Source: Spirochaetia bacterium
GTDB lineage: Bacteria > Spirochaetota > Spirochaetia > SZUA-6 > Bin103
NCBI GenBank assembly: GCA_965198005.1
Contig: CBDAOI010000001.1
Span: forward strand, 64,001-128,000
DNA: 64,000 bases
Direction: 5' to 3'
The notes under the pieces are model-generated. The model made no database searches. It was not told the origin of the DNA and saw nothing but the letters and a program-made list of their open reading frames with translations. The position numbers and the translations under genes were made by a program. Each line of letters opens with the position of its first letter. Position 1 is the first letter of the stretch. Shown here in pieces: positions 1-64,000 of the stretch.

Positions 1-23
1 TGGCGGTGACGCAACCGGTGCGT

Positions 24-66
24 GTGCGCCAGGCTAACTGGCATATGACAAAGGGTGGAAGTCCCT
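24..66 (+). mobile_element. possible 5' end fragment of a group II intron RNA
   Basis: GTGCG start, hairpin GCCAG-GCTAA-CTGGC, then AGGGTGGAAGTCCCT, like group II domain I starts; no further intron sequence follows. Confidence 0.4.
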
Positions 67-67
67 G

Positions 68-228
68 GGGTCCCCGACCCCCTGCATCGCCGCTTCAAGC
101 TGCTGTGTGCCACCCGCGGTCTGTGGATGTGCGCGGAGGTCATTCGCCCGATCGAGCGGGAACTCGCCATGGTCGACGATCTCGAGGCCGCTCTGCGTGC
201 GGTGCTCGGCCAAGCGTCGGCGCCGCCT
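68..228 (+). pseudogene. ribbon-helix-helix (Arc/ParG/FitA-like) protein fragment
   Basis: GVPDPLHRRFKLLCATRGLWMCAEVIRPIERELA; similar inverted copy at ~63655-63783. Confidence 0.5.
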
Positions 229-270
229 CGAGAGGACCTCGGCAGTTGGGCCGGCTGGGCCGATTCGTGG

Positions 271-299
271 TTGACGTTCACGGGGGCGGAGGTTATGAT
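271..299 (+). promoter_or_regulatory. sigma70-like promoter
   Basis: TTGACG-17 nt-TATGAT; ATG at 307 lies inside an imperfect palindrome (GATGCAGTC..GACTACATC). Confidence 0.5.
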
Positions 300-430
300 A
301 GGGTGGATGCAGTCAATCGCGACATCGCGACTACATCTGGGTATGGCTGTGCCTCACCTGCGGAGGGCTTGAGTGACCTATAACACGTCAACGCTTATGA
401 CACTCTGTTCCCCTGACAGCCGCTCGCCGA

Positions 431-652
431 GAATTGCTGAAAATCAGCTCGCGGCGGGCTTGCTTAATGGTGAGGAGCCCCCCCCCCCCCACACACACAC
501 ACACTTTTCGCAACCGAGAAACAACTAACCGCTCCGGCTGATCGCGCCCCCGCGCACGCCATCGCCTTCAGCACCGGGGTAGCGGCCGGCTACCACCGCA
601 ACGGTCCTGGATCCCCGCCCCCCAACTCACCGTCACAGAACCGACCGCCGGC
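431..652 (+). repeat. dispersed 'head' repeat with C13 and (AC)7 tracts
   Basis: 478-652 matches ~13012-13180; 431-550 matches the reverse complement of ~63420-63538. Confidence 0.85.
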
Positions 653-674
653 GTGCGCGGGAGTTCATGGGCAC

Positions 675-783
675 CTGCAACCGCGCACGCATCGTCTGCC
701 TGAGCACCGTGAACCGTCCGTTACTCCCCTTCGTCCCGCAGATGTGCGTGAACCCGAGGAAGTCGAAGGTCTCGGGCTTGCCC
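675..783 (-). pseudogene. group II intron RT/maturase fragment (post-YADD region)
   Basis: GKPETFDFLGFTHICGTKGSNGRFTVLRQTMRARLQ. Confidence 0.8.
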
Positions 784-966
784 TGACCTCAGCACCCCGA
801 AGTAATTGCCTTTCGCGGCTCGATACCCGGCCCCCACGTACCCCTGTCAACGCTTCACCCCCGCTCTTGCGAGCGACGGCGCATGACTCGGGGCCGTCGT
901 GGGTCGCTGGCCCTTCGACGTGTGACTCTTTCATTCACAACAACCTTGCCGGTTTTGCCGGCGCAC
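784..966 (-). mobile_element. group II intron 5' RNA segment, internally deleted
   Basis: Minus strand begins GTGCGCCGGCAAAACCGGC at 966 and joins directly to the RT fragment. Confidence 0.75.
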
Positions 967-1133
967 AGGAGGTGCAAAATGATACTCAAAGAACCGCACG
1001 CGCGCGCGGCGTGAGCCCGGGTGAACCCGCTGAGTCACACGCCGCGCGCTTGAGGAATTTGACTCAGACTGGCCGTCCGCGTTGCGGGCCCGAGAGTAGC
1101 CAGGGAGCGGCAATCCGCTCCGGAATACTCTCG
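967..1133 (+). promoter_or_regulatory. type-A leader: SD + 11-aa uORF (979-1014) + hairpins
   Basis: AGGAGGTG, MILKEPHARAA*, 12-bp stem 1002-1013/1038-1049, CGAGAGTA..TACTCTCG stem; conserved at 13356-13542. Confidence 0.6.
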
Positions 1134-1157
1134 AAAAATCTACATGCGGAGAAGCGT

Positions 1158-2960
1158 ATGAATATTGCAATTATTAGAATGACCTTCTTGGTTGCGTTGG
1201 TCCTGGTCCTGACCGCAACCGGCCTCTGGGCCGCTGGCGCAGACGAAGAGGGGTCGGCAGCGGCCGCCGACAAGAAGTATGTGACCGACCCCGTCACCGG
1301 CAAGGTGGTAGTGGCGCCAGAGTATGGCGGGACATTAACCTACGGCCGCAGATTTGGGTGGGGGACGAATACTGACCCCTATTTCGGCTGGGTCGACATG
1401 AACATCTCGGGCGTCAATGAGAAGATGGGTATCGGCGACTGGGGACTAAACAGGGACGAATATGACTTCAATTCGGGCCCGCTCCCCGTGTCCGCCGTAA
1501 CAGGGAGGCTGGCTGAAGGCTGGGATATTTCTCCCGACGGCCTCACCTATACCTTCAACATCCGAGAGGGCGTTAACTGGCATGATAAGCCGCCGGTGAA
1601 CGGTCGGGAACTGACTGCCCATGATGTCGAATACAACTATAACCGTATGTTGGGCCTGGGCGACTTCACCGACGCCGGACCTAGCCCCTTTGGTAGCGCC
1701 GCCGCACTCACCTCCATACCATTCGAATCGATAACGGCCACCGACAATCGCACGGTTGTCATGAAGCTGAAGGAGCCACACCTCCCTGCGCTGGGGCTTA
1801 TCCTCACCGACTACTTTGTTTACATAATGCCCCCCGAGGTAATCGAGCAACAAGGCGACATTAGGGATTGGACGGACCTCGTCGGCACCGGACCCTTTAT
1901 GCTGACTGAGTTTGTCGATGAGAGCTATATAACCTGGACCAAGAATCCTGACTACTGGAAGTTCGACGAAAAATACCCGCAGAACCGACTGCCCTACGTT
2001 GACGAGTTAACGTTACTGGTTATTCCAGAGGAAGCAACATTTATGGCGGGACTACGCTCAGGCGCGATTGATATCAGAGGCCCGGCAGGGGGATGGGCTA
2101 CTTCTCTCGACCAGGTAGAGAGCATCCAGCGGACCAACCCCGAAGTAGTGCTGCACACGCAATTTTTCCGCGCGAGTGATGCTTTTGCTACTAACGTGGA
2201 CAAGCCGCCCTTTAGCGACATCCGGGTGCGCAAGGCAATGCAGATGGCACTGGACCTCGAGACCATTAACAATACCTTCTATAAGGGTTATGCAGAGACG
2301 ACACCTCAAGGTCTGGTAGGGGTGAAAGGGTATTTCATCCCATTTGAAGAGTGGCCCGAAGAGGTCAAGAAGGGCTATATGTATGACCCGGAAGCTGCCG
2401 AGAAGCTCCTTGATGAGGCTGGATATCCGCGCGGCGCGGATGGCATTAGATTCAAGACCTCCCACATGATACACCCGGCAGGCAACAGCTTGGACTTTAC
2501 AGAAATAGTTGCCTCCTACTGGGCTGAGATTGGCGTCGATGTTGAGATTGATGTAGCCATCAGCGCCGAATGGACCGAGAGGCTGCGTACTTATGAAGGC
2601 ATCGTCAGCGGCATTTCTGGCACCATTTATGCCCCTCTCATGGTCGTAGGCTGGTATCACTCGGACACCCACAACATGAACCGCGCCCGATCCCAGTGGC
2701 CTGAGTTGGACGCCATGGTTGAAGCCGCCCAAGCGGCGACGACCATTGAAGATATGCAGCGGCTGATTGCAGAGGCAGATATGTACGCGATGGAGAATCA
2801 CTGGCTGGGATGGACTCCCAAACTTCCAGTATGGTGGTTGCTCCAGCCGTGGGTCATAGGCTATAGCGGTGAAGCAATGTACCTGGCACCTAACGAGGCG
2901 AATGACATCCTCGCCCGCCTCTGGATTGATAATGACCTGAAGGAAGCAATGGGGCATTAG
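1158..2960 (+). CDS. ABC substrate-binding protein family 5 (DppA/OppA-like), unit 1
   Basis: Signal peptide, APEYGG, LAEGW, WHDKPPVNGRELTA, GTGPF, DIRVRKA; GGAGA SD before ATG 1158. Confidence 0.95.
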   Translation: MNIAIIRMTFLVALVLVLTATGLWAAGADEEGSAAAADKKYVTDPVTGKVVVAPEYGGTLTYGRRFGWGTNTDPYFGWVDMNISGVNEKMGIGDWGLNRDEYDFNSGPLPVSAVTGRLAEGWDISPDGLTYTFNIREGVNWHDKPPVNGRELTAHDVEYNYNRMLGLGDFTDAGPSPFGSAAALTSIPFESITATDNRTVVMKLKEPHLPALGLILTDYFVYIMPPEVIEQQGDIRDWTDLVGTGPFMLTEFVDESYITWTKNPDYWKFDEKYPQNRLPYVDELTLLVIPEEATFMAGLRSGAIDIRGPAGGWATSLDQVESIQRTNPEVVLHTQFFRASDAFATNVDKPPFSDIRVRKAMQMALDLETINNTFYKGYAETTPQGLVGVKGYFIPFEEWPEEVKKGYMYDPEAAEKLLDEAGYPRGADGIRFKTSHMIHPAGNSLDFTEIVASYWAEIGVDVEIDVAISAEWTERLRTYEGIVSGISGTIYAPLMVVGWYHSDTHNMNRARSQWPELDAMVEAAQAATTIEDMQRLIAEADMYAMENHWLGWTPKLPVWWLLQPWVIGYSGEAMYLAPNEANDILARLWIDNDLKEAMGH

Positions 2961-2992
2961 GAGTTTCACAGCTTTTGCTGAGTTCAGGGAAG

Positions 2993-3028
2993 AAGGGAGC
3001 TGGGGGGCTTGAGTCTCCCGGCTCCCTT
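2993..3028 (+). terminator. intercistronic stem-loop after SBP
   Basis: AAGGGAGC...GCTCCCTT; related hairpin at ~15579-15616. Confidence 0.55.
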
Positions 3029-3062
3029 ACTTATGGGGGAATAAACGCGATGAGGTGGTGAC

Positions 3063-4064
3063 ATGAGAACCTATATTGTCAGGCGGTTATTGCTGATGAT
3101 CCCCACCTTGTTTGTATTGACCATCCTGGTGTTTCTCTCGGTGCGTTTCATCCCCGGCGACGTAATAGACGTAATGTTGGGTAAGGATGAATTCATCGGT
3201 CGTGAAATAGACCGTGAAGCTCTTGAGCATATGCTGGGATTGGACGTGCCTGTGCACGTGCAGTATGGACGCTGGATAGGAGTGTTGCCGACCCCTGACT
3301 GGCTTACCGGTGAGTCCCACTTTACAGGTCTCCTCGAGGGCAACCTCGGCCACTCACTGATTAGCGGCCAGGGGCCGGTCAAGGAGAAGATACTAGCTAG
3401 ACTGCCAGTCACCATTGAGCTCGGTGTCATGGCAATCGTAATCGGGCTCTTGATAGCGCTGCCCGTCGGCATCTACTCGGCGATTCGCCAGGATACCCCC
3501 GCCGACTACCTGGGGCGCTCCATCGCCATCCTCGGTCTGGCAACGCCTAACTTTTGGTTGGGTATTATGGTCATGATCTACCCGGTAATCTGGTGGGGCT
3601 GGTCGCCACCGATGAAGCTTATTCCTTTCACGGAAGACCCGCTGGCGAATCTCGGGATTCTCATCATTCCCAGCGTGATTCTGGGGACCTACCTTGCTGC
3701 AGCCACCATGCGGATGACGCGCACGATGATGCTGGAGGTGCTCAGGCAGGACTATATCAGGACGGCCTGGTCCAAGGGTCTCAATGAGAGGATAGTCGTT
3801 CTGAGACACGCCGTCAAGAATGCACTCATCCCGGTAGTTACTTTGATAGGCATGCAGTTGCCTATCCTGGTAGGTGGCTCCGTTATCATGGAGAACATAT
3901 TTAACCTGCCAGGGCTAGGTCGTCTCATGGTGACTGCACTGGAAGCCAGAGACTACCCGGTGATCTCCGGAGTAAACCTGGTTTTCGGCACCGCGGTTTT
4001 GGGAACAAATCTAATGATCGACATGATCTATCCTTATTTGGACCCCAGGGTCCGTTATAGGTAA
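3063..4064 (+). CDS. ABC permease, DppB/OppB-like, unit 1
   Basis: MRTYIVRRLL, EAA loop LEVLRQDYIRTAWSKG, C-terminal LDPRVRY. Confidence 0.95.
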   Translation: MRTYIVRRLLLMIPTLFVLTILVFLSVRFIPGDVIDVMLGKDEFIGREIDREALEHMLGLDVPVHVQYGRWIGVLPTPDWLTGESHFTGLLEGNLGHSLISGQGPVKEKILARLPVTIELGVMAIVIGLLIALPVGIYSAIRQDTPADYLGRSIAILGLATPNFWLGIMVMIYPVIWWGWSPPMKLIPFTEDPLANLGILIIPSVILGTYLAAATMRMTRTMMLEVLRQDYIRTAWSKGLNERIVVLRHAVKNALIPVVTLIGMQLPILVGGSVIMENIFNLPGLGRLMVTALEARDYPVISGVNLVFGTAVLGTNLMIDMIYPYLDPRVRYR

Positions 4065-4084
4065 AGGGGGGGGGAACCAGGAAT

Positions 4085-5017
4085 ATGAACGACTCCATAG
4101 GGATACCATCAGTAGAAATTGCGCCAAAGAGACGCTCACGGCTGGCTGATTCCTTTATCGGGCTGGTCAAGAAGAAGCCACTGGGTACTGCCGGCGGGAT
4201 TATCATATTGATATTCATTTTCGTCGCCATCTTTGCCGATGTTCTGGCTCCTTATCCATATAGTGAAATACACCTGACAGACAGGTTTCAGGGCGCATCA
4301 GCCCGGTATCTGCTGGGTACCGACCAGTTGGGGCGAGACTTCCTGAGCCGCCTTATCTACGGGGCTCGTCTTTCGTTAAGTGTCGGTATGGCCGCTACCA
4401 CTCTGCACGTTGTGGTGGCTGTCCTGATAGGCGGCATTTCAGGATTCTTTGGTGGTAAACTGGACTTGGGTGTGCAGAGATTTGTCGATGCCTGGATGGC
4501 TTTCCCGGGACTGCTCCTGTTGTTAACCATAATGTCCATAGCGGGACGGGGTCTGTTACAGATAATACTGGTGCTGGGGATAGCAGGGGGCATCGGCGGC
4601 TCAAGAGTAGTCAGAGGCGCCGTGATCGATGTGAAGGAGAACGCGTATTTCCAGGCAGTGGAAGTGATTGGCGCCTCGAAGTGGAGAATCTTCATCCGGC
4701 ATGTCCTGCCCAATATCATGGCTCCCGTTATTATCATATTCAGCATCACCGTCGGGGGGGTGATTATGTCTGAGGCCTCTCTGAGCTTCCTCGGATTCGG
4801 TCTGCCACCCAAGGTTCCTAGCTGGGGAGGTCTGCTCAGCCGGGAAGGACGTCAGTACATGGAGATGGCCCCATGGCTGGCTCTCTGGCCTGGTCTTTGC
4901 CTGACCATCACCGTCTTCAGTCTAAACATGTTCGGCGACGCCATGAGGGACCTGCTCGACCCGCGGCTCATCGGTGGTGCGGGGCGTCCGGGTGCGCAAG
5001 AGGCCAGATCGGTCTAG
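4085..5017 (+). CDS. ABC permease, DppC/OppC-like, unit 1
   Basis: LGTDQLGRD, RHVLPN, SLSFLGFG, GDAMRDLLDPR. Confidence 0.95.
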   Translation: MNDSIGIPSVEIAPKRRSRLADSFIGLVKKKPLGTAGGIIILIFIFVAIFADVLAPYPYSEIHLTDRFQGASARYLLGTDQLGRDFLSRLIYGARLSLSVGMAATTLHVVVAVLIGGISGFFGGKLDLGVQRFVDAWMAFPGLLLLLTIMSIAGRGLLQIILVLGIAGGIGGSRVVRGAVIDVKENAYFQAVEVIGASKWRIFIRHVLPNIMAPVIIIFSITVGGVIMSEASLSFLGFGLPPKVPSWGGLLSREGRQYMEMAPWLALWPGLCLTITVFSLNMFGDAMRDLLDPRLIGGAGRPGAQEARSV

Positions 5018-5170
5018 GCGAGTTGACGTACCGCATGCGGCTCCCAGTCGGGATCCGCGCCTGCGGCGGCGCAGGTGGCCACGCGCGTACGCCTGGGAAC
5101 GCGGCTACCCTACTCACCGATGTGCGACCGCCACCCACGCGGGTTCACGCCGGATGCACGGTGACCTCCC
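5018..5170 (+). repeat. conserved 3' flank of type-A units
   Basis: Matches ~17613-17768. Confidence 0.8.
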
Positions 5171-5275
5171 GTGGCGCCATCCCTGGCGCCCGGAACGCGC
5201 CCGAGGTCGACGAGCGCCGGGCTGGGTATGGGCGTGACCTGGCCGGTCAGCTCAAGGCGGCGCCTGGCATCGTAG

Positions 5276-5543
5276 TGTCTGCGCATCATCGGCCCCCCCC
5301 ACGATGCACGGTTGGTGCGTGCACACAACGAACCACGTGAGGAGGGTCAGAATGGCCAGGAGGACATCGACGATGGAACTACAGGATATCGTCCGACGAC
5401 TGAGAATGGGGCAGTCGATCAAGGCGATCAAGCGTGAGACCGGCAAGCACCGGCGCGTGATCCGCAGGCTGCTGCTGCTCGCCGAGCAGGAGGGGTGGCT
5501 GGATGAGCAGCATGAGGTGCCGTCCGAGCAGCAACTCCAGGAG
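5276..5543 (+). mobile_element. IS21-family relic (left end + IstA N-terminal HTH)
   Basis: TGTCTGCGCA end, GAGGAGG SD, MARRTSTMELQDIVRRLRMGQSIKAIKRETGKHRRVIRR. Confidence 0.7.
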
Positions 5544-5604
5544 GTCGCGTTGCTGATCGGCGGCACCACCCGCTATCGCCCGATCAGCCACGGGAGAGTT
5601 CGCT

Positions 5605-6090
5605 CTATCGTGCAAGGATCGCCTCGAGGTTGGCGTGGTCCACGAGCATGGTACGCTGGATCGTCGCCCCGGCGGGGGGTCGGGTGTCAATCTCGACCTT
5701 GATCGAGAGCTTCTGCTGCTGATGACCGGACAGACCGGCGTCCGCCAGGAGAGAGGCGGTGCGAATCCAGGCGACGTGCACCGGCGTGCGGTCGATCCAT
5801 CGAATCGTACTGTCGAATCCGGCGAGATGGAGGTCTCGCTTGAGCTTGCGCAGCCAGCCTACCGGATCGTACGCCGCGGGGGAGCGTTGCGAAAAATCGA
5901 GGTCCTCCGAGAAGCGCGGCAGGTCCTCAAGAAAGCGCAGCGCCGTCCCGCCGACAAACGCCAGCGCGCGCGCAGCTTCGCTCTCGTGCAGCGACCGCAT
6001 GATGAACGCCTGGAGGTACTCGCGCAGAGCGTTGAGCCTGCGTACCGGATCATCGTAACCCCGCGCAATTGCGAGCGCGCGCTCTTTCAC
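5605..6090 (-). pseudogene. AbiEii-type nucleotidyltransferase toxin, apparently internally deleted
   Basis: LAFVGGTALR..RFSEDLDF motif; only 161 aa, with no K..A..R..RD.YD C-terminal motif. Confidence 0.75.
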
Positions 6091-6728
6091 AGTTCCACAC
6101 CCGCCGGTTCCTGCGCAGCACAACACTCCCGCCACGCCTCGACGGCGCGCATGATCCTGGGTCTGGCCACCCGTTGCGTGTAGGCGTGCAAGCGATCGGA
6201 GTCGACCACCGCGCTCTGCTGAAACCGCATCTCCATCATCCTTGGGCGATCCCACTCTCCGGGGGTCAGGTGAAACAGGTCGAGGAGCGCTTTCTCCGGT
6301 GTGGCGATGAACACCTCGGCGCCGGCGATCGTCACCGCGTGGTAGCCAAAGAACAAAGTTCGCTTGAGGTTGGTGTAATGGAACGCCCCGAAGGGATTCT
6401 CGAACCGCCGCGGGGCGCGGGTGGTTACGCTGGTGTATTCCGCCACGGCTTCCGGAATCAATCCGTAGAACCCGAGCGCCCAGAGTCCGCTCAGATAGGA
6501 GGGGGAATACAGCGCGTTGGCCAGGGTGGCCGACGACACGGGCACGCGCCGATAGCGCTCGGCGAGGGTGTACATGCCACGGCGCAGCGGCACCAGCTTG
6601 CCCGCCCGGCTCCACCGGTGGAGCTGACTGACGAGGCTGGGATGAGACTCCTCCGTAAGTTGCACGACCGTGGCCAGATCGAAGTAGGGCATCTTGCCAA
6701 GGATATCGACGGCAGCGTCAAGGCGCAT
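6087..6728 (-). CDS. AbiEi-type antitoxin/transcription regulator
   Basis: LRRGMY, PSYLSGLWALGFYGLIPE, ATPEKALLD; overlaps the toxin start. Confidence 0.85.
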   Translation of the reverse strand: MRLDAAVDILGKMPYFDLATVVQLTEESHPSLVSQLHRWSRAGKLVPLRRGMYTLAERYRRVPVSSATLANALYSPSYLSGLWALGFYGLIPEAVAEYTSVTTRAPRRFENPFGAFHYTNLKRTLFFGYHAVTIAGAEVFIATPEKALLDLFHLTPGEWDRPRMMEMRFQQSAVVDSDRLHAYTQRVARPRIMRAVEAWRECCAAQEPAGVEL

Positions 6729-6741
6729 AGTCTTATTGATG

Positions 6742-6770
6742 ATAATAGACATCAATGTCTATTAAGTCAA
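6742..6770 (-). promoter_or_regulatory. abiE promoter with palindromic operator
   Basis: TTGACT-17-TATTAT; perfect inverted repeat TAATAGACAT-CA-ATGTCTATTA at 6743-6764. Confidence 0.8.
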
Positions 6771-6811
6771 TCGAAGGTCTCGCGAGCTGCGCGAGTCGGC
6801 CGTGCCGGCCA

Positions 6812-7156
6812 TACCGAGCGACCCCGGTACGGCGAGTCAACATCGACAAGCCGGACGGGGGCACACGACCGCTGGGGGTGGCCGCGCTGGAGGACAAGAT
6901 CGTCCAGAAGGCCGTCGTGGACGTGATCCTGACTCCGATCTATGAGGAGGAATTTCTCGGGATCAGCTATGGGTTTCGACCGGGGCGCGGGGCACACGAT
7001 GCGTTGGACGCACTGGCCTACGCCATCGAACGGCGCGAAGTGAACTGGATATTGGACGCGGACATCCGCGCCTACTTCGACTCGATCTCGCGGGACTGGT
7101 TGATCAGATTCCTGGAGCATCGGATTGGAGACCGGCGCGTGTTGCGGCTGATCGTC
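6812..7156 (+). pseudogene. group II intron reverse transcriptase fragment (N-terminal RT blocks)
   Basis: VRRVNIDKPDGGTRPLG, SYGFRPGRGAHDALDAL, WILDADIRAYFD; no YADD. Confidence 0.9.
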
Positions 7157-7262
7157 ATGCTCGCCTTTGAAGGAGCCCTTGCGGAGGTTCGGCGGCCGCT
7201 GCGCTGCCAGGATGTCGAGCTTGTTGGCTGGATCGACCCGCAGGTACAGTTCGGTCGATCCG
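7157..7262 (-). pseudogene. tyrosine recombinase C-terminal fragment (RIT-element-like)
   Basis: STELYLRVDPANKLDILAAQRPPNLRKGSFKG resembles RitC C-termini. Confidence 0.5.
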
Positions 7263-7278
7263 CGACGGACAGTCGCGG

Positions 7279-7390
7279 TCAGAGGCGGCCGACGCTGCCG
7301 CGCAGCCGGGGGTCGAGCAGGTCGCGCAGCGCGTCGCCGAACATGTTGATGCTGTAGACCACAATGGTCAGGCACAGGCCCGGCCAGATC
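7279..7390 (-). pseudogene. orphan dppC 3' end
   Basis: IWPGLCLTIVVYSINMFGDALRDLLDPRLRGSVGRL*. Confidence 0.9.
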
Positions 7391-7637
7391 GTCAACGGCG
7401 GCGACCATGCCGCGCTGGGGCGGCACGCGGAGGCGCAAGGTCCGCGCTGCCCGGCGGGCCAGGAAGTCCGCAACCATCGAGAGCTGCTCAATCGCGATCA
7501 GCTTCTCGCGCAACGGGAGCGCGCGGTCACCACGACCACTGTAGCATGCTGCGCGGTTGCGGTCGCCGCCGCTGGATCTGCTCCGGGGGCTGGCGGCATA
7601 GTTGACTTTTTGCATTTCCATTGCATAATCACCAGCA

Positions 7638-8861
7638 ATGAGCCTGCCCTACATCAACCGCTCGCTGGAACCGGTGCTCGAGCAGGCGGCCGCGGAGTTT
7701 CCCGCCGTCGTCCTGACCGGGCCGCGCCAGTCCGGCAAGACAACCCTGCTGCACCATCTGTTCGGGGAACGGTACCGCTACGTGTCTCTGGAGCCGCCAG
7801 ATGTTCGGACAGCCGCCGCGAATGACCCGCGCGGGTTCCTGGAACGGTATTCGGCGCCAGTCATCTTCGACGAGGTGCAGTATGCGCCCGACCTGCTGCC
7901 CTACGTCAAGGAGAAGATCGACGCCAGCCGCGCCACGGGCGGTCAATACCTGCTGACCGGCTCACAGAACCTGCTGCTGGCCGAGAAGGTAACCGAGTCG
8001 CTGGCGGGCCGCGCCGCCATGCTCCGCCTGTTGCCGTTGTCGAGGCGGGAGGCCGAGGGACGGCCGCGGCGACCCCTGGCTTGGGAACGCAAGCCGTCCC
8101 CGTCGGCGACAACGGCCGGCGGGTTCGGCGAACTGTGGCAGGGTTTTCTGCGCGGCGGGTACCCGGAACTCGCGATCCAACCCGATCGGGATCTCTCCCT
8201 GTGGCATGCCAGCTACATCCAGACCTATCTCGAGCGCGACCTGCGCACCCTGCGGCAGGTCGGCGACCTGACCCAGTATCAGAATTTCCTGCGGCTGCTG
8301 GCGGCGCGCAGTGCTCAGTTGCTGAGCCTGACCGACGTGGCACGCGACCTCGGAGTTGCCGTCAATACGATCAAGGCGTGGCTCGCCGTGCTCGAGGCCA
8401 CCTACCAGGTGATCGTGCTGCGCCCCTACTTCGCCAACGTCGGCAAGCGGCTGGTCAAGACCCCGAAGGTGTATTTCTCCGATGTCGGCACGCTCTGCTA
8501 TCTCGCGGGCCTCAAGGACCCCGAGCATGCCGCCTCCGGCCCGATGGGCGGAGCGATCATGGAGACGGCGGTGTTGTCCGAAATCGTGCGCACGCTGACG
8601 CATCGGGGCATCGACCCCCAGGTCTTCTTCTGGCGGACCGTGGCGGGCACGGAAGTGGACTTTGTGGTCGAGGTCGGCGGCCGGCTCGTCCCCATCGAGG
8701 TAAAGCTGTCCGCGACGCCGCGCCCGGCCATGGCCGCCGCCATCAAGACATTCCACGGCGACATGCCCAGCGCGGCACTGCCTGGATATGTGGTTCATCC
8801 GGGCGACATCCACCTGCCCCTCGGCGCGGGCGTGACTGCGTTGCCGTTCGTCGACCTGTAG
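7638..8861 (+). CDS. AAA+ ATPase (AAA_14 + DUF4143 type)
   Basis: GPRQSGKTT, IFDEVQ, LTGSQ, GGYPE, EVDFV..PIEVK; TTGACT..CATAAT promoter just upstream. Confidence 0.9.
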   Translation: MSLPYINRSLEPVLEQAAAEFPAVVLTGPRQSGKTTLLHHLFGERYRYVSLEPPDVRTAAANDPRGFLERYSAPVIFDEVQYAPDLLPYVKEKIDASRATGGQYLLTGSQNLLLAEKVTESLAGRAAMLRLLPLSRREAEGRPRRPLAWERKPSPSATTAGGFGELWQGFLRGGYPELAIQPDRDLSLWHASYIQTYLERDLRTLRQVGDLTQYQNFLRLLAARSAQLLSLTDVARDLGVAVNTIKAWLAVLEATYQVIVLRPYFANVGKRLVKTPKVYFSDVGTLCYLAGLKDPEHAASGPMGGAIMETAVLSEIVRTLTHRGIDPQVFFWRTVAGTEVDFVVEVGGRLVPIEVKLSATPRPAMAAAIKTFHGDMPSAALPGYVVHPGDIHLPLGAGVTALPFVDL

Positions 8862-9148
8862 TGCGGGCCGGCAGTAGCCCCTCAGTGATCACTTGAGATT
8901 CTGCACCCTGCATGCCGTTAACGTAGCCATGATGAAACAGGTCGATGAGCGCGGCGCTGGAGTACTGGGGAGTTCTCATTGTGGCACCATTACGAATGAC
9001 ATAATCGCAATAGTGCCACAAGGGCCGGTAGCATTCAACAGAAACGCCACAACAAGCCGTCCTACCGCGTCCATACCGCCACCCAGCGTACCGATAACGG
9101 CTTGATTACGTCTATCTACGTGGATTTATATTTGCGCCGGCCCTTAGC

Positions 9149-9572
9149 GGACTCATCATCGCCGTTCCGATCGGCATCTACTCGGCAATTCGCCAGTATA
9201 CGATGACCGACTACGCCGGCCGGGCGGTCGCCATCTTCGGCCTGGCGACCCCCAACTTCTGGCTGGGACTGATGGTTATGATCTACCCGGCCATCTGGTG
9301 GGGCTGGGCGCCACCGCTGACCTACGTCCGCTTCAGCGAAGACCCATGGGGCAATCTCGGCATTCTGATCCTCCCCGCGCTGATTCTGGGCACCTACCTG
9401 CGCTATGAGTCGCCGGTCGACGCGGCCGGAGCCGGCCGCGGAGGCGCAGGCGGAGGCGCACGCGGTGGTGGCGGCCCAAGCGGCGGCGCGGGTGCCGGAC
9501 CCTCCGCGGCGGGCGCCCCTGCACCGGCGCGCCGGCGACCGGTGGCCAGATTCTTGTCGCCGCTCCTCGTCC
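9149..9572 (+). pseudogene. deleted type-B dppB/dppC remnant
   Basis: LIIAVPIGIYSAIRQY..LILGTYL fused to RYE, followed by the Gly-rich DppC N-terminus. Confidence 0.9.
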
Positions 9573-9644
9573 AGATACGGCAACGGGTCGCGCGCCAGCC
9601 GAGGCCTGTCGGCCGAGTCTGACACCGACTATCGGTAGCCATGC

Positions 9645-9890
9645 CTATTCGTCCACTCGCCGTAGCGCTTCATCCATCACTTGTCGCGAGAGATGAAGAC
9701 CAGCGATCATCATTTCCTCAATGACGGGCCGATCCATTCCCGCGATCCGGGCCGCCCACTCTTGCGAAATGCGTCCCTGCTGATACCACTGGATGGCAGC
9801 AGCCAGTCGCAACTCCTGGTCGAGGGTTCCAGGCGCACACTGCAGCAGGGAACAAACCGCGTCCGGTAGTTCTAATCTTACTTGAGTCAT
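9645..9890 (-). pseudogene. UPF0175 antitoxin N-terminus fused to DUF3368 (PIN) C-terminus
   Basis: ELRLAAAIQWYQQGRISQEWAARIAGMDR joined to PVIEEMMIAGLHLSRQVMDEALRRVDE. Confidence 0.65.
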
Positions 9891-10004
9891 TGATCCACTA
9901 TGGGTTGCCGCGTCCTTGGGTGGCTGACCGGCACCGGTCAGCATCTCTCCTTCTATTATGATGGCTGACGGCGGTAGGTTCAAGGGGTGGTGATGGTATG
10001 GATG

Positions 10005-10250
10005 GCACGCTCGTCCGTCACGTCCTGCCCAACATCGCCGCGCCGCTGATCGTCGTGTTCAGCATCAACGTCGGCGGCGTGATCATCGCCGCGGCTGGCG
10101 CTGTGGCCGGGCCTGTGTCTGACGGTGACGGTCTACGCCCTCAACCTGTTCGGCGACGCGGTGCGCGACCTGCTGGACCCGCGCCTGCGCGGCGCCGCCG
10201 GCCGCTACGGGGGCGGGCGCCGCCCACGCCGCGCGCCGCGCCGCGGCTGA
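10005..10250 (+). pseudogene. orphan type-B dppC 3' part with internal deletion
   Basis: TLVRHVLPNIAAP..GGVIIA / RLALWPGLC..LDPRLRG; close to 28915-29262. Confidence 0.9.
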
Positions 10251-10370
10251 GCCGCCCAGCACGGTCCTTCTAGCACGCGCGGGAAGGCGAAGATTCGCTT
10301 GTAGTTGTCGTCGGTTGATAGCGCGGCCCGGTACTTGCCGAACGGGCGGAAAGTGACCATATTATGCCGT

Positions 10371-10793
10371 ATGGCAACGGTGGCCTCAGCGGCGCGTGAC
10401 ACTCGCCCCAACCGCGCCAGTGAAATCAGCGACGCGGAAACACTCGCCCTGCTGCGCGCATTCTTCAATCTGGTACGGCGGTGGGCGCTCAACGACCAGC
10501 AGGGGCGAATCCTCCTGGGCGGGCCGGCCGCGCGCACCTACGCGCGCTGGAAAGCCGGACAGGTCGAGCTGTCGCGCGTTTCACGCGACACCCGTGAGCG
10601 GCTGTCCACACTGATGGGCATTCACCGGAACCTGCGATACCTGTTTCCCGATCCGTCGCGCGGTTACCGTTGGCTGCGCAAGCCGAACCAGGCGTTCGGC
10701 GGCCAACCGGCGTTGAACCGGCTGCTTGGCGGATCGATCCCGGATCTGGCCGCTGTCCGCGCCTATCTCGACGCGGAACGCGGCGGTTGGTAG
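10371..10793 (+). CDS. Xre/MbcA/ParS-type antitoxin
   Basis: RERLSTLMGIHRNL, WLRKPNQAFGGQPAL, VRAYLDAERGGW. Confidence 0.9.
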   Translation: MATVASAARDTRPNRASEISDAETLALLRAFFNLVRRWALNDQQGRILLGGPAARTYARWKAGQVELSRVSRDTRERLSTLMGIHRNLRYLFPDPSRGYRWLRKPNQAFGGQPALNRLLGGSIPDLAAVRAYLDAERGGW

Positions 10794-11485
10794 TCCCTCG
10801 CACCAGCCGCGTTCGCTGGCCGCGGGCCGTTCGCCTTGTCCGGTCGATGTACCCCCCGATCGACCTGTTCGAGGATATTGCGGATCGGGCCGACTGGGAA
10901 TTGATCGCCGCTGCCGAAGCCAAGACCAACCCGCGGGTGCGCGACGAAATCGGCGCCATCCATCTGGTGCCGCCGGCGCGGCGCGTGGCCGGGCCCGGCG
11001 CCAGCTGGGCGATGGCGCCGTTCTGCCACATATCGCGCGACCGGCCGAGCCGGTTCAGTGACGGGAGCTACGGCATGTACTACGCTGGAGACCGCTTCGA
11101 GGTGGCGCTGGCGGAGGCGGTGTACCACTTCGAGCGTTTCATGGCGGCAACCGATGAGGAGCCGGCCACCGCCGATTACCGCGAGCTGATCAGCCGTATC
11201 GACGCGGACCTGCACGACCTGCGCGACACGGCGGGTTTCGAAGCCGCGCTGGACGCCAACGACTACGCTGCTGCGCAGTCGTTGGCGCACGAACTGCGCT
11301 GGAACCATGCCAGCAACGGCATCGTCTATCCGAGCGTGCGCCACCCCGCGGGTGCGGCGGTGGCGGCGTTCTGGCCCGATGTGGCGGGCCTTCCCGTCCC
11401 TGGCAGACACCTCTGCTATCACTGGGACGGCCGTCGGGTGGATGCATGGTTGGTGTACGGAGAAGCAGACTGGCGCCCTCGGTGA
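10787..11485 (+). CDS. RES-family toxin (NAD+ phosphorylase-like)
   Basis: YPPIDLFE, SRFSDGSYG, ALAEAVYH, GIVYPSVR; overlaps the antitoxin stop. Confidence 0.9.
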   Translation: MVVPRTSRVRWPRAVRLVRSMYPPIDLFEDIADRADWELIAAAEAKTNPRVRDEIGAIHLVPPARRVAGPGASWAMAPFCHISRDRPSRFSDGSYGMYYAGDRFEVALAEAVYHFERFMAATDEEPATADYRELISRIDADLHDLRDTAGFEAALDANDYAAAQSLAHELRWNHASNGIVYPSVRHPAGAAVAAFWPDVAGLPVPGRHLCYHWDGRRVDAWLVYGEADWRPR

Positions 11486-12599
11486 TCGGGCGCCACCGCT
11501 CCAGCTCGAGGGTCGTGGCGACCAATCTCCCCGATTGCCGGGTCACCTCGTTGCTCAGCCCGAAGTAGCGGCGTCAAACCCTGCGATACCTGTGGCCGGC
11601 GACACGGTGGTGGCGACCGCGGCCTCGGGCACGGTCTGGTTGTACGCCCTGTGCGTTCAGCTGTTTCAGGAACACGGCATCGCGGTGGCGACCGACGGCG
11701 GCTTTCAAATCAGGGCGTTTGACGCCACCACCGTGAAGGAACCGGGCAAGACCGGAGCGCTGTGGCGCATCCACTGGAGCGTATGCCTGCCGTCGCTGGC
11801 GTGCGACTTCTTCAGGCTCACGCCAACCGAGGGGCCGGGCACCGGCGAATCGTTGGTTCAGTTCCCGATCCGCGCCGGCGATCATGTAGTGGCCGATCGC
11901 GGTTACTCGACAGCCCGCGGTATCGGTTATGTGGCGGCCGCCGGCGGTCAGCTCATCGTACGCGTCAATACCGGTGCGCTGGGGCTGCGCACAACCCAGG
12001 GTGAGCGGTTCGACCTGCTCGCCGCGGTCAGTTCGCTGAAGCGTGCCGGCGCCACCAAGTCGTGGACAACGCAGGTGGTGATCAACGATGACAGAGCACA
12101 ACCGGCCAGAACCGTACCCGGTCGAGTGTGCGCGCTGCGCAAGTCGGCAGCAGCGATCAAGCTGGCGCACCGCAAAGTCCGCCAGGAAGCAGCACGCAGG
12201 GGTAAGCGGACGCAAGCGGACACGCTGAGGTTTGCCGAATACGTGATCGTGTTCACCACCTTTCCGGCGGCGAGCTTCAGTGCCGCCGAGATTCTGGAGT
12301 GGTATCGCATTCGCTGGCAGGTGGAGTTGGTGTTCAAACGGTTCAAATCGTTGGCGCAGCTGGGCCACCTGCCGAAATACGACGACGACAGCGCCAAAGC
12401 GTGGCTGTACGGCAAGCTGCTGGTTGCGCTCCTGGTCGAGAAGCTGATCCGCCATGCCAGCGCTAGTTCCCCCTGGGGATACGAGTTGGCGCCGTCAGCG
12501 GCCACCCAGTGCGTGGCGTGACTTCAGGTTCGTGCTGGGCCAAGTCACCCGCACCATCGAACCGGCTCTGCCACTGGCGCGCATGGTTCACCAGTGGCA

Positions 12600-12688
12600 C
12601 GCTAGGAGTCTGTCGGATTGCGACAGACTCCTAGCGGTCGGACGGGATGGGCCAAAAGCGGCGCCCCGGCGGCGGTTTTGGGGCGCTA
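12600..12688. mobile_element. 84-bp insertion with CGCTA direct repeats and a CTAG-flanked hairpin
   Basis: CTAG-GAGTCTGTCG-GATTG-CGACAGACTC-CTAG; second copy at ~18491-18578. Confidence 0.55.
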
Positions 12689-12757
12689 TCTCGCGGGCGC
12701 TGGCTGAGCCGCCACGGCGCCGGCTGTCCCAGTTGTCAGGTTACTTCGATCTGGCGT

Positions 12758-12980
12758 GGTTGACGCGAGTCGCGAGTCGCGGGTCCGTGGTACGGTCGCA
12801 CCGTAGGGCCATGAGTTGCCAGATTTCTTCGACGCAGGTGGTTGACGCGAGTCGCGGGTCCGTGGTACGGTCGCACCGTAGAGCCATGAGCTGCCAGATT
12901 TCTTCGATTTTTTCGACGCGGCTGGTTGATCCGAGTCGCACGTCCGTGGTACGGTCGCACAGTAAAGTCATGCATGGCCC
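12758..12980. repeat. ~84-bp tandem repeat, about 3 units
   Basis: Core GTCCGTGGTACGGTCGCAC occurs 3 times; 2 units at ~18646-18787. Confidence 0.85.
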
Positions 12981-13011
12981 CTGTAGGCCCCACAACAAGT
13001 TAGCGCTTATG

Positions 13012-13272
13012 CCCCCCCCCCCACTTTTTCAAACCGAGAAACAACTAACCGCTCCGCCTGATCGCCCCGTACGTGCCCCCGCGCACGCCGTCGCCTTCAG
13101 CACCGGGGTAGCGGCCGGCTACGACCGCAACGGTCCTGGATCCCCGCCCCCCAACGCACCGTCACAGAACCGACCGCCGACGTCGCCGGTCAACCACATG
13201 CGTTGCTCGGCCGACCACCGCGCCGCGTGGCGTTGTGACGCAGGTCCCGACGTCCGCCGAGCGGTCGCTGTT
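13012..13272 (+). repeat. 'head' repeat copy with C11 tract
   Basis: Matches 478-652 and the reverse complement of ~63200-63290. Confidence 0.85.
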
Positions 13273-13355
13273 TGCATGAAGGGCACGCACGCGCTACGCG
13301 CAGCGCACACCACCTTACGTCAACCATCTGGCTGGGCACCCTGTAGCCCAAAAAG

Positions 13356-13542
13356 AGGAGGTGCAAAAATGATACTCAAAGAACCGCACGCGCGCGCGGC
13401 GTGAGCCGGGTGAACCCGTTGAGTCACACGCCGCGCGCTTTTAGTGTATTTGACTCTGACTGGCCGTCCGCGTTGGCGGGCGCGCCCGCTGTTGCGGGCA
13501 TAAGAGTAGCCAGGGAGCGGCAAGTCGCTCCGCAATACTCTC
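13356..13542 (+). promoter_or_regulatory. type-A leader copy 2 (uORF 13369-13404)
   Basis: Same SD, uORF and hairpins as 967-1133; the first stem is followed by TTTT. Confidence 0.6.
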
Positions 13543-13569
13543 AAAATCCAAGCAAGGATACTAACGACG

Positions 13570-15363
13570 ATGAGAATCTCATTTAGAATGACCTTCGCGA
13601 TTGCGTTGGTCCTCGTCCTGACCGCCACCGGCCTCTGGGCGGGTGGCGCCACAGACACGGAGTCGGCAACGGCGGCCGATAAGGAAATGGTGCGCGACCC
13701 GGCCACCGGCAAGATGGTGACCGCGCCCGAGTATGGCGGGACATTCACCCGCCCCTTAAAGGAAGAGTGGCATCATCCTGACCTGATGTTTTCTCGATGG
13801 GCGACAATATTCATCACTGGTGTTTTAGAGAAGCCAGCCATGGTGAACTGGGGAATAGATAGGGCCGAATTCAACTACGTAGGTGGGGACCCGCCTCTAT
13901 TTGCCTTGAAAGGCGGTCTGGCGGAAAGCTGGGAGCAACCCGACCCACTAACTATTATCTTCAAAGTCCGTCAGGGCGTTCACTGGCATAATAAGCCGCC
14001 GATGAACGGGCGGGAGCTGACTGCCCAAGATATCGAGTACAACTATCACCGTCTCTTGGGACTTGGCAGCGGTTTCACCGAAGTTAGCGAGGGTATTCCT
14101 GGGGGACTCACTGATGTGGTATTCGAATCGATAACGGCCACCGACAATTGGACAGTTGTTTTCACGCTGAAGGAGCCACACCTCGATGCGCTGCGGATTA
14201 TCCTCGACGACCACTATGTTCACATATACCCCCCCGAGGTAATCAAGGAACACGGCGACGCTACGGACTGGAGGAACCTGGTCGGCACCGGCCCCTTTAT
14301 GCTGACTGAGCGGGTCGAGGGCAGCTCGATTACGTGGACCAAGAATCCTGACTACTGGGGCTACGACGAAAAATACCCGCAGAACCGGCTGCCGTATGTT
14401 GACGAGATCAGGTCCCCGATTATGCCAGAAGAGGCAACATATCTGGCGGCACTGCGCTCGGGTAGGGTTGATTGGCTCGGTCACGTCAATGTAATAAGGT
14501 CTGTCGACCAGGCAGAGAGCCTCCAGCGGTCCAACCCCGAAATCGATCTGTGGACGATCTTCGGTGCGTCGACAACTGCGACCGGTCTTAACGTGAGTAT
14601 GGCGCCCTTTAACGACATCAGGGTGCGTAAGGCAATGCAGATGGCACTGGACCTCGAGACAATCAATGATGTCTACTTCAAGGGTTATGGAGATACCACA
14701 CCCCACGGGCAGATGGGTGATGCCGGCATCGGGTATTTCATACCATTTGAAGAGTGGCCCGAAGAGGTCAAGAAGGGCTATATGTACGATCCGGCAGGGG
14801 CGGAAGCTTTGCTGGATGAGGCCGGATATCCGCGGGGCGCCGACGGCATTCGATTCAAGCCCGTATTTACCGAAAGCGCGCGGTACGATCTGAGCTTTAG
14901 AGAACTACTCGCTTCATACTGGCGTGACATTGGCGTTGATATCGAGATTAAGGTATATCAATCTGCAGAGCGTTCCGCTATAAGAAAAGCCCGTACTTTC
15001 GAAATGATTTACCACGAAATGGCTTATGGGAGCATAGCTAATCCCCTCTCTGGTCCGAGCCGATTTCTCTCGACGGTTCCATACAACAGCGTCGCAGCGG
15101 AAGACCCGGTTTATGACGCCATGTATGAAGCCGCGGCAGCCGCTACAACCATCGAGGAGCAGCAGAGGCTGGTTAAAGAACTGGACATGTACGCGATAGA
15201 GAGGCACTGGGCCGTATGGGCTATTGCGGCTCCAACATTTGAAGCGGTACAGCCGTGGGTCAAAGGTTACAACGGTGAACTCCAGTTGGGGGGCATCGAC
15301 GTAAATTTCGTCCTCGCCCGCCTCTGGATTGATAGCGAGCTGAAGGAAGCTATGGGTCAATAG
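13570..15363 (+). CDS. ABC substrate-binding protein family 5, unit 2
   Basis: Paralog of unit 1 with the same motifs. Confidence 0.95.
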   Translation: MRISFRMTFAIALVLVLTATGLWAGGATDTESATAADKEMVRDPATGKMVTAPEYGGTFTRPLKEEWHHPDLMFSRWATIFITGVLEKPAMVNWGIDRAEFNYVGGDPPLFALKGGLAESWEQPDPLTIIFKVRQGVHWHNKPPMNGRELTAQDIEYNYHRLLGLGSGFTEVSEGIPGGLTDVVFESITATDNWTVVFTLKEPHLDALRIILDDHYVHIYPPEVIKEHGDATDWRNLVGTGPFMLTERVEGSSITWTKNPDYWGYDEKYPQNRLPYVDEIRSPIMPEEATYLAALRSGRVDWLGHVNVIRSVDQAESLQRSNPEIDLWTIFGASTTATGLNVSMAPFNDIRVRKAMQMALDLETINDVYFKGYGDTTPHGQMGDAGIGYFIPFEEWPEEVKKGYMYDPAGAEALLDEAGYPRGADGIRFKPVFTESARYDLSFRELLASYWRDIGVDIEIKVYQSAERSAIRKARTFEMIYHEMAYGSIANPLSGPSRFLSTVPYNSVAAEDPVYDAMYEAAAAATTIEEQQRLVKELDMYAIERHWAVWAIAAPTFEAVQPWVKGYNGELQLGGIDVNFVLARLWIDSELKEAMGQ

Positions 15364-15712
15364 GGGTTTGGAGCAGCCGACAAGACGGCATTCCAGCCCG
15401 GGAAGGACCGGCCGTATCAATTATCGCGACGGAGCACCGCCGGCTCGGGTGCGTAGTGATGCCACAGTTCGTGTTGGGTAACTCGACGTCACGCTGCAGC
15501 GGGTAACGGCCTCTGCAGGCGAAGGGGCTCTCGGTGCATGTCGGATGCCTGAGTCCAGCGCCCCGGCGTGTGCCCGAAGAAGGGGGGGCTGGGGCGCTCA
15601 AGCTTCCCGGCTCCCTCATATATAACTTAGGCATAGAAATTGCTACTCCCTCGACTTGCGACGACAGAATAGCGTTGGCAATGACGGGGGAAAGAGAAAT
15701 GAGGTGTTTCAC

Positions 15713-16669
15713 ATGAGAGCCTATATCATCAGGCGGTTATTTCTGATGATCCCCACCCTGTTTCTATTAACCATCCTGGTCTTTCTCTCGGTCCGCTTCA
15801 TCCCAGGCGATATAATAGACGTAATAGTGGACAGGATGGAGTTTTACACTGAGGATGTAGACCGTGAAGCTCTTGAGCGTACGCTGGGATTAAACGCGCC
15901 TGTGCACGTGCAGTATGGACGTTGGATGGGACGTATTTTCCGGCACGGCAGCCTTGGCACGTCACTGTGGGGCGGTTGGACGGTAGAGGAGAGGATAATA
16001 GGCAGATTGCCGGTGACGATTGAGCTTGGTGTCCTGGCAATCATAATCGGGTTGGTGATAGCCCTGCCGGTCGGCATCTACTCGGCGATTCGTCAGGATA
16101 CGGCCGCCGACTACGTAGGGCGCATCGTGGCCGTCATCGGCCTGGCAACGCCCAACTTCTGGCTGGGCATTATGGTCATGATCTACCCGGCAATCTGGTG
16201 GGGTTGGTCGCCACCGACGGAGCTGATTTCTTTCACGAAAGACCCGCTGGGGAATCTAGCGGTGTTCATCATTCCCAGCCTGATTCTGGGGACGGCCATG
16301 GCTGCCGCCACCATGCGGATGACGCGCACCATGATGCTGGAGGTGCTCGGGCAGGACTATATCAGGACGGCCTGGTCCAAGGGTCTCAAGGAGCGGGTAG
16401 TTGTTATGAGACACGCCGTCAAGAATGCATTCATCCCGGTAGTTACCCTCATAGGCATGCAGTTGCCTCTGCTGGTAGGCGGCTCCGTTATCATGGAGAA
16501 CATATTTGGCCTGCCGGGGTTGGGTCGTCTCTTGCTGAGGGCGCTCACTGACAGAGACTACCCGGTGGTCTCCGGAGTAAACCTGGTTTTCGCCACCGCG
16601 GTCTTAGGAATCAATCTAATCATCGACCTGATGTATCCTCTATTAGATCCCAGGGTCCGTTATAAATAA
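15713..16669 (+). CDS. DppB-like permease, unit 2
   Basis: MRAYIIRRLF..LDPRVRYK. Confidence 0.95.
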   Translation: MRAYIIRRLFLMIPTLFLLTILVFLSVRFIPGDIIDVIVDRMEFYTEDVDREALERTLGLNAPVHVQYGRWMGRIFRHGSLGTSLWGGWTVEERIIGRLPVTIELGVLAIIIGLVIALPVGIYSAIRQDTAADYVGRIVAVIGLATPNFWLGIMVMIYPAIWWGWSPPTELISFTKDPLGNLAVFIIPSLILGTAMAAATMRMTRTMMLEVLGQDYIRTAWSKGLKERVVVMRHAVKNAFIPVVTLIGMQLPLLVGGSVIMENIFGLPGLGRLLLRALTDRDYPVVSGVNLVFATAVLGINLIIDLMYPLLDPRVRYK

Positions 16670-16679
16670 AGGAGCGGGT

Positions 16680-17612
16680 ATGAGTAACGACATGGAGATA
16701 GCATCAACAGCAAACGAGCCAAAGAGACGTATCGGGCTGGCGAACTTCCTTATCAGACTGGTGAGGGAAAAGCCACTGGGTGCTGCCAGCGCAATTATCA
16801 TATTGATATTAATTGTTGTGGGTATCCTTGCCGATGTTTTGGCTCCTTATCCATATGATGAAGTGCACCTGGTAGACAGGATGCAGGGCGCATCAGCCCG
16901 GTATCTCCTCGGTACCGACCAGTTGGGGCGAGACTTCTTGAGCCGCATTATCTACGGGGCTCGCACTTCGTTACTTGTCGGTCTGGCAGCGACCGCTCTC
17001 AATGTTGTTGTCGCCGTACTGATAGGCGGCATTTCAGGATTCGTTGGTGGTAAATTCGACCTTGTTGTGCAGAGATTTGTCGATGCCTGGATGGGTTTTC
17101 CCGGACTGCTGCTATTGTTAACCCTCATGTCCATAGTGGGGCGGGGTATACCACAGATAATACTGGTCCTTGGGATATCAGGAGGCATCGTCGGCTCAAG
17201 AACACTAAGAAGCGCCGTTATTGGCATAAAAGAGAATGTGTATTTTCAGACGGCGGAGGCGATTGGCTCCTCAAAATGGACAGCATTTATCCGACATGTC
17301 GTGCCCAATATTATGCCTGTCGTAATCATTAGCTTCAGCATCAGCATTGGAGGGATGATCCTGTATGTGGCTTCTCTGAGCTTCCTCGGTTTCGGTCTGC
17401 CATTGGAGATTCCTGAGTGGGGAGGTCTACTCAGCCGAGAAGGAAAACAGTTCATGGAGATGGCGCCATGGCTGGCTGTCTGGCCTGGTCTTTGCCTGAC
17501 CATCACCGTCTTCAGTCTAAACATGTTCGGCGACGCCATCAGGGACCTGCTCGACCCGCGGCTCATCGGTGGTGCGGAGCGTCTGGGTGCGCAAGAGGCC
17601 AGATCGGTTTAG
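16680..17612 (+). CDS. DppC-like permease, unit 2
   Basis: LGTDQLGRD, GDAIRDLLDPR. Confidence 0.95.
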   Translation: MSNDMEIASTANEPKRRIGLANFLIRLVREKPLGAASAIIILILIVVGILADVLAPYPYDEVHLVDRMQGASARYLLGTDQLGRDFLSRIIYGARTSLLVGLAATALNVVVAVLIGGISGFVGGKFDLVVQRFVDAWMGFPGLLLLLTLMSIVGRGIPQIILVLGISGGIVGSRTLRSAVIGIKENVYFQTAEAIGSSKWTAFIRHVVPNIMPVVIISFSISIGGMILYVASLSFLGFGLPLEIPEWGGLLSREGKQFMEMAPWLAVWPGLCLTITVFSLNMFGDAIRDLLDPRLIGGAERLGAQEARSV

Positions 17613-17634
17613 GCGAGTGGACCCACCGCATGCG

Positions 17635-17988
17635 GCTCCCAGTCGGGATCCGCGCCTGCGGGCGGCAGCAGATGGCCAGGCGAGTACGCCTGGGTGCGCG
17701 GCTACCCTACTCACCGATGTGCGACCGGCACCTCCCACGGTCTCACGCCGGATGCACGGTGACCTCCACCCGTGGGGTTCCCGGTTGGCGCCGCGAACTT
17801 CGTTCGCCCGCACCCACGGCTCGGCGCGGCGGTGGCGAAAGTGAAGGTTGCCGGAGCCGGGGTGATCGAGCGCGAAGACATCTGGGGCCGATCCGTCGCA
17901 CCTCGCCTTGCTGACTGGGCTGGACGGCCGCCCGGGCGCAGGCGCGTGCCCACCTGCACCGCCGCAGGCGCGCATCCCCACTGGGAGC
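17635..17988. repeat. imperfect ~58-bp inverted repeat pair
   Basis: 17635-17694 versus the reverse complement of 17931-17988. Confidence 0.65.
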
Positions 17989-18063
17989 GCGCTGGATGAC
18001 GAGTCCGAGGAGGTCGTGCCCACAGTGCGGGGCGGGCGCCGAAAGATCGGCAGCTTCGAGGGC

Positions 18064-18788
18064 GTCCGATGTAGCTCTGCTGAAGCGCCTGCGGAAATCA
18101 AAGGACTGGTTGTACGCCCTGTGCGTTCAGCTGTTTCAGGAACACGGCATCGCGGTGGCGACCGACGGCGGCTTTCAAATCAGGGCGTTTGACGCCACCA
18201 CCGTGAAGGAACCGGGCAAGACCGGAGCGCTGTGGCGCATCCACTGGAGCGTATGCCTGCCGTCGCTGGCGTGCGACTTCTTCAGGCTGACGCCGACCGA
18301 GGGGCCGGGCAGCGGCGAATCGTTGGTTCAGTTCCCGATCCGCCATGCCAGCGCTAGTTCCCCCTGGGGATACGAGTTGGCGCCGTCAGCGGCCACCCAG
18401 TGCGTGGCGTGACTTCAGGTTCGTGCTGGGCCAGGTCACCCGCACCATCGAACCGGCTCTGCCACTGGCGCGCATGGTTCACCAGTGGCACGCTAGGAGT
18501 CTGTCGGATTGCGACAGACTCATAGCGGTCGGACGGGATGGGCCAAAAGCGGCGCCCCGGCGGCGGTTTTGGGGCGTATCTCGCGGGCGCTGGCTGAGCC
18601 GCCACGGCGCCGGCTGTCCCAGTTGTCAGGTTACTTCGATCTGGCTGGTTGACGCGAGTCGCAGGTCCGTGGTACGGTCGCACCGTAGAGCCATGAGCTG
18701 CCAGATTTCTTCGATTTTTTCGACGCGGCTGGTTGATCCGAGTCGCACGTCCGTGGTACGGTCGCACAGTAAAGTCATGCATGGCCCC
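18064..18788 (+). mobile_element. IS4-family copy 2 with 579-bp internal deletion
   Basis: SDVALLKRLRKSKDWLYAL..FPIR joined to HASASSPWGY; near-identical to 11636-12980. Confidence 0.9.
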
Positions 18789-19075
18789 GAGTTAGCCGGG
18801 CGCGACCGCTACCTTCTGCGGAGCCTGCGTGGTCCGCTGACCGCGGCGCTGCCTCGCGGCCGATTCGTCGTCGGCCGGTCACCTCACCAGGCGGGAACTC
18901 CCGGCAACGGGCCGCTCGCCCGCGGTCCACCCGCCGGCGCCCCAGGCACTGCTCGTGACCGAGGGTGCCGCCCTCGCTGTTCGGTCCCTGCGAATCGCAG
19001 GCATACCGCGAGAGTCGGCGCGGGCCGGCACTGAATTCAGCACTCTCGAAACAACGAAGGTTTGGAGGAAACCTC
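18789..19075 (+). promoter_or_regulatory. type-B structured leader
   Basis: Near-identical to 24950-25237; several hairpins; SD lies in the loop of AGGTTT-GGAGG-AAACCT. Confidence 0.6.
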
Positions 19076-20884
19076 ATGATACGAAATTGTAGACTATGGG
19101 TTGCGGTACTGATCGGGTTGGTCCTGGCCGCGACCGCCGCCTGGGCGGCGCCGGCCGGCGAGGAACAGGCCGCGGCCTCGGACAAGCCGATGGTGACCGA
19201 CCCGACGACCGGGATGCAGGTCACCGCGCCAGAGTATGGCGGGACACTGACCTACCCGTACAAGCTGTTCGGGGAGACCACCGACCCGCATATCACAGGA
19301 CACTACGCCGGCTATCAGATCTACGCGGTCAACGAGAAGCTTGCGAAGGGAGACTGGGGTGCTCCCCGGGACGAGGTGAGCTTTACCGGTTGGTATGTGC
19401 CGTTCTCGCGCTTCAAGGGCCACCTGGCCGAGAGCTGGGAGCAGCCGGACGACCGAACGCTGATCGTCGAGATCAAACCGGACATCCGCTGGCACGACAA
19501 GCCGCCGGTCAACGGGCGCGAGCTCACCGCCGAAGACGTCGCCTTTACCTACCGCCGCATTGCCGGCCTGCTCGACTTCGAGCCCAGAGTCGCCGGCGAG
19601 GTTGAGGGTTATCCGTGGGAATCCATCGAAGCCCTTGACCGATACACGGTCGAGTTCAAGCTGACCGAGCCGCGCGCCGGCCTGGCCCGGGCGATCCTCG
19701 GCCAGCACAACTCATGGATTCTGCCACCCGAGGTCATCGAGCAGCACGGTGACTACAGCGACTGGCGAAACGTGGTCGGCACCGGGCCGTTCATGCTCAC
19801 TGACTACGTCGAGGGCGTCTCGATGACCAGGACGCGCAATCCCAACTACCACGACTTCGACGAGAAGTATCCGGAGAACCGGCTGCCCTACGTCGACGAG
19901 CTGAAGGGTCTGTTCATGGCGGAGGAGGCGACCCGCCTCGCCGCGTTTCGCACCGGCCAGGTCGACATGATCCACGTTGCCGGCGGCGGCGTCGACATCA
20001 AGACCTTCGAGGTGATAGAGTCGGTGTTGCGCACCAACCCCGACATCCAGGTGGGCCCCTACTTCCTCCGGGCGCTCGGGCAAATCGGCCTGAACACCCG
20101 TAGGCCGCCTTTCGACGACATCCGCGTCCGCCAGGCAATGCAGATGGCGATCGACCGCGAGGCGGTTAACGAGAGCTACTATGGCGGGTACGCGCTGTGG
20201 AAGCCCCAGGGCATGTTCGGCAACGCGACCGGCCCCTATTTCCTTCCATTCGACGAGTGGCCAAAGGAGCTCCAGGACCAATACCGCTACGACCCGGAGA
20301 AGGCGGAGCAATTGTTCGACGAGGCCGGCTACCCACGCGGCGCGGACGGCGTGCGCTTCAGGGCCACCTACGACCACCGCGACGTCATCGACCTGGGCCT
20401 CGCCGAGATCGCGGCCGGCTACTTCAAAGAGATCGGCGTGGAGGTGGAGATCAACGTCTACGACAGCAGCACCTGGTGGAGTCGTAAAGGGGACGGACTC
20501 TACGAGATGACCACCGGCGATTTGGGCTTCGATGCAGCCCCTGAACACATCATAGGCTTCGCCCGTTCTCTTGGGCCGGACACCGAGCCGCACGGTTGGA
20601 ACGAGTGGTTCGGTGGGATTCCCAGCGCCACGCTGATTCGACTCTATAACGAGTTCCAAACAGCGACCAGCGAGGCGGAGCTGATACGAATCGCCAAGGA
20701 GTTCGACCAGTACCTCGTTTCGCAGCATTTTCAGGTATGGACCGGCAAGTCGCCCGGATTCCAGGTGGCGCATCCGTGGGTCAAGGGCTGGAACGGCGAG
20801 ACGTTCGTGCACCCAGAAAACTATCACGAGGTTCTTGCCCGGCTCTGGCTCGACCGGGACCTGAAGGCAGAAATGGGGTTTTGA
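19076..20884 (+). CDS. ABC substrate-binding protein family 5, unit 3
   Basis: GGAGG SD, signal peptide, APEYGG, GTGPF, DIRVRQA. Confidence 0.95.
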   Translation: MIRNCRLWVAVLIGLVLAATAAWAAPAGEEQAAASDKPMVTDPTTGMQVTAPEYGGTLTYPYKLFGETTDPHITGHYAGYQIYAVNEKLAKGDWGAPRDEVSFTGWYVPFSRFKGHLAESWEQPDDRTLIVEIKPDIRWHDKPPVNGRELTAEDVAFTYRRIAGLLDFEPRVAGEVEGYPWESIEALDRYTVEFKLTEPRAGLARAILGQHNSWILPPEVIEQHGDYSDWRNVVGTGPFMLTDYVEGVSMTRTRNPNYHDFDEKYPENRLPYVDELKGLFMAEEATRLAAFRTGQVDMIHVAGGGVDIKTFEVIESVLRTNPDIQVGPYFLRALGQIGLNTRRPPFDDIRVRQAMQMAIDREAVNESYYGGYALWKPQGMFGNATGPYFLPFDEWPKELQDQYRYDPEKAEQLFDEAGYPRGADGVRFRATYDHRDVIDLGLAEIAAGYFKEIGVEVEINVYDSSTWWSRKGDGLYEMTTGDLGFDAAPEHIIGFARSLGPDTEPHGWNEWFGGIPSATLIRLYNEFQTATSEAELIRIAKEFDQYLVSQHFQVWTGKSPGFQVAHPWVKGWNGETFVHPENYHEVLARLWLDRDLKAEMGF

Positions 20885-20957
20885 CGCGAGCGCCGCTCGC
20901 TTAGTTACACCATCAACGCGCGATTGGCTGCGGCCGACCGCGTTTTACTTCGAACGC

Positions 20958-20984
20958 GGGGTGGCGGGAACAGCCTGCCACCCC
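20958..20984 (+). terminator. intercistronic stem-loop
   Basis: GGGGTGGC..GCCACCCC; identical copy at 27092-27118. Confidence 0.55.
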
Positions 20985-21023
20985 TTCTTATGGTGCCGTG
21001 ATGATGAGAGGAAGTGAGCTGAG

Positions 21024-21995
21024 ATGCGGGCGTATGTGATCAGGCGGATACTGCTGGTGATCCCGACCCTGTTCATCGTCACCGTCCTGGTGTTTCTCTC
21101 GGTTCGCTTCATTCCCGGCGACATCATCGATGTGATGACAGCCCGGATGACCGCAACCCAGAGCGGCACGATCGATGAGGAGGCTCTGAAGAGACGACTC
21201 GGACTCGATAAACCCGTCTACGCGCAATACGCGAAGTGGATCGGTGACATCGTCCTGCGTGGCACCCTCGGCCGCTCGCTGTACAGCGGCTCGTTGGGCA
21301 GCGCCACGGTGGAACAGAAACTCGCCGGCAGGGTCGGGGTAACGGTCGAGCTGGGGCTGCTGGCGATCCTCACTGGGGTCATCATCGCCGTGCCGATCGG
21401 GATCTACTCGGCGATTCGCCAATACACGCTGGCCGACTACGCCGGCCGGGCGGTCGCCATCTTCGGCCTGGCGACACCCAACTTCTGGCTGGGACTGATG
21501 GTGATGATCTACCCCGCAATCTGGTGGGGCTGGACGCCGCCGCTGACGCACGTCCGCTTCACCGAAGACCCATGGGCCAATCTCGGCATGTTGATCATTC
21601 CCGCCGTGATTCTGGGGACCTACCTGGCAGCGAGCACCATGCGCATGACGCGCACGATGATGCTGGAGGTGCTGCGCCAGGACTACGTGAGGACCGCCTG
21701 GGCCAAGGGCCTGGCGGAGAGGACAGTGGTGCTGCGCCACGCGGTCAAGAACGCCCTCATCCCGGTGGTGACCCTGGTGGCGCTGCAGTTGCCCATCATC
21801 GCCGGCGGCTCGGTCATCATCGAGAACATCTTCAATCTCCCGGGGCTCGGCAGTCTGATGCTGTCTGCCCTCAACACGCGCGACTACCCGGTGGTCTCCG
21901 GCGTGAACCTGTTATTTGCCTCGGTGGTGGTGGTGATCAACCTCGGCACCGACCTGACCTACGCGCTGCTGGATCCGCGGGTGCGCTATGAGTGA
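21024..21995 (+). CDS. DppB-like permease, unit 3
   Basis: LEVLRQDYVRTAWAKG, LDPRVRYE. Confidence 0.95.
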   Translation: MRAYVIRRILLVIPTLFIVTVLVFLSVRFIPGDIIDVMTARMTATQSGTIDEEALKRRLGLDKPVYAQYAKWIGDIVLRGTLGRSLYSGSLGSATVEQKLAGRVGVTVELGLLAILTGVIIAVPIGIYSAIRQYTLADYAGRAVAIFGLATPNFWLGLMVMIYPAIWWGWTPPLTHVRFTEDPWANLGMLIIPAVILGTYLAASTMRMTRTMMLEVLRQDYVRTAWAKGLAERTVVLRHAVKNALIPVVTLVALQLPIIAGGSVIIENIFNLPGLGSLMLSALNTRDYPVVSGVNLLFASVVVVINLGTDLTYALLDPRVRYE

Positions 21996-23118
21996 GCCGG
22001 TGCCGGTCGATGCGGCCGGGGCCGGCCGCGCAGGCCGAGGCGCAGGAGGCGCAGGCGCAGGCGCAGGCGCAGGCGGAGGCGCAGGCGCAGGCGGAGGCGG
22101 AGACGCAGGCCGTGGCGCAGGCGCCCGCGGTGGTGGCGGCCCAAGCGGAGGCACCCGTGGCGGACCCTCCGCGGCGGGCGCTCCTGCAGCGGCGCGCCGG
22201 CGACCGGTGGCCAGCTTCCTGTTGCGGTTGCTGAAGGAGCAGCCGCTGGGAGCTGTTGGCGCCCTCATCGTGCTGGCGTTGGTGTTCATCACCATCTTCG
22301 CCGCGCAGCTCGCGCCCTACGAATTCGACCGCGGCCGGGTGCAGGACCGGATGCAGGGTCCGTCGGCCGCGCACCTGCTGGGCACCGACCACGTCGGCCG
22401 CGACTTCCTGAGCCGCCTCATCATCGGCGCGCGCCTGTCGATCACGGTCGGGCTGGCGGCGACGTCGCTGAACGTGATCGTCGCGCTGCTGATCGGCGGC
22501 ACCACCGGCTTCGTCGGCGGCCGGCTAGACATCTACGCACAGCGGTTCGTGGACGCGTGGATGTCGTTTCCGGGGCTGCTGTTGCTGCTCACCATCATGT
22601 CGATCGCCGGCCGCGGCGTGGTGCAGATCATCGTCGTGCTCGGGGTGGCCGGCGGCATTCCCGCGTCACGGGTGGTGCGCGGCGCCGTGATCGGGGTCAA
22701 GGAGAACGCCTACTTCCAGGCCGCGAAGGCGACCGGCGCCCGCACGCTGCGCACGCTGGTCCGTCACGTGCTGCCCAACATCGCGGCGCCGCTGATCGTC
22801 GTGTTCAGCATCAACGTCGGCGGCGTGATCATCGCCGAGGCCTCGCTGAGCTTCCTCGGGTTCGGCCTGCCGGCGACCGTTCCGAGCTGGGGCGGCATGC
22901 TGAGCCGCGAGGGCCGCCAGTACATGGAGATTGCCCCGCGCCTGGCGCTGTGGCCGGGCCTGTGCCTGACGGTGACGGTCTACGCCCTCAACCTGTTCGG
23001 CGACGCGCTGCGCGACCTGCTCGACCCGCGCCTGCGCGGCGCCGCCGGCCGCTACGGAGGCGGGCGCCGCCCACGCCGCGCGCCGCCGCGGTATCGGGCA
23101 CCCCGGCCTATTGGATGA
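21988..23118 (+). CDS. DppC-like permease with Gly/Ala-rich N-terminal tail, unit 3
   Basis: LGTDHVGRD, RHVLPN; overlaps the dppB stop. Confidence 0.93.
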   Translation: MSEPVPVDAAGAGRAGRGAGGAGAGAGAGGGAGAGGGGDAGRGAGARGGGGPSGGTRGGPSAAGAPAAARRRPVASFLLRLLKEQPLGAVGALIVLALVFITIFAAQLAPYEFDRGRVQDRMQGPSAAHLLGTDHVGRDFLSRLIIGARLSITVGLAATSLNVIVALLIGGTTGFVGGRLDIYAQRFVDAWMSFPGLLLLLTIMSIAGRGVVQIIVVLGVAGGIPASRVVRGAVIGVKENAYFQAAKATGARTLRTLVRHVLPNIAAPLIVVFSINVGGVIIAEASLSFLGFGLPATVPSWGGMLSREGRQYMEIAPRLALWPGLCLTVTVYALNLFGDALRDLLDPRLRGAAGRYGGGRRPRRAPPRYRAPRPIG

Positions 23119-23130
23119 CGACGGTGTGAT

Positions 23131-23391
23131 TCAGCCGGCCCTGTGCTTTGCCAGACGATGTTGATCCAGTGCCTGGCGCAGAAAGGACTTGATCACGGCC
23201 TGGCGACTGACATTCAGCTCGGCAGCGAGCTGATCTAGTTCCTGCAGCATCCCAGCCGTAAAGTCGACGTTCACGCCTCTCACCGGCTGCTTCATCGTCC
23301 CTCGGTTGGTGAAGTACGGTGAAATGTCGTTTCCGCCATCCGCCAGGTCGGCGATCTCGTCAGCAGTCGGTCGGCTGGCTGTTCTCTTCAT
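23131..23391 (-). CDS. CopG/BrnA-like antitoxin
   Basis: VNVDFTAGMLQELDQLAAELNVSRQAVIK (RHH pattern). Confidence 0.85.
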   Translation of the reverse strand: MKRTASRPTADEIADLADGGNDISPYFTNRGTMKQPVRGVNVDFTAGMLQELDQLAAELNVSRQAVIKSFLRQALDQHRLAKHRAG

Positions 23392-23653
23392 ATAGTCTCT
23401 CTTCCTCTCTCGTCGATCGCCACAGCGTCACCAAATGATAGTACTCGCCGTCTCCATCTTCCCGGACTTCGAATACCAGCGAATACAACCGTTCCCGCAC
23501 CCAGCCAACAGCGCGGAACTGCTCCGGATCGTCAGACCTGCAGTCCTCGTAGTACGGATGCGCGAAGATTCCCTGCGCTTCCTCAAAACCGATACCTCGC
23601 TTCGGATTGTTGCGAAGCATTCGACTCTTGTTCTGGTCAAACTTGAAACGCAT
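23360..23653 (-). CDS. BrnT-family toxin
   Basis: MRFKFDQNKS..KRGIGFEEAQGIF..TREEERLYE. Confidence 0.85.
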   Translation of the reverse strand: MRFKFDQNKSRMLRNNPKRGIGFEEAQGIFAHPYYEDCRSDDPEQFRAVGWVRERLYSLVFEVREDGDGEYYHLVTLWRSTREEERLYEENSQPTDC

Positions 23654-24051
23654 CCTGGAGCATAACGGTGTACTTGGTTGGCTGTCAACCCAACCGACTC
23701 GGGCATGCGATCAGGACCGTGACCGAAGACGCGACGACATTTCGTAGACGGGGCATACGGTTCAGAGAGATCCGTCGAGCCCGACGGATTGCAGCGTCTC
23801 GACAACCTCCACGCGGTCACCGTCGGCGACGGACAACTGGTAACGCTCCATGGCTTCCTTTGCCGCAGCCTCGACATCACCTGCCACTTGCCACGCGTCG
23901 ACATGCAACCGAAGCACGACTCTCTCGTCGCCGGATGCCTGGATCGCCAGCCTGTCGCCCATAATCGGGCGCCAGCGCCAGCATGCCGATTCGAGCGGCT
24001 CGCCGGCCCCGCACGTGATCTGCATAGTCACGATCCACTGCTTCGGCCGCC

Positions 24052-24582
24052 GGAAGCCGCAGCCCGCGACCGGGAAGCGGCCGCCCGCGAGCGGGAGGTG
24101 GCAGCCCGCCAGGGGCGTGCCATGAACAAGCGCTGGGGCGAGTTGGCCAACAAAATGGGTACCGTCGTCGAGGACATCGTGGCACCCAGTGTCCGCCGCC
24201 TGGCCGGTGAGGTGTTCGACTGTGGCGACATGCGGTACTTCGGCACCCGCGTATCCGTCAAGCGCAGCGATGATCCCTCCCGCGAGCGCGAGTTCGACGC
24301 GCTCTACGTGGGCACTCGGGGGGTGCTGCTCAACGAGACCAAGTCCTCGGCGCGCATCGAAGATGCGCGCGCGTTCGATGAGTTTCTGCGCGGCAACCAG
24401 TTTGGGCTCTACTTTCCGCAGTACGCGGAGCTGCCGATCGTGCCGGCGTTCTCGTCGCTGAGATTGCGGACAGTATCGTGACGTATCTGAGCCGGCGCGG
24501 GATCTACGCCCTGACGATGGGAGACGAGGCGATGCAGGTGCTCAACCTGAACGCGGTGCGCAGCCGGCGTACCGCTCCGTGA
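24052..24582 (+). pseudogene. coiled-coil + PD-(D/E)XK nuclease-like protein, 5'-truncated and frameshifted near 24461
   Basis: NKRWGELANKMGTVVEDIVAP, EFD..NETKS; C-terminus IADSIVTYLSRRGIYAL is in another frame. Confidence 0.7.
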
Positions 24583-24860
24583 GCGGGATTCTGACTTCCG
24601 CCGCCGTAGCCTGTGATAGCCTGCCTGCCTGTTGACAGGTGGTCGCGGCGTGAGTTACGGTGGCTGGGAGTGGGGACTCCGACCGATGGGGATGGTGCCT
24701 GGTGCGCAAGAGTGTGCCTGACGTGCCTGACGACACGTGCTTGACGGCTGTTGCAGCGGCGGCTATGGTGACTGCCTTGGGAGCGCGACCGATGCGCATG
24801 ATGCATGACGACACCTACCCGCGCAGCCACTGGTCAGCCTTGAAGCGGCCGGTGAAACGT

Positions 24861-24910
24861 CTGTCTACGCTCCTGTCTACGCTCCTGTCTACGCTCCCCC
24901 CCCCCCCCCC
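24861..24910. repeat. 3 x 12-bp tandem repeat + C15 tract
   Basis: (CTGTCTACGCTC)3, then C run 24896-24910. Confidence 0.95.
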
Positions 24911-24949
24911 GGGCCGGGGGCCATTTCCATACAACCTCAGAAACACTAA

Positions 24950-25237
24950 CGAGTTAGCCGGGCGCGACCGCTACCTTCTGCGGAGCCTGCGTGGTCCGCT
25001 GACCGCGGCGCTGCCTCGCGGCCGATTCGTCGTCGGCCGGTCACCTCACCAGGCGGGAACTCCCGGCAACGGGCCGCTCGCCCGCGGTCCACCCGCCGGC
25101 GCCCCAGGCACTGCTCGTGACCGAGGGTGCCGCCCTCGCTGTTCGGTCCCTGCGAATCGCAGGCATACCGCGAGAGTCGGCGCGGGCCGGCACTGAATTC
25201 AGCACTCTCGAAGAAACGAAGGTTTGGAGGAAACCTC
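24950..25237 (+). promoter_or_regulatory. type-B structured leader, copy 2
   Basis: Matches 18789-19075. Confidence 0.6.
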
Positions 25238-27046
25238 ATGATACGAAATTGTAGACTATGGGTTGCGGTACTGATCGGGTTCGTCCTGGCCGCGACCGAC
25301 GCGTCGGCGGCGCCCGCCGGCGAGGAAGCGGCCGCGGCTGCGGACAAGCCGATGGTGACCGACCCGACCACCGGCAAGGTGGTAACCGCGCCAGAGTACG
25401 GCGGCACGCTGACCTACCCGTACAAGCTGTTCGGGGAGACCACCGACCCGTCGATCACAGGACACTACGCCGGCTGGCAGATCACCGCGGTCAACGAGAA
25501 GCTTTCGAAGGGAGACTGGGGTGCTCCCCGAGACGAGTTCAGCTTTACCGGGTGGTATGTGCCGATCTCGGGCTTCAAGGGCCACCTGGCCGAGAGCTGG
25601 GAGCAGCCGGACGACCGCACGCTGATCGTCAAAATCAAACCGGGGGTCCACTGGCACGACAAGCCGCCGGTCAACGGGCGCGAGCTCACCGCCGAAGACG
25701 TCGCCTTTACCTACCGCCGCCATGCCGGCCTGCTCGACTTCGAGCCCGTATTCGTCGCCGAGGTTGAGAGCTATCCGTGGGAATCCATCGAAGCCCTTGA
25801 CCGATACACGGTCGAGTTCAAGCTGAGCGAGCCGCGCGCCGGCCTGGCCCGGGCGATCCTCGGCCAGGCCAACATATGGGTGCTACCTCGCGAGGTCATC
25901 GAGCAGCACGGTGATTACGCCGACTGGCGAAACGTGGTCGGCACCGGGCCGTTCATGCTCACTGACTACGTCGAGGGCGTCTCGATGACCAGGACGCGCA
26001 ATCCCAACTACCACGACTTCGACGAGAAGTATCCGGAGAACCGGCTGCCCTACGTCGACGAGCTGAAGGGTCTGTTCATGGCGGAGGAGGCGACCCGCCT
26101 CGCCGCGTTTCGCACCGGCCAGGTCGACATGATCCACGTTGCCGGCGGCGCCACCGAGATCAAGACCTTCGAGGTGATAGAGTCGGTGCTGCGCACCAAC
26201 CCCGACACCCAGGTGGGTCCCTACTTCCTGCGCGCGCTCGGGCAGATCGGCCTGAACATCCGTAGGCCGCCGTTCGACGACATCCGCGTCCGCCAGGCAA
26301 TGCAGATGGCGATCGACCGCGAGGCGGTTAACGAGAGCTACTATGGCGGGTACGCGCTGTGGAAGCCCCAGGGCATGTTCGGCAACGCGACCGGACCCTA
26401 TTTCCTTCCATTCGACGAGTGGCCAAAGGAGCTCCAGGACCAATACCGCTACGACCCGGAGAAGGCGGAGCAATTGCTCGACGAGGCCGGCTACCCACGC
26501 GGCGCGGATGGGGTGCGGTTCAAGGTCACCCACGAACACCGCGACGTCATCGACCTGGGCCTCGCCGAGATCGCGGCCGGCTACTTCAAAGAGATCGGCG
26601 TGGAGGTGGAGATCGACATCTACGACACCACCACTTGGGTCAATCGCCGCGTCGACGGGGTTCACGAGATGACCACCGGCGATTTGGGCTTCGATTCACC
26701 CCCCGAACTCATCATAGGCTTCGCCCGTTTTCTTGCAACGACTCAGGAGCCGCACAATTGGAACGAGTGGCTGGGTGGGATTCCCAACGCCACGCTGACT
26801 CGGCTGTATAACGAGTTCCAAACAGCGACCAGCGAGGCGGAGCTGATTCGAATCGCCAAGGAGTACGACCAGTACGTCATTTCGCAGCATTTTCAGGTAT
26901 GGACCGGCAAGTCGCCAGGATTCCAGGTGGCGCATCCGTGGGTCAAGGGCTGGAACGGCGAGACGTTCGTGCAGCAAGACGCCTATCACCAGGTTCTCGC
27001 CCGGCTCTGGCTCGACCGGGACCTGAAGGCAGAAATGGGGTTTTGA
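25238..27046 (+). CDS. ABC substrate-binding protein family 5, unit 4
   Basis: Same length as unit 3 and a close paralog. Confidence 0.95.
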   Translation: MIRNCRLWVAVLIGFVLAATDASAAPAGEEAAAAADKPMVTDPTTGKVVTAPEYGGTLTYPYKLFGETTDPSITGHYAGWQITAVNEKLSKGDWGAPRDEFSFTGWYVPISGFKGHLAESWEQPDDRTLIVKIKPGVHWHDKPPVNGRELTAEDVAFTYRRHAGLLDFEPVFVAEVESYPWESIEALDRYTVEFKLSEPRAGLARAILGQANIWVLPREVIEQHGDYADWRNVVGTGPFMLTDYVEGVSMTRTRNPNYHDFDEKYPENRLPYVDELKGLFMAEEATRLAAFRTGQVDMIHVAGGATEIKTFEVIESVLRTNPDTQVGPYFLRALGQIGLNIRRPPFDDIRVRQAMQMAIDREAVNESYYGGYALWKPQGMFGNATGPYFLPFDEWPKELQDQYRYDPEKAEQLLDEAGYPRGADGVRFKVTHEHRDVIDLGLAEIAAGYFKEIGVEVEIDIYDTTTWVNRRVDGVHEMTTGDLGFDSPPELIIGFARFLATTQEPHNWNEWLGGIPNATLTRLYNEFQTATSEAELIRIAKEYDQYVISQHFQVWTGKSPGFQVAHPWVKGWNGETFVQQDAYHQVLARLWLDRDLKAEMGF

Positions 27047-27157
27047 CGCGAGCGGAGCTCGCGTTTAGCGTCAGCGTTTGACTACGAACACGGGGTGGCG
27101 GGAACAGCCTGCCACCCCTTCTTATGGTGCCGTGATGATGAGAGGAGGTGAGCTGAG

Positions 27158-28145
27158 ATGCGGGCGTATGTGATCAGGCGGGTACTGCTGGTGATCCCGA
27201 CCCTGTTCATCGTAACCGTCCTGGTGTTTCTCTCGGTTCGCTTCATTCCCGGCGACATCATCGACGTGATGATCGGCCGGATGAGCTTCGGAGCAGCAGG
27301 AAGCCTAGCTAGGCGTCACGATCGATGAGGAGGCTCTGAAGAGACGGCTCGGGCTCGATAAACCCGTCCACGTGCAGTACGCGAAGTGGATCGGTGACAT
27401 CGTCCTGCGCGGCACCCTCGGCCACTCGCTGTACAGCGGCTCGTCGGCCGGCACCACGGTGGAGGAGAAGCTCGCCGGCAGGGCCGGGGTCACGGTGGAG
27501 CTGGGGCTGCTGGCGATCCTCACCGGGCTCATCATCGCCGCGCCGATCGGCATCTACTCGGCGATTCGCCAGTACACGGTGGCCGACTACGCCGGCCGGG
27601 CGGTCGCCATCTTCGGCCTGGCGACCCCCAACTTCTGGCTGGGACTGATGGTGATGATCTACCCCGCCATCTGGTGGGGCTGGACGCCGCCGCTGACCCA
27701 CGTCGGCTTCTCCGAGGACCCCTGGGCCAATCTCGGCATTCTGATCGTTCCCGCCCTGATTCTGGGCACCTACCTGGCGGCGAGCACGATGCGCATGACG
27801 CGCACGATGATGCTGGAGGTGCTGCGCCAGGACTACGTGCGGACCGCCTGGGCCAAGGGCGTGGGGGAGCGGAGGGTGGTGCTGAGCCACGCGGTGAAGA
27901 ACGCGCTCATCCCGGTGGTGACCCTGGTGGCGCTGCAACTCCCCATCATCGCCGGCGGCTCGGTGATCATCGAGAACATCTTCAATCTGCCGGGGCTCGG
28001 GCGCCTGATGCTGACCGCCCTCAACGAGCGCGACTACCCGGTGGTTTCCGGCATCAACCTGCTGTTCGCCTCGGTGGTGGTGGTGATCAACCTCGGCACC
28101 GACCTGACCTACGCGCTGCTGGACCCGCGGGTGCGCTATGAGTGA
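27158..28145 (+). pseudogene. DppB-like permease, unit 4, frameshifted by a CTAG duplication
   Basis: CTAGCTAG at 27305-27312; removing 4 bp gives one 328-codon ORF. Confidence 0.9.
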
Positions 28146-29262
28146 GCCGGTGCCGGGCGATGCGGCCGGGGCCGGCCGCGCAGGCCGAGGCGCAGGCGGA
28201 GGCGCAGGCGCAGGCGGAGGCGCAGGCGCAGGCGGAGGCGGAGACGCAGGCCGTGGCGCAGGCGCCCGCGGTGGTGGCGGACCAAGCGGAGGCACCCGTG
28301 GCGGCCCAAGCGGAGGCACCCGTGGCGGACCCTCCGCGGCGGGCGCTCCTGCACCGGCGCGCCGGCGACCGGTGGCCAGCTTCCTCTCGCGGTTGCTGAA
28401 GGAGCAGCCGCTGGGAGCCGTTGGCGCCCTCATCGTGCTGGCGTTGGTGTTCATCACCATCTTCGCCGCGCAGCTCGCGCCCTACGAATTCGACCGCGGC
28501 CGGGTGCAGGACCGGATGCAGGGTCCGTCGGCCGCGCACCTGCTGGGCACCGACCACGTTGGCCGCGACTTCCTGAGCCGCCTCATCATCGGCGCGCGCC
28601 TGTCGATCACGGTCGGGTTGGCGGCGACGTCGCTGAACGTGATCGTCGCGCTGCTGATCGGCGGCACCACCGGCTTCGTCGGCGGCCGGCTCGACATCTA
28701 CGCGCAGCGGTTCGTGGATGCGTGGATGTCGTTTCCGGGGCTGCTGTTGCTGCTCACCATCATGTCGATCGCCGGCCGCGGCGTGGTGCAGATCATCGTC
28801 GTGCTCGGGGTGGCCGGCGGCATTCCCGCGTCGCGGGTGGTGCGCGGCGCGGTGATCGGGGTCAAGGAGAACGCCTACTTCCAGGCCGCGCAGGCGACCG
28901 GCGCCCGCACGCTGCGCACGCTCGTCCGTCACGTGCTGCCCAACATCGCGGCGCCGCTGATCGTCGTGTTCAGCATCAACGTCGGCGGCGTGATCATCGC
29001 CGAGGCGTCGCTGAGCTTCCTCGGCTTCGGCCTGCCGGCGACCGTTCCGAGCTGGGGCGGCATGCTGAGCCGCGAGGGCCGCCAGTACATGGAGATTGCA
29101 CCGCGGCTGGCGCTGTGGCCGGGCCTGTGCCTGACGGTGACCGTCTACGCCCTCAACCTGTTCGGCGACGCGGTGCGCGACCTGCTGGACCCGCGGCTAC
29201 GCGGCGCCGCCGGCCGCTACGGGGGCGGGCGCCGCCCACGCCGCACGCCGCGCCGCGGCTGA
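28138..29262 (+). CDS. DppC-like permease with Gly/Ala-rich N-terminal tail, unit 4
   Basis: Close paralog of unit 3. Confidence 0.93.
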   Translation: MSEPVPGDAAGAGRAGRGAGGGAGAGGGAGAGGGGDAGRGAGARGGGGPSGGTRGGPSGGTRGGPSAAGAPAPARRRPVASFLSRLLKEQPLGAVGALIVLALVFITIFAAQLAPYEFDRGRVQDRMQGPSAAHLLGTDHVGRDFLSRLIIGARLSITVGLAATSLNVIVALLIGGTTGFVGGRLDIYAQRFVDAWMSFPGLLLLLTIMSIAGRGVVQIIVVLGVAGGIPASRVVRGAVIGVKENAYFQAAQATGARTLRTLVRHVLPNIAAPLIVVFSINVGGVIIAEASLSFLGFGLPATVPSWGGMLSREGRQYMEIAPRLALWPGLCLTVTVYALNLFGDAVRDLLDPRLRGAAGRYGGGRRPRRTPRRG

Positions 29263-29279
29263 GCAGTCGCCCGGCCTGC

Positions 29280-29330
29280 TGGCGCTGGCGGAGGCGGTGT
29301 TCCACTTCGAGCGTTTCATGGCGGCGACCG
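29280..29330 (+). pseudogene. RES toxin fragment
   Basis: 49 of 51 nt match 11103-11153. Confidence 0.85.
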
Positions 29331-29436
29331 GGACGGCCGTCGGGTGGCTCCGCTCCTCGTCCGGAAGCTGCTCAGGCGTATCGATCATCCGGAGTTGCCG
29401 TTGTACCTGTCTGGCGGTCATGGCGACCGTCCAGCT

Positions 29437-29574
29437 CTACCAGAGGATCGACACCGGATAGCCCTTGACGAGCGGGTCCGGCGTAACCAGAGAGCAACCC
29501 ATAATCGCCTGGGCAACCAGGATGCGGTCATCGACCAACCAAAGGAACGTGCAGGTATCCAGCAGCAGGCGCAC
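29437..29574 (-). pseudogene. PIN/VapC toxin collapsed to 45 aa
   Basis: VRLLLDTCTFLWLVD joined to DRILVAQAIMGCSLVTPDPLVKGYPVSILW*. Confidence 0.8.
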
Positions 29575-29627
29575 GCCCACCGTACGGTTAGGCGCGCACC
29601 AGGGCGGTTGATCGATACCGCGTCGTG

Positions 29628-29761
29628 CGCCAGTACATGGAGTGGCGCCGCGCTTGGCGATCTGGCCGGGCCTGTGCCTGACGATCGTGGTCTACAGCAT
29701 CAACATGTTCGGCGACGCGCTACGCGACCTGCTCGACCCCCGGCTGCGCGGCAGCGTCTGA
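29628..29761 (+). pseudogene. orphan dppC 3' end
   Basis: RQYME..LAIWPGLCLTIVVYSINMFGDALRDLLDPRLRGSV*; near-identical to the 7279-7390 piece. Confidence 0.9.
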
Positions 29762-29771
29762 CCGCGACTCC

Positions 29772-30149
29772 CTATCCGTGCCGCGTGGCGCCAGCACTCG
29801 CGTGTAGGCGGGTCAGGGCCGTGACGAGGTGTTGGTTGAGGCTCACACCCTCGTCTTCGGCCGCGCTCGCCAGCGCTCGATGCAGGCTTCTGGGAATGCG
29901 CAGCGTAACGCGGCCACTGAACTCATCCTGCGGGCTGGTCGGGGGCGGGAACGGCCGGTCGGTCTCGGCAAACATCGCGGCTGCCGTCTCGATGGTGTCG
30001 ATGGTCAGATCGTAGGCTGCCTGTGCGGACTCCGCATATTCCCGAACGTCCGGCAGCTCCTTGACGCGAGCCTCGAACAGTGGTTCGCCTTCGAACACGA
30101 ACTCCCGCACCGTGATGTTGTACGCATACGGGTTGAGTCTCTTCATCAC
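29772..30149 (-). CDS. HicB-family antitoxin
   Basis: ARVKELPDV, FSGRVTLRIPRSLHRALASAAEDEGVSLNQ. Confidence 0.9.
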   Translation of the reverse strand: MMKRLNPYAYNITVREFVFEGEPLFEARVKELPDVREYAESAQAAYDLTIDTIETAAAMFAETDRPFPPPTSPQDEFSGRVTLRIPRSLHRALASAAEDEGVSLNQHLVTALTRLHASAGATRHG

Positions 30150-30442
30150 TTCTGACCTCCCGGCAGTTTCTGCAAGTCATCCGCATGGGACGCGAGCAAC
30201 GAGCGGATACTCGCCACGTACACCGGCTTGACCTGCGGGTTTTTCCCATGGCCGCAAGAAAAGGCGGCCGACGTAAAGACATCCAGCCCCGGATGGGTGA
30301 TGACCTTGTGGCCCTGCCTTCGGCCATCGCGGACGGAAAAGCCGAGCCCGGTCAGCAACCGGATCATCGCGTCGCACCGAATACGCGCGCCGGTGGACAG
30401 ATAGGCGATGGCAGCGTGGACACCCGGTCCAACCCCCGGCAT
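30146..30442 (-). CDS. HicA-like toxin
   Basis: LLTGLGFSVRDGRRQGHKVITHP..VKPVYV; overlaps hicB; operator-like ATGACAC-N8-GTGTCAT at 30441-30462. Confidence 0.8.
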   Translation of the reverse strand: MPGVGPGVHAAIAYLSTGARIRCDAMIRLLTGLGFSVRDGRRQGHKVITHPGLDVFTSAAFSCGHGKNPQVKPVYVASIRSLLASHADDLQKLPGGQK

Positions 30443-30471
30443 GACACCATATATAGTGTCATACGTGTCTT

Positions 30472-30799
30472 CGGTCCACCCGCCGGCGCCCCAGGCACTG
30501 CTCGTGACCGAGGGTGCCGCCCTCGCTGTTCGGTCCCTGCGAATCGCAGGCATACCGCGAGAGTCGGCGCGGGCTGGAGGTGCTGCGCCAGGACAGCTGA
30601 TAGTGGTCCTGCCATGCTCAGCCGCGAAGGGCGTGAGTACATGCAGCAGGCGCCATGGCTGGCGCTCTGGCCGGGCCTGTGCCTGACGATCGTGGTCTAC
30701 AGTCTGAACATGTTCGGCGATGCGGTGCGGGACCTGCTCGACCCGCGGCTCAGGGGTGGTGGGGGACGTCTCGGTGCCGCTGCCGCCGGGTCGGTCTAG
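30472..30799 (+). pseudogene. collapsed ABC unit (leader + dppB piece + two dppC pieces)
   Basis: 30472-30574 matches leader 18923-19025; 30573-30594 is dppB LEVLRQD; then QLIVVL; then MLSREG..LDPRLRG. Confidence 0.85.
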
Positions 30800-30965
30800 C
30801 GCCTCCTGCAGGTGCTCCGTGACAGTCGTTTCTGCGCGGTGGGCGGCTGCATCGCCCGCGGCCGGCGCTCGGTCACCGCTTTGCCGCGCCGGGGAGGGGA
30901 TAATCGGGATCGACTCGTTGACAGATGCACTTGGCGGCCCGATACTCGTCATTGAGAATGACCAC

Positions 30966-31619
30966 ATGGACACCACGGTTGCCGCGCGACATTACCGGGG
31001 ACTCCGCATCGTCACGTCCGACGACTGCACGGTGGCTGACCTGTCGGCGCTGCAGCGGTTCTGGACCGAAGCGCAGTACCTGACGCTGACCAACCACAGT
31101 CATCGTCTGATCGAGTTCACCGACGGCTGCATCGAGATCCTGCCCATGCCTACCCAACGACACCAAGCGATTTCGCGGTTCCTGTTCCTGGCATTGGTTG
31201 CGGCCGTTCGCAACCGCGGAGGGGACGTGTTCTACGCTCCGCTGCGTCTGCGGATTCGCAACGGCAAGTTCCGCGAGCCGGACATCATGCTCGTCCGCAA
31301 GGCCGGAGACCCGCGCTGTCGCGATGACTTCTGGATCGGCGCCGACCTGGTCATGGAGGTGGTGAGTCCTGACGATCCGTACCGCGACCTCGTCGAGAAG
31401 CGCATCGACTACGCGGAGGCGGGCATTCCCGAATACTGGATCGTCAATCCCATCGACGACACGGTGACCGTGCTCGTCCTCGGCGACGGCGAATACCGGG
31501 AGCACGGCGTGTTCCGCGCGGGCGCGTACGCCGATTCGCCAAACCTGCCCGACGTCTCGATTTCCGTAAGCGACACGTTCGAAGCGGCACTGCCGCGTCA
31601 CCACGGCGCATCGCCATAG
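30966..31619 (+). CDS. Uma2-family endonuclease
   Basis: REPDI, ADLVMEVVSP, KRIDYAEAGIPEYWIV. Confidence 0.92.
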   Translation: MDTTVAARHYRGLRIVTSDDCTVADLSALQRFWTEAQYLTLTNHSHRLIEFTDGCIEILPMPTQRHQAISRFLFLALVAAVRNRGGDVFYAPLRLRIRNGKFREPDIMLVRKAGDPRCRDDFWIGADLVMEVVSPDDPYRDLVEKRIDYAEAGIPEYWIVNPIDDTVTVLVLGDGEYREHGVFRAGAYADSPNLPDVSISVSDTFEAALPRHHGASP

Positions 31620-31691
31620 TGGCGTGCTCAACCGTCGCCCACGTCCGGATTCGCTTGACACCCGGCGCGGCCGGGGCCAGGCTGCCTGACC

Positions 31692-32654
31692 ATGCCTGGA
31701 TTGTTTGACCTGCCGCTGGCAGAGCTGCGCAGCTACCGCGGGCGCAACCCGCGGCCGGCGGACTTCGACGCCTACTGGGAACGCGCGCTGGCGGAGCTGG
31801 ACGCGGTGGCCCCTGCGGTACAGTTGGAACCGGCCGTGTTTCAGGTGCCGTGCGCGCGTTGCGACCACCTGTACTTCAGCGGCGTTGGCGGTGCGCGGGT
31901 GCACGCCAAGCTGCTGCGGCCGGCGGCGGTTGGCGCGCCCGGGCGGGCGCTGGTCAACTTCCACGGCTACACCGGCCGCTCCCCCGACTGGTCGAGCCTG
32001 CTCGGCTACGTGGCGGCGGGCTTCACCGTGGCCGCACTCGACTGCCGTGGCCAGGGCGGACTGTCCGAGGATGCCGGCGGGGTGCGCGGCAACACCCTGT
32101 ACGGGCACATCATTCGCGGCCTGGCGGACGGGGCGGACAAGCTGCTGTACCGGCAGATCTTCCTCGACACGGTGCGGCTGGCGCGCCTCGTGATGGAACT
32201 CGACGAGGTGGACCCGGAACGGGTCGGGGCGACCGGCGCCTCACAGGGCGGCGGCCTGACTCTGGCCTGCGCGGCGCTCGAGCCGCGGATCAAGCGGGCG
32301 GCGCCGATTTACCCGTTCCTGTGCGACTACCTGCGGGTGTGGGAGATGGACCAGGCGCAGAACGCGTACCGGGAGCTGAGCGGGTTCTTTCGCATGTTCG
32401 ACCCCACCCACGCCAACCAGGATGCCTACTTCGAGCGGCTGGGGTATATCGACGTCCAGCACCTGGCCGGCCGGATCCAGGCGGAGGTGTTGATGGCGAC
32501 CGGGTTGATGGATCAGGTGTGTCCGCCGTCGACCCAGTTCGCGGCCTACAACAGGATCACGGCCCCCAAGCGGCTGGTGATCTACCCCGACTTCGAGCAC
32601 GAGGCGCTGCCCGAGTTCGGCGATCAGACGCTGCAGTTCATGCTCGGGCTGTAG
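31692..32654 (+). CDS. acetylxylan esterase / cephalosporin-C deacetylase (CE7)
   Basis: PADFDAYW, DCRGQGG, GASQGG, DQVCPPSTQFAAYN, HE. Confidence 0.93.
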   Translation: MPGLFDLPLAELRSYRGRNPRPADFDAYWERALAELDAVAPAVQLEPAVFQVPCARCDHLYFSGVGGARVHAKLLRPAAVGAPGRALVNFHGYTGRSPDWSSLLGYVAAGFTVAALDCRGQGGLSEDAGGVRGNTLYGHIIRGLADGADKLLYRQIFLDTVRLARLVMELDEVDPERVGATGASQGGGLTLACAALEPRIKRAAPIYPFLCDYLRVWEMDQAQNAYRELSGFFRMFDPTHANQDAYFERLGYIDVQHLAGRIQAEVLMATGLMDQVCPPSTQFAAYNRITAPKRLVIYPDFEHEALPEFGDQTLQFMLGL

Positions 32655-34596
32655 TGAGCCAGCGGACGTCGTAGGGCATCAGTCGCTGGTTCCAGAGGGG
32701 TCCTGCCGGCAGCCATAATTCGGCACCGGTGATCAGTTCGCGCACGCGGCGGCCGCGGAACAGGGCCGTATCGAGCGCCACCCATTGCGGTTCCGCCGAC
32801 ACATTGGTGACCGCCACCACCCGGCGGCGGGCGTTGCGGGCAACGACCGCCACCACCGCCGCCGGAGTGTCGAGCAGTTCCAGCGGCGGGCCGCCCGGCG
32901 CGAACGCCGGCTCGCTGGCACGCGCCGCGATCATGCGCAGCAACCGGGCCAGTACCCGCGCCAGCGGCGTGCGCGGATCGTCCAGCTCGGCGAACAGCGC
33001 CGCCTCGGCGAACTGCTCGCGGTTGATCGAGCGGTGCTCGTCGAGCTGCCCGGGGTCGAGCCGGTTGGGCACGCCGAGCAGGCCGTTGAGGTAGAACGCG
33101 GGCACCCCGCGCAGCATCAGGCCGAGCGCCGCGCACGCCGCGTAGCGGTCGATCTGCAGGGCAAGCTCCTCGCCGCCGTCGGGGCGGTTGAGCAGGCTCC
33201 AGGGCGTGGCGCACAGCTCGTAGACGATCCGCCCGCCGCCCGGCTGCCGGGCGTAGTTGGGCAGCGCGCGGTGCGCGGTCACCAGGGTATCGACCAGCCA
33301 CTCCAGATCCTGCTCCGGCAGCAGGCCGAGCAGCGGTTTGCGTCCCATCCCGTCGTGGCTGCCGAGCACGGTAATGAACTGGCGCCCGGCGAACGGCTCC
33401 AGGGTGCGCAGCCAGCGCTTGTAGTGGCTGCCGCCGCCGCTGAGCAGCGCGTGCACGGCCAGCGGAAAGTGGGCGAACTGGTACACCAGGTCAGACTCGG
33501 CCGCGTCGCCGGTACCCAGGTAGGGCAGGAGCGCGGCCTGGGGCTCGTTGACCTCGGCGATGGTGACCAGCTCCGGCGCGCCGGCCAGCGCGTCGCGCAG
33601 CACCTGCAGCAGGCGGTGGGTGTTGGGATGATGGAGACTCGGCGTGCCCAGCTCCTTCCACAGGTAGCCGGCCGCGTCCAGCCGCACCCAGTCCGCCCCG
33701 TGGCTGCGGTACTGCAGCAGCACCTCCAGCATCTCCAGCAGCACCCGCGGGTTGCGAAAGTTGAGGTCGACCTGGCGCGTGGCCGCGCTGCCGTCCGCGT
33801 TCGGCGCCCGCGAGAAAGTGGTCCACACCCAGCCGTCCGCCCGCCCGTCGGCCGCCGGCGTACCACCCGACCCCCCGTCAGAGGCGGCGCCGCGGTGCGG
33901 CTGGTCGCCGGCAGGCGCAGAGCCGCCAGGCGCGGTGTCACCAGCCACCGCGAACGTAGCGCGCTGCTGGCCGGCCTCCTCCTCCACGGTATAGCGGGTG
34001 AGCACGGGGTGCGGGCGCGGCCGGGCGAGCGCGGCCAGCGCGTCCACGTCCGGTTGCGTGCCGTCGTCGTAGCGGATCACGTAGTCGGCGTAGCGCGGGT
34101 CACCGGTGAGCGCCCCCTGCACCAGCGGGTTGTCCAGCGAAGCGTGGTTGATCACCAGATCGACCATCAGGTGGGTGAAGTCGGCCGCCAGCGCCTCGAC
34201 CTCGGCCCAGGTGCCGTTGCGCGGGTCGACCGCCCGGTAGTCGGTGACCGAAAACCCGCGGTCGGTGTCCCACGGGTAGAACGGCAGCAGGTGGAGGGTG
34301 TTGATCGCGCCTTTCAGGTAGCGGCGGGCGAACCGGCGCAGCGCGGCCAGCGGCGGGCCGCCGGCGTGCGGTCCCCCGGCCGACCGGATCGAGTCGGCGT
34401 AGGCGATCAGCGCGACGTCGCCGGCAGCCGGGATCCGTGCTCGGATGGTCGGCGGCCCGGTACCGGATAGCGGGGCTTGAGCCACGCCGTAGCGCTGCAA
34501 CAACACGCGGAGCGCTGCCACCGTTTCGTCGGCGCGAGCGGCGTACAGGTGCCTGAGGTTCGCGCGCAGGCGTTGGTCGGGACTCAGCACCGCCAA
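32638..34596 (-). CDS. GH13_18 sugar phosphorylase (sucrose/glucosylglycerate phosphorylase-like)
   Basis: LHLLPFYP..DRGF, DLVINHAS, RLDAAGYLWK, SHDGMG, RSINR; exact start uncertain. Confidence 0.85.
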   Translation of the reverse strand: MAVLSPDQRLRANLRHLYAARADETVAALRVLLQRYGVAQAPLSGTGPPTIRARIPAAGDVALIAYADSIRSAGGPHAGGPPLAALRRFARRYLKGAINTLHLLPFYPWDTDRGFSVTDYRAVDPRNGTWAEVEALAADFTHLMVDLVINHASLDNPLVQGALTGDPRYADYVIRYDDGTQPDVDALAALARPRPHPVLTRYTVEEEAGQQRATFAVAGDTAPGGSAPAGDQPHRGAASDGGSGGTPAADGRADGWVWTTFSRAPNADGSAATRQVDLNFRNPRVLLEMLEVLLQYRSHGADWVRLDAAGYLWKELGTPSLHHPNTHRLLQVLRDALAGAPELVTIAEVNEPQAALLPYLGTGDAAESDLVYQFAHFPLAVHALLSGGGSHYKRWLRTLEPFAGRQFITVLGSHDGMGRKPLLGLLPEQDLEWLVDTLVTAHRALPNYARQPGGGRIVYELCATPWSLLNRPDGGEELALQIDRYAACAALGLMLRGVPAFYLNGLLGVPNRLDPGQLDEHRSINREQFAEAALFAELDDPRTPLARVLARLLRMIAARASEPAFAPGGPPLELLDTPAAVVAVVARNARRRVVAVTNVSAEPQWVALDTALFRGRRVRELITGAELWLPAGPLWNQRLMPYDVRWLTTARA

Positions 34597-34646
34597 GCCC
34601 GTCTGGTACGCACGGCCGAAACTGCTATTGTGGCCGCGGCGGCACG

Positions 34647-35231
34647 ATGGAACTTACCCTGGTCCCGACCCTGGAGGTGCAACGCGACCTGTGTCGGATC
34701 GAGCGCGACGGCGACCGGTTTCGCGCCTATCTGGCGGCGATGGTCGGCGCTGGCGGCGAGCTGAAGCTGCCGCTGCCGCTGTTCAACCCGATGGCGCGCG
34801 AGCACGTCGCCGTGCTGCTCGACCGGTTGATCGTGGCCGGCGCCGAGGCCACCGCCGGGGAGGCGTTGCGGGCGGCAGAACCGCGGCTGGCGGCGGTCGG
34901 CGACGCGTTGCGGGTCGCGTTGGTGGTGGCGGACGACGCGGTGGGCGGCTGGACTGACCGCTACCTGTCCGACGAGCAGGTGCGGTTTCAGGGGCACGGT
35001 ATATTCCGCCGCGGCTGGGCGGTGGTTGCCCTGTGGAGCGGTGATCCGCCGCAGGCCGCCAGCGGCACGCACCTGGCGGCAGCCACGGCCGCGGCGGTGT
35101 GGAGATGCGCCTATCAGCGCAGCCACGGTGAGCCGAAGTCGCTGCGCCATCGCCTGCTGCAGGAGGGGTTGGCGGCGGCGTTCGGTCCCGCCACCGAGCT
35201 GGACTGGCAACCCGGCTGGCAAACCCACTGA
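34647..35231 (+). CDS. hypothetical protein
   Basis: Divergent ORF with host-like codon usage; may be truncated at the C-terminus. Confidence 0.6.
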   Translation: MELTLVPTLEVQRDLCRIERDGDRFRAYLAAMVGAGGELKLPLPLFNPMAREHVAVLLDRLIVAGAEATAGEALRAAEPRLAAVGDALRVALVVADDAVGGWTDRYLSDEQVRFQGHGIFRRGWAVVALWSGDPPQAASGTHLAAATAAAVWRCAYQRSHGEPKSLRHRLLQEGLAAAFGPATELDWQPGWQTH

Positions 35232-35398
35232 TCGCGGTTCGGCGCGGGGAGCGCGGCTGATCTGCCGACGCCGCCAAGTCGCTGGCTGCCGCTGCCCGCC
35301 CCCGCCGCCGTGGCGCTGCTGAGCGTGGCCGATCCGCGGACGCCGCCGGGCTGCTGGTGACGTTCGTGGTGTTCGAATCGCGCGCGGCCCGGGCTGGC

Positions 35399-36520
35399 TC
35401 ACGCCGGCTGCTCGTCCGCCGCGGCCGCAGCGACGCCGGGGTGCGCTCGGTGGCGGGCCGCCATTACCGCCGCCATCACTTGCCGCATGGCTTGCAGCGT
35501 CGCATCGACGTCGTCCGCTGCGATGCCGTAGTGGGTGACCATGCGCAGATCCGACTGTCCCGGGTTGATCAACACGCCGGCTGCGCGCAGGCGGTCGGCG
35601 ATCTCGAAGCCGCTGCCGGCCGGCACTCCGAACCGCACGATGTTGGTCTCGATCGCCGCCGGGTCCAGCTCCAGCCCGTCGATCTCGGCCAGACCGTACG
35701 CCAGCCGCCGGGCGTTGGCGTGATCGTCGGCCAGGCGGTCGATCATGGTCTCCAGCGCCACCAGGCCGGGCGCCGCCAGCACGCCCACCTGACGCATCCC
35801 GGAGCCGAGCATCTTGCGCCAGCGGGTGGCCTCGGCGATGAACGCACGCTTGCCGCAGACCACGCTGCCCACCGGGCAGGCCAGCCCCTTGGACAGGCAG
35901 AAGGTGACCGAATCCACCTCCGCCGCCAGCTCGGCGGCGCTCACCCCGCACGCCACGGCGGCGTTGAACAGACGCGCGCCGTCGAGATGTACGCGCAGTC
36001 CCGCGGCATGGCCGGCCGCGGCCAGCTCGCGAGTGCGGGCTACGGTCAGAGCGCGGCCGGAACTGGCGTTGTGGGTATTTTCGAGGCAGAGCAGGCGGGT
36101 GCGCGGTTGATGGTAGTCGCTGCCCTTGACCGCCGCCGTGACCTGCTGCGGCTCGAACCCGCCGTCCGCCGCGGCCGGCAGCGGTGCGATCACCACCCCA
36201 CCCAGCACCGACGCCCCGCCCGCCTCGTTGACCTGGACGTGGGAGCTGTCACCGACCAGAATCTCCTCACCGCGCGCCACCTGGGCCAGGATCGACACCA
36301 GGTTGCCCTGGGTGCCGGCGGTCACGAACAGCCCCGCCTCCTTGCCGAGCATGGCCGCCGCGGTTTCCTGCAGGCGGAGCACGGTGGGATCGTCGCCGTA
36401 GACGTCGTCGCCCACCTCGGCCGCGTACATCGCCTGCCGCATCGCCGGCGTCGGCAAGGTCACCGTGTCGCTGCGCAGGTCGATCACGCCAGCACCCGAA
36501 CCACCCGAACCACCCTTCAT
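35399..36520 (-). CDS. ltaE: low-specificity L-threonine aldolase
   Basis: IDLRSDTVT, GDDVYGDDPT, LENTHN, HLDGARLFNA, CLSKGL. Confidence 0.93.
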   Translation of the reverse strand: MKGGSGGSGAGVIDLRSDTVTLPTPAMRQAMYAAEVGDDVYGDDPTVLRLQETAAAMLGKEAGLFVTAGTQGNLVSILAQVARGEEILVGDSSHVQVNEAGGASVLGGVVIAPLPAAADGGFEPQQVTAAVKGSDYHQPRTRLLCLENTHNASSGRALTVARTRELAAAGHAAGLRVHLDGARLFNAAVACGVSAAELAAEVDSVTFCLSKGLACPVGSVVCGKRAFIAEATRWRKMLGSGMRQVGVLAAPGLVALETMIDRLADDHANARRLAYGLAEIDGLELDPAAIETNIVRFGVPAGSGFEIADRLRAAGVLINPGQSDLRMVTHYGIAADDVDATLQAMRQVMAAVMAARHRAHPGVAAAAADEQPA

Positions 36521-37301
36521 GCGGAAGCCCCCGAGTAGTGCTTGAGCCCGAACCGCCAGATCACCCGCGCCGCGGTCAGCATGAACGCCGCCACCCCCAG
36601 GGCCAGCGCCACGCCACCGCCGGTGAGCCGGCCGATCAGCGCCTCCGCCGGTATCGTGATCGCGATCGCGACCGGCACCACGAAGGTCAGCACCACGCGC
36701 AACCACTGCGGATAGATCCCGATCGGCCAGCGCGCCGCCTGGTACATGTCGCTGAAGATAACCAGGATGTTCTCGATGCGCAGAAACCAGAACGACACCG
36801 TGGCCATGATCAGATAGAAACTGTAGATCACGCCGCCGCCGGCCAGCAGGGTCACCACGAACAGGGCGCTGTCGCCCCACCCCACCGCGCCGCCGCGGCG
36901 CACCAGCGCCACCCCCAGCACCGCCAGTCCAGCACCACGTCGACCAGTTTCCAGATCCGGATCTCACCGATGCTGACCAGGAACTGCGCGTCCGCCGGCT
37001 TGGTCAGGGTGTAGTCGAGCGTGCCCTCGCGCACGTCCTCCATCACCTTCTGCATGCTCGGTTCGATCACCGCCCCGATCACCGCCCCCACCAGCAGATA
37101 CACCCCCAGCACCGCCAGCACCTCTTCCGGCGCCCAGCCGCCCAGGGTGTCGGTATGGCCGAACACCACCAGCAGGCCGCCGATCGCGCTCAACACCGCG
37201 ACCGCGGACTGCAACAACTGCAGGTAGAGATTGGCGCGGTAGGCCAGCTCGTTCAGCAGCCCGATCCTCAGGAACGTCCCCGCCACCCGCAGCGGCTGCA
37301 T
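36517..37301 (-). pseudogene. ABC-2 family permease, frameshift near 36930
   Basis: Two overlapping ORFs (GTLDYTLTKPAD; RWPIGIYP..YSGAS); one extra G would join them. Confidence 0.8.
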
Positions 37302-37304
37302 GCG

Positions 37305-38096
37305 CTACGCTCCCACCGCCGCGTACTTGCGCACGCCCAGCCGCCACACCACCCGCACCAGCAGCAGTCCCACCAGCAGCCACAGCGCCTGCATCCGGAA
37401 CCCGGCGGCGATCTCGGCGCCGCTGAGGCGGTTGAGCGCCAACTCGACCGGGAACCACAGGGTCCAGCGAAACGGCAGGTACCAGGTGATCCGCTCCAGC
37501 CACGACGGCAGCAGCTCCAGCGGCGCCAGCCGCCCGGAGCAGAACAGCAGCACCAGGAAGTAGATCTGATTGAGCGCCGCGGTGCGCGTGGTCCAGAACC
37601 CGGTGAGCGCAAACGCCCAGTCGAACAGGAACCGCACGCAGTACGCCGCCACCAGGGCGACCGCGGCCAGCGCCAGCATCGCGGCGCGCAGGTCGAAGGC
37701 GGGTTGGAACAGCAGCCCCAGCAGCAGCGCTGCCGGCACCAGAATCACCAAAGTGACCAGCTTGTAGCCGAGGTTGTCGGCAACGTCGCTGTGGATCGGA
37801 TGGATCGGCTTGAGCAGCATCGCCGACAGCTCGCCGCTGCGCACGCGCCACTCGAACTCGAAGATCACCCAGGTAAAGGTCAACTGGTTCACGATCATCA
37901 GAACGATGAAGTAGGCGGCGAAATCGGCCGCCCCGTAGCCGCCTACAGCGCCGCGTACCGTGGCGACGGTGGTCCACACCACCAGGTAGACGGTGGGCTC
38001 GACGATGCGGTTGATCATCCAGATCGCCAACGTCGCCCGATACTGCAGTTGCAAGGCGATGGTGGTCTTGAGGTATACCCAGTAGATGCGCAGCAC
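37305..38096 (-). CDS. ABC-2 family permease
   Basis: LQYRA, GELSAMLLKP, SGRLAPLELLP. Confidence 0.9.
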   Translation of the reverse strand: MLRIYWVYLKTTIALQLQYRATLAIWMINRIVEPTVYLVVWTTVATVRGAVGGYGAADFAAYFIVLMIVNQLTFTWVIFEFEWRVRSGELSAMLLKPIHPIHSDVADNLGYKLVTLVILVPAALLLGLLFQPAFDLRAAMLALAAVALVAAYCVRFLFDWAFALTGFWTTRTAALNQIYFLVLLFCSGRLAPLELLPSWLERITWYLPFRWTLWFPVELALNRLSGAEIAAGFRMQALWLLVGLLLVRVVWRLGVRKYAAVGA

Positions 38097-38105
38097 GGCT
38101 CCGCC

Positions 38106-39131
38106 CTATCCGTTCGGCTCCGACTCGGCCTGCGCTTGAGGCCCCGGAGGCGACCCGCGCGTCAACCCACCTGAAAAAACCTGCTCGATCACGTCCTCGA
38201 TCGGCGGATCCTCCACCGTCAGGTCACGCACCGGCAGGTCGGCCAACAACCGCGCGGTGACCTGCGGCGCGTCCACCTTGGGCACCCGCAGACTGTAGCG
38301 ACTGCCCTCGGACACCACCACCTGTCCGTAGCGGCCGAGGTCGGCGGTGTCCTTCTCCAGCTCGACCACGATCGTCTTGTGCGGAGAGAAGCGGGTCACC
38401 AGCTCGCCGAGCCGGCCGTCGAACAGGATGCGGCCGTGATCGATCACGATGATCCGCTTGCACAGCGCCTCCACGTCGGCCATGTAGTGGCTGGTCAGCA
38501 ACACCGTGGTGCGGTGCAGGCGGTTGTACTCGGCCAGGAACGCGCGGATGCGGCGCTGCATGGTGACGTCCAGTCCGATGGTCGGCTCATCCAGGAACAG
38601 CACCTGCGGCCGGTGCAGCAGCGCCACCGCGAGCTCACACTTCATGCGCTCGCCCAGTGACAGGTTGCGCACCGGGCGCTGCAGCAGCGGCCCCAGCTCC
38701 AGCAGCTCGGTCAGCTCGTCCAGGGTTGCGCGATAGACGGCGGCGGGCACCCGGTACACCACCCGGTTGCGCTCGAACGAGTCGATCACCGGGATGTCCC
38801 ACACCAGTTGATTGCGCTGCCCCATCACCAGCGTGATGCGACTCAGGAATGCGCGCTCGCGGCGCGCCGGTTCGTGGCCGAGCACGCGGGCGCGGCCGCC
38901 GCTGGGGAACAGCAGGCCGGACAGCATCTTCAGGGTGGTGGTCTTGCCCGCCCCGTTGGGGCCCACGAAGCCCACGAATTCGCCCGGCTCGAGGGTGAAG
39001 GACACGGCGGCTACCGCCTGGACCGCACGCGTACGCCGCGAAACCACGCTGCGCAACGCCGCCCGCAGTCCGGCGTCGCGTTCGGGGACGGTGTAGGTCT
39101 TGCTGAGCTGCCGAACCTCTACCGCGGACAA
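38106..39131 (-). CDS. ABC exporter ATP-binding protein
   Basis: GPNGAGKTT, LSLGERM, LFLDEPT. Confidence 0.95.
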   Translation of the reverse strand: MSAVEVRQLSKTYTVPERDAGLRAALRSVVSRRTRAVQAVAAVSFTLEPGEFVGFVGPNGAGKTTTLKMLSGLLFPSGGRARVLGHEPARRERAFLSRITLVMGQRNQLVWDIPVIDSFERNRVVYRVPAAVYRATLDELTELLELGPLLQRPVRNLSLGERMKCELAVALLHRPQVLFLDEPTIGLDVTMQRRIRAFLAEYNRLHRTTVLLTSHYMADVEALCKRIIVIDHGRILFDGRLGELVTRFSPHKTIVVELEKDTADLGRYGQVVVSEGSRYSLRVPKVDAPQVTARLLADLPVRDLTVEDPPIEDVIEQVFSGGLTRGSPPGPQAQAESEPNG

Positions 39132-39135
39132 CGAC

Positions 39136-40401
39136 TTACGAGAGCCGGGCGCGCAGCAGGCTGCGGATCTCCTGCACCAGGATCACGTAGCGGCTGGCGC
39201 CCTGCGGGAACCGGTCGGTTTCCAGCCGGCGGCCATTGACGAACACGGTCGGCGTCCGGTCGACGCCGCTGCGGTGGCCCTCGTCGACGTCGCGCTGGAT
39301 GTGACGCATGGCGGCCTCGCTCTGCAGGTCGCGGAGGAACGCCTCGGAGTCGGCCACGCCGGCGGTCGCGGCATTGTCCAGCAACTGCTGCGGCCGATGG
39401 TTCTGGAAGTGCTCGTACAGCAACTGGTGGTACTCGACGAAGCGGCCCTGCTGGTGCGCGGCGTAGGCCGCCGCCGCGGCCAGGCAGGAGGTGCTGGTCC
39501 GGTTGCCCATGGCCCGGTTGCAGGTGCCGTCGAGCGGATAGAACTTGAACAGCACCCGCACCTCGTCGGGGAACGTGGTCGCCAGCCGCAGCGCCTCGGG
39601 ATCGAAGCTGCGGCAGTGGGAGCAGTTGTAGTCGCCGAACACCATGATCTGCACCGGTGCGTCGGCCGGTCCGACGCCGGGTACCCCGTCGCTCGCGAAG
39701 GTGTGGGTCTGACGGCTCAGAAAGCTCGGCCCGGCCTGCTGGAGCGCGGCGGAGGCGGCGGCGCGGGTGCCGGTCGAGAGCGCCTCGGCCTCGAACCCCA
39801 GGGTGGCGGCCAGCGCCACCGCGACCCCGGCCGCGACTGCGCCGGCCGCGGGGGCGAACGCTTGGCGCTCGGGCCGCCGCTTGCCGGAGCGAGTGCTCGG
39901 TCGGGGCTGCGCGCGCAGCCGCAGGAGCACCGCGAACAGGCCCACGGTGGTGAGCTGCAGCAGCGCGCAGTACAGGCACAGGGCGCCGATCACCAGCGCC
40001 GACAGCAGCGCCAACCCCACCGAGACCAGCGCGCCGGCCCCGGCCAGGAGGGTGGCCAGTTTCAGGCAGGCAGCGGCCGAAGCGCGCAGCCCGGCCGCCA
40101 GCGGCAAGGCGAGCAACCCGCCCAGCACCACGTACGCAGCGAGCGCGACGGCCGAGATCGGCACGCCGGCGACCGCCGAGAACTGCGACGCGCTGATCCG
40201 GTCGCAGTCCACGTAGGCGGAAATGCTGCAGCCGCTGACCTGCCCCGCCAGCACGTGCTGGTAGTAGTTGCGGGTCAGCACCACGCTCAGGATAAGCCCG
40301 GCCACCACCAGCAGCAACGCCAGCCACTGCGCCCACGGTAGCTGCGCGCCCACACTCGGCGCCGCCTCGCCCGCGGCGGACGATCGTCTGCGTTTTCCCA
40401 T
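39136..40401 (-). CDS. VKOR-DsbA (thioredoxin) fusion
   Basis: C-x7-C loop and CLYC in the membrane part; DYNCSHC and TPTVFVNG. Confidence 0.88.
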   Translation of the reverse strand: MGKRRRSSAAGEAAPSVGAQLPWAQWLALLLVVAGLILSVVLTRNYYQHVLAGQVSGCSISAYVDCDRISASQFSAVAGVPISAVALAAYVVLGGLLALPLAAGLRASAAACLKLATLLAGAGALVSVGLALLSALVIGALCLYCALLQLTTVGLFAVLLRLRAQPRPSTRSGKRRPERQAFAPAAGAVAAGVAVALAATLGFEAEALSTGTRAAASAALQQAGPSFLSRQTHTFASDGVPGVGPADAPVQIMVFGDYNCSHCRSFDPEALRLATTFPDEVRVLFKFYPLDGTCNRAMGNRTSTSCLAAAAAYAAHQQGRFVEYHQLLYEHFQNHRPQQLLDNAATAGVADSEAFLRDLQSEAAMRHIQRDVDEGHRSGVDRTPTVFVNGRRLETDRFPQGASRYVILVQEIRSLLRARLS

Positions 40402-40469
40402 CCGGCCGTGCCCCCTCGACCAGCAGGCTGGCGGCTCAGGCGCGTCGCGTCAAGTCCGCATCGTCCGCA

Positions 40470-41414
40470 TCAATCGAAGGCGGCGACGATCTCCTGCTCG
40501 ATGCGCTGGATTTCCTCGACGCCGCCGGTGGGGATGTTGCCGAACATGATCTCGTCGACCCCCTCGTCGATCAGCGCGCCGATCCGGTCCACCACCTGCT
40601 GGCGCGTGCCCACCATGGTGCCCGCGCCCAGCCCCTTGACCAGTCTTGCGCCCGCATCCCGCGCCGCCTGGTCGTCGCCGACCACGATCGGCATCAGGAT
40701 GGTGCGCCGGATCTCGGCCGGGTCGCGGCCGACGTTCTCGCAATGCCGCTCCAGCACCTCGACCTTGTGGCGGTACGTCTCCAGCGCCACGCCCTGGCCG
40801 GCCCAGCCGTCCAGATTCAGCACGTCGCCGTACTTCGCCAGGGTGCGCAGTGTGCGCCGCTCGCCGGTGCCGCCCACCAGAATCGGGATGTGCGGCTTCT
40901 GATAGCAGCCCGGAGACATCTGCAACTGGTCGGCCCAGTAGTACCGGCCGCGGAAGTCGATCGGCCCCTCCGTGGTGAACAGCGTGCGGATCAACTGGCA
41001 CGCCTCCTCGAAGCGGTCCGAGCGTTCGCGCATGGTCGGGAACTTCCAGCCGAACCCGTAGTGCTCGCGCTCGCACCAGGCGGCGCCCAGCGAGAGCGTG
41101 AACCGCCCCTTGGAAGCCTGGTCGAGCGTGGTCGCCATCTTCGCCAGCAGCGCCGGGTTGCGGTAGGTGTTGCCCAGCACCAGGTGTCCGAGCTGCAGCT
41201 TGCTGGTCATGCCGGCCGCGACCGCGATCAGCGTGTACCCCTCGAACGCCGGCAGATGCTCGGACTTCCGCTGCCCCTTGGGCCCGCCCCAGGGCGGGAA
41301 AAAGTGGTCCGCGAACCAGAGGCTGTGCCACGGCCCCGCCTCCATGGCCGTAATCGAACGTGCGATCTCGTCCCACGTAACGTTGTAACAGTTGACCTGA
41401 ATTCCGAATTTCAT
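40470..41414 (-). CDS. LLM-class flavin/F420-dependent oxidoreductase
   Basis: WFADHF, YRNPALLAKMATTLD, ILVGGTGE. Confidence 0.9.
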   Translation of the reverse strand: MKFGIQVNCYNVTWDEIARSITAMEAGPWHSLWFADHFFPPWGGPKGQRKSEHLPAFEGYTLIAVAAGMTSKLQLGHLVLGNTYRNPALLAKMATTLDQASKGRFTLSLGAAWCEREHYGFGWKFPTMRERSDRFEEACQLIRTLFTTEGPIDFRGRYYWADQLQMSPGCYQKPHIPILVGGTGERRTLRTLAKYGDVLNLDGWAGQGVALETYRHKVEVLERHCENVGRDPAEIRRTILMPIVVGDDQAARDAGARLVKGLGAGTMVGTRQQVVDRIGALIDEGVDEIMFGNIPTGGVEEIQRIEQEIVAAFD

Positions 41415-41460
41415 CGGTTGTCCTCCGTATATTGAATCATGTTCAGTCGCCGGGCGCTGG

Positions 41461-43110
41461 TCAGTTGCCGCGCGCGACCTGTTTTTCGACCTTGCTGATT
41501 ACCTCGACCACGGCCGGCAGGCCCTCCCGGTTCGCGGCCTTGGCCCGCTCGAACGCCGCGGGCAGGGCTCCCGGCGACTCCACCCGTTCCGCATGGGCGC
41601 CGAGTCCGGCGGCCACGGCAGTGTAGTCGCCGCTCAGCCGGTTGCTTCCGTAGCGTTCGGTCGCCGCCGGCATGTAGGTGTCGTAATTGGTCATGTGCCC
41701 GTTGTTCAGCACCACCGTGACGATCGGGATCTCCGACCGCACGGCGGTCTCGACGTCCAGGCCGGTCATCCCGAACGCCGCCTCGCCCATCAGGTTTACC
41801 ACGTGCTTGTCCGGCGCGGCCAGCTTGGCCCCCATCGCCAACCCCAGGCCGTAGCCCAACTGAGTCGACTTCCCCCAGGCGACATAGCCGTTGGGCACCG
41901 GCGTGTTCCACATCGGCACCATCTGGTCGCGCGGCGAGCCGGAGTCATGGGTGACGATCGAGGCCGCGGGATCGAACGCCCGCGCCATCTCGCGGATCAC
42001 CCGGTAGGGACTGATCGGCGCCTCGTCCGAGCCGTGGTGCGGTTCCCACTGCGCCTCGAACTCCGCGCGCACCGCGGCCACCCGTGCGGCCGCGCGCCGG
42101 CCGTCGCCCCGGACCGCCGGACCATTCTGGCGCCGGTACTCGTCGATCATCTGCCGCAGCACGAGCTGTGCGTCGCCGACCGCGCCCACGCTCACTCCAT
42201 AGTCCTTGCCGATATCTTCGCCGCAATTGGTCACCTGGCCCAAGGTCGCCGTGTCGGGCATCGGCTTGGTGAAGGTGTTGACCGTGAAACTGGTGCCCAG
42301 GCCGAGCACGAAGTCGGCGGAGCGCAGGAAGCGCGCCACCATCAGCGTCCACGAATTGCCGCCGGTGCCGAGCGCCAGCGGGTGGGTCTCCGGAAACGCG
42401 CCCTTGCCGGCCAGGGTGGTCATGACCGGGATCTGGGCCAGCTCCGCGAACTCCACCAGCTCGGCGGTGGCCTCCGCGTAGAGCACGCCCTGGCCGGCGT
42501 TGATGATCGGGTCGCGGGCCGCCAGCAGGGCTGCGATCAGATCGCGCACGTCCTCCGCCGCGGCGCTGGACCGGTGGCGGCGCACCGGCGTGTAGCCCTC
42601 TACCGCCGCCGCCGGGCACTCCTGCGACATTACGTCATGCGGCATCTCCAGCAGCACCGGACCGCGCCGGCCATTCCGGAGCTGCCCGACCGCGTGGCGC
42701 AGCAACGCCGGCACGTCGGCCACCCGGTTGATCCGAGCCGCCCACTTGGTGACGTGGCGGTAGTTGCGCACCGCGTCGAACGAAGGCGGGACCTCCACCC
42801 GGCTCAACGACTCGCCGCCGGGCAGGTGCAGCAGCGGCACCGAGTCCGCGAACGCCTGCGCCACGCCGGCAAACGCGTTCTCGGAGCCGGGGCCGTGCTG
42901 CATCGTGAACACGCCCAGCTTGCGCCCGTTGGTGACGCGGGTGAAGCCGTCGGCGATGTTGACTCCGACGCGTTCCTGGCGGCAGATGATCGGGCGAATT
43001 CCGATCTTGGCGCCGGCGTTGATCAGGTTCTGCAGCGGGAATGCGCAAATATGCTGCACTCCCTCGGTGGCGAGGATGCGCGCCATCGCGTCGTATCCGG
43101 TCATCGACAT
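41461..43110 (-). CDS. thiamine pyrophosphate-requiring enzyme (acetolactate synthase-like)
   Basis: RQER, GPGSEN, GEAAFGM..LNN. Confidence 0.9.
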   Translation of the reverse strand: MSMTGYDAMARILATEGVQHICAFPLQNLINAGAKIGIRPIICRQERVGVNIADGFTRVTNGRKLGVFTMQHGPGSENAFAGVAQAFADSVPLLHLPGGESLSRVEVPPSFDAVRNYRHVTKWAARINRVADVPALLRHAVGQLRNGRRGPVLLEMPHDVMSQECPAAAVEGYTPVRRHRSSAAAEDVRDLIAALLAARDPIINAGQGVLYAEATAELVEFAELAQIPVMTTLAGKGAFPETHPLALGTGGNSWTLMVARFLRSADFVLGLGTSFTVNTFTKPMPDTATLGQVTNCGEDIGKDYGVSVGAVGDAQLVLRQMIDEYRRQNGPAVRGDGRRAAARVAAVRAEFEAQWEPHHGSDEAPISPYRVIREMARAFDPAASIVTHDSGSPRDQMVPMWNTPVPNGYVAWGKSTQLGYGLGLAMGAKLAAPDKHVVNLMGEAAFGMTGLDVETAVRSEIPIVTVVLNNGHMTNYDTYMPAATERYGSNRLSGDYTAVAAGLGAHAERVESPGALPAAFERAKAANREGLPAVVEVISKVEKQVARGN

Positions 43111-43424
43111 GGTTGTATGATGGTCTCCGTATTGTAATCGGCGGCTGGCCGAAGAAGGATGAGCGCCCCGGGGAGCGGCACCGGTGAGCGCCGCTCCGGA
43201 CTTGGCCACAGACTCCTGACGATCCGCTGGTGCCCTGAAGTATGACAGGTGCCGGCGGCAATCGGCAAGTGAAGAACTGGGGAACTTCAGGGACTTGACG
43301 GACGCTCACACGTTCCGCACAATACCCATCCGCACAGCGCGGTGGGCACCGCGGGGACCGGCGCAGGGAGGGGACGACGCGATCCGGTGGACCCGGTTGG
43401 ACTGAATCGACCTTGGCGGATATG

Positions 43425-43673
43425 AGTAGCAGCACCGGAAGCGGCGGCCGTGAGATGGACGTCAACACGCGGGTACGTGACCACGTGGCGGCGTTGGAAC
43501 GAGCCGCGGCGGAGCCCGAGTTGATCGTCGACCAGCGCCTGCTGGACCGCATGACGAGCTTGGTGCAGACCTTCGCGCAGCTTCGCCAGCAGGGCCCTCA
43601 GCGGCTGCGGCAGGCGCGGTCGGCCAAACGCCGCACCCCCAGATCGTCAGCAACCCGGCGCGACGTGAGTTGA
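43425..43673 (+). CDS. small hypothetical protein
   Basis: Short ORF upstream of the symporter; no motif; start uncertain. Confidence 0.35.
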   Translation, partial: SSSTGSGGREMDVNTRVRDHVAALERAAAEPELIVDQRLLDRMTSLVQTFAQLRQQGPQRLRQARSAKRRTPRSSATRRDVS

Positions 43674-43709
43674 GGCCGGGCCGCAGGCGGCGCGCGGGAG
43701 GTCGCCGGT

Positions 43710-45134
43710 GTGAACTTCTCCTGGTCACTGCTGATCGACCTGGGCGTCATCGCCAGCGCGCTGCTGGCCGCGACCGTGCTGCGCACCCGGCTGCGCCTGC
43801 TCCAGGCCTACCTGATCCCCAACGCCATCGTCGCCGGGTTTCTCCTGCTGGGCTTCTACAACTGGGTGGCACCGCACCTCGGCCTCGGCCGGGAGGGGCT
43901 CGAGAACCTGGTGTTTCATCTGCTGAACCTGACCTTCATCGCCATCGCGCTGCGCCCCGGCCGCCCGCGCCGCCGGAGGTCGCGGGCGGTGTTCGGCACC
44001 GCCACCGTGATCATCTCCCAGCTCACGATTCAGGGGCTGATCGGCTTCGCCGTGACCTTCCTGTTCATCGGCGTCCCGCTGCTGCCGGCGCTGTTTCCCG
44101 GCTACGGCTTCCTGGTCGCGCTCGGCTACGTGCTCGGCCCCGGCCAGGCGTTCTCGATCGGCCTGAGCTGGCAGGACCAGGGGTTTGCCGGCGCCGGCGG
44201 GCTCGGGCTGATCTTCGGCGCGATCGGGTTCCTGGTGGCGTGCTTCGGCGGCGTGTGGCTGATCAACCATGGTCTGCGGCACGGCTACGGCTCGCTCAGC
44301 CGCCGGCAGGTGGAGGAGCTGCGCACCCAGAGCGGCCTGCTGCGGGCCACCGACGAGCATCCGGTGGGGTTGCGCCAGACCACCCGCAGCGAGGCGATCG
44401 ACACCCTGTCGCTGATGCTGGCGGCGGTGTTCGGCGTGTACCTGGCGACCTACCTGCTGCTGCGTGCGCTCACCGGTCTGCTGCTGCCGCTCGGGGGAGT
44501 CGTGGCCCAGGTGGCGGAGAGCCTGTGGGGCATCACCTTCGTGTTCGCCCTGCTGGTCGCGCTGGTAGTGAAGGCGGTGCTGAACCTGACGGGCCACGCC
44601 TACCTGCTGGAGGAGCGCGGCCTCACCCGGATCAGCGGGGGCGCGGTCGACTTCATGGTGGCGGCGGCGCTGGGCGCGATCTCGATCGCGGTGGTGCAGG
44701 CCCACTGGCTGCCGATCCTGGTGTTCGCCCTGCTGATCGCGGCCGTGGCCGCGGTGACGATTCTGTGGCTGGGCTCGCGCCTGTTCGCGGGCGACTTCGC
44801 GTTCGAGCGGGTGATGCTGTTCTGGGGGGCGCTGACCGGCACTCTCAGCACCGGGCTGGCCCTGCTGCGCGCCGTGGACCCGGAGTTCAAGACCCCGGCC
44901 GCGACCGACTACATGTACGCGTCGGCAGTCACCTTTTTCCTGGTACTGCCGCTCGTGTTCGTCATGGGGTTGCCGGCGCTGGGGTTCGCCACCGGCAACT
45001 CCGGCCTGTACCTGGTGACGCTGGCCGTGCTGCTGGTCTATCTGGCGCTGGTTGCCGTGGCCGGGCACCGGTTGGCGCGGGCCCGGGGCGTGCGTGGCCG
45101 GAGCGCGCTGCGCCCGCTCTGGTTTCGCGGGTGA
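43710..45134 (+). CDS. sodium:glutamate symporter-like (GltS) transporter
   Basis: Many TM segments, GPGQA, GALTGTLSTGLALLRAVDP. Confidence 0.85.
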   Translation: MNFSWSLLIDLGVIASALLAATVLRTRLRLLQAYLIPNAIVAGFLLLGFYNWVAPHLGLGREGLENLVFHLLNLTFIAIALRPGRPRRRRSRAVFGTATVIISQLTIQGLIGFAVTFLFIGVPLLPALFPGYGFLVALGYVLGPGQAFSIGLSWQDQGFAGAGGLGLIFGAIGFLVACFGGVWLINHGLRHGYGSLSRRQVEELRTQSGLLRATDEHPVGLRQTTRSEAIDTLSLMLAAVFGVYLATYLLLRALTGLLLPLGGVVAQVAESLWGITFVFALLVALVVKAVLNLTGHAYLLEERGLTRISGGAVDFMVAAALGAISIAVVQAHWLPILVFALLIAAVAAVTILWLGSRLFAGDFAFERVMLFWGALTGTLSTGLALLRAVDPEFKTPAATDYMYASAVTFFLVLPLVFVMGLPALGFATGNSGLYLVTLAVLLVYLALVAVAGHRLARARGVRGRSALRPLWFRG

Positions 45135-45293
45135 CGCGCTGACCGCGCGGCCGCAGTGCGCTCCGATTCGCCCCCGATGCGCACTGATTCGCGGTACGGG
45201 TTGCCGCCCGCAGGCGCAGGCGCTACCGTTACTGGTAGAGCGCGCACGGCCACCGCGCGCAGGCATCGCCGGCCGGGTGGCCGGTCGTGATGA

Positions 45294-46064
45294 GTGATGG
45301 ACAGGATCCGTATCTACGTTTGCCGCCGACTACTGCCCTGCCTGCGGCCGCGTCACGTCGGGATCGCGCTGGCGCTGGTGACCTGGGCAGCCCTCGCGGG
45401 CTGCGACGGAAGCGATAGCTGGCGCCCGGTCACGCGCGCGCAGCGCGCCGACCGCCGGCTCGACTACGCGGTCCACTATCAGGATCGGGAAGCGATGATC
45501 CGCAGTTTCGAGACCTTCCTGCGCAACCCGGATCCGGAATTCGCTCAGGACGACTCGCTCTCCCGGAAGGAGTTCCGCACCTACCTGCGCTCCTGGCGCG
45601 ACCCGCTCGCGCAGCATGCCGACGAGCACTTCCGGCTGGCCCTGCAGCGGATCGAGGACCAGGGCAGCCCGATGCAGATCCTGCCCGGCCGCGGCGACCG
45701 CCTCCCGATCCGCACGCTGTACTTCAGGGACGACACCTTCATCCTGATCGATCAGGTGGAGGAACGGAACATGCTGTTCCTGTGCCGGCTCAAGGGGCGC
45801 GAGGTGATCGCCACCGCGCAGCGCCTGCGCTGGTCGCCCAACGTCCAGTACGATGACGCCGCCGGCGGCGCCCAGCCGATCCGCGTCTACGTGTTCCTGG
45901 GCTTCGTCAGTCCCGACCGCAGCGCCCACATGACGATCAAGCAGATGCAGGCCTGCCTGGAGTCGTATGCCGACAACTCCCATCGCGTCCAGCGGCGCCT
46001 GGGCGACGACGAGCTGGAACGCGTGCAGCAGGTGCACGACTACTTCTTCGACATAACCCGTTAG
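45294..46064 (+). CDS. hypothetical protein, possible lipoprotein
   Basis: Hydrophobic stretch ending LAGC; host-like codon usage. Confidence 0.6.
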   Translation: MMDRIRIYVCRRLLPCLRPRHVGIALALVTWAALAGCDGSDSWRPVTRAQRADRRLDYAVHYQDREAMIRSFETFLRNPDPEFAQDDSLSRKEFRTYLRSWRDPLAQHADEHFRLALQRIEDQGSPMQILPGRGDRLPIRTLYFRDDTFILIDQVEERNMLFLCRLKGREVIATAQRLRWSPNVQYDDAAGGAQPIRVYVFLGFVSPDRSAHMTIKQMQACLESYADNSHRVQRRLGDDELERVQQVHDYFFDITR

Positions 46065-46191
46065 GTTGGGCCGGCGTCAGGCCGGGCGGCGCTGCCCCGG
46101 TTCGCGTCATGCCGAATGTCGTACCATGCGTACCATGCGCTCCGCCTTTGCACGACGGCGGCGGCCGCCTATAATCCGCTCTCGGTTGGAT

Positions 46192-47292
46192 ATGACAGAC
46201 ACGAACAGGACAGACGCGATCAGGATTGCGGTGATTGCTGGGGACGGCACGGGTCCGGAGGTAACCGCGGAGGCGTGCAAGGTGCTGGACGCGGTAGCGC
46301 CGCTGGAGGGGATATCGTACGAGCGGGTCGACTTCGACTACGGCGGCGACCGCTACCTGGCCACCGGAGAGGTGATCACCGAGCAGCAGATCGACGAATT
46401 TCGCCAGTTCGACGCGATCTACCTGGGGGCGATCGGCCATCCCGAGGTCAAGCCCGGCATCCTCGAGAAGGGGTTGCTGCTGGCCATTCGGTTCCAGCTC
46501 GACCAGTACGTCAACCTGCGGCCGGTCAAGCTCTATCCGGGGGTCGAGTGCCCGCTCAAGGACAAGGGGCCGAAGGACATCCGGTTCGACGTGGTGCGCG
46601 AGAACACCGAGGACCTGTACTGCGGCGCCGGCGGGTTCCTGCGCAAGCACACGTCGCAGGAAATCGCCACGCAGGAGATGATCGCCACCCGGTTCGGGGC
46701 GGACCGCTGCCTGCGCTGGGCGTTCGAGCACTGCCGCCGGCGGCAGGATCGCCTGCAGCTCACGCTGGTGCACAAGACCAACGTGCTGACCTTCGCCGCC
46801 AACCTCTGGGAGCGGGCGTTCCACGAGCTGGGCGAGGCCGAGTTTCCCGACGTCCGGCGCGACTACAATCACATCGACGCGGCCTGCATGTGGTTCGTGA
46901 AGAACCCGGAGTTCTACGACACCATCGTGGTGCCCAACATGTTCGGCGACATCATCACCGACCTCGGCGCCATGATTCAGGGCGGGCTCGGCGTATCCGC
47001 CGGCGGCAACATCAACCCCGAACCCGGCGGCTGCAGCATGTTCGAGTGCATGGGCGGTTCGGCACCGAAGTATACCGGCCGGAACATCATCAACCCGATC
47101 GCCGCCATCGCCGCCATGGGCATGCTGCTCACCGTGCTCGGCGACCAGAAGGGACTGCCCAACCTGACCCGCGCCGGCCACCGCGTCGACGCCGCCATCG
47201 GCAACACCACCCCCCGGATGGACAGCATGTCCGCCGGCAGGATGGGCCACTCGACCTCCGAGGTAGGCGACCTGGTAGCCGCCGCGCTCTGA
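46192..47292 (+). CDS. leuB: 3-isopropylmalate dehydrogenase
   Basis: IAGDGTGPEV, VNLRP, RENTED, NMFGDIITDL, GGSAP. Confidence 0.88.
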   Translation: MTDTNRTDAIRIAVIAGDGTGPEVTAEACKVLDAVAPLEGISYERVDFDYGGDRYLATGEVITEQQIDEFRQFDAIYLGAIGHPEVKPGILEKGLLLAIRFQLDQYVNLRPVKLYPGVECPLKDKGPKDIRFDVVRENTEDLYCGAGGFLRKHTSQEIATQEMIATRFGADRCLRWAFEHCRRRQDRLQLTLVHKTNVLTFAANLWERAFHELGEAEFPDVRRDYNHIDAACMWFVKNPEFYDTIVVPNMFGDIITDLGAMIQGGLGVSAGGNINPEPGGCSMFECMGGSAPKYTGRNIINPIAAIAAMGMLLTVLGDQKGLPNLTRAGHRVDAAIGNTTPRMDSMSAGRMGHSTSEVGDLVAAAL

Positions 47293-47319
47293 GCTGAAGC
47301 CCGAGCCGGATGGTGATCA

Positions 47320-47751
47320 ATGGCTGTCATGGTGCAGGTCGCGCCGGGAATCGCCATACCCGAGGAGGAACTCGACGAACGGTTCATTCAGAGCCGAGGA
47401 CCGGGCGGACAGAACGTGAACAAGGTGGCCACCGCGGTGCAGCTCCGGTTCGACGCGGCCGGCTCGCCGACCCTGCCGCCGGAGGTGCGCCGGCGCCTGG
47501 TGCGCATCGCGGGCACGCGGGTTACGGCCGACGGCGCTCTGGTGATCACCGCGCGCCGGTTTCGCACCCAGGAGGCGAACCGCCGCGACGCGCGGGAGCG
47601 GCTGGCGTCCCTCGTTGCCCGGGCGCTGGCCGCGCCCCGGCCCCGGTACGCCACGCGGCCCACCCGCGCCGCCCGCGAGCGGCGCTTACGGGACAAGGTG
47701 CGGCGGGCTGCTCTCAAGCGGCGGCGCGGCCAGCCCGCCGAAGATGACTGA
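47320..47751 (+). CDS. arfB: alternative ribosome rescue peptidyl-tRNA hydrolase
   Basis: GPGGQNVNKVATAV and a basic tail. Confidence 0.95.
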   Translation: MAVMVQVAPGIAIPEEELDERFIQSRGPGGQNVNKVATAVQLRFDAAGSPTLPPEVRRRLVRIAGTRVTADGALVITARRFRTQEANRRDARERLASLVARALAAPRPRYATRPTRAARERRLRDKVRRAALKRRRGQPAEDD

Positions 47752-47769
47752 TCGGATGAGGAGCGGAAC

Positions 47770-48654
47770 TTGAAGACCATCGCCATCATCAGCCCCGGCA
47801 ACATGGGGCACGCGGTCGGGCGGCTGCTGGTACGCCGCGGGTTCGACGTCGTTACCTCTCTTGCGGGGCGTTCGGCGCGCACCCGCGGGCTGGCCGCGCA
47901 GGCGGGGATCCGCGACCTCGGCAGCGTCAACGCGCTGGTAGCGCAGACCGACCTGGTGCTGTCGATTCTGCCGCCGGCGGCCGCCGTGGCAGCAGCGCAG
48001 GAGGTGGCCGCCGCGATGACCGCGTCCGGCGTCACTCCGCCCTACGCCGACTGCAACGCCATCGCCCCCGCCACCACCGCGCGCATCGCGGAGCTGATCC
48101 AGGCCGCCGGCGCCGCCTACATTGACGCCGGCATCGTCGGCGGGCCGCCGGCCGACGGTACCGGGCCCCGGCTCTACGCCTCCGGCCCGGCCGCGCACCT
48201 GTTGGCGCCGCTGCAGGGCGGCGGCCTGGTGGTGCGTCACCTGGGCGGCGCGATCGGGCGCGCGTCGGCCCTCAAGATGTGCTACGCGGCAGTCACCAAG
48301 GGCACCGCCGCGCTGCACTTCGCCCAGCTCGCCGCCGCCAGCCGGCTGGGCATCGGCGAGGCGCTCGGCGCGGAGCTGGCGGAGAGCCAGGCCGCCACCT
48401 ACGCCCGCATGCGGCGCGCCCTGCCGCGGCTGCCCGCCAAGGCGCCGCGCTGGATCGAGGAGATGCGCCAGATCGCGGCCACCTTCGAGGCGGTCGGCGT
48501 ACCGGGAGACTTCCACCGCGGCGCCGCCGCCCTCTACGAGCTGCTCAGCGCCACCCCGTTCGCGGACGAGCCGGAGGAGGCGGTCGACACCTCGCGCACC
48601 CTGGAGACAACCGTGGCCGCGCTGACGCAGGTCTGCGCGCGGCGCGCCGGGTAG
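47770..48654 (+). CDS. NAD(P)-dependent oxidoreductase (DUF1932/6PGD-like)
   Basis: SPGNMG, DAGIVGGPP, ASALKMCYA, RWIEEM. Confidence 0.88.
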   Translation: MKTIAIISPGNMGHAVGRLLVRRGFDVVTSLAGRSARTRGLAAQAGIRDLGSVNALVAQTDLVLSILPPAAAVAAAQEVAAAMTASGVTPPYADCNAIAPATTARIAELIQAAGAAYIDAGIVGGPPADGTGPRLYASGPAAHLLAPLQGGGLVVRHLGGAIGRASALKMCYAAVTKGTAALHFAQLAAASRLGIGEALGAELAESQAATYARMRRALPRLPAKAPRWIEEMRQIAATFEAVGVPGDFHRGAAALYELLSATPFADEPEEAVDTSRTLETTVAALTQVCARRAG

Positions 48655-48729
48655 CGAGTCGGTAACTGGGAATCCTCGGGCCAGCTCGGATCAGCCTCCG
48701 AAGATGCCGGCAGGCCGGCCCCCTGCGGC

Positions 48730-49179
48730 TCAAGTGGAACCCGCCTGGTCAGCGTCAGCCAGCGGCGGTCGGCGTGGTCGGTCAGTGGGCCGGCGCAGCT
48801 CCCGGCGAACCGCGGCAACGACCCGGCGGGCCGCGTCCACCGCCTCGGTTGCCTGGGTCGGGGTGTAAACGTCGGAGGGAATGCCGCCCGGCAACCCGTT
48901 CGGATACCGAGTGGGAACGTAGTACTGGTCGAGGATCGCCAAGTTCTCGCGGAACTCCTGCAGGACCTCCAGCGACGCCGCAAGCTCTACCAGAGCGTGG
49001 CCGAAAACCGTCCGCTCACCGCGTCCGTAGCGCAGTGCCTTGATCGCCTTCTCACAGATCTGCTGGCACTGGAAGCACACCTGCGCGCAGAACCCGGCGC
49101 GCAGCCCGAGCTCTGCGTACGACAGGTCATCCTCCGCTTGTCGGAGCCACCGTTCGGCTTCTTTGTTGGGTTCCTTCAA
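48730..49179 (-). CDS. HEPN domain protein
   Basis: WLRQAEDDL, EKAIKA, GHAL, YYVPTRYP. Confidence 0.9.
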   Translation of the reverse strand: MKEPNKEAERWLRQAEDDLSYAELGLRAGFCAQVCFQCQQICEKAIKALRYGRGERTVFGHALVELAASLEVLQEFRENLAILDQYYVPTRYPNGLPGGIPSDVYTPTQATEAVDAARRVVAAVRRELRRPTDRPRRPPLADADQAGST

Positions 49180-49471
49180 CTCGGTATCCTGTGCGCACTG
49201 CCTGTCGTATGAAGTGACTGCCCTCCGGGCCGAGCCTCTCCTCCAGCTCCGCCGGGGTATAGATCAGCAGATCGGCCGCCCCCAGCTCCAGCCGCAGCTT
49301 CAAGACCTCCCGCACCCGATCGAAAAACGGCTGCGTCGTATCGCGCACCAGGATGACGTCAATGTCGCTGTACTCGTCGGCGGTGCCGGCCGCCACCGAG
49401 CCGAACACGTACGCGACAATGAATTCGTCCGCGTGGCGGGCGAAGATCGCCTTGGCCGCATCCAGGTTCAC
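49127..49471 (-). CDS. minimal nucleotidyltransferase (MNT)
   Basis: FGSVAAGTADEYSDID, DLLIYTPAE. Confidence 0.9.
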   Translation of the reverse strand: MNLDAAKAIFARHADEFIVAYVFGSVAAGTADEYSDIDVILVRDTTQPFFDRVREVLKLRLELGAADLLIYTPAELEERLGPEGSHFIRQAVRTGYRVEGTQQRSRTVAPTSGG

Positions 49472-49656
49472 CCGGTCAGCATACCACCAGCCTGGAACGA
49501 CGTCTCTTGCGCAGGTCTGCGCGCGGCCTAGATGGTGAGTTCGGTGGCGTCTCCGACCATCCGACCAGGAGACCCTTGACACCCGCGCGGCACTCGCGCT
49601 CTATTCCCGTCCAGGCTCGAGACCGATCAATCCGCGAGCTGGGAGTCGTCATCACC

Positions 49657-50616
49657 GTGAAAGTTACGGATATCGGGACCACCGGCGTCGTGGGCGGCGG
49701 TACCATGGGGTTCGGGATTGCGCTCAACTTCGCCCTCGCCGGATACAAGACTCTGGTGACCGATATGAGTGAGCACATACTTGGGCGTACGTTGGAGCGC
49801 GTGCGGGACGCTCTGGCGCTGTTCGTCGACGAGGGGATGATTACCCGGGCGCAGGTCGACCAGACGCTGGCGCGGGTCGAGACGACCCCGGATCTGGCCG
49901 CGGTCGCGGGCCGCAGTGACTTCATCACCGAGGCGATCGTCGAGTCGCTGCCCGCCAAGCAGGCGCTGTTCCGGACCCTCGATCGGCTGTGTCCACCGCA
50001 CACGATCCTGGTCAGCAACACGTCGGGATTCGTGCTGAGCGACGTTGCGGAAGGCGTCGAACGCCAGGACAAGGTCGCCCTCACCCACTACTTCGCACCG
50101 CCCCATATCGTGCCCGGCGTGGAGGTTGCCAAGGGGCCCGCGACCAGTCAGGAGACGTTCGACGTCACCTGTCAGCTCATGCAGCGCGCCGGCAAGGTGC
50201 CGATTCGGGTCCTCAAGGAGATCTCCGGTTATCTGCTGAACCGGATCCAGGGCGCCATGAACCGGGAAGCGCTGCGCCTGTGGGCGATGGGCGTGGCCAC
50301 GGCGGAGGAGATCGAGCTGGGAATCAGGTCCACGTTCGGTTTCCGGCTGCCGAACTGCGGGCCGTTCGCGCACCACGACCTGGCCGGACTGTGGCGCTGG
50401 CCGCCGGAGACGCGGGTCCGCAAACCGCCGCGGATGCCGGACGCACCCTCCGAGGAGGAGATGCAGGCGATGATCGCCGCCCGCGCCACCCGCCCGTGGT
50501 TCATCGACCCAGAGGAATACGACGCCGCGGTGGCGCGCCGCGACCGCGCGTTCGTCCGCGCCTACAAGACGTTCTATCGCAGCCGCCTTGGCAACGCCCA
50601 GGAGTCAGGAGATTAG
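49657..50616 (+). CDS. 3-hydroxyacyl-CoA dehydrogenase family protein
   Basis: GGGTMG, EAIVE, SNTS, HYFAPP. Confidence 0.9.
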   Translation: MKVTDIGTTGVVGGGTMGFGIALNFALAGYKTLVTDMSEHILGRTLERVRDALALFVDEGMITRAQVDQTLARVETTPDLAAVAGRSDFITEAIVESLPAKQALFRTLDRLCPPHTILVSNTSGFVLSDVAEGVERQDKVALTHYFAPPHIVPGVEVAKGPATSQETFDVTCQLMQRAGKVPIRVLKEISGYLLNRIQGAMNREALRLWAMGVATAEEIELGIRSTFGFRLPNCGPFAHHDLAGLWRWPPETRVRKPPRMPDAPSEEEMQAMIAARATRPWFIDPEEYDAAVARRDRAFVRAYKTFYRSRLGNAQESGD

Positions 50617-50619
50617 CCC

Positions 50620-51585
50620 ATGCCGGAACGCCCGAGGGTCGTCATTATGGGGTCCCCGTCGCACGGTCACAAACCGGAGCGCGCGCAGTTGGAACCGGTC
50701 GCCGAGATCGTGGCCATGGCGGCCCGCACGCAGCAGGAGGTGTGCGCCGCGGTCCACGACGCGGACGCGGTGATGGTCGGCCTGCAGCTCATCGACCCGA
50801 CCGTGATCGCCAACATGAACCGCTGCCGCGTCATCTCCCGGTACGGCATCGGCTACGACAACATCGACGTCGACGCCGCCACCGCGGCCGGCATCTGGGT
50901 GGGACGGGTGCCCGACTACGGCTGGGAGGACGTGTCCGACCACGCCCTCGCCATGTTTCTGGCGTGCGTGCGCGACCTCAGGTCCTACGACCGCATGGCG
51001 CGCGCCGGCCGCCTCGGGCGGCCCCGGCCCCTGTTTCGGATCACGGGGCGGACCTTCGGCCTGGTGGGTTGCGGCGGCATCGGCCGCACGCTGATCCGCA
51101 AGCTGGGCGGACTGGGGCTGGCCCGCATCCTGGTGCACGACCCCTACCTGTCGGCCGACCAGATCGCCGCGGTCGGGGGCGTCGCCGCCGACCTGGACAC
51201 GCTGCTGCGCGCCGCGGACTGCGTGTCGCTGCACACCCCGCTCACGCCCGAGACCAGGCACCTGCTCGGCGCCGAGCAGCTCCGCCTGATGAAGCCCACC
51301 GCCATTCTGATCAACACCGCCCGCGGCGGGCTGATCGACCAGGATGCCCTGGCCGCCGCGCTCGCCGAAGGCGCCATCGCCTGCGCCGGCCTGGACGTGT
51401 TCGAGGAGGAGCCGCTGCCGACCGGCAGCCCGCTGGCGGGGATGGACAACGTCATCCTCAGCAACCACGTGGCGTGGTACACCGAGGAGTCGTCCGTGGA
51501 GCTGGCAACCAAGGCCGCGCGCAACGTGAGCGAGGTCCTGGCCGGCCGGCCGCCGGTCTACCCGGTGAACCGGATCGAGAGGTGA
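50620..51585 (+). CDS. D-2-hydroxyacid dehydrogenase (CtBP-like)
   Basis: GIGYDNID, GCGGIG, INTARG, DVFEEEP. Confidence 0.92.
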   Translation: MPERPRVVIMGSPSHGHKPERAQLEPVAEIVAMAARTQQEVCAAVHDADAVMVGLQLIDPTVIANMNRCRVISRYGIGYDNIDVDAATAAGIWVGRVPDYGWEDVSDHALAMFLACVRDLRSYDRMARAGRLGRPRPLFRITGRTFGLVGCGGIGRTLIRKLGGLGLARILVHDPYLSADQIAAVGGVAADLDTLLRAADCVSLHTPLTPETRHLLGAEQLRLMKPTAILINTARGGLIDQDALAAALAEGAIACAGLDVFEEEPLPTGSPLAGMDNVILSNHVAWYTEESSVELATKAARNVSEVLAGRPPVYPVNRIER

Positions 51586-52742
51586 CCGAGTATCGGGCGG
51601 CGCTGGCGGAACTGGCCGGCGCCGGAATCCGAGCGCGTACTCTGGAAGGGATCAACGACCTGACGGTGCAGATCCTGGAGGCCGGCGCCACCGCCCGGCC
51701 GGCACTTGGCGCGCGCCGGCGGCCGCTGCTGTTGATGCTGCACGGCTTTCCCGAGCTGTGCTATAGCTGGCGCAAGGTGATGCTGCCGCTGGCCGAGGCG
51801 GGGTACCACGTGGTCGCTCCGGACCAGCGCGGTTACGGCGCCACCACCGGCTGGGACGCAGACTACGACGGTGACCTGGCATCGTTTCGCATGCTCAACC
51901 TGGTGCGCGACACGGTGGGGATCGTGGCGGCGCTGGGCTGCGAGCAGGCATGCTCGGTGATCGGCCACGACGCCGGGGCCGGTGTGGCCGCCTGGTGCGC
52001 CGTGATCCGTCCCGACCGGTTCCGGTCGGTGGTCCTGATGAGCGCGCCCTACACCGGGCCGCCGGCCCTGCGCCCGGCCCCGCACGCACGGCCGCGCATG
52101 GCCGACCTGCAGGAGCAGTTGGCGGCGCTGGATCCGCCGCGCAAGCACTACCAGGGGTACTACTCGACGCGGCAGGCCAACGCCGACATGCTGCACTGCC
52201 GGCAGGGGCTGCACGCGTTCCTGCGCGCCTACTACCACCACAAGAGCGCCGACTGGGCCGGCAACCGGCCCTACCGTCTGGCGGCGGGGTCCGCCGCCGA
52301 GCTGGCCAGGCTGCCCACCTACTACGTGATGAACCTGCACGACTCGATGCCCGAGGCGGTCGCGCCGCATGCGCCCCCACCGGCCGCCGCGCGCACATGC
52401 GCCTGGCTGCCGGACGCGGAACTGGCGGTCTACGCCGCGGCCTACGCGGCGACCGGCTTCCAGGGCGGACTGCAGTGGTATCGCTGCGGCACCGGCGCGG
52501 TCGGGGCCGCGGAGCTGCAGGTGTTCGCGGGACGGACCATCGACGTACCCGCCTGCTTCATCGCCGGGGCGCACGACTGGGGTGTCTACCAGAGTCCCGG
52601 CGCGTACGAGCAGATGCAGGAGGCGGTCTGCCGCCGCATGCTCGGCTGCCATCTGGTGCCCGGCGCCGGCCACTGGGTGCAGCAGGAGCAGCCGGAACGA
52701 GTCGTGCGGTTGCTCCTGGAGTTCTTGCGCGCGGCGGCGTAG
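51582..52742 (+). CDS. alpha/beta hydrolase (epoxide hydrolase-like)
   Basis: HGFPE, PDQRGYG, GHDAGA, GHWVQQE. Confidence 0.9.
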   Translation: MTEYRAALAELAGAGIRARTLEGINDLTVQILEAGATARPALGARRRPLLLMLHGFPELCYSWRKVMLPLAEAGYHVVAPDQRGYGATTGWDADYDGDLASFRMLNLVRDTVGIVAALGCEQACSVIGHDAGAGVAAWCAVIRPDRFRSVVLMSAPYTGPPALRPAPHARPRMADLQEQLAALDPPRKHYQGYYSTRQANADMLHCRQGLHAFLRAYYHHKSADWAGNRPYRLAAGSAAELARLPTYYVMNLHDSMPEAVAPHAPPPAAARTCAWLPDAELAVYAAAYAATGFQGGLQWYRCGTGAVGAAELQVFAGRTIDVPACFIAGAHDWGVYQSPGAYEQMQEAVCRRMLGCHLVPGAGHWVQQEQPERVVRLLLEFLRAAA

Positions 52743-52804
52743 TGACAGCGGCATACAATATCGATAGGATGTATACTGAGTGAATCGGTAAGGAGGCTGA
52801 ACCT

Positions 52805-53201
52805 GTGAGTGCCGAGGCCATTGTCGCCATCGTAAGCGTGGGCGTGGTGCTGCTGATAGCCGTGCTGGGATTCATCTGGCGAAACCTGGGAAAGCAGATC
52901 GGCGCCGTCAAGACTGACTTGACCGAGGCTGACCGTCAAGACTGACTTGACCGAGGCTATCGGCGCCGTCAAGACTGATCTGGAAACGGCGGCAAACCAA
53001 GCGCATACCAGGATCGAGGGCAACATCAAGGCCACGGAAGACCGCTTGAGTGCCCAGATTGGCGCCGTCAAGACCGACCTGACGGCGACGCGAAGTGAGT
53101 TGACCGCCGCTATTGAAAAGCAGACTGACCGCATCGTCGAGGTACATAGAGACCTGCGCGGGCTGGGCGAGCGCCTGGCGCGGGTCGAGGCGAACCCGTA
53201 G
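52805..53201 (+). pseudogene. TM + coiled-coil repeat protein, frameshifted
   Basis: AAGGAGG SD; IGAVKTDL repeats; one 28-bp unit breaks the frame. Confidence 0.7.
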
Positions 53202-53310
53202 CCCCGATCGAAGGAGCACACCGACCACGCATTCGGGGCCCCGCCGTGACCCGGCTGAGCCCCGGGGCCAGTGCCGTGACGGCGGAATCTCAGGATTCCT
53301 CGTAAAGAAC

Positions 53311-53432
53311 TCAGTCATATCGGACCCTGGGGTCCAAGATAGCGTAGAGCAGGTCGATGAGCAGATTGATCCCAACCACGCCAGTGGCGAACAACAGATT
53401 GATTCCGGAGACCATCGGGTAGTCTCGGGCTG
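53311..53432 (-). pseudogene. orphan dppB 3' end
   Basis: ARDYPMVSGINLLFATGVVGINLLIDLLYAILDPRVRYD*. Confidence 0.9.
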
Positions 53433-53515
53433 CTTCCCGCGAAGCGCTCCCCCATGCGGGCGACCGCTTCGCTATCCGGGTTCGTGCGGGCATTCGGTGC
53501 GCGGTCGGCCCATTG

Positions 53516-54481
53516 CTAATACCACTTCGTCTTGTCCACCACGTTGGTCAGGGGCTCGCCCGCAAGAAACCTGCGCGCGTTCTCCAGGATGATCCGGAAA
53601 CGGCGTTCGGGTATGTTCTCGGCGTCCGCCACCGCCACGTGCGGTGTCATCAGCACGTTCGGAAGTCCCCAGAGCTTGTGGTCGGCGGGCATCGGCTCGT
53701 GCTCGTACACGTCCAGGCCGGCGCCCGCGATCTCGCCTGACTCGATCGCGTTGGCGAGGTCGTCGATCTTGCACACCATGCCGCGGCCGACGTTGATGAA
53801 GTACGCGGTCGGCTTCATCAGTCGAAACCGGGCGGCGTTGAAGGTGAACTCGGTCTCCGGCGTGTGCGGGACGGTGGTGATCACGAAGTCGGCGCGCGGC
53901 AGGACGTCATCCAGTTCGTCCGGGGTGTGGAACTCCACGTACGGCAGATCGTACTCCGGCCTCGGCTCGATGCCGATTACCTCCATGCCCAGGTCGTTGC
54001 ACAGTCTGGCGGTCTCGTGTCCGATGCCCCCTACCCCGTTGATCAGCGCCGTGGCCTCGCCGAGGTAGATGTAGGGCGTCTTGCGGGCGTCCTTGTTCCA
54101 GACGCGATTGCGTTGAGCGTCCAGGTACCACGGAAGGCCGCGGGAGAGCGCGAACATGAACATCAAGACGTGGTGCGAGATGTGGTCGTAGTAGATGCCG
54201 CGCGGATTGCAGATGATGAGCGGGTGTTCAATCAATTCAGGGTAGTAGTAGCCGTAGAACGGCCCGGCGTCCGGGTTCTGGACCCAGGCGAGCTGTTCGG
54301 CGACTCCCAGGGCGGCCGGGGGCACCCAGCCGTAGACCGCGTCGGCGTCGCGGACCGCCTCAAGCGCCTCATCGTCCGTCTCGGGCGAGGCTACGTCGTA
54401 CTCGGGAACGGTGTCCGCCAAGCGGGCGGCAAACATCCGTCGATCATCGTCCTGCGGCGGCATGAAAACAAACTTGGGCAC
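53516..54481 (-). CDS. D-2-hydroxyacid dehydrogenase
   Basis: AGGAGG SD, GVGGIG, INVGRG, DVYEHEP, TPHVA. Confidence 0.92.
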   Translation of the reverse strand: MPKFVFMPPQDDDRRMFAARLADTVPEYDVASPETDDEALEAVRDADAVYGWVPPAALGVAEQLAWVQNPDAGPFYGYYYPELIEHPLIICNPRGIYYDHISHHVLMFMFALSRGLPWYLDAQRNRVWNKDARKTPYIYLGEATALINGVGGIGHETARLCNDLGMEVIGIEPRPEYDLPYVEFHTPDELDDVLPRADFVITTVPHTPETEFTFNAARFRLMKPTAYFINVGRGMVCKIDDLANAIESGEIAGAGLDVYEHEPMPADHKLWGLPNVLMTPHVAVADAENIPERRFRIILENARRFLAGEPLTNVVDKTKWY

Positions 54482-54674
54482 GTGACGTAGCCTCCTGTGA
54501 GTTGGTCGACCACATTGTACCGCAGACGCCGCCCTACCCTTCACCCGACACGGTGCCCGCTTGTTCCGGACCAGCCATCGCAAGAGCCGCTGCGCCTCGA
54601 CGAAACCGCTGCAGGCGCCGCAGGACACGATGCGGCGCAGCACCATGCAACGCTTCCGTCGGCTCGTGATCCAG

Positions 54675-55045
54675 CTATCCGCCGGTCTGAGCGATTCGCC
54701 GAGCCATCCATTCGACGCAGGCTGTCCGTGTCATTTTCCGGCGTCGCGCTTCGCCGTCGATGAACGCTGCAACACCCTCATCGAGCGTGAGATTCGCGCG
54801 CACACTGCGGCCCGACAGGCGGATCAAGGGGGCGGAAACCAGAGTATATCCATTGGGCGTTTCGATCTCTTCGATACTGGTCGGTGGCGCGATCGGCTCA
54901 CCGTCTCTCTCGGTCTCGATCACGTAGTCGCGTAGTGCTTCCTCGGCATGCAGCAACGCCTCGTCCACCGTTGCACCCATGGCGACGATGCTGGGAAGAT
55001 CCGGGAACGAGACGCCATAGGCGCCTTGCTTACCGTCGATCCAGG
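54675..55045 (-). pseudogene. HicB-family antitoxin lacking its start and toxin partner
   Basis: IDGKQGAYGVSFPDLP..GATVDEAL, RANLTLD. Confidence 0.75.
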
Positions 55046-55266
55046 CTGGCGGCCGGACAAGACCCCGGCCGAATGCACCTACGCTCAGCTCGAGGTGACG
55101 CCGCCGTTCGAGTTGGCGCGCATATTCGCCGCCCGCGCTCGTGACGGCGCCACCCGAGCGGGCGCAAGATCGGACACCGCCCCGGCATCGACTTCGACAC
55201 CGAGGCGGTGCTGGCGGCGGCTGAGACTCGCCGGATCCGGCGCGAACGGGCATACTTGCCGCGACC

Positions 55267-56508
55267 ATGAGCACACACACCTTCTCGGTACCCACCCACG
55301 CGTGGTACGGCGACGACTCGATGGAATTGAGCTTTGCGGCGGCCTGGGAGATCGAAGAGTGCCGGATGGCGGGGCACGACGCCCCCGCCATCGACGACGC
55401 GCAACTGCGCGCCCAGCTCGACCGCCCCTACGGCACGCCGCCGCTGCGTGAGCTGGCACGCGGCCGCCGGCGGGCGGTGATCCTGTTCGACGACCTCACG
55501 CGGCCGGCGCCCACCCGGCGCATCCTGCCGCTGGTGCTGGCGGACCTGCATGGCGCCGGCTTGGCGGACGATCAGATCTGTTTCGTGGGCGCCTTCGCCA
55601 ATCACGCCGCCATGTTGCGCGACGCCGTGGCCAAGAAGCTCGGCGCCGACGTGGTCAGCCGCTACCGGGTGTTCAATCACAACCCGTTCGACCAGTTGGT
55701 CGAGGTCGGAACGACCAGCCGGGGCATGCGCGTGCGGATCAACCGCGAGGTGATGGCCAGCGACCTCAGGATCGCGATCGGCGGGCTGATTCCACATCTC
55801 ATGGCCGGCTTCGGCGGAGGCGCCAAGATGGTCGTGCCCGGCGTCGCGGCGCTCGACACGGTGCGCCACAATCACGGCGAGGTGTTCGCCGCCAGCCGGG
55901 CGGCGGGCCGCAGCGGACTGGGCAAGGTCGACGACAACGATGCGCGCCAGGATCTCGAAGAGGCGGTTGGCATGGTCGGCCTGGACTTCAAGATCGACCT
56001 GCTGATCAACCCGCGGCGCGAGGTGGTGCAGGTGTTCGCCGGCCACTACCTGGAACAGCATCGCGCCGGGGTCACGGCGGCGCGCGAGCTCTATGCCACT
56101 CCCGTGGCGCAGGACTGCGACGTGGTGGTGGTCAACACCTACCCGATCGAGAATCAGGCGGCCAAAGGGACCTGGCCGGCCGAGCGCTCACTCAAACCGG
56201 GCGGCATCGCGGTGGTGATCAGTCAGAGCGTCGAGGGGCAGGCGCCCCACTACCTGGTCGGCAGGTTCGGGACCGACTACGGCGGCCCCCTGTGGCAACG
56301 CACGGCCCAGCCACGCGTCGCCCAGGCGAGCCGGATCCTGGTGTGCTCGGCTTACCAGTCACGGGTCGATCTTGACAGCTACGGTCCACCCGACCGCGTG
56401 GTTCCCTGCGCCGACTGGAACGAGGTGTCGAGCCATCTGCAGGCCGCCTATCCGCAGGGGGGCAAGGCGGCGGTCTACCCCTGCGCGGCGATCCAACTCC
56501 CGGCGTAG
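55267..56508 (+). CDS. LarA-family (nickel-pincer) racemase/epimerase
   Basis: DDLTRP, PHLMAGFGGGAK..PG, RHNH. Confidence 0.88.
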   Translation: MSTHTFSVPTHAWYGDDSMELSFAAAWEIEECRMAGHDAPAIDDAQLRAQLDRPYGTPPLRELARGRRRAVILFDDLTRPAPTRRILPLVLADLHGAGLADDQICFVGAFANHAAMLRDAVAKKLGADVVSRYRVFNHNPFDQLVEVGTTSRGMRVRINREVMASDLRIAIGGLIPHLMAGFGGGAKMVVPGVAALDTVRHNHGEVFAASRAAGRSGLGKVDDNDARQDLEEAVGMVGLDFKIDLLINPRREVVQVFAGHYLEQHRAGVTAARELYATPVAQDCDVVVVNTYPIENQAAKGTWPAERSLKPGGIAVVISQSVEGQAPHYLVGRFGTDYGGPLWQRTAQPRVAQASRILVCSAYQSRVDLDSYGPPDRVVPCADWNEVSSHLQAAYPQGGKAAVYPCAAIQLPA

Positions 56509-56509
56509 A

Positions 56510-56581
56510 AGCGAGCGAAGGGAATCGAACCCTCGTCACGAGCTTGGGAAGCTCGGGTAATAACCATTATACGACGCTCGC
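56510..56581 (-). tRNA. tRNA-Gly(CCC)
   Basis: GCGAGCG acceptor stem, CGAGC-TTCCCAA-GCTCG anticodon arm, GGTTCGATTCC T-arm; CCA not encoded. Confidence 0.95.
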
Positions 56582-56667
56582 GTGTCCTCTATAATACCGC
56601 TATAATACCGCCTCGCCGAACTTCGTTCAACCCCCCGCCGCGCCGCCCGCCGGTGGGAATGGGGACT

Positions 56668-57618
56668 TTAGGACTTCATCTCGCCCGGTCCGTACCGGCC
56701 GCGGGTAACGCGGTCGGGCTGGAATTCGATACTGCCGTAGCCGCACCACGGCTTGAAGCCGATCAGATCCAACAGCTCCTCGGACGCGTTCTCCAGGACC
56801 TCGGGCAACGTCCCCAGTTGCAGGTTCTCCTGCTGGCGGAACTGCGGTGCGCAGAAGTTGGTGGTCAGACCGATCCGCGTGCGGTCGGTCACGTTGGCTC
56901 CGGTGGAGTGCCATACCCGTCCGTCCAGCACCACGAAGCTCCCGGCCGGTGCCTCCATCGGCCGCCAGTCGGCGTCCTGATCCAGCTCCGGGTCCGGTTG
57001 CCGTCCAAACAGGTGGCTGCCCGGCACCACGATGGTGGCGCCGTTGTCGGCGGTGAAGTCGTCGATCACCCACATCGTGTTGCAGCAGCACGCCGGCGCG
57101 ATGGCGACCGGGTTCAGCCCCGCCTCGCCGAGCTTGTAGTGGCCGCGATAGTCATGGGTGATCGAACCGGGCCGCAGCAGCGTTTCCTTGGCGACGTTGG
57201 TCGGCGGCGGCATCCACCACTGGTCGGTATGGAACACCTCGGTCCCGCCGGGATGGGCGATGTGGCCGACGTACGACGAAAGCAGGTACTGCGGCCCCAG
57301 GACGTGTCCGACCAGCGCGCGCAGCGTCGGGTGAATCAGCAGGTCGCGAAACCCCTGCCCCTTGTTGATCAGGAACCCGACGACCTGCTTCTTGTCCGGC
57401 AGGATCCGACTCCGGCCAAGCCGCTCCTCCGCCGCCACCTGTTCCAGCAGCCGCTCGCGCAGGGCCGCCGCCCCGCCGCCGCTGATCGCCCCCTCGACCA
57501 CGCAGTAGCCGTGCTCATCCAGGTGCCGCTGCGCCGCTTCAAGGTCCGCCTGCCCCAGCATCGCCCCCTTCCCAGCCCCCTTCCGCCGCTGTGCCGTGTC
57601 CGTGTGTGCCATACTCAT
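56668..57618 (-). CDS. phytanoyl-CoA dioxygenase family (Fe/2OG)
   Basis: FHTDQ, DDFTADNGAT..PGSH, WHSTGAN. Confidence 0.92.
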   Translation of the reverse strand: MSMAHTDTAQRRKGAGKGAMLGQADLEAAQRHLDEHGYCVVEGAISGGGAAALRERLLEQVAAEERLGRSRILPDKKQVVGFLINKGQGFRDLLIHPTLRALVGHVLGPQYLLSSYVGHIAHPGGTEVFHTDQWWMPPPTNVAKETLLRPGSITHDYRGHYKLGEAGLNPVAIAPACCCNTMWVIDDFTADNGATIVVPGSHLFGRQPDPELDQDADWRPMEAPAGSFVVLDGRVWHSTGANVTDRTRIGLTTNFCAPQFRQQENLQLGTLPEVLENASEELLDLIGFKPWCGYGSIEFQPDRVTRGRYGPGEMKS

Positions 57619-57813
57619 GCCGCCCGCACCTTAAGAACGTCCCGGCATGCCGTCAAGCAGCGTCGGGAACTACTGGTGGTGGCGGATGCGGCGGCGCAGG
57701 TCAACTGCCGAGAGGCTGAACATGGCCTGATACTCGGCCAGGGTTCTGCCCCACGGCACCACTTGGTCGATGGAAACTGGCATCCGGGCAGCACCGTGCT
57801 CAGTGCGCGTGCT

Positions 57814-58860
57814 TCAGCCGTTGGGGTTGAGGTGCACTTTGATCGAGTGCGAGGATTTGTCGAGCGCCGCGCCGAAGGCGTCGTGCACGTGGTCGAGATC
57901 GAACCGCTGAGTCACCAGGGAGCGCGCGGCTTCGGCGTTGTCGGCCACGATCTCCATTGCCGTCTGGTAGTCGGCACGGCCGTCGGTGGCCGAGTAGGTC
58001 ATCGAGCCCACGATCTCGACCTCGCGTGCCGCCAGCAGCAGCGGGTTGATGCCCACGGTCGGCACCGTGAACACCCCGATCAGCAGCACCCGTCCCTTGG
58101 GACGCGTGGCGAGCTGCGCCTGCAGCAGGGTGTCGCCGCGGCCGCCGACCGTCTCCACCGACACGTCGATGGCGCGCTGGTCGGCAAGTTCCTGCAACCG
58201 CGCCCGTCCGGCATCGTCGTCGCCGATCACCTCGTCCGCGCCGAGCCGGCGGGCGGCCTCCTGCTGGTGCGGGTGGCGGGCGATGATCAGGGTCATGGCG
58301 CCGGCCGCCTTGGCCACGATCAGGGCGGTGAGGCCGATCGTGCCGGCGCCGATGATCAGCACCGTCTCGCGTGCCCGCAGGCCGATCTTGAGGTAGCCGT
58401 GCACCGAGCAGGCGAGCGGCTCCGCCAGGGCGATTACCTCGGCGTCGGCGCCGGCAGGGGCCTTGTACGCGGTGCGCGCCGGCACCACGGCCAGCTCGCT
58501 CATGCCGCCGCCCCAGGTCTCCCCGACCAGACCGCGTTCGGTGCACACGTGGTAGTTGCCGGTCATGCAGAAGGCGCAGGTCCCACAGCTCAGCAACGGC
58601 TCGATGCCCACCAGATCACCCTCACGGACGTGACTGACGCCGGCCCCAACCGCCGCCACGGTGCCGGCCAGCTCGTGACCGGGCACGATACCCGGCCGCG
58701 CCCGCAGCTCGCCCCGGTAGAAGTGCAGATCCGAGCCGCAGATCCCGGCGCTGCCCACGGCAATCTGAACCTGCCCCGGGCCTGGATCAGGGGCCTCCCC
58801 CTCCCCCACCGCCAGCGAGCGCTCCTCCGTCCATCGTACCGCTTTCACCGTGTGTGCCAT
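57814..58860 (-). CDS. Zn-dependent alcohol dehydrogenase
   Basis: GICGSDLH, GHE, CxxCxxC, GAGTIG. Confidence 0.93.
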   Translation of the reverse strand: MAHTVKAVRWTEERSLAVGEGEAPDPGPGQVQIAVGSAGICGSDLHFYRGELRARPGIVPGHELAGTVAAVGAGVSHVREGDLVGIEPLLSCGTCAFCMTGNYHVCTERGLVGETWGGGMSELAVVPARTAYKAPAGADAEVIALAEPLACSVHGYLKIGLRARETVLIIGAGTIGLTALIVAKAAGAMTLIIARHPHQQEAARRLGADEVIGDDDAGRARLQELADQRAIDVSVETVGGRGDTLLQAQLATRPKGRVLLIGVFTVPTVGINPLLLAAREVEIVGSMTYSATDGRADYQTAMEIVADNAEAARSLVTQRFDLDHVHDAFGAALDKSSHSIKVHLNPNG

Positions 58861-58935
58861 GTCCTGCTCCCTCCGTAGTGCATCCCGTTCGCAGCGCGAC
58901 GTTAGCCGGAACGCAGTCCGCGGTCAACGGAGCGC

Positions 58936-59851
58936 AGCGAGCGGGAGAGCTTTGCGATCCTGGACCGAGCACTGGAATTGGGGATCAATCTGATCGATAC
59001 CGCCGACGTGTACGGCTACGAGCACGGCTACGGCTTGGTCGAGGAGCTGCTCGGCCGCTGGCTGGCCCAGGGCGGCGGCCGGCGTGACGCGGTGGTGCTG
59101 GCGACCAAGGTGTACTCCGCCTTTCTGCGCGAGGGGATGCGGCCCGAGCCCAACCGGGAGAGTCGCGGCATCGGCGCGGTGAAGATCCGGCGGCAGGTGG
59201 AGGGGTCGTTGCGCCGCCTGCAGACCGACACCATCGACCTGTACCAGATGCACCACGTCGATCCGGCGTGCCCGTGGGACGAGGCGTGGCAGGCGTTCGA
59301 CACGCTGGTGCAGCAGGGCAAGGTGACCTACATCGGGTCGTCCAACTTTGGCGGCTGGCACATCGCCACCGCGTGCCAGGAGGCGGCCCGGCGCAACCGC
59401 CTGGGCTTGGTCAGCGAGCAAAGCCGCTACAACCTGGCGACCCGCGAACCGGAGTTGGAGGTGATTCCCGCCTGCCGCCACTACGGCTTGGGGCTGCTGC
59501 CCTACAGCCCGGTCGAGGGAGGAGCGTTGGCCGGCGTGCTCGGCCAACCGGAGGGCCGCCGCCGCTATTCCGCCTACGCACAGCGCGCCGTCACCAGGTA
59601 CGCTGGGCGCCTCCAGCCGTACGAGGACTACTGCGCCGAGCTCGGCGTCGCACCGGCGGAGGTGGCGCTCGCGTGGCTGCTGCACAATCCCGCCGTCACC
59701 GCCCCGATCATCGGCCCGCGCACCATGGAGCAGTTGGAGAGCGCCGTGCGGGCCACCGAGCTGACGCTGGACGAGGCCACCCTCGCCCGCCTGGACGAGA
59801 TCTGGCCGGGCGAGGCCCGGCGGCGAGGCACCGGCCGCTTACGCTTGGTAG
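58936..59851 (+). pseudogene. aldo/keto reductase, N-terminus lost, 4-bp insertion near the C-terminus
   Basis: IDTADVYG, LATK, DLYQMHH; in-frame stop upstream; true end PGGEAPAAYAW* is out of frame. Confidence 0.8.
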
Positions 59852-60289
59852 GCGCGCAGCGAGAAGATCAGCGGGATCGAGTCTTTGTGCTGCGGGAGGC
59901 GCCACCACCCGTCGGCGTCGCGGACCATTCCGGGATACTGTTGAAAGAAACTGAACGGGAATTCGTGAAAGAACTGGAGGCGTAATCCGGCGGCCGCCGG
60001 CGAACAACTGCCCGGCCGGATCCCGAAAGTAGGAATTGCGGACACGCAACTCGTGAGCGTCGCCGTCCCCTTGCGTGTCGAAAACGTGGGACAGGGGGTG
60101 CTGGTCGAGGAGGTAGAAGGTACCGCCCGGCTTGACGAAGTTGGCAACCACCCCGGCCCACGGCACCAGATCGGGGAGCCACACGAGCACGCCCAGGGAG
60201 GTGGTCACCACGTCGAACCGCTGCTCGAGCACCTGCGGCAGATCGTAGACGTCGGAGCGGATGAAGCGGGCATTCAGTCCCAACTCCTT
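59839..60289 (-). pseudogene. class I SAM methyltransferase remnant
   Basis: ARFIRSDVYDL..FDVVTTSLGVLVWLPDL, VKPGG; C-terminus in another frame. Confidence 0.75.
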
Positions 60290-60292
60290 GCT

Positions 60293-60463
60293 GTGAACTG
60301 CCGGGCGAACGAATCCACGGCCGTCTGCGAAACGTCGCAGACAGCCACGAGATCGGTCTGGTCGTTTTGCCGGCAGGCCCTCGCATGTGCCCTTGAGATC
60401 CCTCCCGTTCCGACGATGACTACACGATACTTGTTGATAGGAATACCGTCCCTACCTACCTAG
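60293..60463 (-). pseudogene. Gfo/Idh/MocA oxidoreductase N-terminal fragment
   Basis: YRVVIVGTGGISRAHARAC..LVAVCDV. Confidence 0.7.
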
Positions 60464-60790
60464 GTCTCACACAGCACGTGATCGATGAACACCCGCTCCT
60501 TGGTGAACTGGACGGCGGATCGCTGCAGGTCGATGAACTTGCGCTCTTGCCTTGATGATTCGGTCGGCAGCGGCGCCTTCCGAGGTGGGGTCGCTGTTGG
60601 CCGGGCGCGCCCACCACAGCTCGGCCACCCCCGTGTAGGGCTCCACCTTCGTGCCGCGCGCCTCGCGGAGCTGGTCGGCCAGCTCATGATCGAAGCGGTG
60701 CACCTGGAAGTAGCGCATGATGGAGCCGCTACCGGCCACGCTGCTGCGAAGTACCGGGCCGTGATAGGCGAGCCTGAATGAACTATCATG
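60460..60790 (-). pseudogene. EthD-like protein remnant
   Basis: HGPVL, RYFQVH, YTGVAELWW, ERKFIDLQRS spread over different frames. Confidence 0.65.
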
Positions 60791-60860
60791 TGCGTCTGGA
60801 CCTCTGTCAGCGCCAACCAAGTGTCCTCGGCCCCGGTCCTCGCGCCTGACTCAGCGCGGC

Positions 60861-61277
60861 TCACGTGAACTGGTGCACGGTGAGCCCGGCGACGCGGTCG
60901 AAGTGGCGCGCATCCCCGGTGACGATCGCGTCGCCTCGGGACAGCGCGGTTGCCGCAATGAGCAGGTCCGATGTCGGGATCCTCTGTCCCGCCGCGCTCA
61001 GTTGCGCATCGATCTGCCCGACCACGCGCGCTATGGTGAGGGTGACGGGGAGCACCGGGATCGTCGCCAGCAGCGCCTCGATGAATTCCTCTCGTCTTGC
61101 TCGTTGCGACGGGTGGTCGGCTCGCCAGTAGCCATGAAACAACTCCGCTGCGCTCATCACCGAAACCCACAGTTCGGCGTCACCCCAGCGCTCCATGATC
61201 TCGCTGACAAGTTCCTCCGGCGTGCGGCGGTTGCGTTCGGCGTGGATGCATGCCGTGGAATCGATCAGGAATCCCAA
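60861..61277 (-). CDS. PIN/VapC toxin
   Basis: FLIDST, SAAEL, DLLIAATAL, VTGDARHF. Confidence 0.9.
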   Translation of the reverse strand: MGFLIDSTACIHAERNRRTPEELVSEIMERWGDAELWVSVMSAAELFHGYWRADHPSQRARREEFIEALLATIPVLPVTLTIARVVGQIDAQLSAAGQRIPTSDLLIAATALSRGDAIVTGDARHFDRVAGLTVHQFT

Positions 61278-61579
61278 GAGGAACGCTCCTCGACCGCCTC
61301 GCCAGCCAGGATGTCTCGCAGATCGTTGCCAAAGCGACCGTCGAGCACGACCGGGGATCGATTGCGGAGATGTGCGATGCACTCCGATGCGCGGCGGGGA
61401 GTCACCGGAGGCGGGGCCATGACGCAGACGTCGGTTCCCCGGCGATGGACGAGAAAACGCCCACCCTCCAACTCGATCCGGTCGAGGAGCTTCGAGAACG
61501 AGCGGCTTGCCTCCGTGGCAGATATCCGGTGTTCGCGAGCGCTTTCCGTACGGGACCGTCTGTCTGATTTCGTCGACAT
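61265..61579 (-). CDS. Phd/YefM-like antitoxin
   Basis: ISATEASRSFSKLLDRI; overlaps the toxin. Confidence 0.85.
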   Translation of the reverse strand: MSTKSDRRSRTESAREHRISATEASRSFSKLLDRIELEGGRFLVHRRGTDVCVMAPPPVTPRRASECIAHLRNRSPVVLDGRFGNDLRDILAGEAVEERSSWDS

Positions 61580-61736
61580 GGATCTGATTGTCTCTCGCCG
61601 CCAAGGCGCGTGTCAATTCCCTCGGCCGAGCGCGAGCGGGGTCTCCACCGGTGCCGGCTCCTGCGCTCCGCCGGCTGCCAGCCAGCCACCAACCCACCAC
61701 GGGTCAGAATTCTCAGGATAGACCACAGCGGGCCAC

Positions 61737-61786
61737 GTGAGTGTCCCGCCATACTCTGGCGCGGTCCACGTCATGCCGGTGGTCTC
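61737..61786 (-). pseudogene. orphan SBP fragment
   Basis: ETTGMTWTAPEYGGTLT. Confidence 0.8.
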
Positions 61787-61845
61787 AGTCGGCGTGGGCG
61801 TTGCTCAAGGCGATGTGCTTCGCGGAGGCGCCGCCTGCCGTTCGG

Positions 61846-62491
61846 TCAGGCTCGGACCTTCAGTTGTGACTCCATCCAGAAGTACAGAGCATGCAGCCGG
61901 TTGGGGAACCGGTAGCCGCCGCGCACCTCCGGATCGATCTCCAGCGCGCCGAGATTTCTCATGCGCCGCAGGAAGTTGTCCAACACGCGCCGCTCCTCGT
62001 CTTCCAGACGCGCCCCCAGCTCGCCGCGCTGAAATCTCATGCGTAGCGGTTCGCCCGCCATCTTGCGCAGGATCGACCGGTAGCGATCACTGCTCGACCT
62101 CCTCATCCGACCAGGGGGCAATGTCGATCAGGTCGAAGACCCGAGCCAGAGACGGTTGATGGCGAATCAGGTCCTGGCGTCGCTCTTCCAGTCCGACCAC
62201 CAGGAGGCACAGGCGCGTTTCCTGGTCGGAGGTCGCCACTTCATCGACGATGCTCTTCAGCCAGTGTGCGAAGTCCGCCGAGTTCGCCAGCCCATTGATG
62301 TCGTCCAGAATGAGGAGCAGCGACGTGTTGTCTTCCAGAGAGTTCAGAAGCTGGCGCACGGAGCGTATGAAATTGTCCGAAATCGTGCGCAGATCGTCGT
62401 TGCTCAGCCGCTCGATCGCGTCCCGCCGCCCGACGAAGAACTCGGCCGGCACCGGCTGGCCCGGTCGGAATGGGCTGGCTTCAGGCGTCAC
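61846..62491 (-). pseudogene. P-loop ATPase remnant (Walker A region missing)
   Basis: SPFRPGQPVPAEFFVGR, LLLILDD; C-terminus in another frame. Confidence 0.7.
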
Positions 62492-62654
62492 GCGCTCAGC
62501 TTATGCGACGCGACCGCGGGTGTCGATGGTCACGGCTGCTTCGATTGCCTCGCGTCCCCGCGCCGCTCACACACGGCATTTATGCCGGCTCTTCGACAGA
62601 CATGCAACTACATATCAGTTGCTTGATGCTCGCACCGCGCCCGCGCCGCCGACC

Positions 62655-62760
62655 GCAACCACATCCGAAGCGCCGCTGCTGGCGGTGGCGTGCGGGACGA
62701 CCGCCGAGCAGGTGGAGCGGCTGGTGCGCGGCTGGCGGCGGGTGGACCGGGAGGCAGTGG
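62655..62760 (+). pseudogene. DUF222/HNH-family fragment
   Basis: SEAPLLAVACGTTAEQVERLVRGWRRVDREA. Confidence 0.5.
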
Positions 62761-62853
62761 CGGCCGGCACGGAGTGCACTGCCTCCCAACGGCGCGCCGA
62801 TGCGCTGTGGGGGTTACGAAGTGAGCGAGCCCAAGGGATGTCATTCCAGGGCG

Positions 62854-63177
62854 GTTCACTTCGCGCCGTTCGATGGCGTAGGCCAGTGCGTCCAACGCAT
62901 CGTGCGCCCCTCGCCCCGGTCGAAACCCATAGCTGATCCCGAGAAATTCCTCCTCATAGATCGGAGTCAGGATCACGTCCACGACGGCCTTATGGACAAT
63001 CTTGTCTTCCAGCGCGGCCACCCCCAGCGGTCGTGTGCCCCGTCCGGCTTGTCGATGTCGACCCGCCGTACCGGGGTCGCTCGGTACGCTCCTGTGTGTA
63101 CTCGTCGGTGCAGGTCGTGCAGTCGCCCTTCCAACCCCGTCTCGTACTCCCGCTTGTTCGCCGGCTTCGCCGCTACG
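62854..63177 (-). pseudogene. group II intron RT fragment
   Basis: Near-identical to 6812-7044, plus VAAKPANK joined to REYETGLEGRL; frameshift at KPDG. Confidence 0.9.
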
Positions 63178-63194
63178 GTCATTCCTTCCCCCCG

Positions 63195-63552
63195 GTAGGC
63201 CAACACCGACCGCTCGGCGGACGTCGGGACCTGCCTCACAACTCCACGCTGGGCGGTGGTCGGCCGAGCAACGAATGTGATTGACCGGCAACGCCGGCGG
63301 TGGGTCTTGCCGGCAGTCAGTCGCGGGCGGTCGGTATGCCGGTTGCTCGATGGACCAAGCCGGCGCCGTGCGCGGTGCCGCTGCTCCGCTGGGGAACGCT
63401 AATGTGCGCGCAGGGTCGCACGCGGGGCGATCAGCCGGAGCGGTTAGCGATCTACAGGATGTATGAAAAAGTGTGTGGGGGGGAGGGGGGGCTCCTCACC
63501 ATCAAGCAAGCCCGCCGCGAGCTGATTTTCAGCAATTCGGCCCAACTGCCGA
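63195..63552 (-). repeat. inverted 'head' repeat copy (C7-T-C7 tract on the minus strand)
   Basis: Matches 239-253, 431-550 and 13186-13272. Confidence 0.8.
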
Positions 63553-63640
63553 AGTTTTTTCTCGAGCCGACCGAGGGTTGGGTTGGGAGCAATGAGAAAT
63601 GTGAGTTGAGTTAAGTTAAGTTCGAGGCGCCGCCCAGTGA

Positions 63641-63783
63641 TCAGGGGGCAGGTGGGCGGCGCCGACGCTTGGGCGCGGGGCCGAGGACCGCACGCAGAGC
63701 GGCCTCGATATCGTCGACCATGGCGAGTTCCTGCTCGATCAGGCGAATCACCTCCGCGCGGATCGACAGACCGCGGGTGGCGC
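63641..63783 (-). pseudogene. RHH protein fragment, inverted copy
   Basis: ATRGLSIRAEVIRLIEQELAMVDDIEAALRAVLG. Confidence 0.6.
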
Positions 63784-63894
63784 TGACGGGCCTCCAGACC
63801 CCTGGGGGCACCCCAACAGCAGTGCCAGATAGACGTCTGCGCCGGTATCCAGGAGCAACGGCACGTCGGCGACCCATCTCTCCGCTGTGCACGT

Positions 63895-64000
63895 TAAGGG
63901 CGATGGCATCAGCAGATCGGAACCGATGCGGCGCAGGCAATCGCATAAAGACCGCATAGGTCTCGGCCAAAGAGTGGGCGGCTACGACCAACTCCTCGTT
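63895..64000 (-). pseudogene. PIN-domain fragment
   Basis: VAAHSLAETYAVFMRLP; cut by the window edge. Confidence 0.5.

Follow-up and report, generated by a model that had tools for sequence, protein, structure and literature searches.

Strings of conserved 3' gene fragments behind a full-length gene, with variable downstream genes, are known from the orphan arrays of Vibrio T6SS/Rhs loci, whose formation is attributed, in the available part of PMC5361080, to sequential displacement without a dedicated integrase. The window analyzed here, a stretch of 64,000 nucleotides from a Spirochaetia bacterium, contains fragments of the permease gene dppC among importer units. By Pfam, each unit comprises an SBP_bac_5 protein (SBP), a BPD_transp_1 permease (dppB) and a second permease with BPD_transp_1 and OppC_N (dppC). 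The units thus resemble Dpp/Opp (family 5, peptide/opine/nickel) ABC importers, but differ from them in having no adjacent ATPase genes and in reaching about 100 full copies per genome. The earlier note on this DNA had regarded the locus as an integron-like array in which dppC 3' ends act as homology arms. The window is instead one dense patch of a genome-wide family and there is no local array; the arrangement probably reflects birth and death among importers that are traded horizontally, in the course of which erosion spares toxin-antitoxin (TA) modules.

Importer units, relics and cargo in the window

The four SBP-dppB-dppC units described previously were recovered with the expected positions and domains, but dppB of unit 4 is broken, which leaves three intact units. 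Unit 1 (1158-5017, plus strand; GC about 54-57%) consists of SBP (1158-2960), dppB (3063-4064) and dppC (4085-5017). Its control region has a tract of 13 C (478-490, plus) as left edge and includes a conserved leader (967-1157, plus) with a ribosome-binding site, an 11-codon uORF (979-1014), a GC hairpin and a structured 3' part; an antisense group II intron 5' relic (784-966, minus; Rfam RF02005 at 784-929) is inserted at that ribosome-binding site. Unit 2 (13012-17612, plus; GC about 55%) comprises a poly-C tract (13012-13022), leader, SBP (13570-15363), dppB and dppC (16680-17612). Unit 3 (18788-23118, plus), with a leader of a different family, SBP (19076-20884), dppB and dppC, has orthologues at 95-96% in genomes G001, G005 and G006. 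Unit 4 (24896-29262, plus; 92/92/97% identity to unit 3) carries a poly-C tract of 15 C, leader, SBP (25238-27046), a dppB interrupted into two ORFs (27158-27328 and 27372-28145), and dppC.

The four orphan dppC 3' ends reported earlier do lie at the places given, but one is inverted and another is part of a collapsed fifth unit. The inverted one (7279-7408, minus; profile positions 752-874) has its closest full gene on contig C4 (93.8%). The collapsed unit (9143-10250, plus) includes a dppB fragment (9143-9400, plus), a dppC N-terminal tail, a UPF0175/DUF3368 relic (9645-9983, minus) and, at 10005-10250, two dppC pieces that an internal deletion has brought together (profile positions 569-657 and 753-876); it is recognized as a unit because the dppB fragment and the UPF0175/DUF3368 relic precede these fused pieces. 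A dppC end and RES sequence common to this orphan and unit 4 suggest that one block was duplicated and later eroded. The third orphan (29628-29761, plus) is 95.5% and 97% identical to locus L100, and its parent unit is intact in G003, where it carries the same HicB cargo. The fourth (30614-30799, plus) derives from another paralogue (94.3% to a full gene on C4); between it and the HicA-like gene lies a leader relic of unit-3/4 type (30472-30577, plus; 99% identical to either of those leaders) that the earlier note did not contain. That orphans come from paralogues not intact here holds for the window, whereas full-length paralogues at 93.8-96.9% occur elsewhere in the genome.

The cargo families previously listed were found, with Pfam matches to AbiEii, AbiEi, Xre, RES, BrnT, RHH_1/CopG, HicB and Uma2, but AbiEii, PIN and one RES are broken; the PIN, IS21, RIT and HicA-like pieces were identified from translations and genome matches. 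Unit 1 is followed by a relic of a trailer repeat, T (5018-5292, plus), which is cut about 35 nt short of a 28-bp site by an IS21 left end with an istA 5' relic (5291-5545, plus; 98% to other genome copies). Beyond it lie an AbiEi antitoxin and a truncated AbiEii of 161 aa (5605-6728, minus; PF08843, PF13338 and translations), the latter spanning PF08843 positions 3-114 of 238. At 6812-7270, a group II intron RT relic (plus; PF00078, RVT_1) is joined to a recombinase 3' relic (minus) that we take, from its translation, to be RIT. An intact AAA_14 + DUF4143 gene (7638-8861, plus; Pfam), overlooked before, precedes the collapsed unit, and an intact Xre-RES toxin-antitoxin pair (10371-11485, plus; Pfam and translation) follows it; a 90% copy of this pair in G001 has no dppC alongside. 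Next comes a DDE_Tnp_1 insertion sequence that has lost its 5' part but kept its right end (11633-12985, plus); its ORF is, judged against other copies, about 90-100 N-terminal residues short. A second relic of this element stands after T relics behind unit 2 (17613-18787, plus).

A BrnT toxin and CopG-type antitoxin (23131-23653, minus) converge on dppC of unit 3, the junction falling within the last codons of the dppC tail. The relic at 24122-24481 (plus), presumably from a PD-(D/E)XK-like gene, is 83-84% identical in amino acids to two longer genome ORFs and gave no match in a Pfam search. Behind unit 4, a 51-nt RES relic (plus; 96% to the window's own RES) and an internally deleted PIN relic (minus) occupy 29280-29580. 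A HicB gene (PF05534) with a partner that is HicA-like by translation alone (29772-30442, minus) and an intact Uma2-family nuclease gene (30966-31619, plus; Pfam) complete the cargo. As noted before, intact integrases or transposases are missing: none was seen in 1-36000, and PF00589 had no match in the window. The genome as a whole has 46 tyrosine-recombinase matches.

A genome-wide family and its TA neighbours

In an assembly of four contigs, 100 full-length units and 87 dppC 3' fragments account for 12% of genome DNA. The conserved leader occurs 87 times, 80 of them in front of an SBP; Rfam gave no match for it, the unit-2 copy included. Of the genome's 121 C/G tracts of at least 9 nt, 88 precede a family SBP by up to 3 kb in poly-C orientation, and none does so in the opposite one. 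Median amino acid identity is 51% for SBPs and 74-76% for permeases. In 14 of 21 unit pairs sharing a block of at least 450 nt at 94% or more, dppB and dppC are common and the SBP is not; four-fold sites are lower by at least 0.2 in only 3 of 29 pairs, so faster SBP change, rather than swapping of SBPs onto shared permeases, probably explains most of this divergence. A single query retrieved 7 dppD/F-like genes in the genome, all lying more than 2.5 kb away from the family's dppC ends, and the divergent SBPs probably form an uptake repertoire sharing a few ATPases. All NCBIfam SBP models scored far below cut-off for family SBPs, and no solved relative was found at E<=1e-30. In RNA runs labelled sponge metagenome, only 0.17 of words were present.

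Several features bear on transfer. GC3 was below 0.7 in 49 of 125 dppC genes vs 6 of 2203 other called genes, with a gene caller that misses low-GC genes. Forty-two loci in records not titled Spirochaetia reach SBP/dppB/dppC identities to this genome of up to 95/92/89% in nucleotides. Modularity and fast turnover of neighbours, as proposed earlier, are borne out: in four other genomes, six loci belonging to the unit-3/4 clade have five different neighbours between them, none matching the window's. The window's gene order was not found in ten same-genus genomes of other species.

TA genes are indeed enriched, as the earlier note had expected, being found within 1 kb behind 34 of 208 dppC ends vs 52 of 944 control gene ends (about three-fold). 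Genome-wide mapping covered nine TA/defence families, and the 16-23% of dppC ends with such a family within 1-1.5 kb is a lower bound; the window is an extreme sample. The enrichment is equal on either flank, both in this genome (13/83 in front of units vs 34/208 behind dppC, p=1.0) and in relatives (13/58 upstream vs 15/70 downstream), and downstream polarity was accordingly rejected. TA genes are not clearly commoner beside orphans (16/83) than beside full genes (18/125), so TA genes may or may not protect relics.

Origin of the dppC ends and their cargo

The left breakpoints of dppC fragments are scattered over profile positions 136-832 of 885, and with them a fixed att site in dppC and a gene-targeting integrative island, which would have a fixed crossover point, were rejected. 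Thirty-six of the 87 fragments are plain deletion scars, each fused within at most 100 nt to a preceding piece from the same type of unit; 21 lack a unit in the preceding 5 kb, and 13, two of them in the window, lie at most 5 kb behind another dppC end. Relics of the 3' side include 34 dppC ends that no collinear piece precedes, those of the 5' side 7 lone SBP starts and leader-only relics. Comparison of 130 full dppC genes gave one pair whose last 120 nt are near-identical while the bodies diverge, vs 44 pairs alike throughout. In 9 of 13 near-identical pairs, identity extends through the conserved end and breaks off either in the tail or no more than about 25 nt from the stop, and in 11 of 13 shared sequence reaches at most 100 nt past the gene; on C3, three units 97-99% identical have junctions 6-20 nt from the stop. 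Near-identical copies cease to match at the stop codon or shortly beyond it, which makes dppC the edge of a unit and not a crossover arm.

Birth and death of the family is the explanation that we consider probable. It would start from the roughly 100 three-gene units, devoid of an ATPase of their own, that fill 12% of the genome. Identity and GC suggest that new units come from horizontal transfer as well as local duplication; a copy would extend from poly-C/leader as far as the dppC stop codon or its vicinity, where it would form a new, non-homologous junction. The spacers between units, by association, appear to gain, on either side alike, independently mobile TA and defence genes as well as IS, RIT, group II introns and the XerC/primase element from which T derives. 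Redundant units would then collapse through deletion, as seen for the 36 fused fragments and presumed for the others, leaving dppC ends, leader scraps and fused pieces. Selection may purge deletions that hit a working importer or split a toxin from its antitoxin, and erosion would thereby bring surviving TA genes up to dppC stops and relics. This account is supported by the match of the orphan at 29628 and its HicB to an intact unit in G003, by the Xre-RES pair that stands without dppC in G001, and by the leader relic between HicA and the orphan at 30614. It is weakened by the excess of 3' over 5' relics, which also fits directional displacement, by the C3 junctions, which are sharper than slow erosion predicts, and by the signs of 3'-end crossovers described below.

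Part of the family invites another reading. T is the end repeat of the XerC/primase element and follows 34 dppC ends; its dif-shaped 28-bp site (26 copies) has inverted arms agreeing at 7 of 10 positions, a 6-bp spacer and four left/right flank combinations. Site and element occur together in the same genomes, and convergence of the element on dppC ends recurs in G001, G003 and G005; in G001 (L188), three direct sites stand in tandem behind dppC with TA cargo between them. On their element side, 21/39 sites, several sharing cargo through descent, have Pfam TA genes at most 1.2 kb away, vs 6/29 plain Spirochaetia dppC ends (p=0.007); counting unannotated small ORFs as TA lowers the contrast to 21/39 vs 10/29 (p=0.14). 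It is possible, albeit unlikely, that a XerC-type primase element seeded unit flanks with a dif-like site at which its recombinase stacks TA/defence cassettes. If so, each unit would gain a renewable addiction/defence array, excisable or invertible between repeats, and what the window shows would be the old and eroded outcome of integron-like TA capture unrelated to IntI and tied to a library of about 100 importers. However, conservation of the site (0.884) is not clearly above that of its best flank (0.869 and 0.831, p=0.56), the repeats (103-311 bp) are long enough for ordinary recombination, and no cargo match around T sites extended from site to site. By the nine-family count within 1 kb, T does not go with more TA genes at dppC ends (4/32 with T vs 30/176 without). 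The T subset is nevertheless more cassette-like than the rest of the family. That the element drives the whole expansion was rejected, its marker gene not being found in G006 or G007 (88 and 41 dppC matches, respectively). The idea that T characterizes a single dppC clade is weak (21 tree changes vs a shuffled mean of 24.8, minimum 20), and no intact gene was found of which T could be a relic. The recombinase matched no viral contig, and the DprA/SLOG-like gene gave only weak, partial metagenome matches.

Sequential displacement by homology-facilitated illegitimate recombination, as proposed for the Vibrio arrays, is unlikely. Here a newcomer would anchor in the resident leader, SBP or dppB and join illegitimately, pushing the resident dppC end and its cargo downstream. 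The order unit, cargo, orphan, cargo, orphan at 28138-31619 fits, as do the 13 fragments behind other dppC ends, the scattered breakpoints, the right edges sharp near the stop and the surplus of 3' relics. On the other hand, the 36 fused fragments and the 21 without a nearby unit do not, the leader relic at 30472 requires a deletion, and such events are called rare in the accessible text of PMC5361080. Slightly less probable still is that the XerC-type element builds TA cassette arrays at T, beside dppC stops or unit promoters, with the window as their decayed remains: the findings on T outlined above speak for and against it, and the window itself holds only truncated T relics, behind units 1 and 2, and no 28-bp site, while units 3 and 4 and the orphans are without T.

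The earlier proposal, gain, loss and shuffling of leader-SBP-dppB-dppC-cargo units through the dppC 3' end, is improbable. Besides the three-fold TA enrichment, it can draw on the 60 nt that immediately precede the DPRL motif, 82% identical even among distant paralogues, on HicAB behind a different dppC paralogue in G006, and on switches to about 97-100% identity within the dppC tail in L051/L062 and L015/L022 of other MAGs; HicAB behind two paralogues and these switches indicate that crossovers at the 3' end do occur. Nevertheless, enrichment is equal upstream, swapped ends are rare, junctions lie beyond the conserved part in the 9 of 13 pairs and in all unit-3/4 copies, and a crossover within dppC is unable to make new dppC-cargo junctions. 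As to the penalty that TA pairs might put on loss, three cargos here have been broken already. Finally, mis-assembly of paralogues as the source of orphans and mosaic order is very improbable: similar copies number in the hundreds and no public-run contig spans the stretch, but the genome is in four contigs, other genomes show the same relic types, and contigs with 0-1 differences bridge the dppC-BrnA junction (runs X1 and X8), PIN relic-orphan 29628 (X7) and orphan 30799-Uma2 (X1), X7 and X8 coming from other studies than the best-covering run. Joints in this contig comparison have short sides and draw on many paralogues, and carry no weight here.

Significance and comparison with known systems

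With 12% of a genome given to about 100 importer units that lack an ATPase and are exchanged between lineages, the family represents an extreme case of uptake-repertoire evolution; no published description of such an expansion was found in the literature searched, supplements aside. The mechanism is narrowed: dppC is where a moving unit ends and does not serve as a docking arm, and TA genes stand on both flanks.

As far as the available text of PMC13108822 goes, sedentary chromosomal integrons are similar in having TA modules interspersed in a variable array, but the units here are about 4.5 kb long, have their own promoter and leader, and are dispersed genome-wide. The integron-like interpretation is not upheld: cassette junctions are not fixed, judging from the scattered breakpoints, IntI was not found in the window, and typing of the element's recombinase and two other PF00589 genes gave the former a score of 135 against the TIGR02249 cut-off of 265. 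The T6SS/Rhs arrays, as partially documented in PMC5361080, are similar in their variable neighbours and the absence of a dedicated integrase, and may be so in their fragment strings behind a full gene, a layout that 13 of the 87 fragments show here. By contrast, the fragments in this family are ends of a permease gene whose cargo does not belong with it, most of them are probably scars of internal deletions, and 3'-end swaps are rare (full genes, 1 vs 44).

For the T subset only, the Acinetobacter dif modules, in the portion of PMC6449649 at hand, are comparable in their many two-armed 28-bp sites with a central spacer and TA cargo. They differ in that the sites here lie within 100-300-bp repeats, near a dedicated element-borne recombinase, are direct-oriented in the one array seen, and are putative recombination sites; if functional, the 28-bp site would define a new cassette-capture system. 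Polyimmunity loci, to judge from the consulted section of PMC3482391, likewise place a XerC-like recombinase beside accumulating small defence genes, although the cargo here consists of TA genes by importer operons, not immunity genes.

The importer family and its setting

The source genome (G000; 4.89 Mb, 66% GC, four contigs, with the window at C1 64001-128000) contains 127 full SBP, 138 full dppB and 129 full dppC genes, as well as 87 dppC 3' fragments, as detected with profiles derived from this same genome. These include 100 full-length collinear SBP-dppB-dppC units, and the importer family makes up 12.3% of the genome; dppC matches per same-genus genome range from 0 to at least 113. We consider it probable that this pattern reflects a birth-and-death process in a traded importer family, in which units would multiply and die as they are exchanged horizontally, mobile TA genes would occupy the spacers between them, and deletion would wear away everything that lacks selection. 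This birth-and-death reading builds on direct observations of copy number, scars, symmetry and junction positions.

Amino acid identity is about 51% among SBPs and 74-76% among permeases (first 60 rows of each alignment). The closest dppC relatives (92-97% at the amino acid level) belong to records titled Spirochaetia MAGs, and others, at about 65-85%, to records titled Deltaproteobacteria, Dehalococcoidia or just "bacterium". The GC content of units 1 and 2 is about 55%, GC3 is below 0.7 in 49 of 125 dppC genes of the genome, and 42 non-Spirochaetia loci match the family with up to 95% nucleotide identity, which together suggest that units have been traded horizontally. One query retrieved seven dppD/F-like genes, none of which adjoins an importer unit; therefore, we infer that ATPases must be shared. 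Transfer, ATPase sharing and protection by TA genes would all form part of the birth-and-death reading. A literature search, which most subscription journals lay outside, returned no paper describing the importer expansion or the T-bearing element discussed below.

Control regions begin with a poly-C tract (window 478-490, 13012-13022 and 24896-24910); 88 of the 121 tracts in the genome precede a family SBP, in a single orientation, and their length varies among public sequencing runs, possibly reflecting phase variation. The leader (window 967-1157 and 13357-13569; 87 copies) comprises an RBS, an 11-codon uORF, a long GC hairpin and perhaps a pseudoknot, and matched no family in an Rfam search. 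An antisense group II intron relic (window 784-966) is inserted exactly at the leader RBS, a junction repeated in many leaders. In unit 1, the dppB-dppC gap contains a nine-G run just 5' of the dppC start (window 4066-4074), and a similar G run was seen at another locus, L146:16119-16131.

Pfam searches recovered the four units proposed in the earlier note, although dppB of unit 4 is interrupted, and bore out most of the TA/defence cargo named there. Xre-RES, BrnTA, HicAB and Uma2 seem intact, as does an AAA+DUF4143 gene that the note had missed, whereas AbiEii, a PIN gene and the RES remnant downstream of unit 4 are broken. The labels RIT, IS21, HicA-like, GNAT-like and PD-(D/E)XK are provisional assignments of relics, made from their translations. 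The four orphan dppC 3' ends are present, but that at 7279 is inverted and that at 10005-10250 consists of two joined dppC fragments left by the collapse of a fifth unit. Between HicA and the 30614-30799 orphan sits a remnant of a unit-3/4-type leader. Outside the array described in the note, window 61685-62452, 53316-53430 and 62854-63781 hold further minus-strand family relics (parts of SBP, dppB and leader), together with another copy of the RT piece.

Mis-assembly is an unlikely origin of this order, because contigs from public runs span three junctions with 0-1 differences: dppC-BrnA (X1 and X8), PIN relic-orphan (X7) and orphan-Uma2 (X1). One of the best-matching runs may be the source sample, although X7 and X8 were generated in other studies. 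A block of more than 10 kb (units, orphans, PIN relic) occurs twice in opposite orientations at about 99-100% identity (G000:C1:1400-15100 and C4:1725300-1739000), representing either a recent duplication or an assembly overlap.

TA genes around importer units

Nine Pfam TA/defence families were mapped in six frames across the genome, leaving out the window, and merged into 178 loci; with nine families, the resulting proportions are lower bounds. A TA locus lay within 1 kb behind 34 of 208 dppC ends; the proportions at control ends were lower, with 52 of 944 for operon ends (p=1.2e-6) and 26 of 431 for ends near units (p=7e-5). The left edges of units, upstream of poly-C, gave 13/83 (p=1.0 against dppC ends). 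In relatives, where 70 of 78 loci were scored downstream and 58 upstream (up to 2 ORFs each, tallied from Pfam output), TA/defence-like neighbours numbered 15/70 and 13/58, respectively, and many of the downstream neighbours were catabolic enzymes. The enrichment behind dppC is thus real, about three-fold, but symmetric, and falls far short of the "most" ends previously claimed. Across the genome, 47 of the 178 TA loci follow a dppC end at no more than 1.5 kb, and 49 are separated from every family piece by more than 8 kb.

Orphan ends and junctions

The left ends of dppC 3' fragments fall anywhere within profile positions 136-832 of 885, a scatter that rules out a single attachment point. In 36 of the 87 fragments, an SBP, dppB or 5' dppC piece is joined on the upstream side at no more than 100 nt; 13 fragments follow another dppC end at a distance of up to 5 kb, and for 21 the 5 kb upstream contain no piece of the family. 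All four window orphans have full paralogues elsewhere in the genome (94-97%). Orphan 29628-29761 and its HicB are 95.5% and 97% identical to an intact unit of G003, a related genome; orphan 10005-10250 is 97% identical to the dppC end of unit 4, behind which 51 nt remain of the same RES gene.

The neighbour varies among six unit-3/4 clade loci in four other genomes (G001, G003, G005 and G006): two loci have a MazE-like pair, and the rest an aminotransferase, an M28 peptidase, an HTH gene or an IS end, five kinds in all. Identity among them always spans the conserved DPRL motif and stops variably in the tail or shortly past the stop. Among 13 dppC pairs of the source genome with at least 94% identity over the last 300 nt, 11 share 100 nt or less past the gene and nine diverge, by eye, either inside the tail or no more than about 25 nt from the stop. 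Since junctions cluster there and swapped ends are rare (one pair of full genes against 44 alike throughout), dppC is mainly the right edge of a moving unit. At G000:C3:720000-742000, three units with 97-99% identical dppB and dppC, one with a different leader, all differ from one another in the neighbour that lies within 20 nt of the dppC stop.

Competing mechanisms and known systems

Three alternatives, mutually compatible, were weighed against the birth-and-death reading. Displacement through homology-facilitated illegitimate recombination, as proposed for Vibrio T6SS and Rhs arrays (PMC5361080), is the least improbable of them, though still unlikely; pure decay is at odds with the excess of 3' over 5' relics (34 of the former, against 7 isolated SBP starts and some leader-only scraps).

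Slightly less likely to have caused the pattern is a site-specific system within T, which marks a subset of units of more cassette-like character; T is a non-coding repeat with 78 matches that lies behind 34 dppC ends and, inverted, before some unit promoters. T is the end of an element encoding Toprim/P-loop primase-like (a call from Atlas), tyrosine recombinase, HTH_3 and DprA/SLOG-like genes; in G001, G003 and G005, too, this element converges on dppC ends. Within T lies a 28-bp site of two inverted arms around a 6-bp spacer, present 26 times in the source genome in four flank combinations; allowing one mismatch, it occurs 25, 11, 3, 4 and 1 times in G000, G001, G003, G005 and G006, respectively, and is absent from 16 other genomes. 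Thirty-nine sites were examined, 20 of the 26 in the source genome and all 19 in the others; on the element side, 21 of the 39 have a Pfam TA-type gene within 1.2 kb, compared with 6 of 29 plain dppC ends from Spirochaetia (p=0.007), a comparison with unequal Pfam thresholds (1e-3 vs 1e-4) and with cargo common by descent at some sites; counting unannotated small ORFs as TA raises plain ends to 10/29 (p=0.14). Directly behind a dppC stop in G001 (L188:4146-8239) come T and three direct 28-bp sites, with TA-type cargo between the sites; the genes that accompany them in turn are RHH-like, HicB plus DUF5615, and a GNAT-like relic. However, the site is no more conserved than its best flank, the repeats measure 103-311 bp, and cargo matches fail to run from site to site. 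The window has no 28-bp site; behind unit 1, IS21 cuts T about 35 nt before the site position.

At L113:1625-8632 (G000:C4:1993625-2000632), an intact recombinase-primase-HTH core lies between two divergent importer units, flanked by two inverted DprA/SLOG-T arms whose inverted sites could, judging by their arrangement, invert the core. Tandem repeats of ~100 bp between T and poly-C, each with a TTGACA-like box (G000:C4:1609000-1610000 and 2000700-2001200), are possibly stacked promoters.

The integron-like shuffling by dppC homology arms put forward in the earlier note, whose observation largely holds and whose enrichment is real, is very improbable as the main process given one swapped pair against 44, even if some crossovers do occur at 3' ends (in G006, HicAB follows a different paralogue, and two dppC pairs from other MAGs are further cases). 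What this analysis adds is a test of TA symmetry, a map of the junctions and the link between TA genes and the 28-bp site. As for known recombination systems, the element's tyrosine recombinase scored 135 against the integron integrase model (cut-off 265), and its best NCBIfam model was PRK01287 XerC (261, cut-off 371).

Follow-up and report, generated by a model that had tools for sequence, protein, structure and literature searches.

Tandem family-5 substrate-binding protein paralogs of a spirochaete differ mostly at family-variable positions and lie in cassettes with signals of recombination

The window analyzed here is a 64,000-nt stretch of a Spirochaetia contig (CBDAOI010000001.1), to which all coordinates refer. 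It contains two tandem copies of a ~4.3-kb cassette made up of a leader, a substrate-binding protein (SBP) gene, and two permease genes, the block at 18788-23091 being homologous to that at 24950-29258. The features of both cassettes are as follows.

18103..18779, no strand given: IS-element remnant adjoining the start of cassette A, similar to a DDE-transposase element
18788..19075, + strand: leader of cassette A, 288 nt 5′ of SBP3, with the RBS GGAGG 8 nt before the ATG
19076..20884, + strand: SBP3, family-5 (cluster C) periplasmic substrate-binding protein of 602 aa (PF00496, E=4.6e-67)
19759..19988, + strand: candidate gene-conversion tract between SBP3 and SBP4, 230 nt identical to 25921-26150
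21024..21995, + strand: permease 1 of cassette A (DppB-like, 323 aa; PF00528, PF19300)
21988..23118, + strand: permease 2 of cassette A (DppC-like, 376 aa; PF00528, PF12911)
24950..25237, + strand: leader of cassette B, at the start of the 4.3-kb homology block
25238..27046, + strand: SBP4, paralog of SBP3 with an intact ORF of 602 aa (PF00496, E=1.4e-67)
27158..28145, + strand: permease 1 of cassette B, frameshifted, homology continuing in another frame
28138..29262, + strand: permease 2 of cassette B (374 aa; PF00528, PF12911)

The remnant adjoining cassette A shares 98% and 93% identity with two parts of the DDE-transposase element (11633-11873 and 12446-12888, respectively), and contigs from other samples part from the window sequence exactly at 18788. 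The cassette A leader is 99.3% identical to its cassette B counterpart and 95-99% identical to leaders of related cassettes in other genomes; an Rfam scan of the whole window placed no family at gathering score in the leaders. Relative to five related cassettes, cassette B permease 1 carries a 16-nt insertion at about 27287-27303. The ORF starting at 27158 accordingly ends at 27326-27328, and the ORF list holds only a 257-aa piece of this gene (27372-28145). Given this frameshift, the cassette that houses SBP4 may be in decay. Short public Logan contigs contain no indel row at the frameshift, which does not in itself establish agreement of the reads with the window. An RNA-library contig matches an SBP4-specific stretch (26411-26695) with one mismatch; stretches devoid of RNA cover in the public contigs are no evidence of silence.

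SBP3 and SBP4 are ABC binding proteins of family 5 (DppA/OppA fold). Their PF00496 scores (227.2 and 228.8 bits) lie far above the curated cut-off of 32.4, and the Pfam match, the DppA/OppA-type fold, and the adjoining DppB/DppC-type permeases all place them in SBP_bac_5/cluster C. The AlphaFold2 model of SBP3 (mean pLDDT, 90.1; pTM, 0.86) found DppA, OppA, NikA, and AccA as its best Foldseek matches at 16-21% identity, with E values from 1e-35 to 1e-28 and query TM-scores of 0.59-0.70 when AppA is also counted. The best profile matches were E. coli DppA (1DPP/1DPE) and Haemophilus parasuis GbpA (3M8U), over ~450 residues (E=1e-35 to 1e-38). The 4.9-Mb genome encodes at least 123 full-length SBP paralogs, with at least 133 SBP_bac_5 matches versus 8 oligo_HPY (ATPase) matches, and the very large family expected from the receptor repertoire proposed in the initial annotation is thus indeed present. 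A search of titles and abstracts retrieved no description of such an expansion in sponge spirochaetes, although one may still be published.

Both SBP ORFs span 1809 nt (602 codons and a stop), and their alignment contains no gaps. They differ at 135 nt (92.5% identity), which translates into 70 replaced codons, 34 codons with synonymous changes only, and 88.4% amino acid identity. Their longest identical run, previously reported by the initial annotation, is the 230-nt block 19759-19988 (gene positions 683-914; 25921-26150 in SBP4), and the peptide pairs quoted there (e.g., GQHNSWI/GQANIWV) were all found in the translations. The differences are clustered far more than random. Upon 10,000 random placements, the mean longest run was 69.6 and 230 was never reached, nor was the observed coefficient of variation of the gaps (2.14 versus 1.03 at random). 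Codons with two or three differences were likewise in excess (21 and 5, compared with 9.2 and 0.24 expected). Synonymous differences are also clustered (coefficient of variation 1.41 versus 1.00, P=0.0135) and enriched close to replacements (odds ratio 2.2-2.7, P=0.012-0.045); the longest-run test on synonymous differences alone gave P=0.065. With a gene A content of 20%, adenine occupies 29/135 of the differing sites in SBP3 and 30/135 in SBP4, and all 12 substitution types are present. This spectrum, free of adenine bias, rules out a diversity-generating retroelement (DGR), as had been anticipated from the first reading of the sequence. The Pfam matches of the neighboring ORFs scanned included no reverse-transcriptase family. 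A match to a group II intron RNA (784-929) was the one feature of retroelement type encountered.

Comparison with related genomes indicates that SBP3 and SBP4 are established paralogs, no fresh duplicate, with changes on both branches. Orthologs of SBP3 occur in three other species at 99.3% (genome G001), 97.6% (G006), and 97.0% (G005) nucleotide identity and retain 58-64 of the 70 SBP3 states, whereas SBP4 is about 92% identical to these same genes. Between this genome and G001, unrelated genes in the flanks show 96-99% identity as well, which speaks against recent horizontal transfer as the origin of the 99.3% value. No SBP4 ortholog was found in 10 other genomes of the genus (76-98% complete), in which the best matches were the SBP3 orthologs. 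A metagenomic protein (P0004) is nevertheless 94% identical to SBP4 over 575 aa and retains 55 of its 70 specific states. Outgroup polarity assigned the outgroup state to SBP4 at 69 of the 135 differences and to SBP3 at 45, leaving 21 ambiguous. Of the 69 SBP3-side changes, 53 are common to all three orthologs; this sharing, together with a dS of 0.116, argues that the pair is not recent. Branch counts were 37.8 nonsynonymous (N) and 15.2 synonymous (S) changes on the SBP3 stem and 17 N and 16 S on the SBP4 branch.

Segments of the cassettes appear to have distinct histories. Cassettes A and B share 99.3% identity in the leader, 92.5% in the SBP gene, 91.8% in permease 1, and 97.1% in permease 2, the corresponding values for cassette A and G001 being 99.0, 99.3, 99.7, and 90.5%. 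Consistently, dS between A and B is 0.116 in the SBP gene, 0.195 in permease 1, and 0.074 in permease 2, whereas between A and G001 it reaches 0.205 in permease 2 versus 0.002 in the SBP gene. In permease 1, cassette B is nearer to G005b, a representative of a third cassette type (dS 0.113), than to cassette A. These discordances point to real, module-scale recombination among cassettes. Within the SBP gene, conversion is a candidate process suggested by one tract (alignment nt 696-911; P=0.001, or 0.036 upon correction for 36 pairs), which spans 55 consecutive sites variable among nine related genes with zero SBP3-SBP4 differences. At gene nt 719 and 750, SBP3 of this genome has the SBP4/outgroup state, unlike all three orthologs, and a derived G at nt 801 occurs only in SBP4, SBP3, and the G001 gene. 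PHI was significant for the nine genes (P=0.0005) but not for the five closest (P=0.115). A recombination signal across paralogs was thus found, and a supported shared tract coexists with discordant histories of adjoining segments, as in concerted evolution. A second shared tract, common to SBP4 and the G005b-type gene (nt 37-117, P=0.0005), covers the signal peptide and linker.

Replacements concentrate at positions that vary across the family. From the lowest to the highest quartile of family entropy, 5, 10, 14, and 41 of the 70 replacements were counted (Mann-Whitney p=3e-12). Some patches also align with ligand-contact segments of DppA and GbpA, as judged from profile alignments at ~20% identity whose register is uncertain by one residue. 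The DppA residue R355, which binds the C-terminal carboxylate of the peptide, corresponds to Y432 or D433, each of which is replaced in SBP4, and GbpA A380 corresponds to H434. DppA D408 and GbpA D432 align with F485 (adjoined by D486), next to changes at 487, 488, and 491, whereas GbpA Y138 lies within the loop aligned to patch 171-178. According to PMC3295651, D408 forms a salt bridge to the peptide N-terminus. By this alignment, the DppA clamp positions (R355 and D408) are occupied by Tyr/His or Asp/Glu, and by Phe, in SBP3/SBP4, and their ligands may therefore not be ordinary peptides. The earlier placement of the patches on the ligand pocket is thus upheld for several of them, which align with contact segments of solved relatives; the selection invoked there is not.

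That a recent tandem duplicate was driven apart by diversifying selection on the pocket, with the patches as selected sites, is in our judgment unlikely. By counting methods, the only ones applied to the SBP genes, overall dN/dS is 0.59, exceeding the ratios of the partner permeases 2.5- to 6-fold (0.10-0.24; 0.24 for permease 1 between A and B), and it rises to 1.48 in the patches (1.31 on the nine-gene tree). The five triple-difference codons, the N excess on the SBP3 stem, and the 11 N and 1 S separating SBP3 from its G001 ortholog would also suit selection. However, the 53 shared SBP3-side changes and dS make the pair old, and no dN/dS test was significantly above 1. Across the entropy quartiles, the ratio was 0.12, 0.52, 0.54, and 1.16 for the pair (top quartile, Fisher p=0.87 versus 1) and 0.11, 0.41, 0.61, and 1.00 on the nine-gene tree (P=0.54), and the patches, chosen post hoc, gave P=0.09 on that tree. 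Moreover, dS is threefold higher within patches than outside (0.31 versus 0.097), a contrast not expected from selection alone, and a dN/dS of about 0.6 is usual in the clade (e.g., SBP3 versus G005b at dS 0.37). A ratio of ~1 at variable sites fits relaxed loop constraint equally with a mixture including positive selection. We regard it as quite improbable, though, that SBP4 is simply drifting in a decaying cassette B, with the patches as loosely constrained surface loops. The permease 1 frameshift, the collapsed-cassette remnants nearby, and the reduced model confidence in several patch regions (pLDDT 84-89 in the ten-residue blocks of 161-180, 301-310, and 491-510) would agree with such decay. 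On the other hand, the SBP4 ORF is intact and its type conserved in P0004, an RNA library contains an SBP4-specific contig, and the frameshift may be an artifact of assembly; the SBP4 branch also has the lower N:S (17:16; pN/pS 0.32), the greater change being on the side of SBP3, whose cassette is intact.

Import of the replacement clusters as short conversion tracts from distant paralogs, the mode of cassette-based antigenic variation, is very improbable. The genome offers >120 possible donors, multi-nucleotide codon changes are in excess, and both the nt 37-117 tract and the affinity of cassette B permease 1 to the G005b cassette reveal exchange. However, tblastn paralogs of this genome included no patch donor. 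Eleven patch windows were compared with every ungapped paralog (10% of the genome is missing). In 9 of them, the similarity between SBP3 and SBP4 exceeded that to the best paralog, and 1 window gave a tie. The exception was a 27-nt window (codons 427-435), where one paralog came closer but has an intermediate, apparently ancestral motif, neither derived one. The patch states are also stable across species, and the shared N-terminal tract lies outside the patches. The segmental gene conversion initially put forward was thus detected, but the patches were not imported from paralogs of this genome.

The reading that we favor, and hold to be probable, is that SBP3 and SBP4 are old paralogs with replacements at family-hypervariable sites, on which conversion of modules and one SBP tract was superimposed. 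The starting point would be two tandem cassettes, each with leader, SBP, and two permeases, in a sponge-associated spirochaete with >120 such genes, duplicated before at least four species of the genus diverged. Replacements would then have built up along either branch, with a greater share on the SBP3 stem, almost confined to family-hypervariable positions, including the strand and loop with the ligand-anchoring residues of DppA/GbpA, and each SBP type would afterwards have been kept stable by purifying selection, most likely yielding two receptors that differ in ligand preference. Meanwhile, recombination or conversion among cassettes would shuffle and homogenize kilobase-scale modules (leader, permease 1, and permease 2) and at least one tract of ~230 nt within the SBP gene. 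Such exchange would explain the long identical blocks but not the patches; the alternating pattern probably reflects strong site-to-site rate differences plus conversion erasing divergence between patches. A bolder version, which we consider doubtful but marginally less so than diversifying selection, sees the >120 cassettes as a modular receptor repertoire, in which recombination keeps leader RNA and permeases near-identical and interchangeable while selection exempts the pocket patches, and SBP4 feeds the permeases of the neighboring cassette.

The duplicated tuf genes of Salmonella exemplify concerted evolution by gene conversion. The SBP3/SBP4 cassettes resemble them in their long identical tracts, discordant trees of adjacent segments, and clustered synonymous differences. 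Unlike the tuf case, conversion here would be partial (SBP, 92.5%; leader and permease 2, 97-99%), and the G005b-like cassettes join the exchanges. Patches of variation set in a conserved frame are also reminiscent of DGRs and of the cassette-based antigenic variation of vls and pilE, but SBP3/SBP4 lack adenine bias and patch donor copies in this genome, and their patch states are fixed across species. With DppA and GbpA, they share the three-lobed fold (Foldseek) and the alignment of variable patches with ligand-contact segments, but differ in the low identity (16-21%), an N-terminal extension of ~70 residues, and the canonical Asp and Arg, not conserved in an alignment uncertain by one residue. 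The pair is a further case of known multi-paralog family-5 SBP systems. Pseudomonas aeruginosa is reported to have DppA1-A5 with DppBCDF and distinct substrate profiles (PMC4206461, PMC12728205), and Borrelia burgdorferi five OppA proteins that are served by two pairs of permeases and a single ATPase pair (PMC5736914). Common traits are the Pfam family and fold, differing binding proteins served by shared or near-identical translocator parts, and far fewer ATPases than binding proteins (here 8 oligo_HPY versus at least 133 SBP_bac_5). Unlike the five of either species, however, the spirochaete genome has >120 paralogs, and here each SBP comes with its own permease pair in a cassette without an ATPase gene.

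Widening a repertoire via diverged SBP copies is an ordinary bacterial route to broader uptake, and this pair provides a clean, small example of growth in a very large transporter repertoire. Relative to silent change, the binding protein diverges at three to five times the rate of its permeases, at positions with ligand contacts in solved relatives. Differing by 70 residues on one frame, SBP3 and SBP4 would be a convenient pair to locate specificity-setting residues. The ratio of family-5 SBP genes to matching ATPase domains suggests very broad uptake of host- or seawater-derived compounds in the sponge symbiosis, and if the modular repertoire were true, one cell would command over a hundred ligand specificities energized by about four ATPase pairs.

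The SBP genes heading cassettes A and B (SBP3, 19076-20884; SBP4, 25238-27046) each comprise 602 residues plus a stop codon. Their gap-free alignment contains 135 nucleotide differences (92.5% identity), which replace 70 codons and leave 34 with synonymous changes only. All the peptide pairs that the initial annotation had listed as replacement clusters (hereafter, patches) were present in the translations, and their alternation with long identical blocks was confirmed. The longest identical run (230 nt; 19759-19988 = 25921-26150) was never reached when the 135 differences were placed at random 10,000 times (random mean, 69.6), the gaps between differences were over-dispersed (CV of 2.14 versus 1.03 under random placement), and codons with two or three differences numbered 21 and 5, versus 9.2 and 0.24 expected, respectively. 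Both proteins match the Pfam family SBP_bac_5 (E of about 1e-67), and an AlphaFold2 model of SBP3 (103 homologs; mean pLDDT, 90.1) had its best structural matches among DppA, OppA, AppA, NikA, AccA, and other cluster C binding proteins, at 16 to 21% identity. Their N-terminus reads as a putative signal peptide ending AWA/ASA-AP. Each gene has GGAGG ahead of the start codon and a CTCTC-GAAA motif ahead of the RBS in the leader, and is followed by DppB-like and DppC-like permease genes; an ATPase gene is absent from the cassette. Family-5 SBP cassettes of the window are listed below, the two duplicated copies being separated by a 1.86-kb spacer.

Family-5 SBP cassettes in the window
18788-23091, cassette A, copy of the duplicated 4.3-kb block: 288-nt leader, SBP3, two permease genes
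24950-29258, cassette B, copy of the duplicated 4.3-kb block: 288-nt leader, SBP4, two permease genes
744-2960, further family-5 SBP cassette (Pfam)
13570-15363, further family-5 SBP cassette (Pfam)

Nei-Gojobori estimates for the SBP3/SBP4 pair were 0.116 (dS), 0.068 (dN), and 0.59 (dN/dS). A ratio of about 0.6 is normal in this SBP clade (e.g., between SBP3 and the gene of a third cassette type, G005b, at a dS of 0.37), and the permeases yielded values of 0.10 to 0.28. We ranked site variability in 98 homologs sharing less than 72% identity with SBP3, so that the ranking did not depend on the pair. The 70 replacements were distributed over the variability quartiles as 5, 10, 14, and 41 (Mann-Whitney P = 3e-12), with dN/dS of 0.12, 0.52, 0.54, and 1.16 in the pair and 0.11, 0.41, 0.61, and 1.00 by parsimony counts on a nine-gene tree. 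The top-quartile ratio of the pair did not differ from 1 (P = 0.87), and the patches, which had been picked for their many replacements, gave ratios of 1.48 for SBP3 versus SBP4 and 1.31 across the nine-gene tree (P = 0.09). These ratios do not bear out the diversifying selection that had been proposed. The patches therefore evolve at an about neutral rate, which fits either relaxed loops or a mixture of sites including some under positive selection.

To place the patches relative to the ligand, contacts were positioned by profile alignment to solved relatives, with contact residues as named in PMC3295651 (3M8U chain numbering is that of the paper minus 22, S408, D410, and A358 being S430, D432, and A380). 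R355 and D408 of DppA were marked in the alignment by the mutant 8Z1Z sequence (R383D and D436R in precursor numbering). SBP3 H434 lies opposite GbpA A380 (PMC3295651), and DppA R355 falls opposite SBP3 Y432, or D433 in the GbpA register, at about 20% identity; both residues are changed in SBP4 (to H and E). With the conserved P489 as anchor, SBP3 F485 faces DppA D408 and GbpA D432 (PMC3295651), directly ahead of the SBP3/SBP4 changes at 487, 488, and 491. The patch at 171-178 aligned to the loop holding GbpA Y138, and by extrapolation GbpA Y521 would fall near residue 579, where the last patch begins (PMC3295651). It is precisely at these contact-aligned positions that the family consensus has no defined residue ("x"). 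Unlike in DppA and GbpA, the canonical peptide clamps do not appear conserved in SBP3 and SBP4, in an alignment of about 20% identity whose register is uncertain by one residue. Several patches thus seem to coincide approximately with canonical contact segments, within the same identity and register uncertainty. This coincidence and the apparent lack of conservation of the clamps support, approximately, a role of the patches in specificity, and the earlier proposal that they line the ligand pocket holds to that extent, although the placement is approximate.

Synonymous differences between SBP3 and SBP4 were also clustered (CV of 1.41 versus 1.00, P = 0.0135; longest run, P = 0.065) and enriched within one codon of replacements (11/82 versus 23/422; OR 2.7, P = 0.015), with a dS of 0.31 in the patches and 0.097 outside. 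A GENECONV-like permutation on the 636 sites variable among nine genes identified 55 consecutive variable sites without an SBP3-SBP4 difference (alignment nt 696-911; P = 0.001, or 0.036 once corrected for 36 pairs) and an N-terminal tract common to SBP4 and the G005b-type gene (nt 37-117; P = 0.0005). Within nt 696-911, SBP3 of the genome under study departs from all three of its orthologs at nt 719 and 750, where it agrees with SBP4 and the outgroup, and a derived G at nt 801 is common to SBP4 and the SBP3 genes of this genome and of another species of the genus (G001). The PHI test was significant for the nine genes (P = 0.0005) and not for the five closest (P = 0.115). Discordance extended to whole modules. 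Identities between cassettes A and B were 99.3% (leader), 92.5% (SBP), 91.8% (permease 1), and 97.1% (permease 2), and between cassette A and its G001 counterpart 99.0, 99.3, 99.7, and 90.5%, respectively. The A-B dS was 0.116 for SBP, 0.195 for permease 1, and 0.074 for permease 2; permease 1 of cassette B is nearer to the G005b cassette (dS of 0.113) than to cassette A, and the A-G001 dS was 0.002 for SBP versus 0.205 for permease 2. Adjacent cassette modules therefore differ in history. Segmental gene conversion, as originally suggested, explains the identical blocks and is supported at the module scale and by the tract at nt 696-911, but not as the source of the patches, which we rejected. 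In 9 of 11 patch windows no paralog in the genome was closer than SBP3 and SBP4 to each other, with one tie; the sole window with a closer paralog spans 27 nt, and that paralog carries an intermediate motif.

SBP3 has orthologs in other species of the genus at 99.3% (G001), 97.6% (G006), and 97.0% (G005) identity, and SBP4 is about 92% identical to each of these same genes; a search of the 10 other genus genomes (76 to 98% complete) revealed no gene closer to SBP4. With a gene clade at about 79% identity as outgroup, the outgroup state at the 135 differences was that of SBP4 at 69, that of SBP3 at 45, and ambiguous at 21. At 53 of the 69 sites where SBP4 equals the outgroup, the SBP3 state is common to all three orthologs. 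Nonsynonymous and synonymous changes numbered, respectively, 37.8 and 15.2 on the SBP3 stem versus 17 and 16 on the SBP4 branch (Fisher P = 0.068). Polarity and sharing among orthologs therefore place the duplication before the species split, with change in both lineages; a recent duplication is contradicted by the 53 shared SBP3-side changes. An SBP4-type metagenomic protein (P0004; 94% identity to SBP4 over 575 residues) agrees with SBP4 at 55 of the 70 differing positions and with SBP3 at 9; another 4 match neither type, and 2 are gapped. The SBP3 orthologs retain 58 to 64 of the 70 SBP3 states, and in more remote relatives about half of the positions are occupied by a third residue. SBP3 and SBP4 are two fixed types rather than an actively varying locus.

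P0004 is called as 945 aa, with a 343-residue N-terminal extension labelled Peptidase_M56 that may stem from an overlong ORF call or from a genuine fusion. Of the 12 sites that separate SBP3 (19076-20884) from its G001 ortholog (locus L025), 11 are nonsynonymous, which is not significant against neutrality (binomial estimate of about 0.2), and the G001 cassette occupies another genomic neighbourhood. The closest further relative in the genome under study (G000:C4:2329227-2330560, minus strand; 59 to 63% aa identity) is present only in the form of three adjacent fragments, probably of a disrupted copy.

In cassette B, comparison with five related cassettes shows a 16-nt insertion at about 27287-27303 in the first part of permease 1 (region 27158-27400). 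The insertion shifts the frame so that the ORF from 27158 stops at 27326-27328, which reflects either a true pseudogene or an indel of the assembly. The SBP4 ORF is intact, its N:S ratio is lower than that of the SBP3 stem, and the type is conserved in P0004. A contig from an RNA library matches the SBP4-specific stretch 26411-26695 with one mismatch, and contigs of another tile SBP3 from 18759 to 21011, DNA carry-over being possible in both. RNA runs containing the window DNA are labelled sponge metagenome, and a close homolog is named "MAG: Spirochaetaceae bacterium" in the database.

AbiEii-like, AAA_14/DUF4143, RES-domain, and Uma2 genes are interspersed among the transporter cassettes, and mobile and toxin-antitoxin-type genes are abundant in the region of the array.

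Other features around the cassettes
5605-6615 (minus strand), AbiEii-like gene
7638-8861, AAA_14/DUF4143 gene
10670-11485, RES-domain gene
30720-31619, Uma2 gene
11307-12521, DDE transposase gene
18103-18779, deleted copy of the DDE transposase element, reaching as far as the first base (18788) of cassette A
7285-7404, 9142-9400, 10005-10252, 29618-29752, 30472-30577, 30613-30750, scattered cassette fragments

Contigs from other samples part from the window exactly at 18788. The fragments, which look like collapsed or deleted cassettes, include 106 nt of the SBP3/4 leader (99%) joined directly to a permease-2 3′ end, and several permease pieces at 81 to 97% identity. Group II intron domains D1-D4 (Rfam RF02005, 105 bits) match 784-929 (minus strand), in the upstream part of the long ORF 744-2960, whose end is another family-5 SBP. 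The stretch 13013-13548, some 530 nt preceding the SBP gene at 13570, is a shared long upstream region, repeated at 69 to 90% identity in front of at least 20 other genome places.

A tblastn search of the whole 4.9-Mb genome with SBP3 returned 123 matches covering at least 500 residues, and at least 133 PF00496 (SBP_bac_5) matches exceeded the Pfam cut-off, versus only 8 for oligo_HPY (the Dpp/Opp-type ATPase domain), in agreement with the receptor repertoire initially envisaged. Most SBP-permease cassettes of this genome have no ATPase gene of their own. Recombination and repertoire stand from the initial interpretation; positive selection, with dN/dS of about 1 at variable sites, is not supported, and the duplication is not recent. 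Collectively, SBP3 and SBP4 represent ordinary, well-documented paralog divergence in a binding-protein family, in which replacements concentrate where the whole family varies, in part at sites aligned with ligand contacts, with modular recombination on top.
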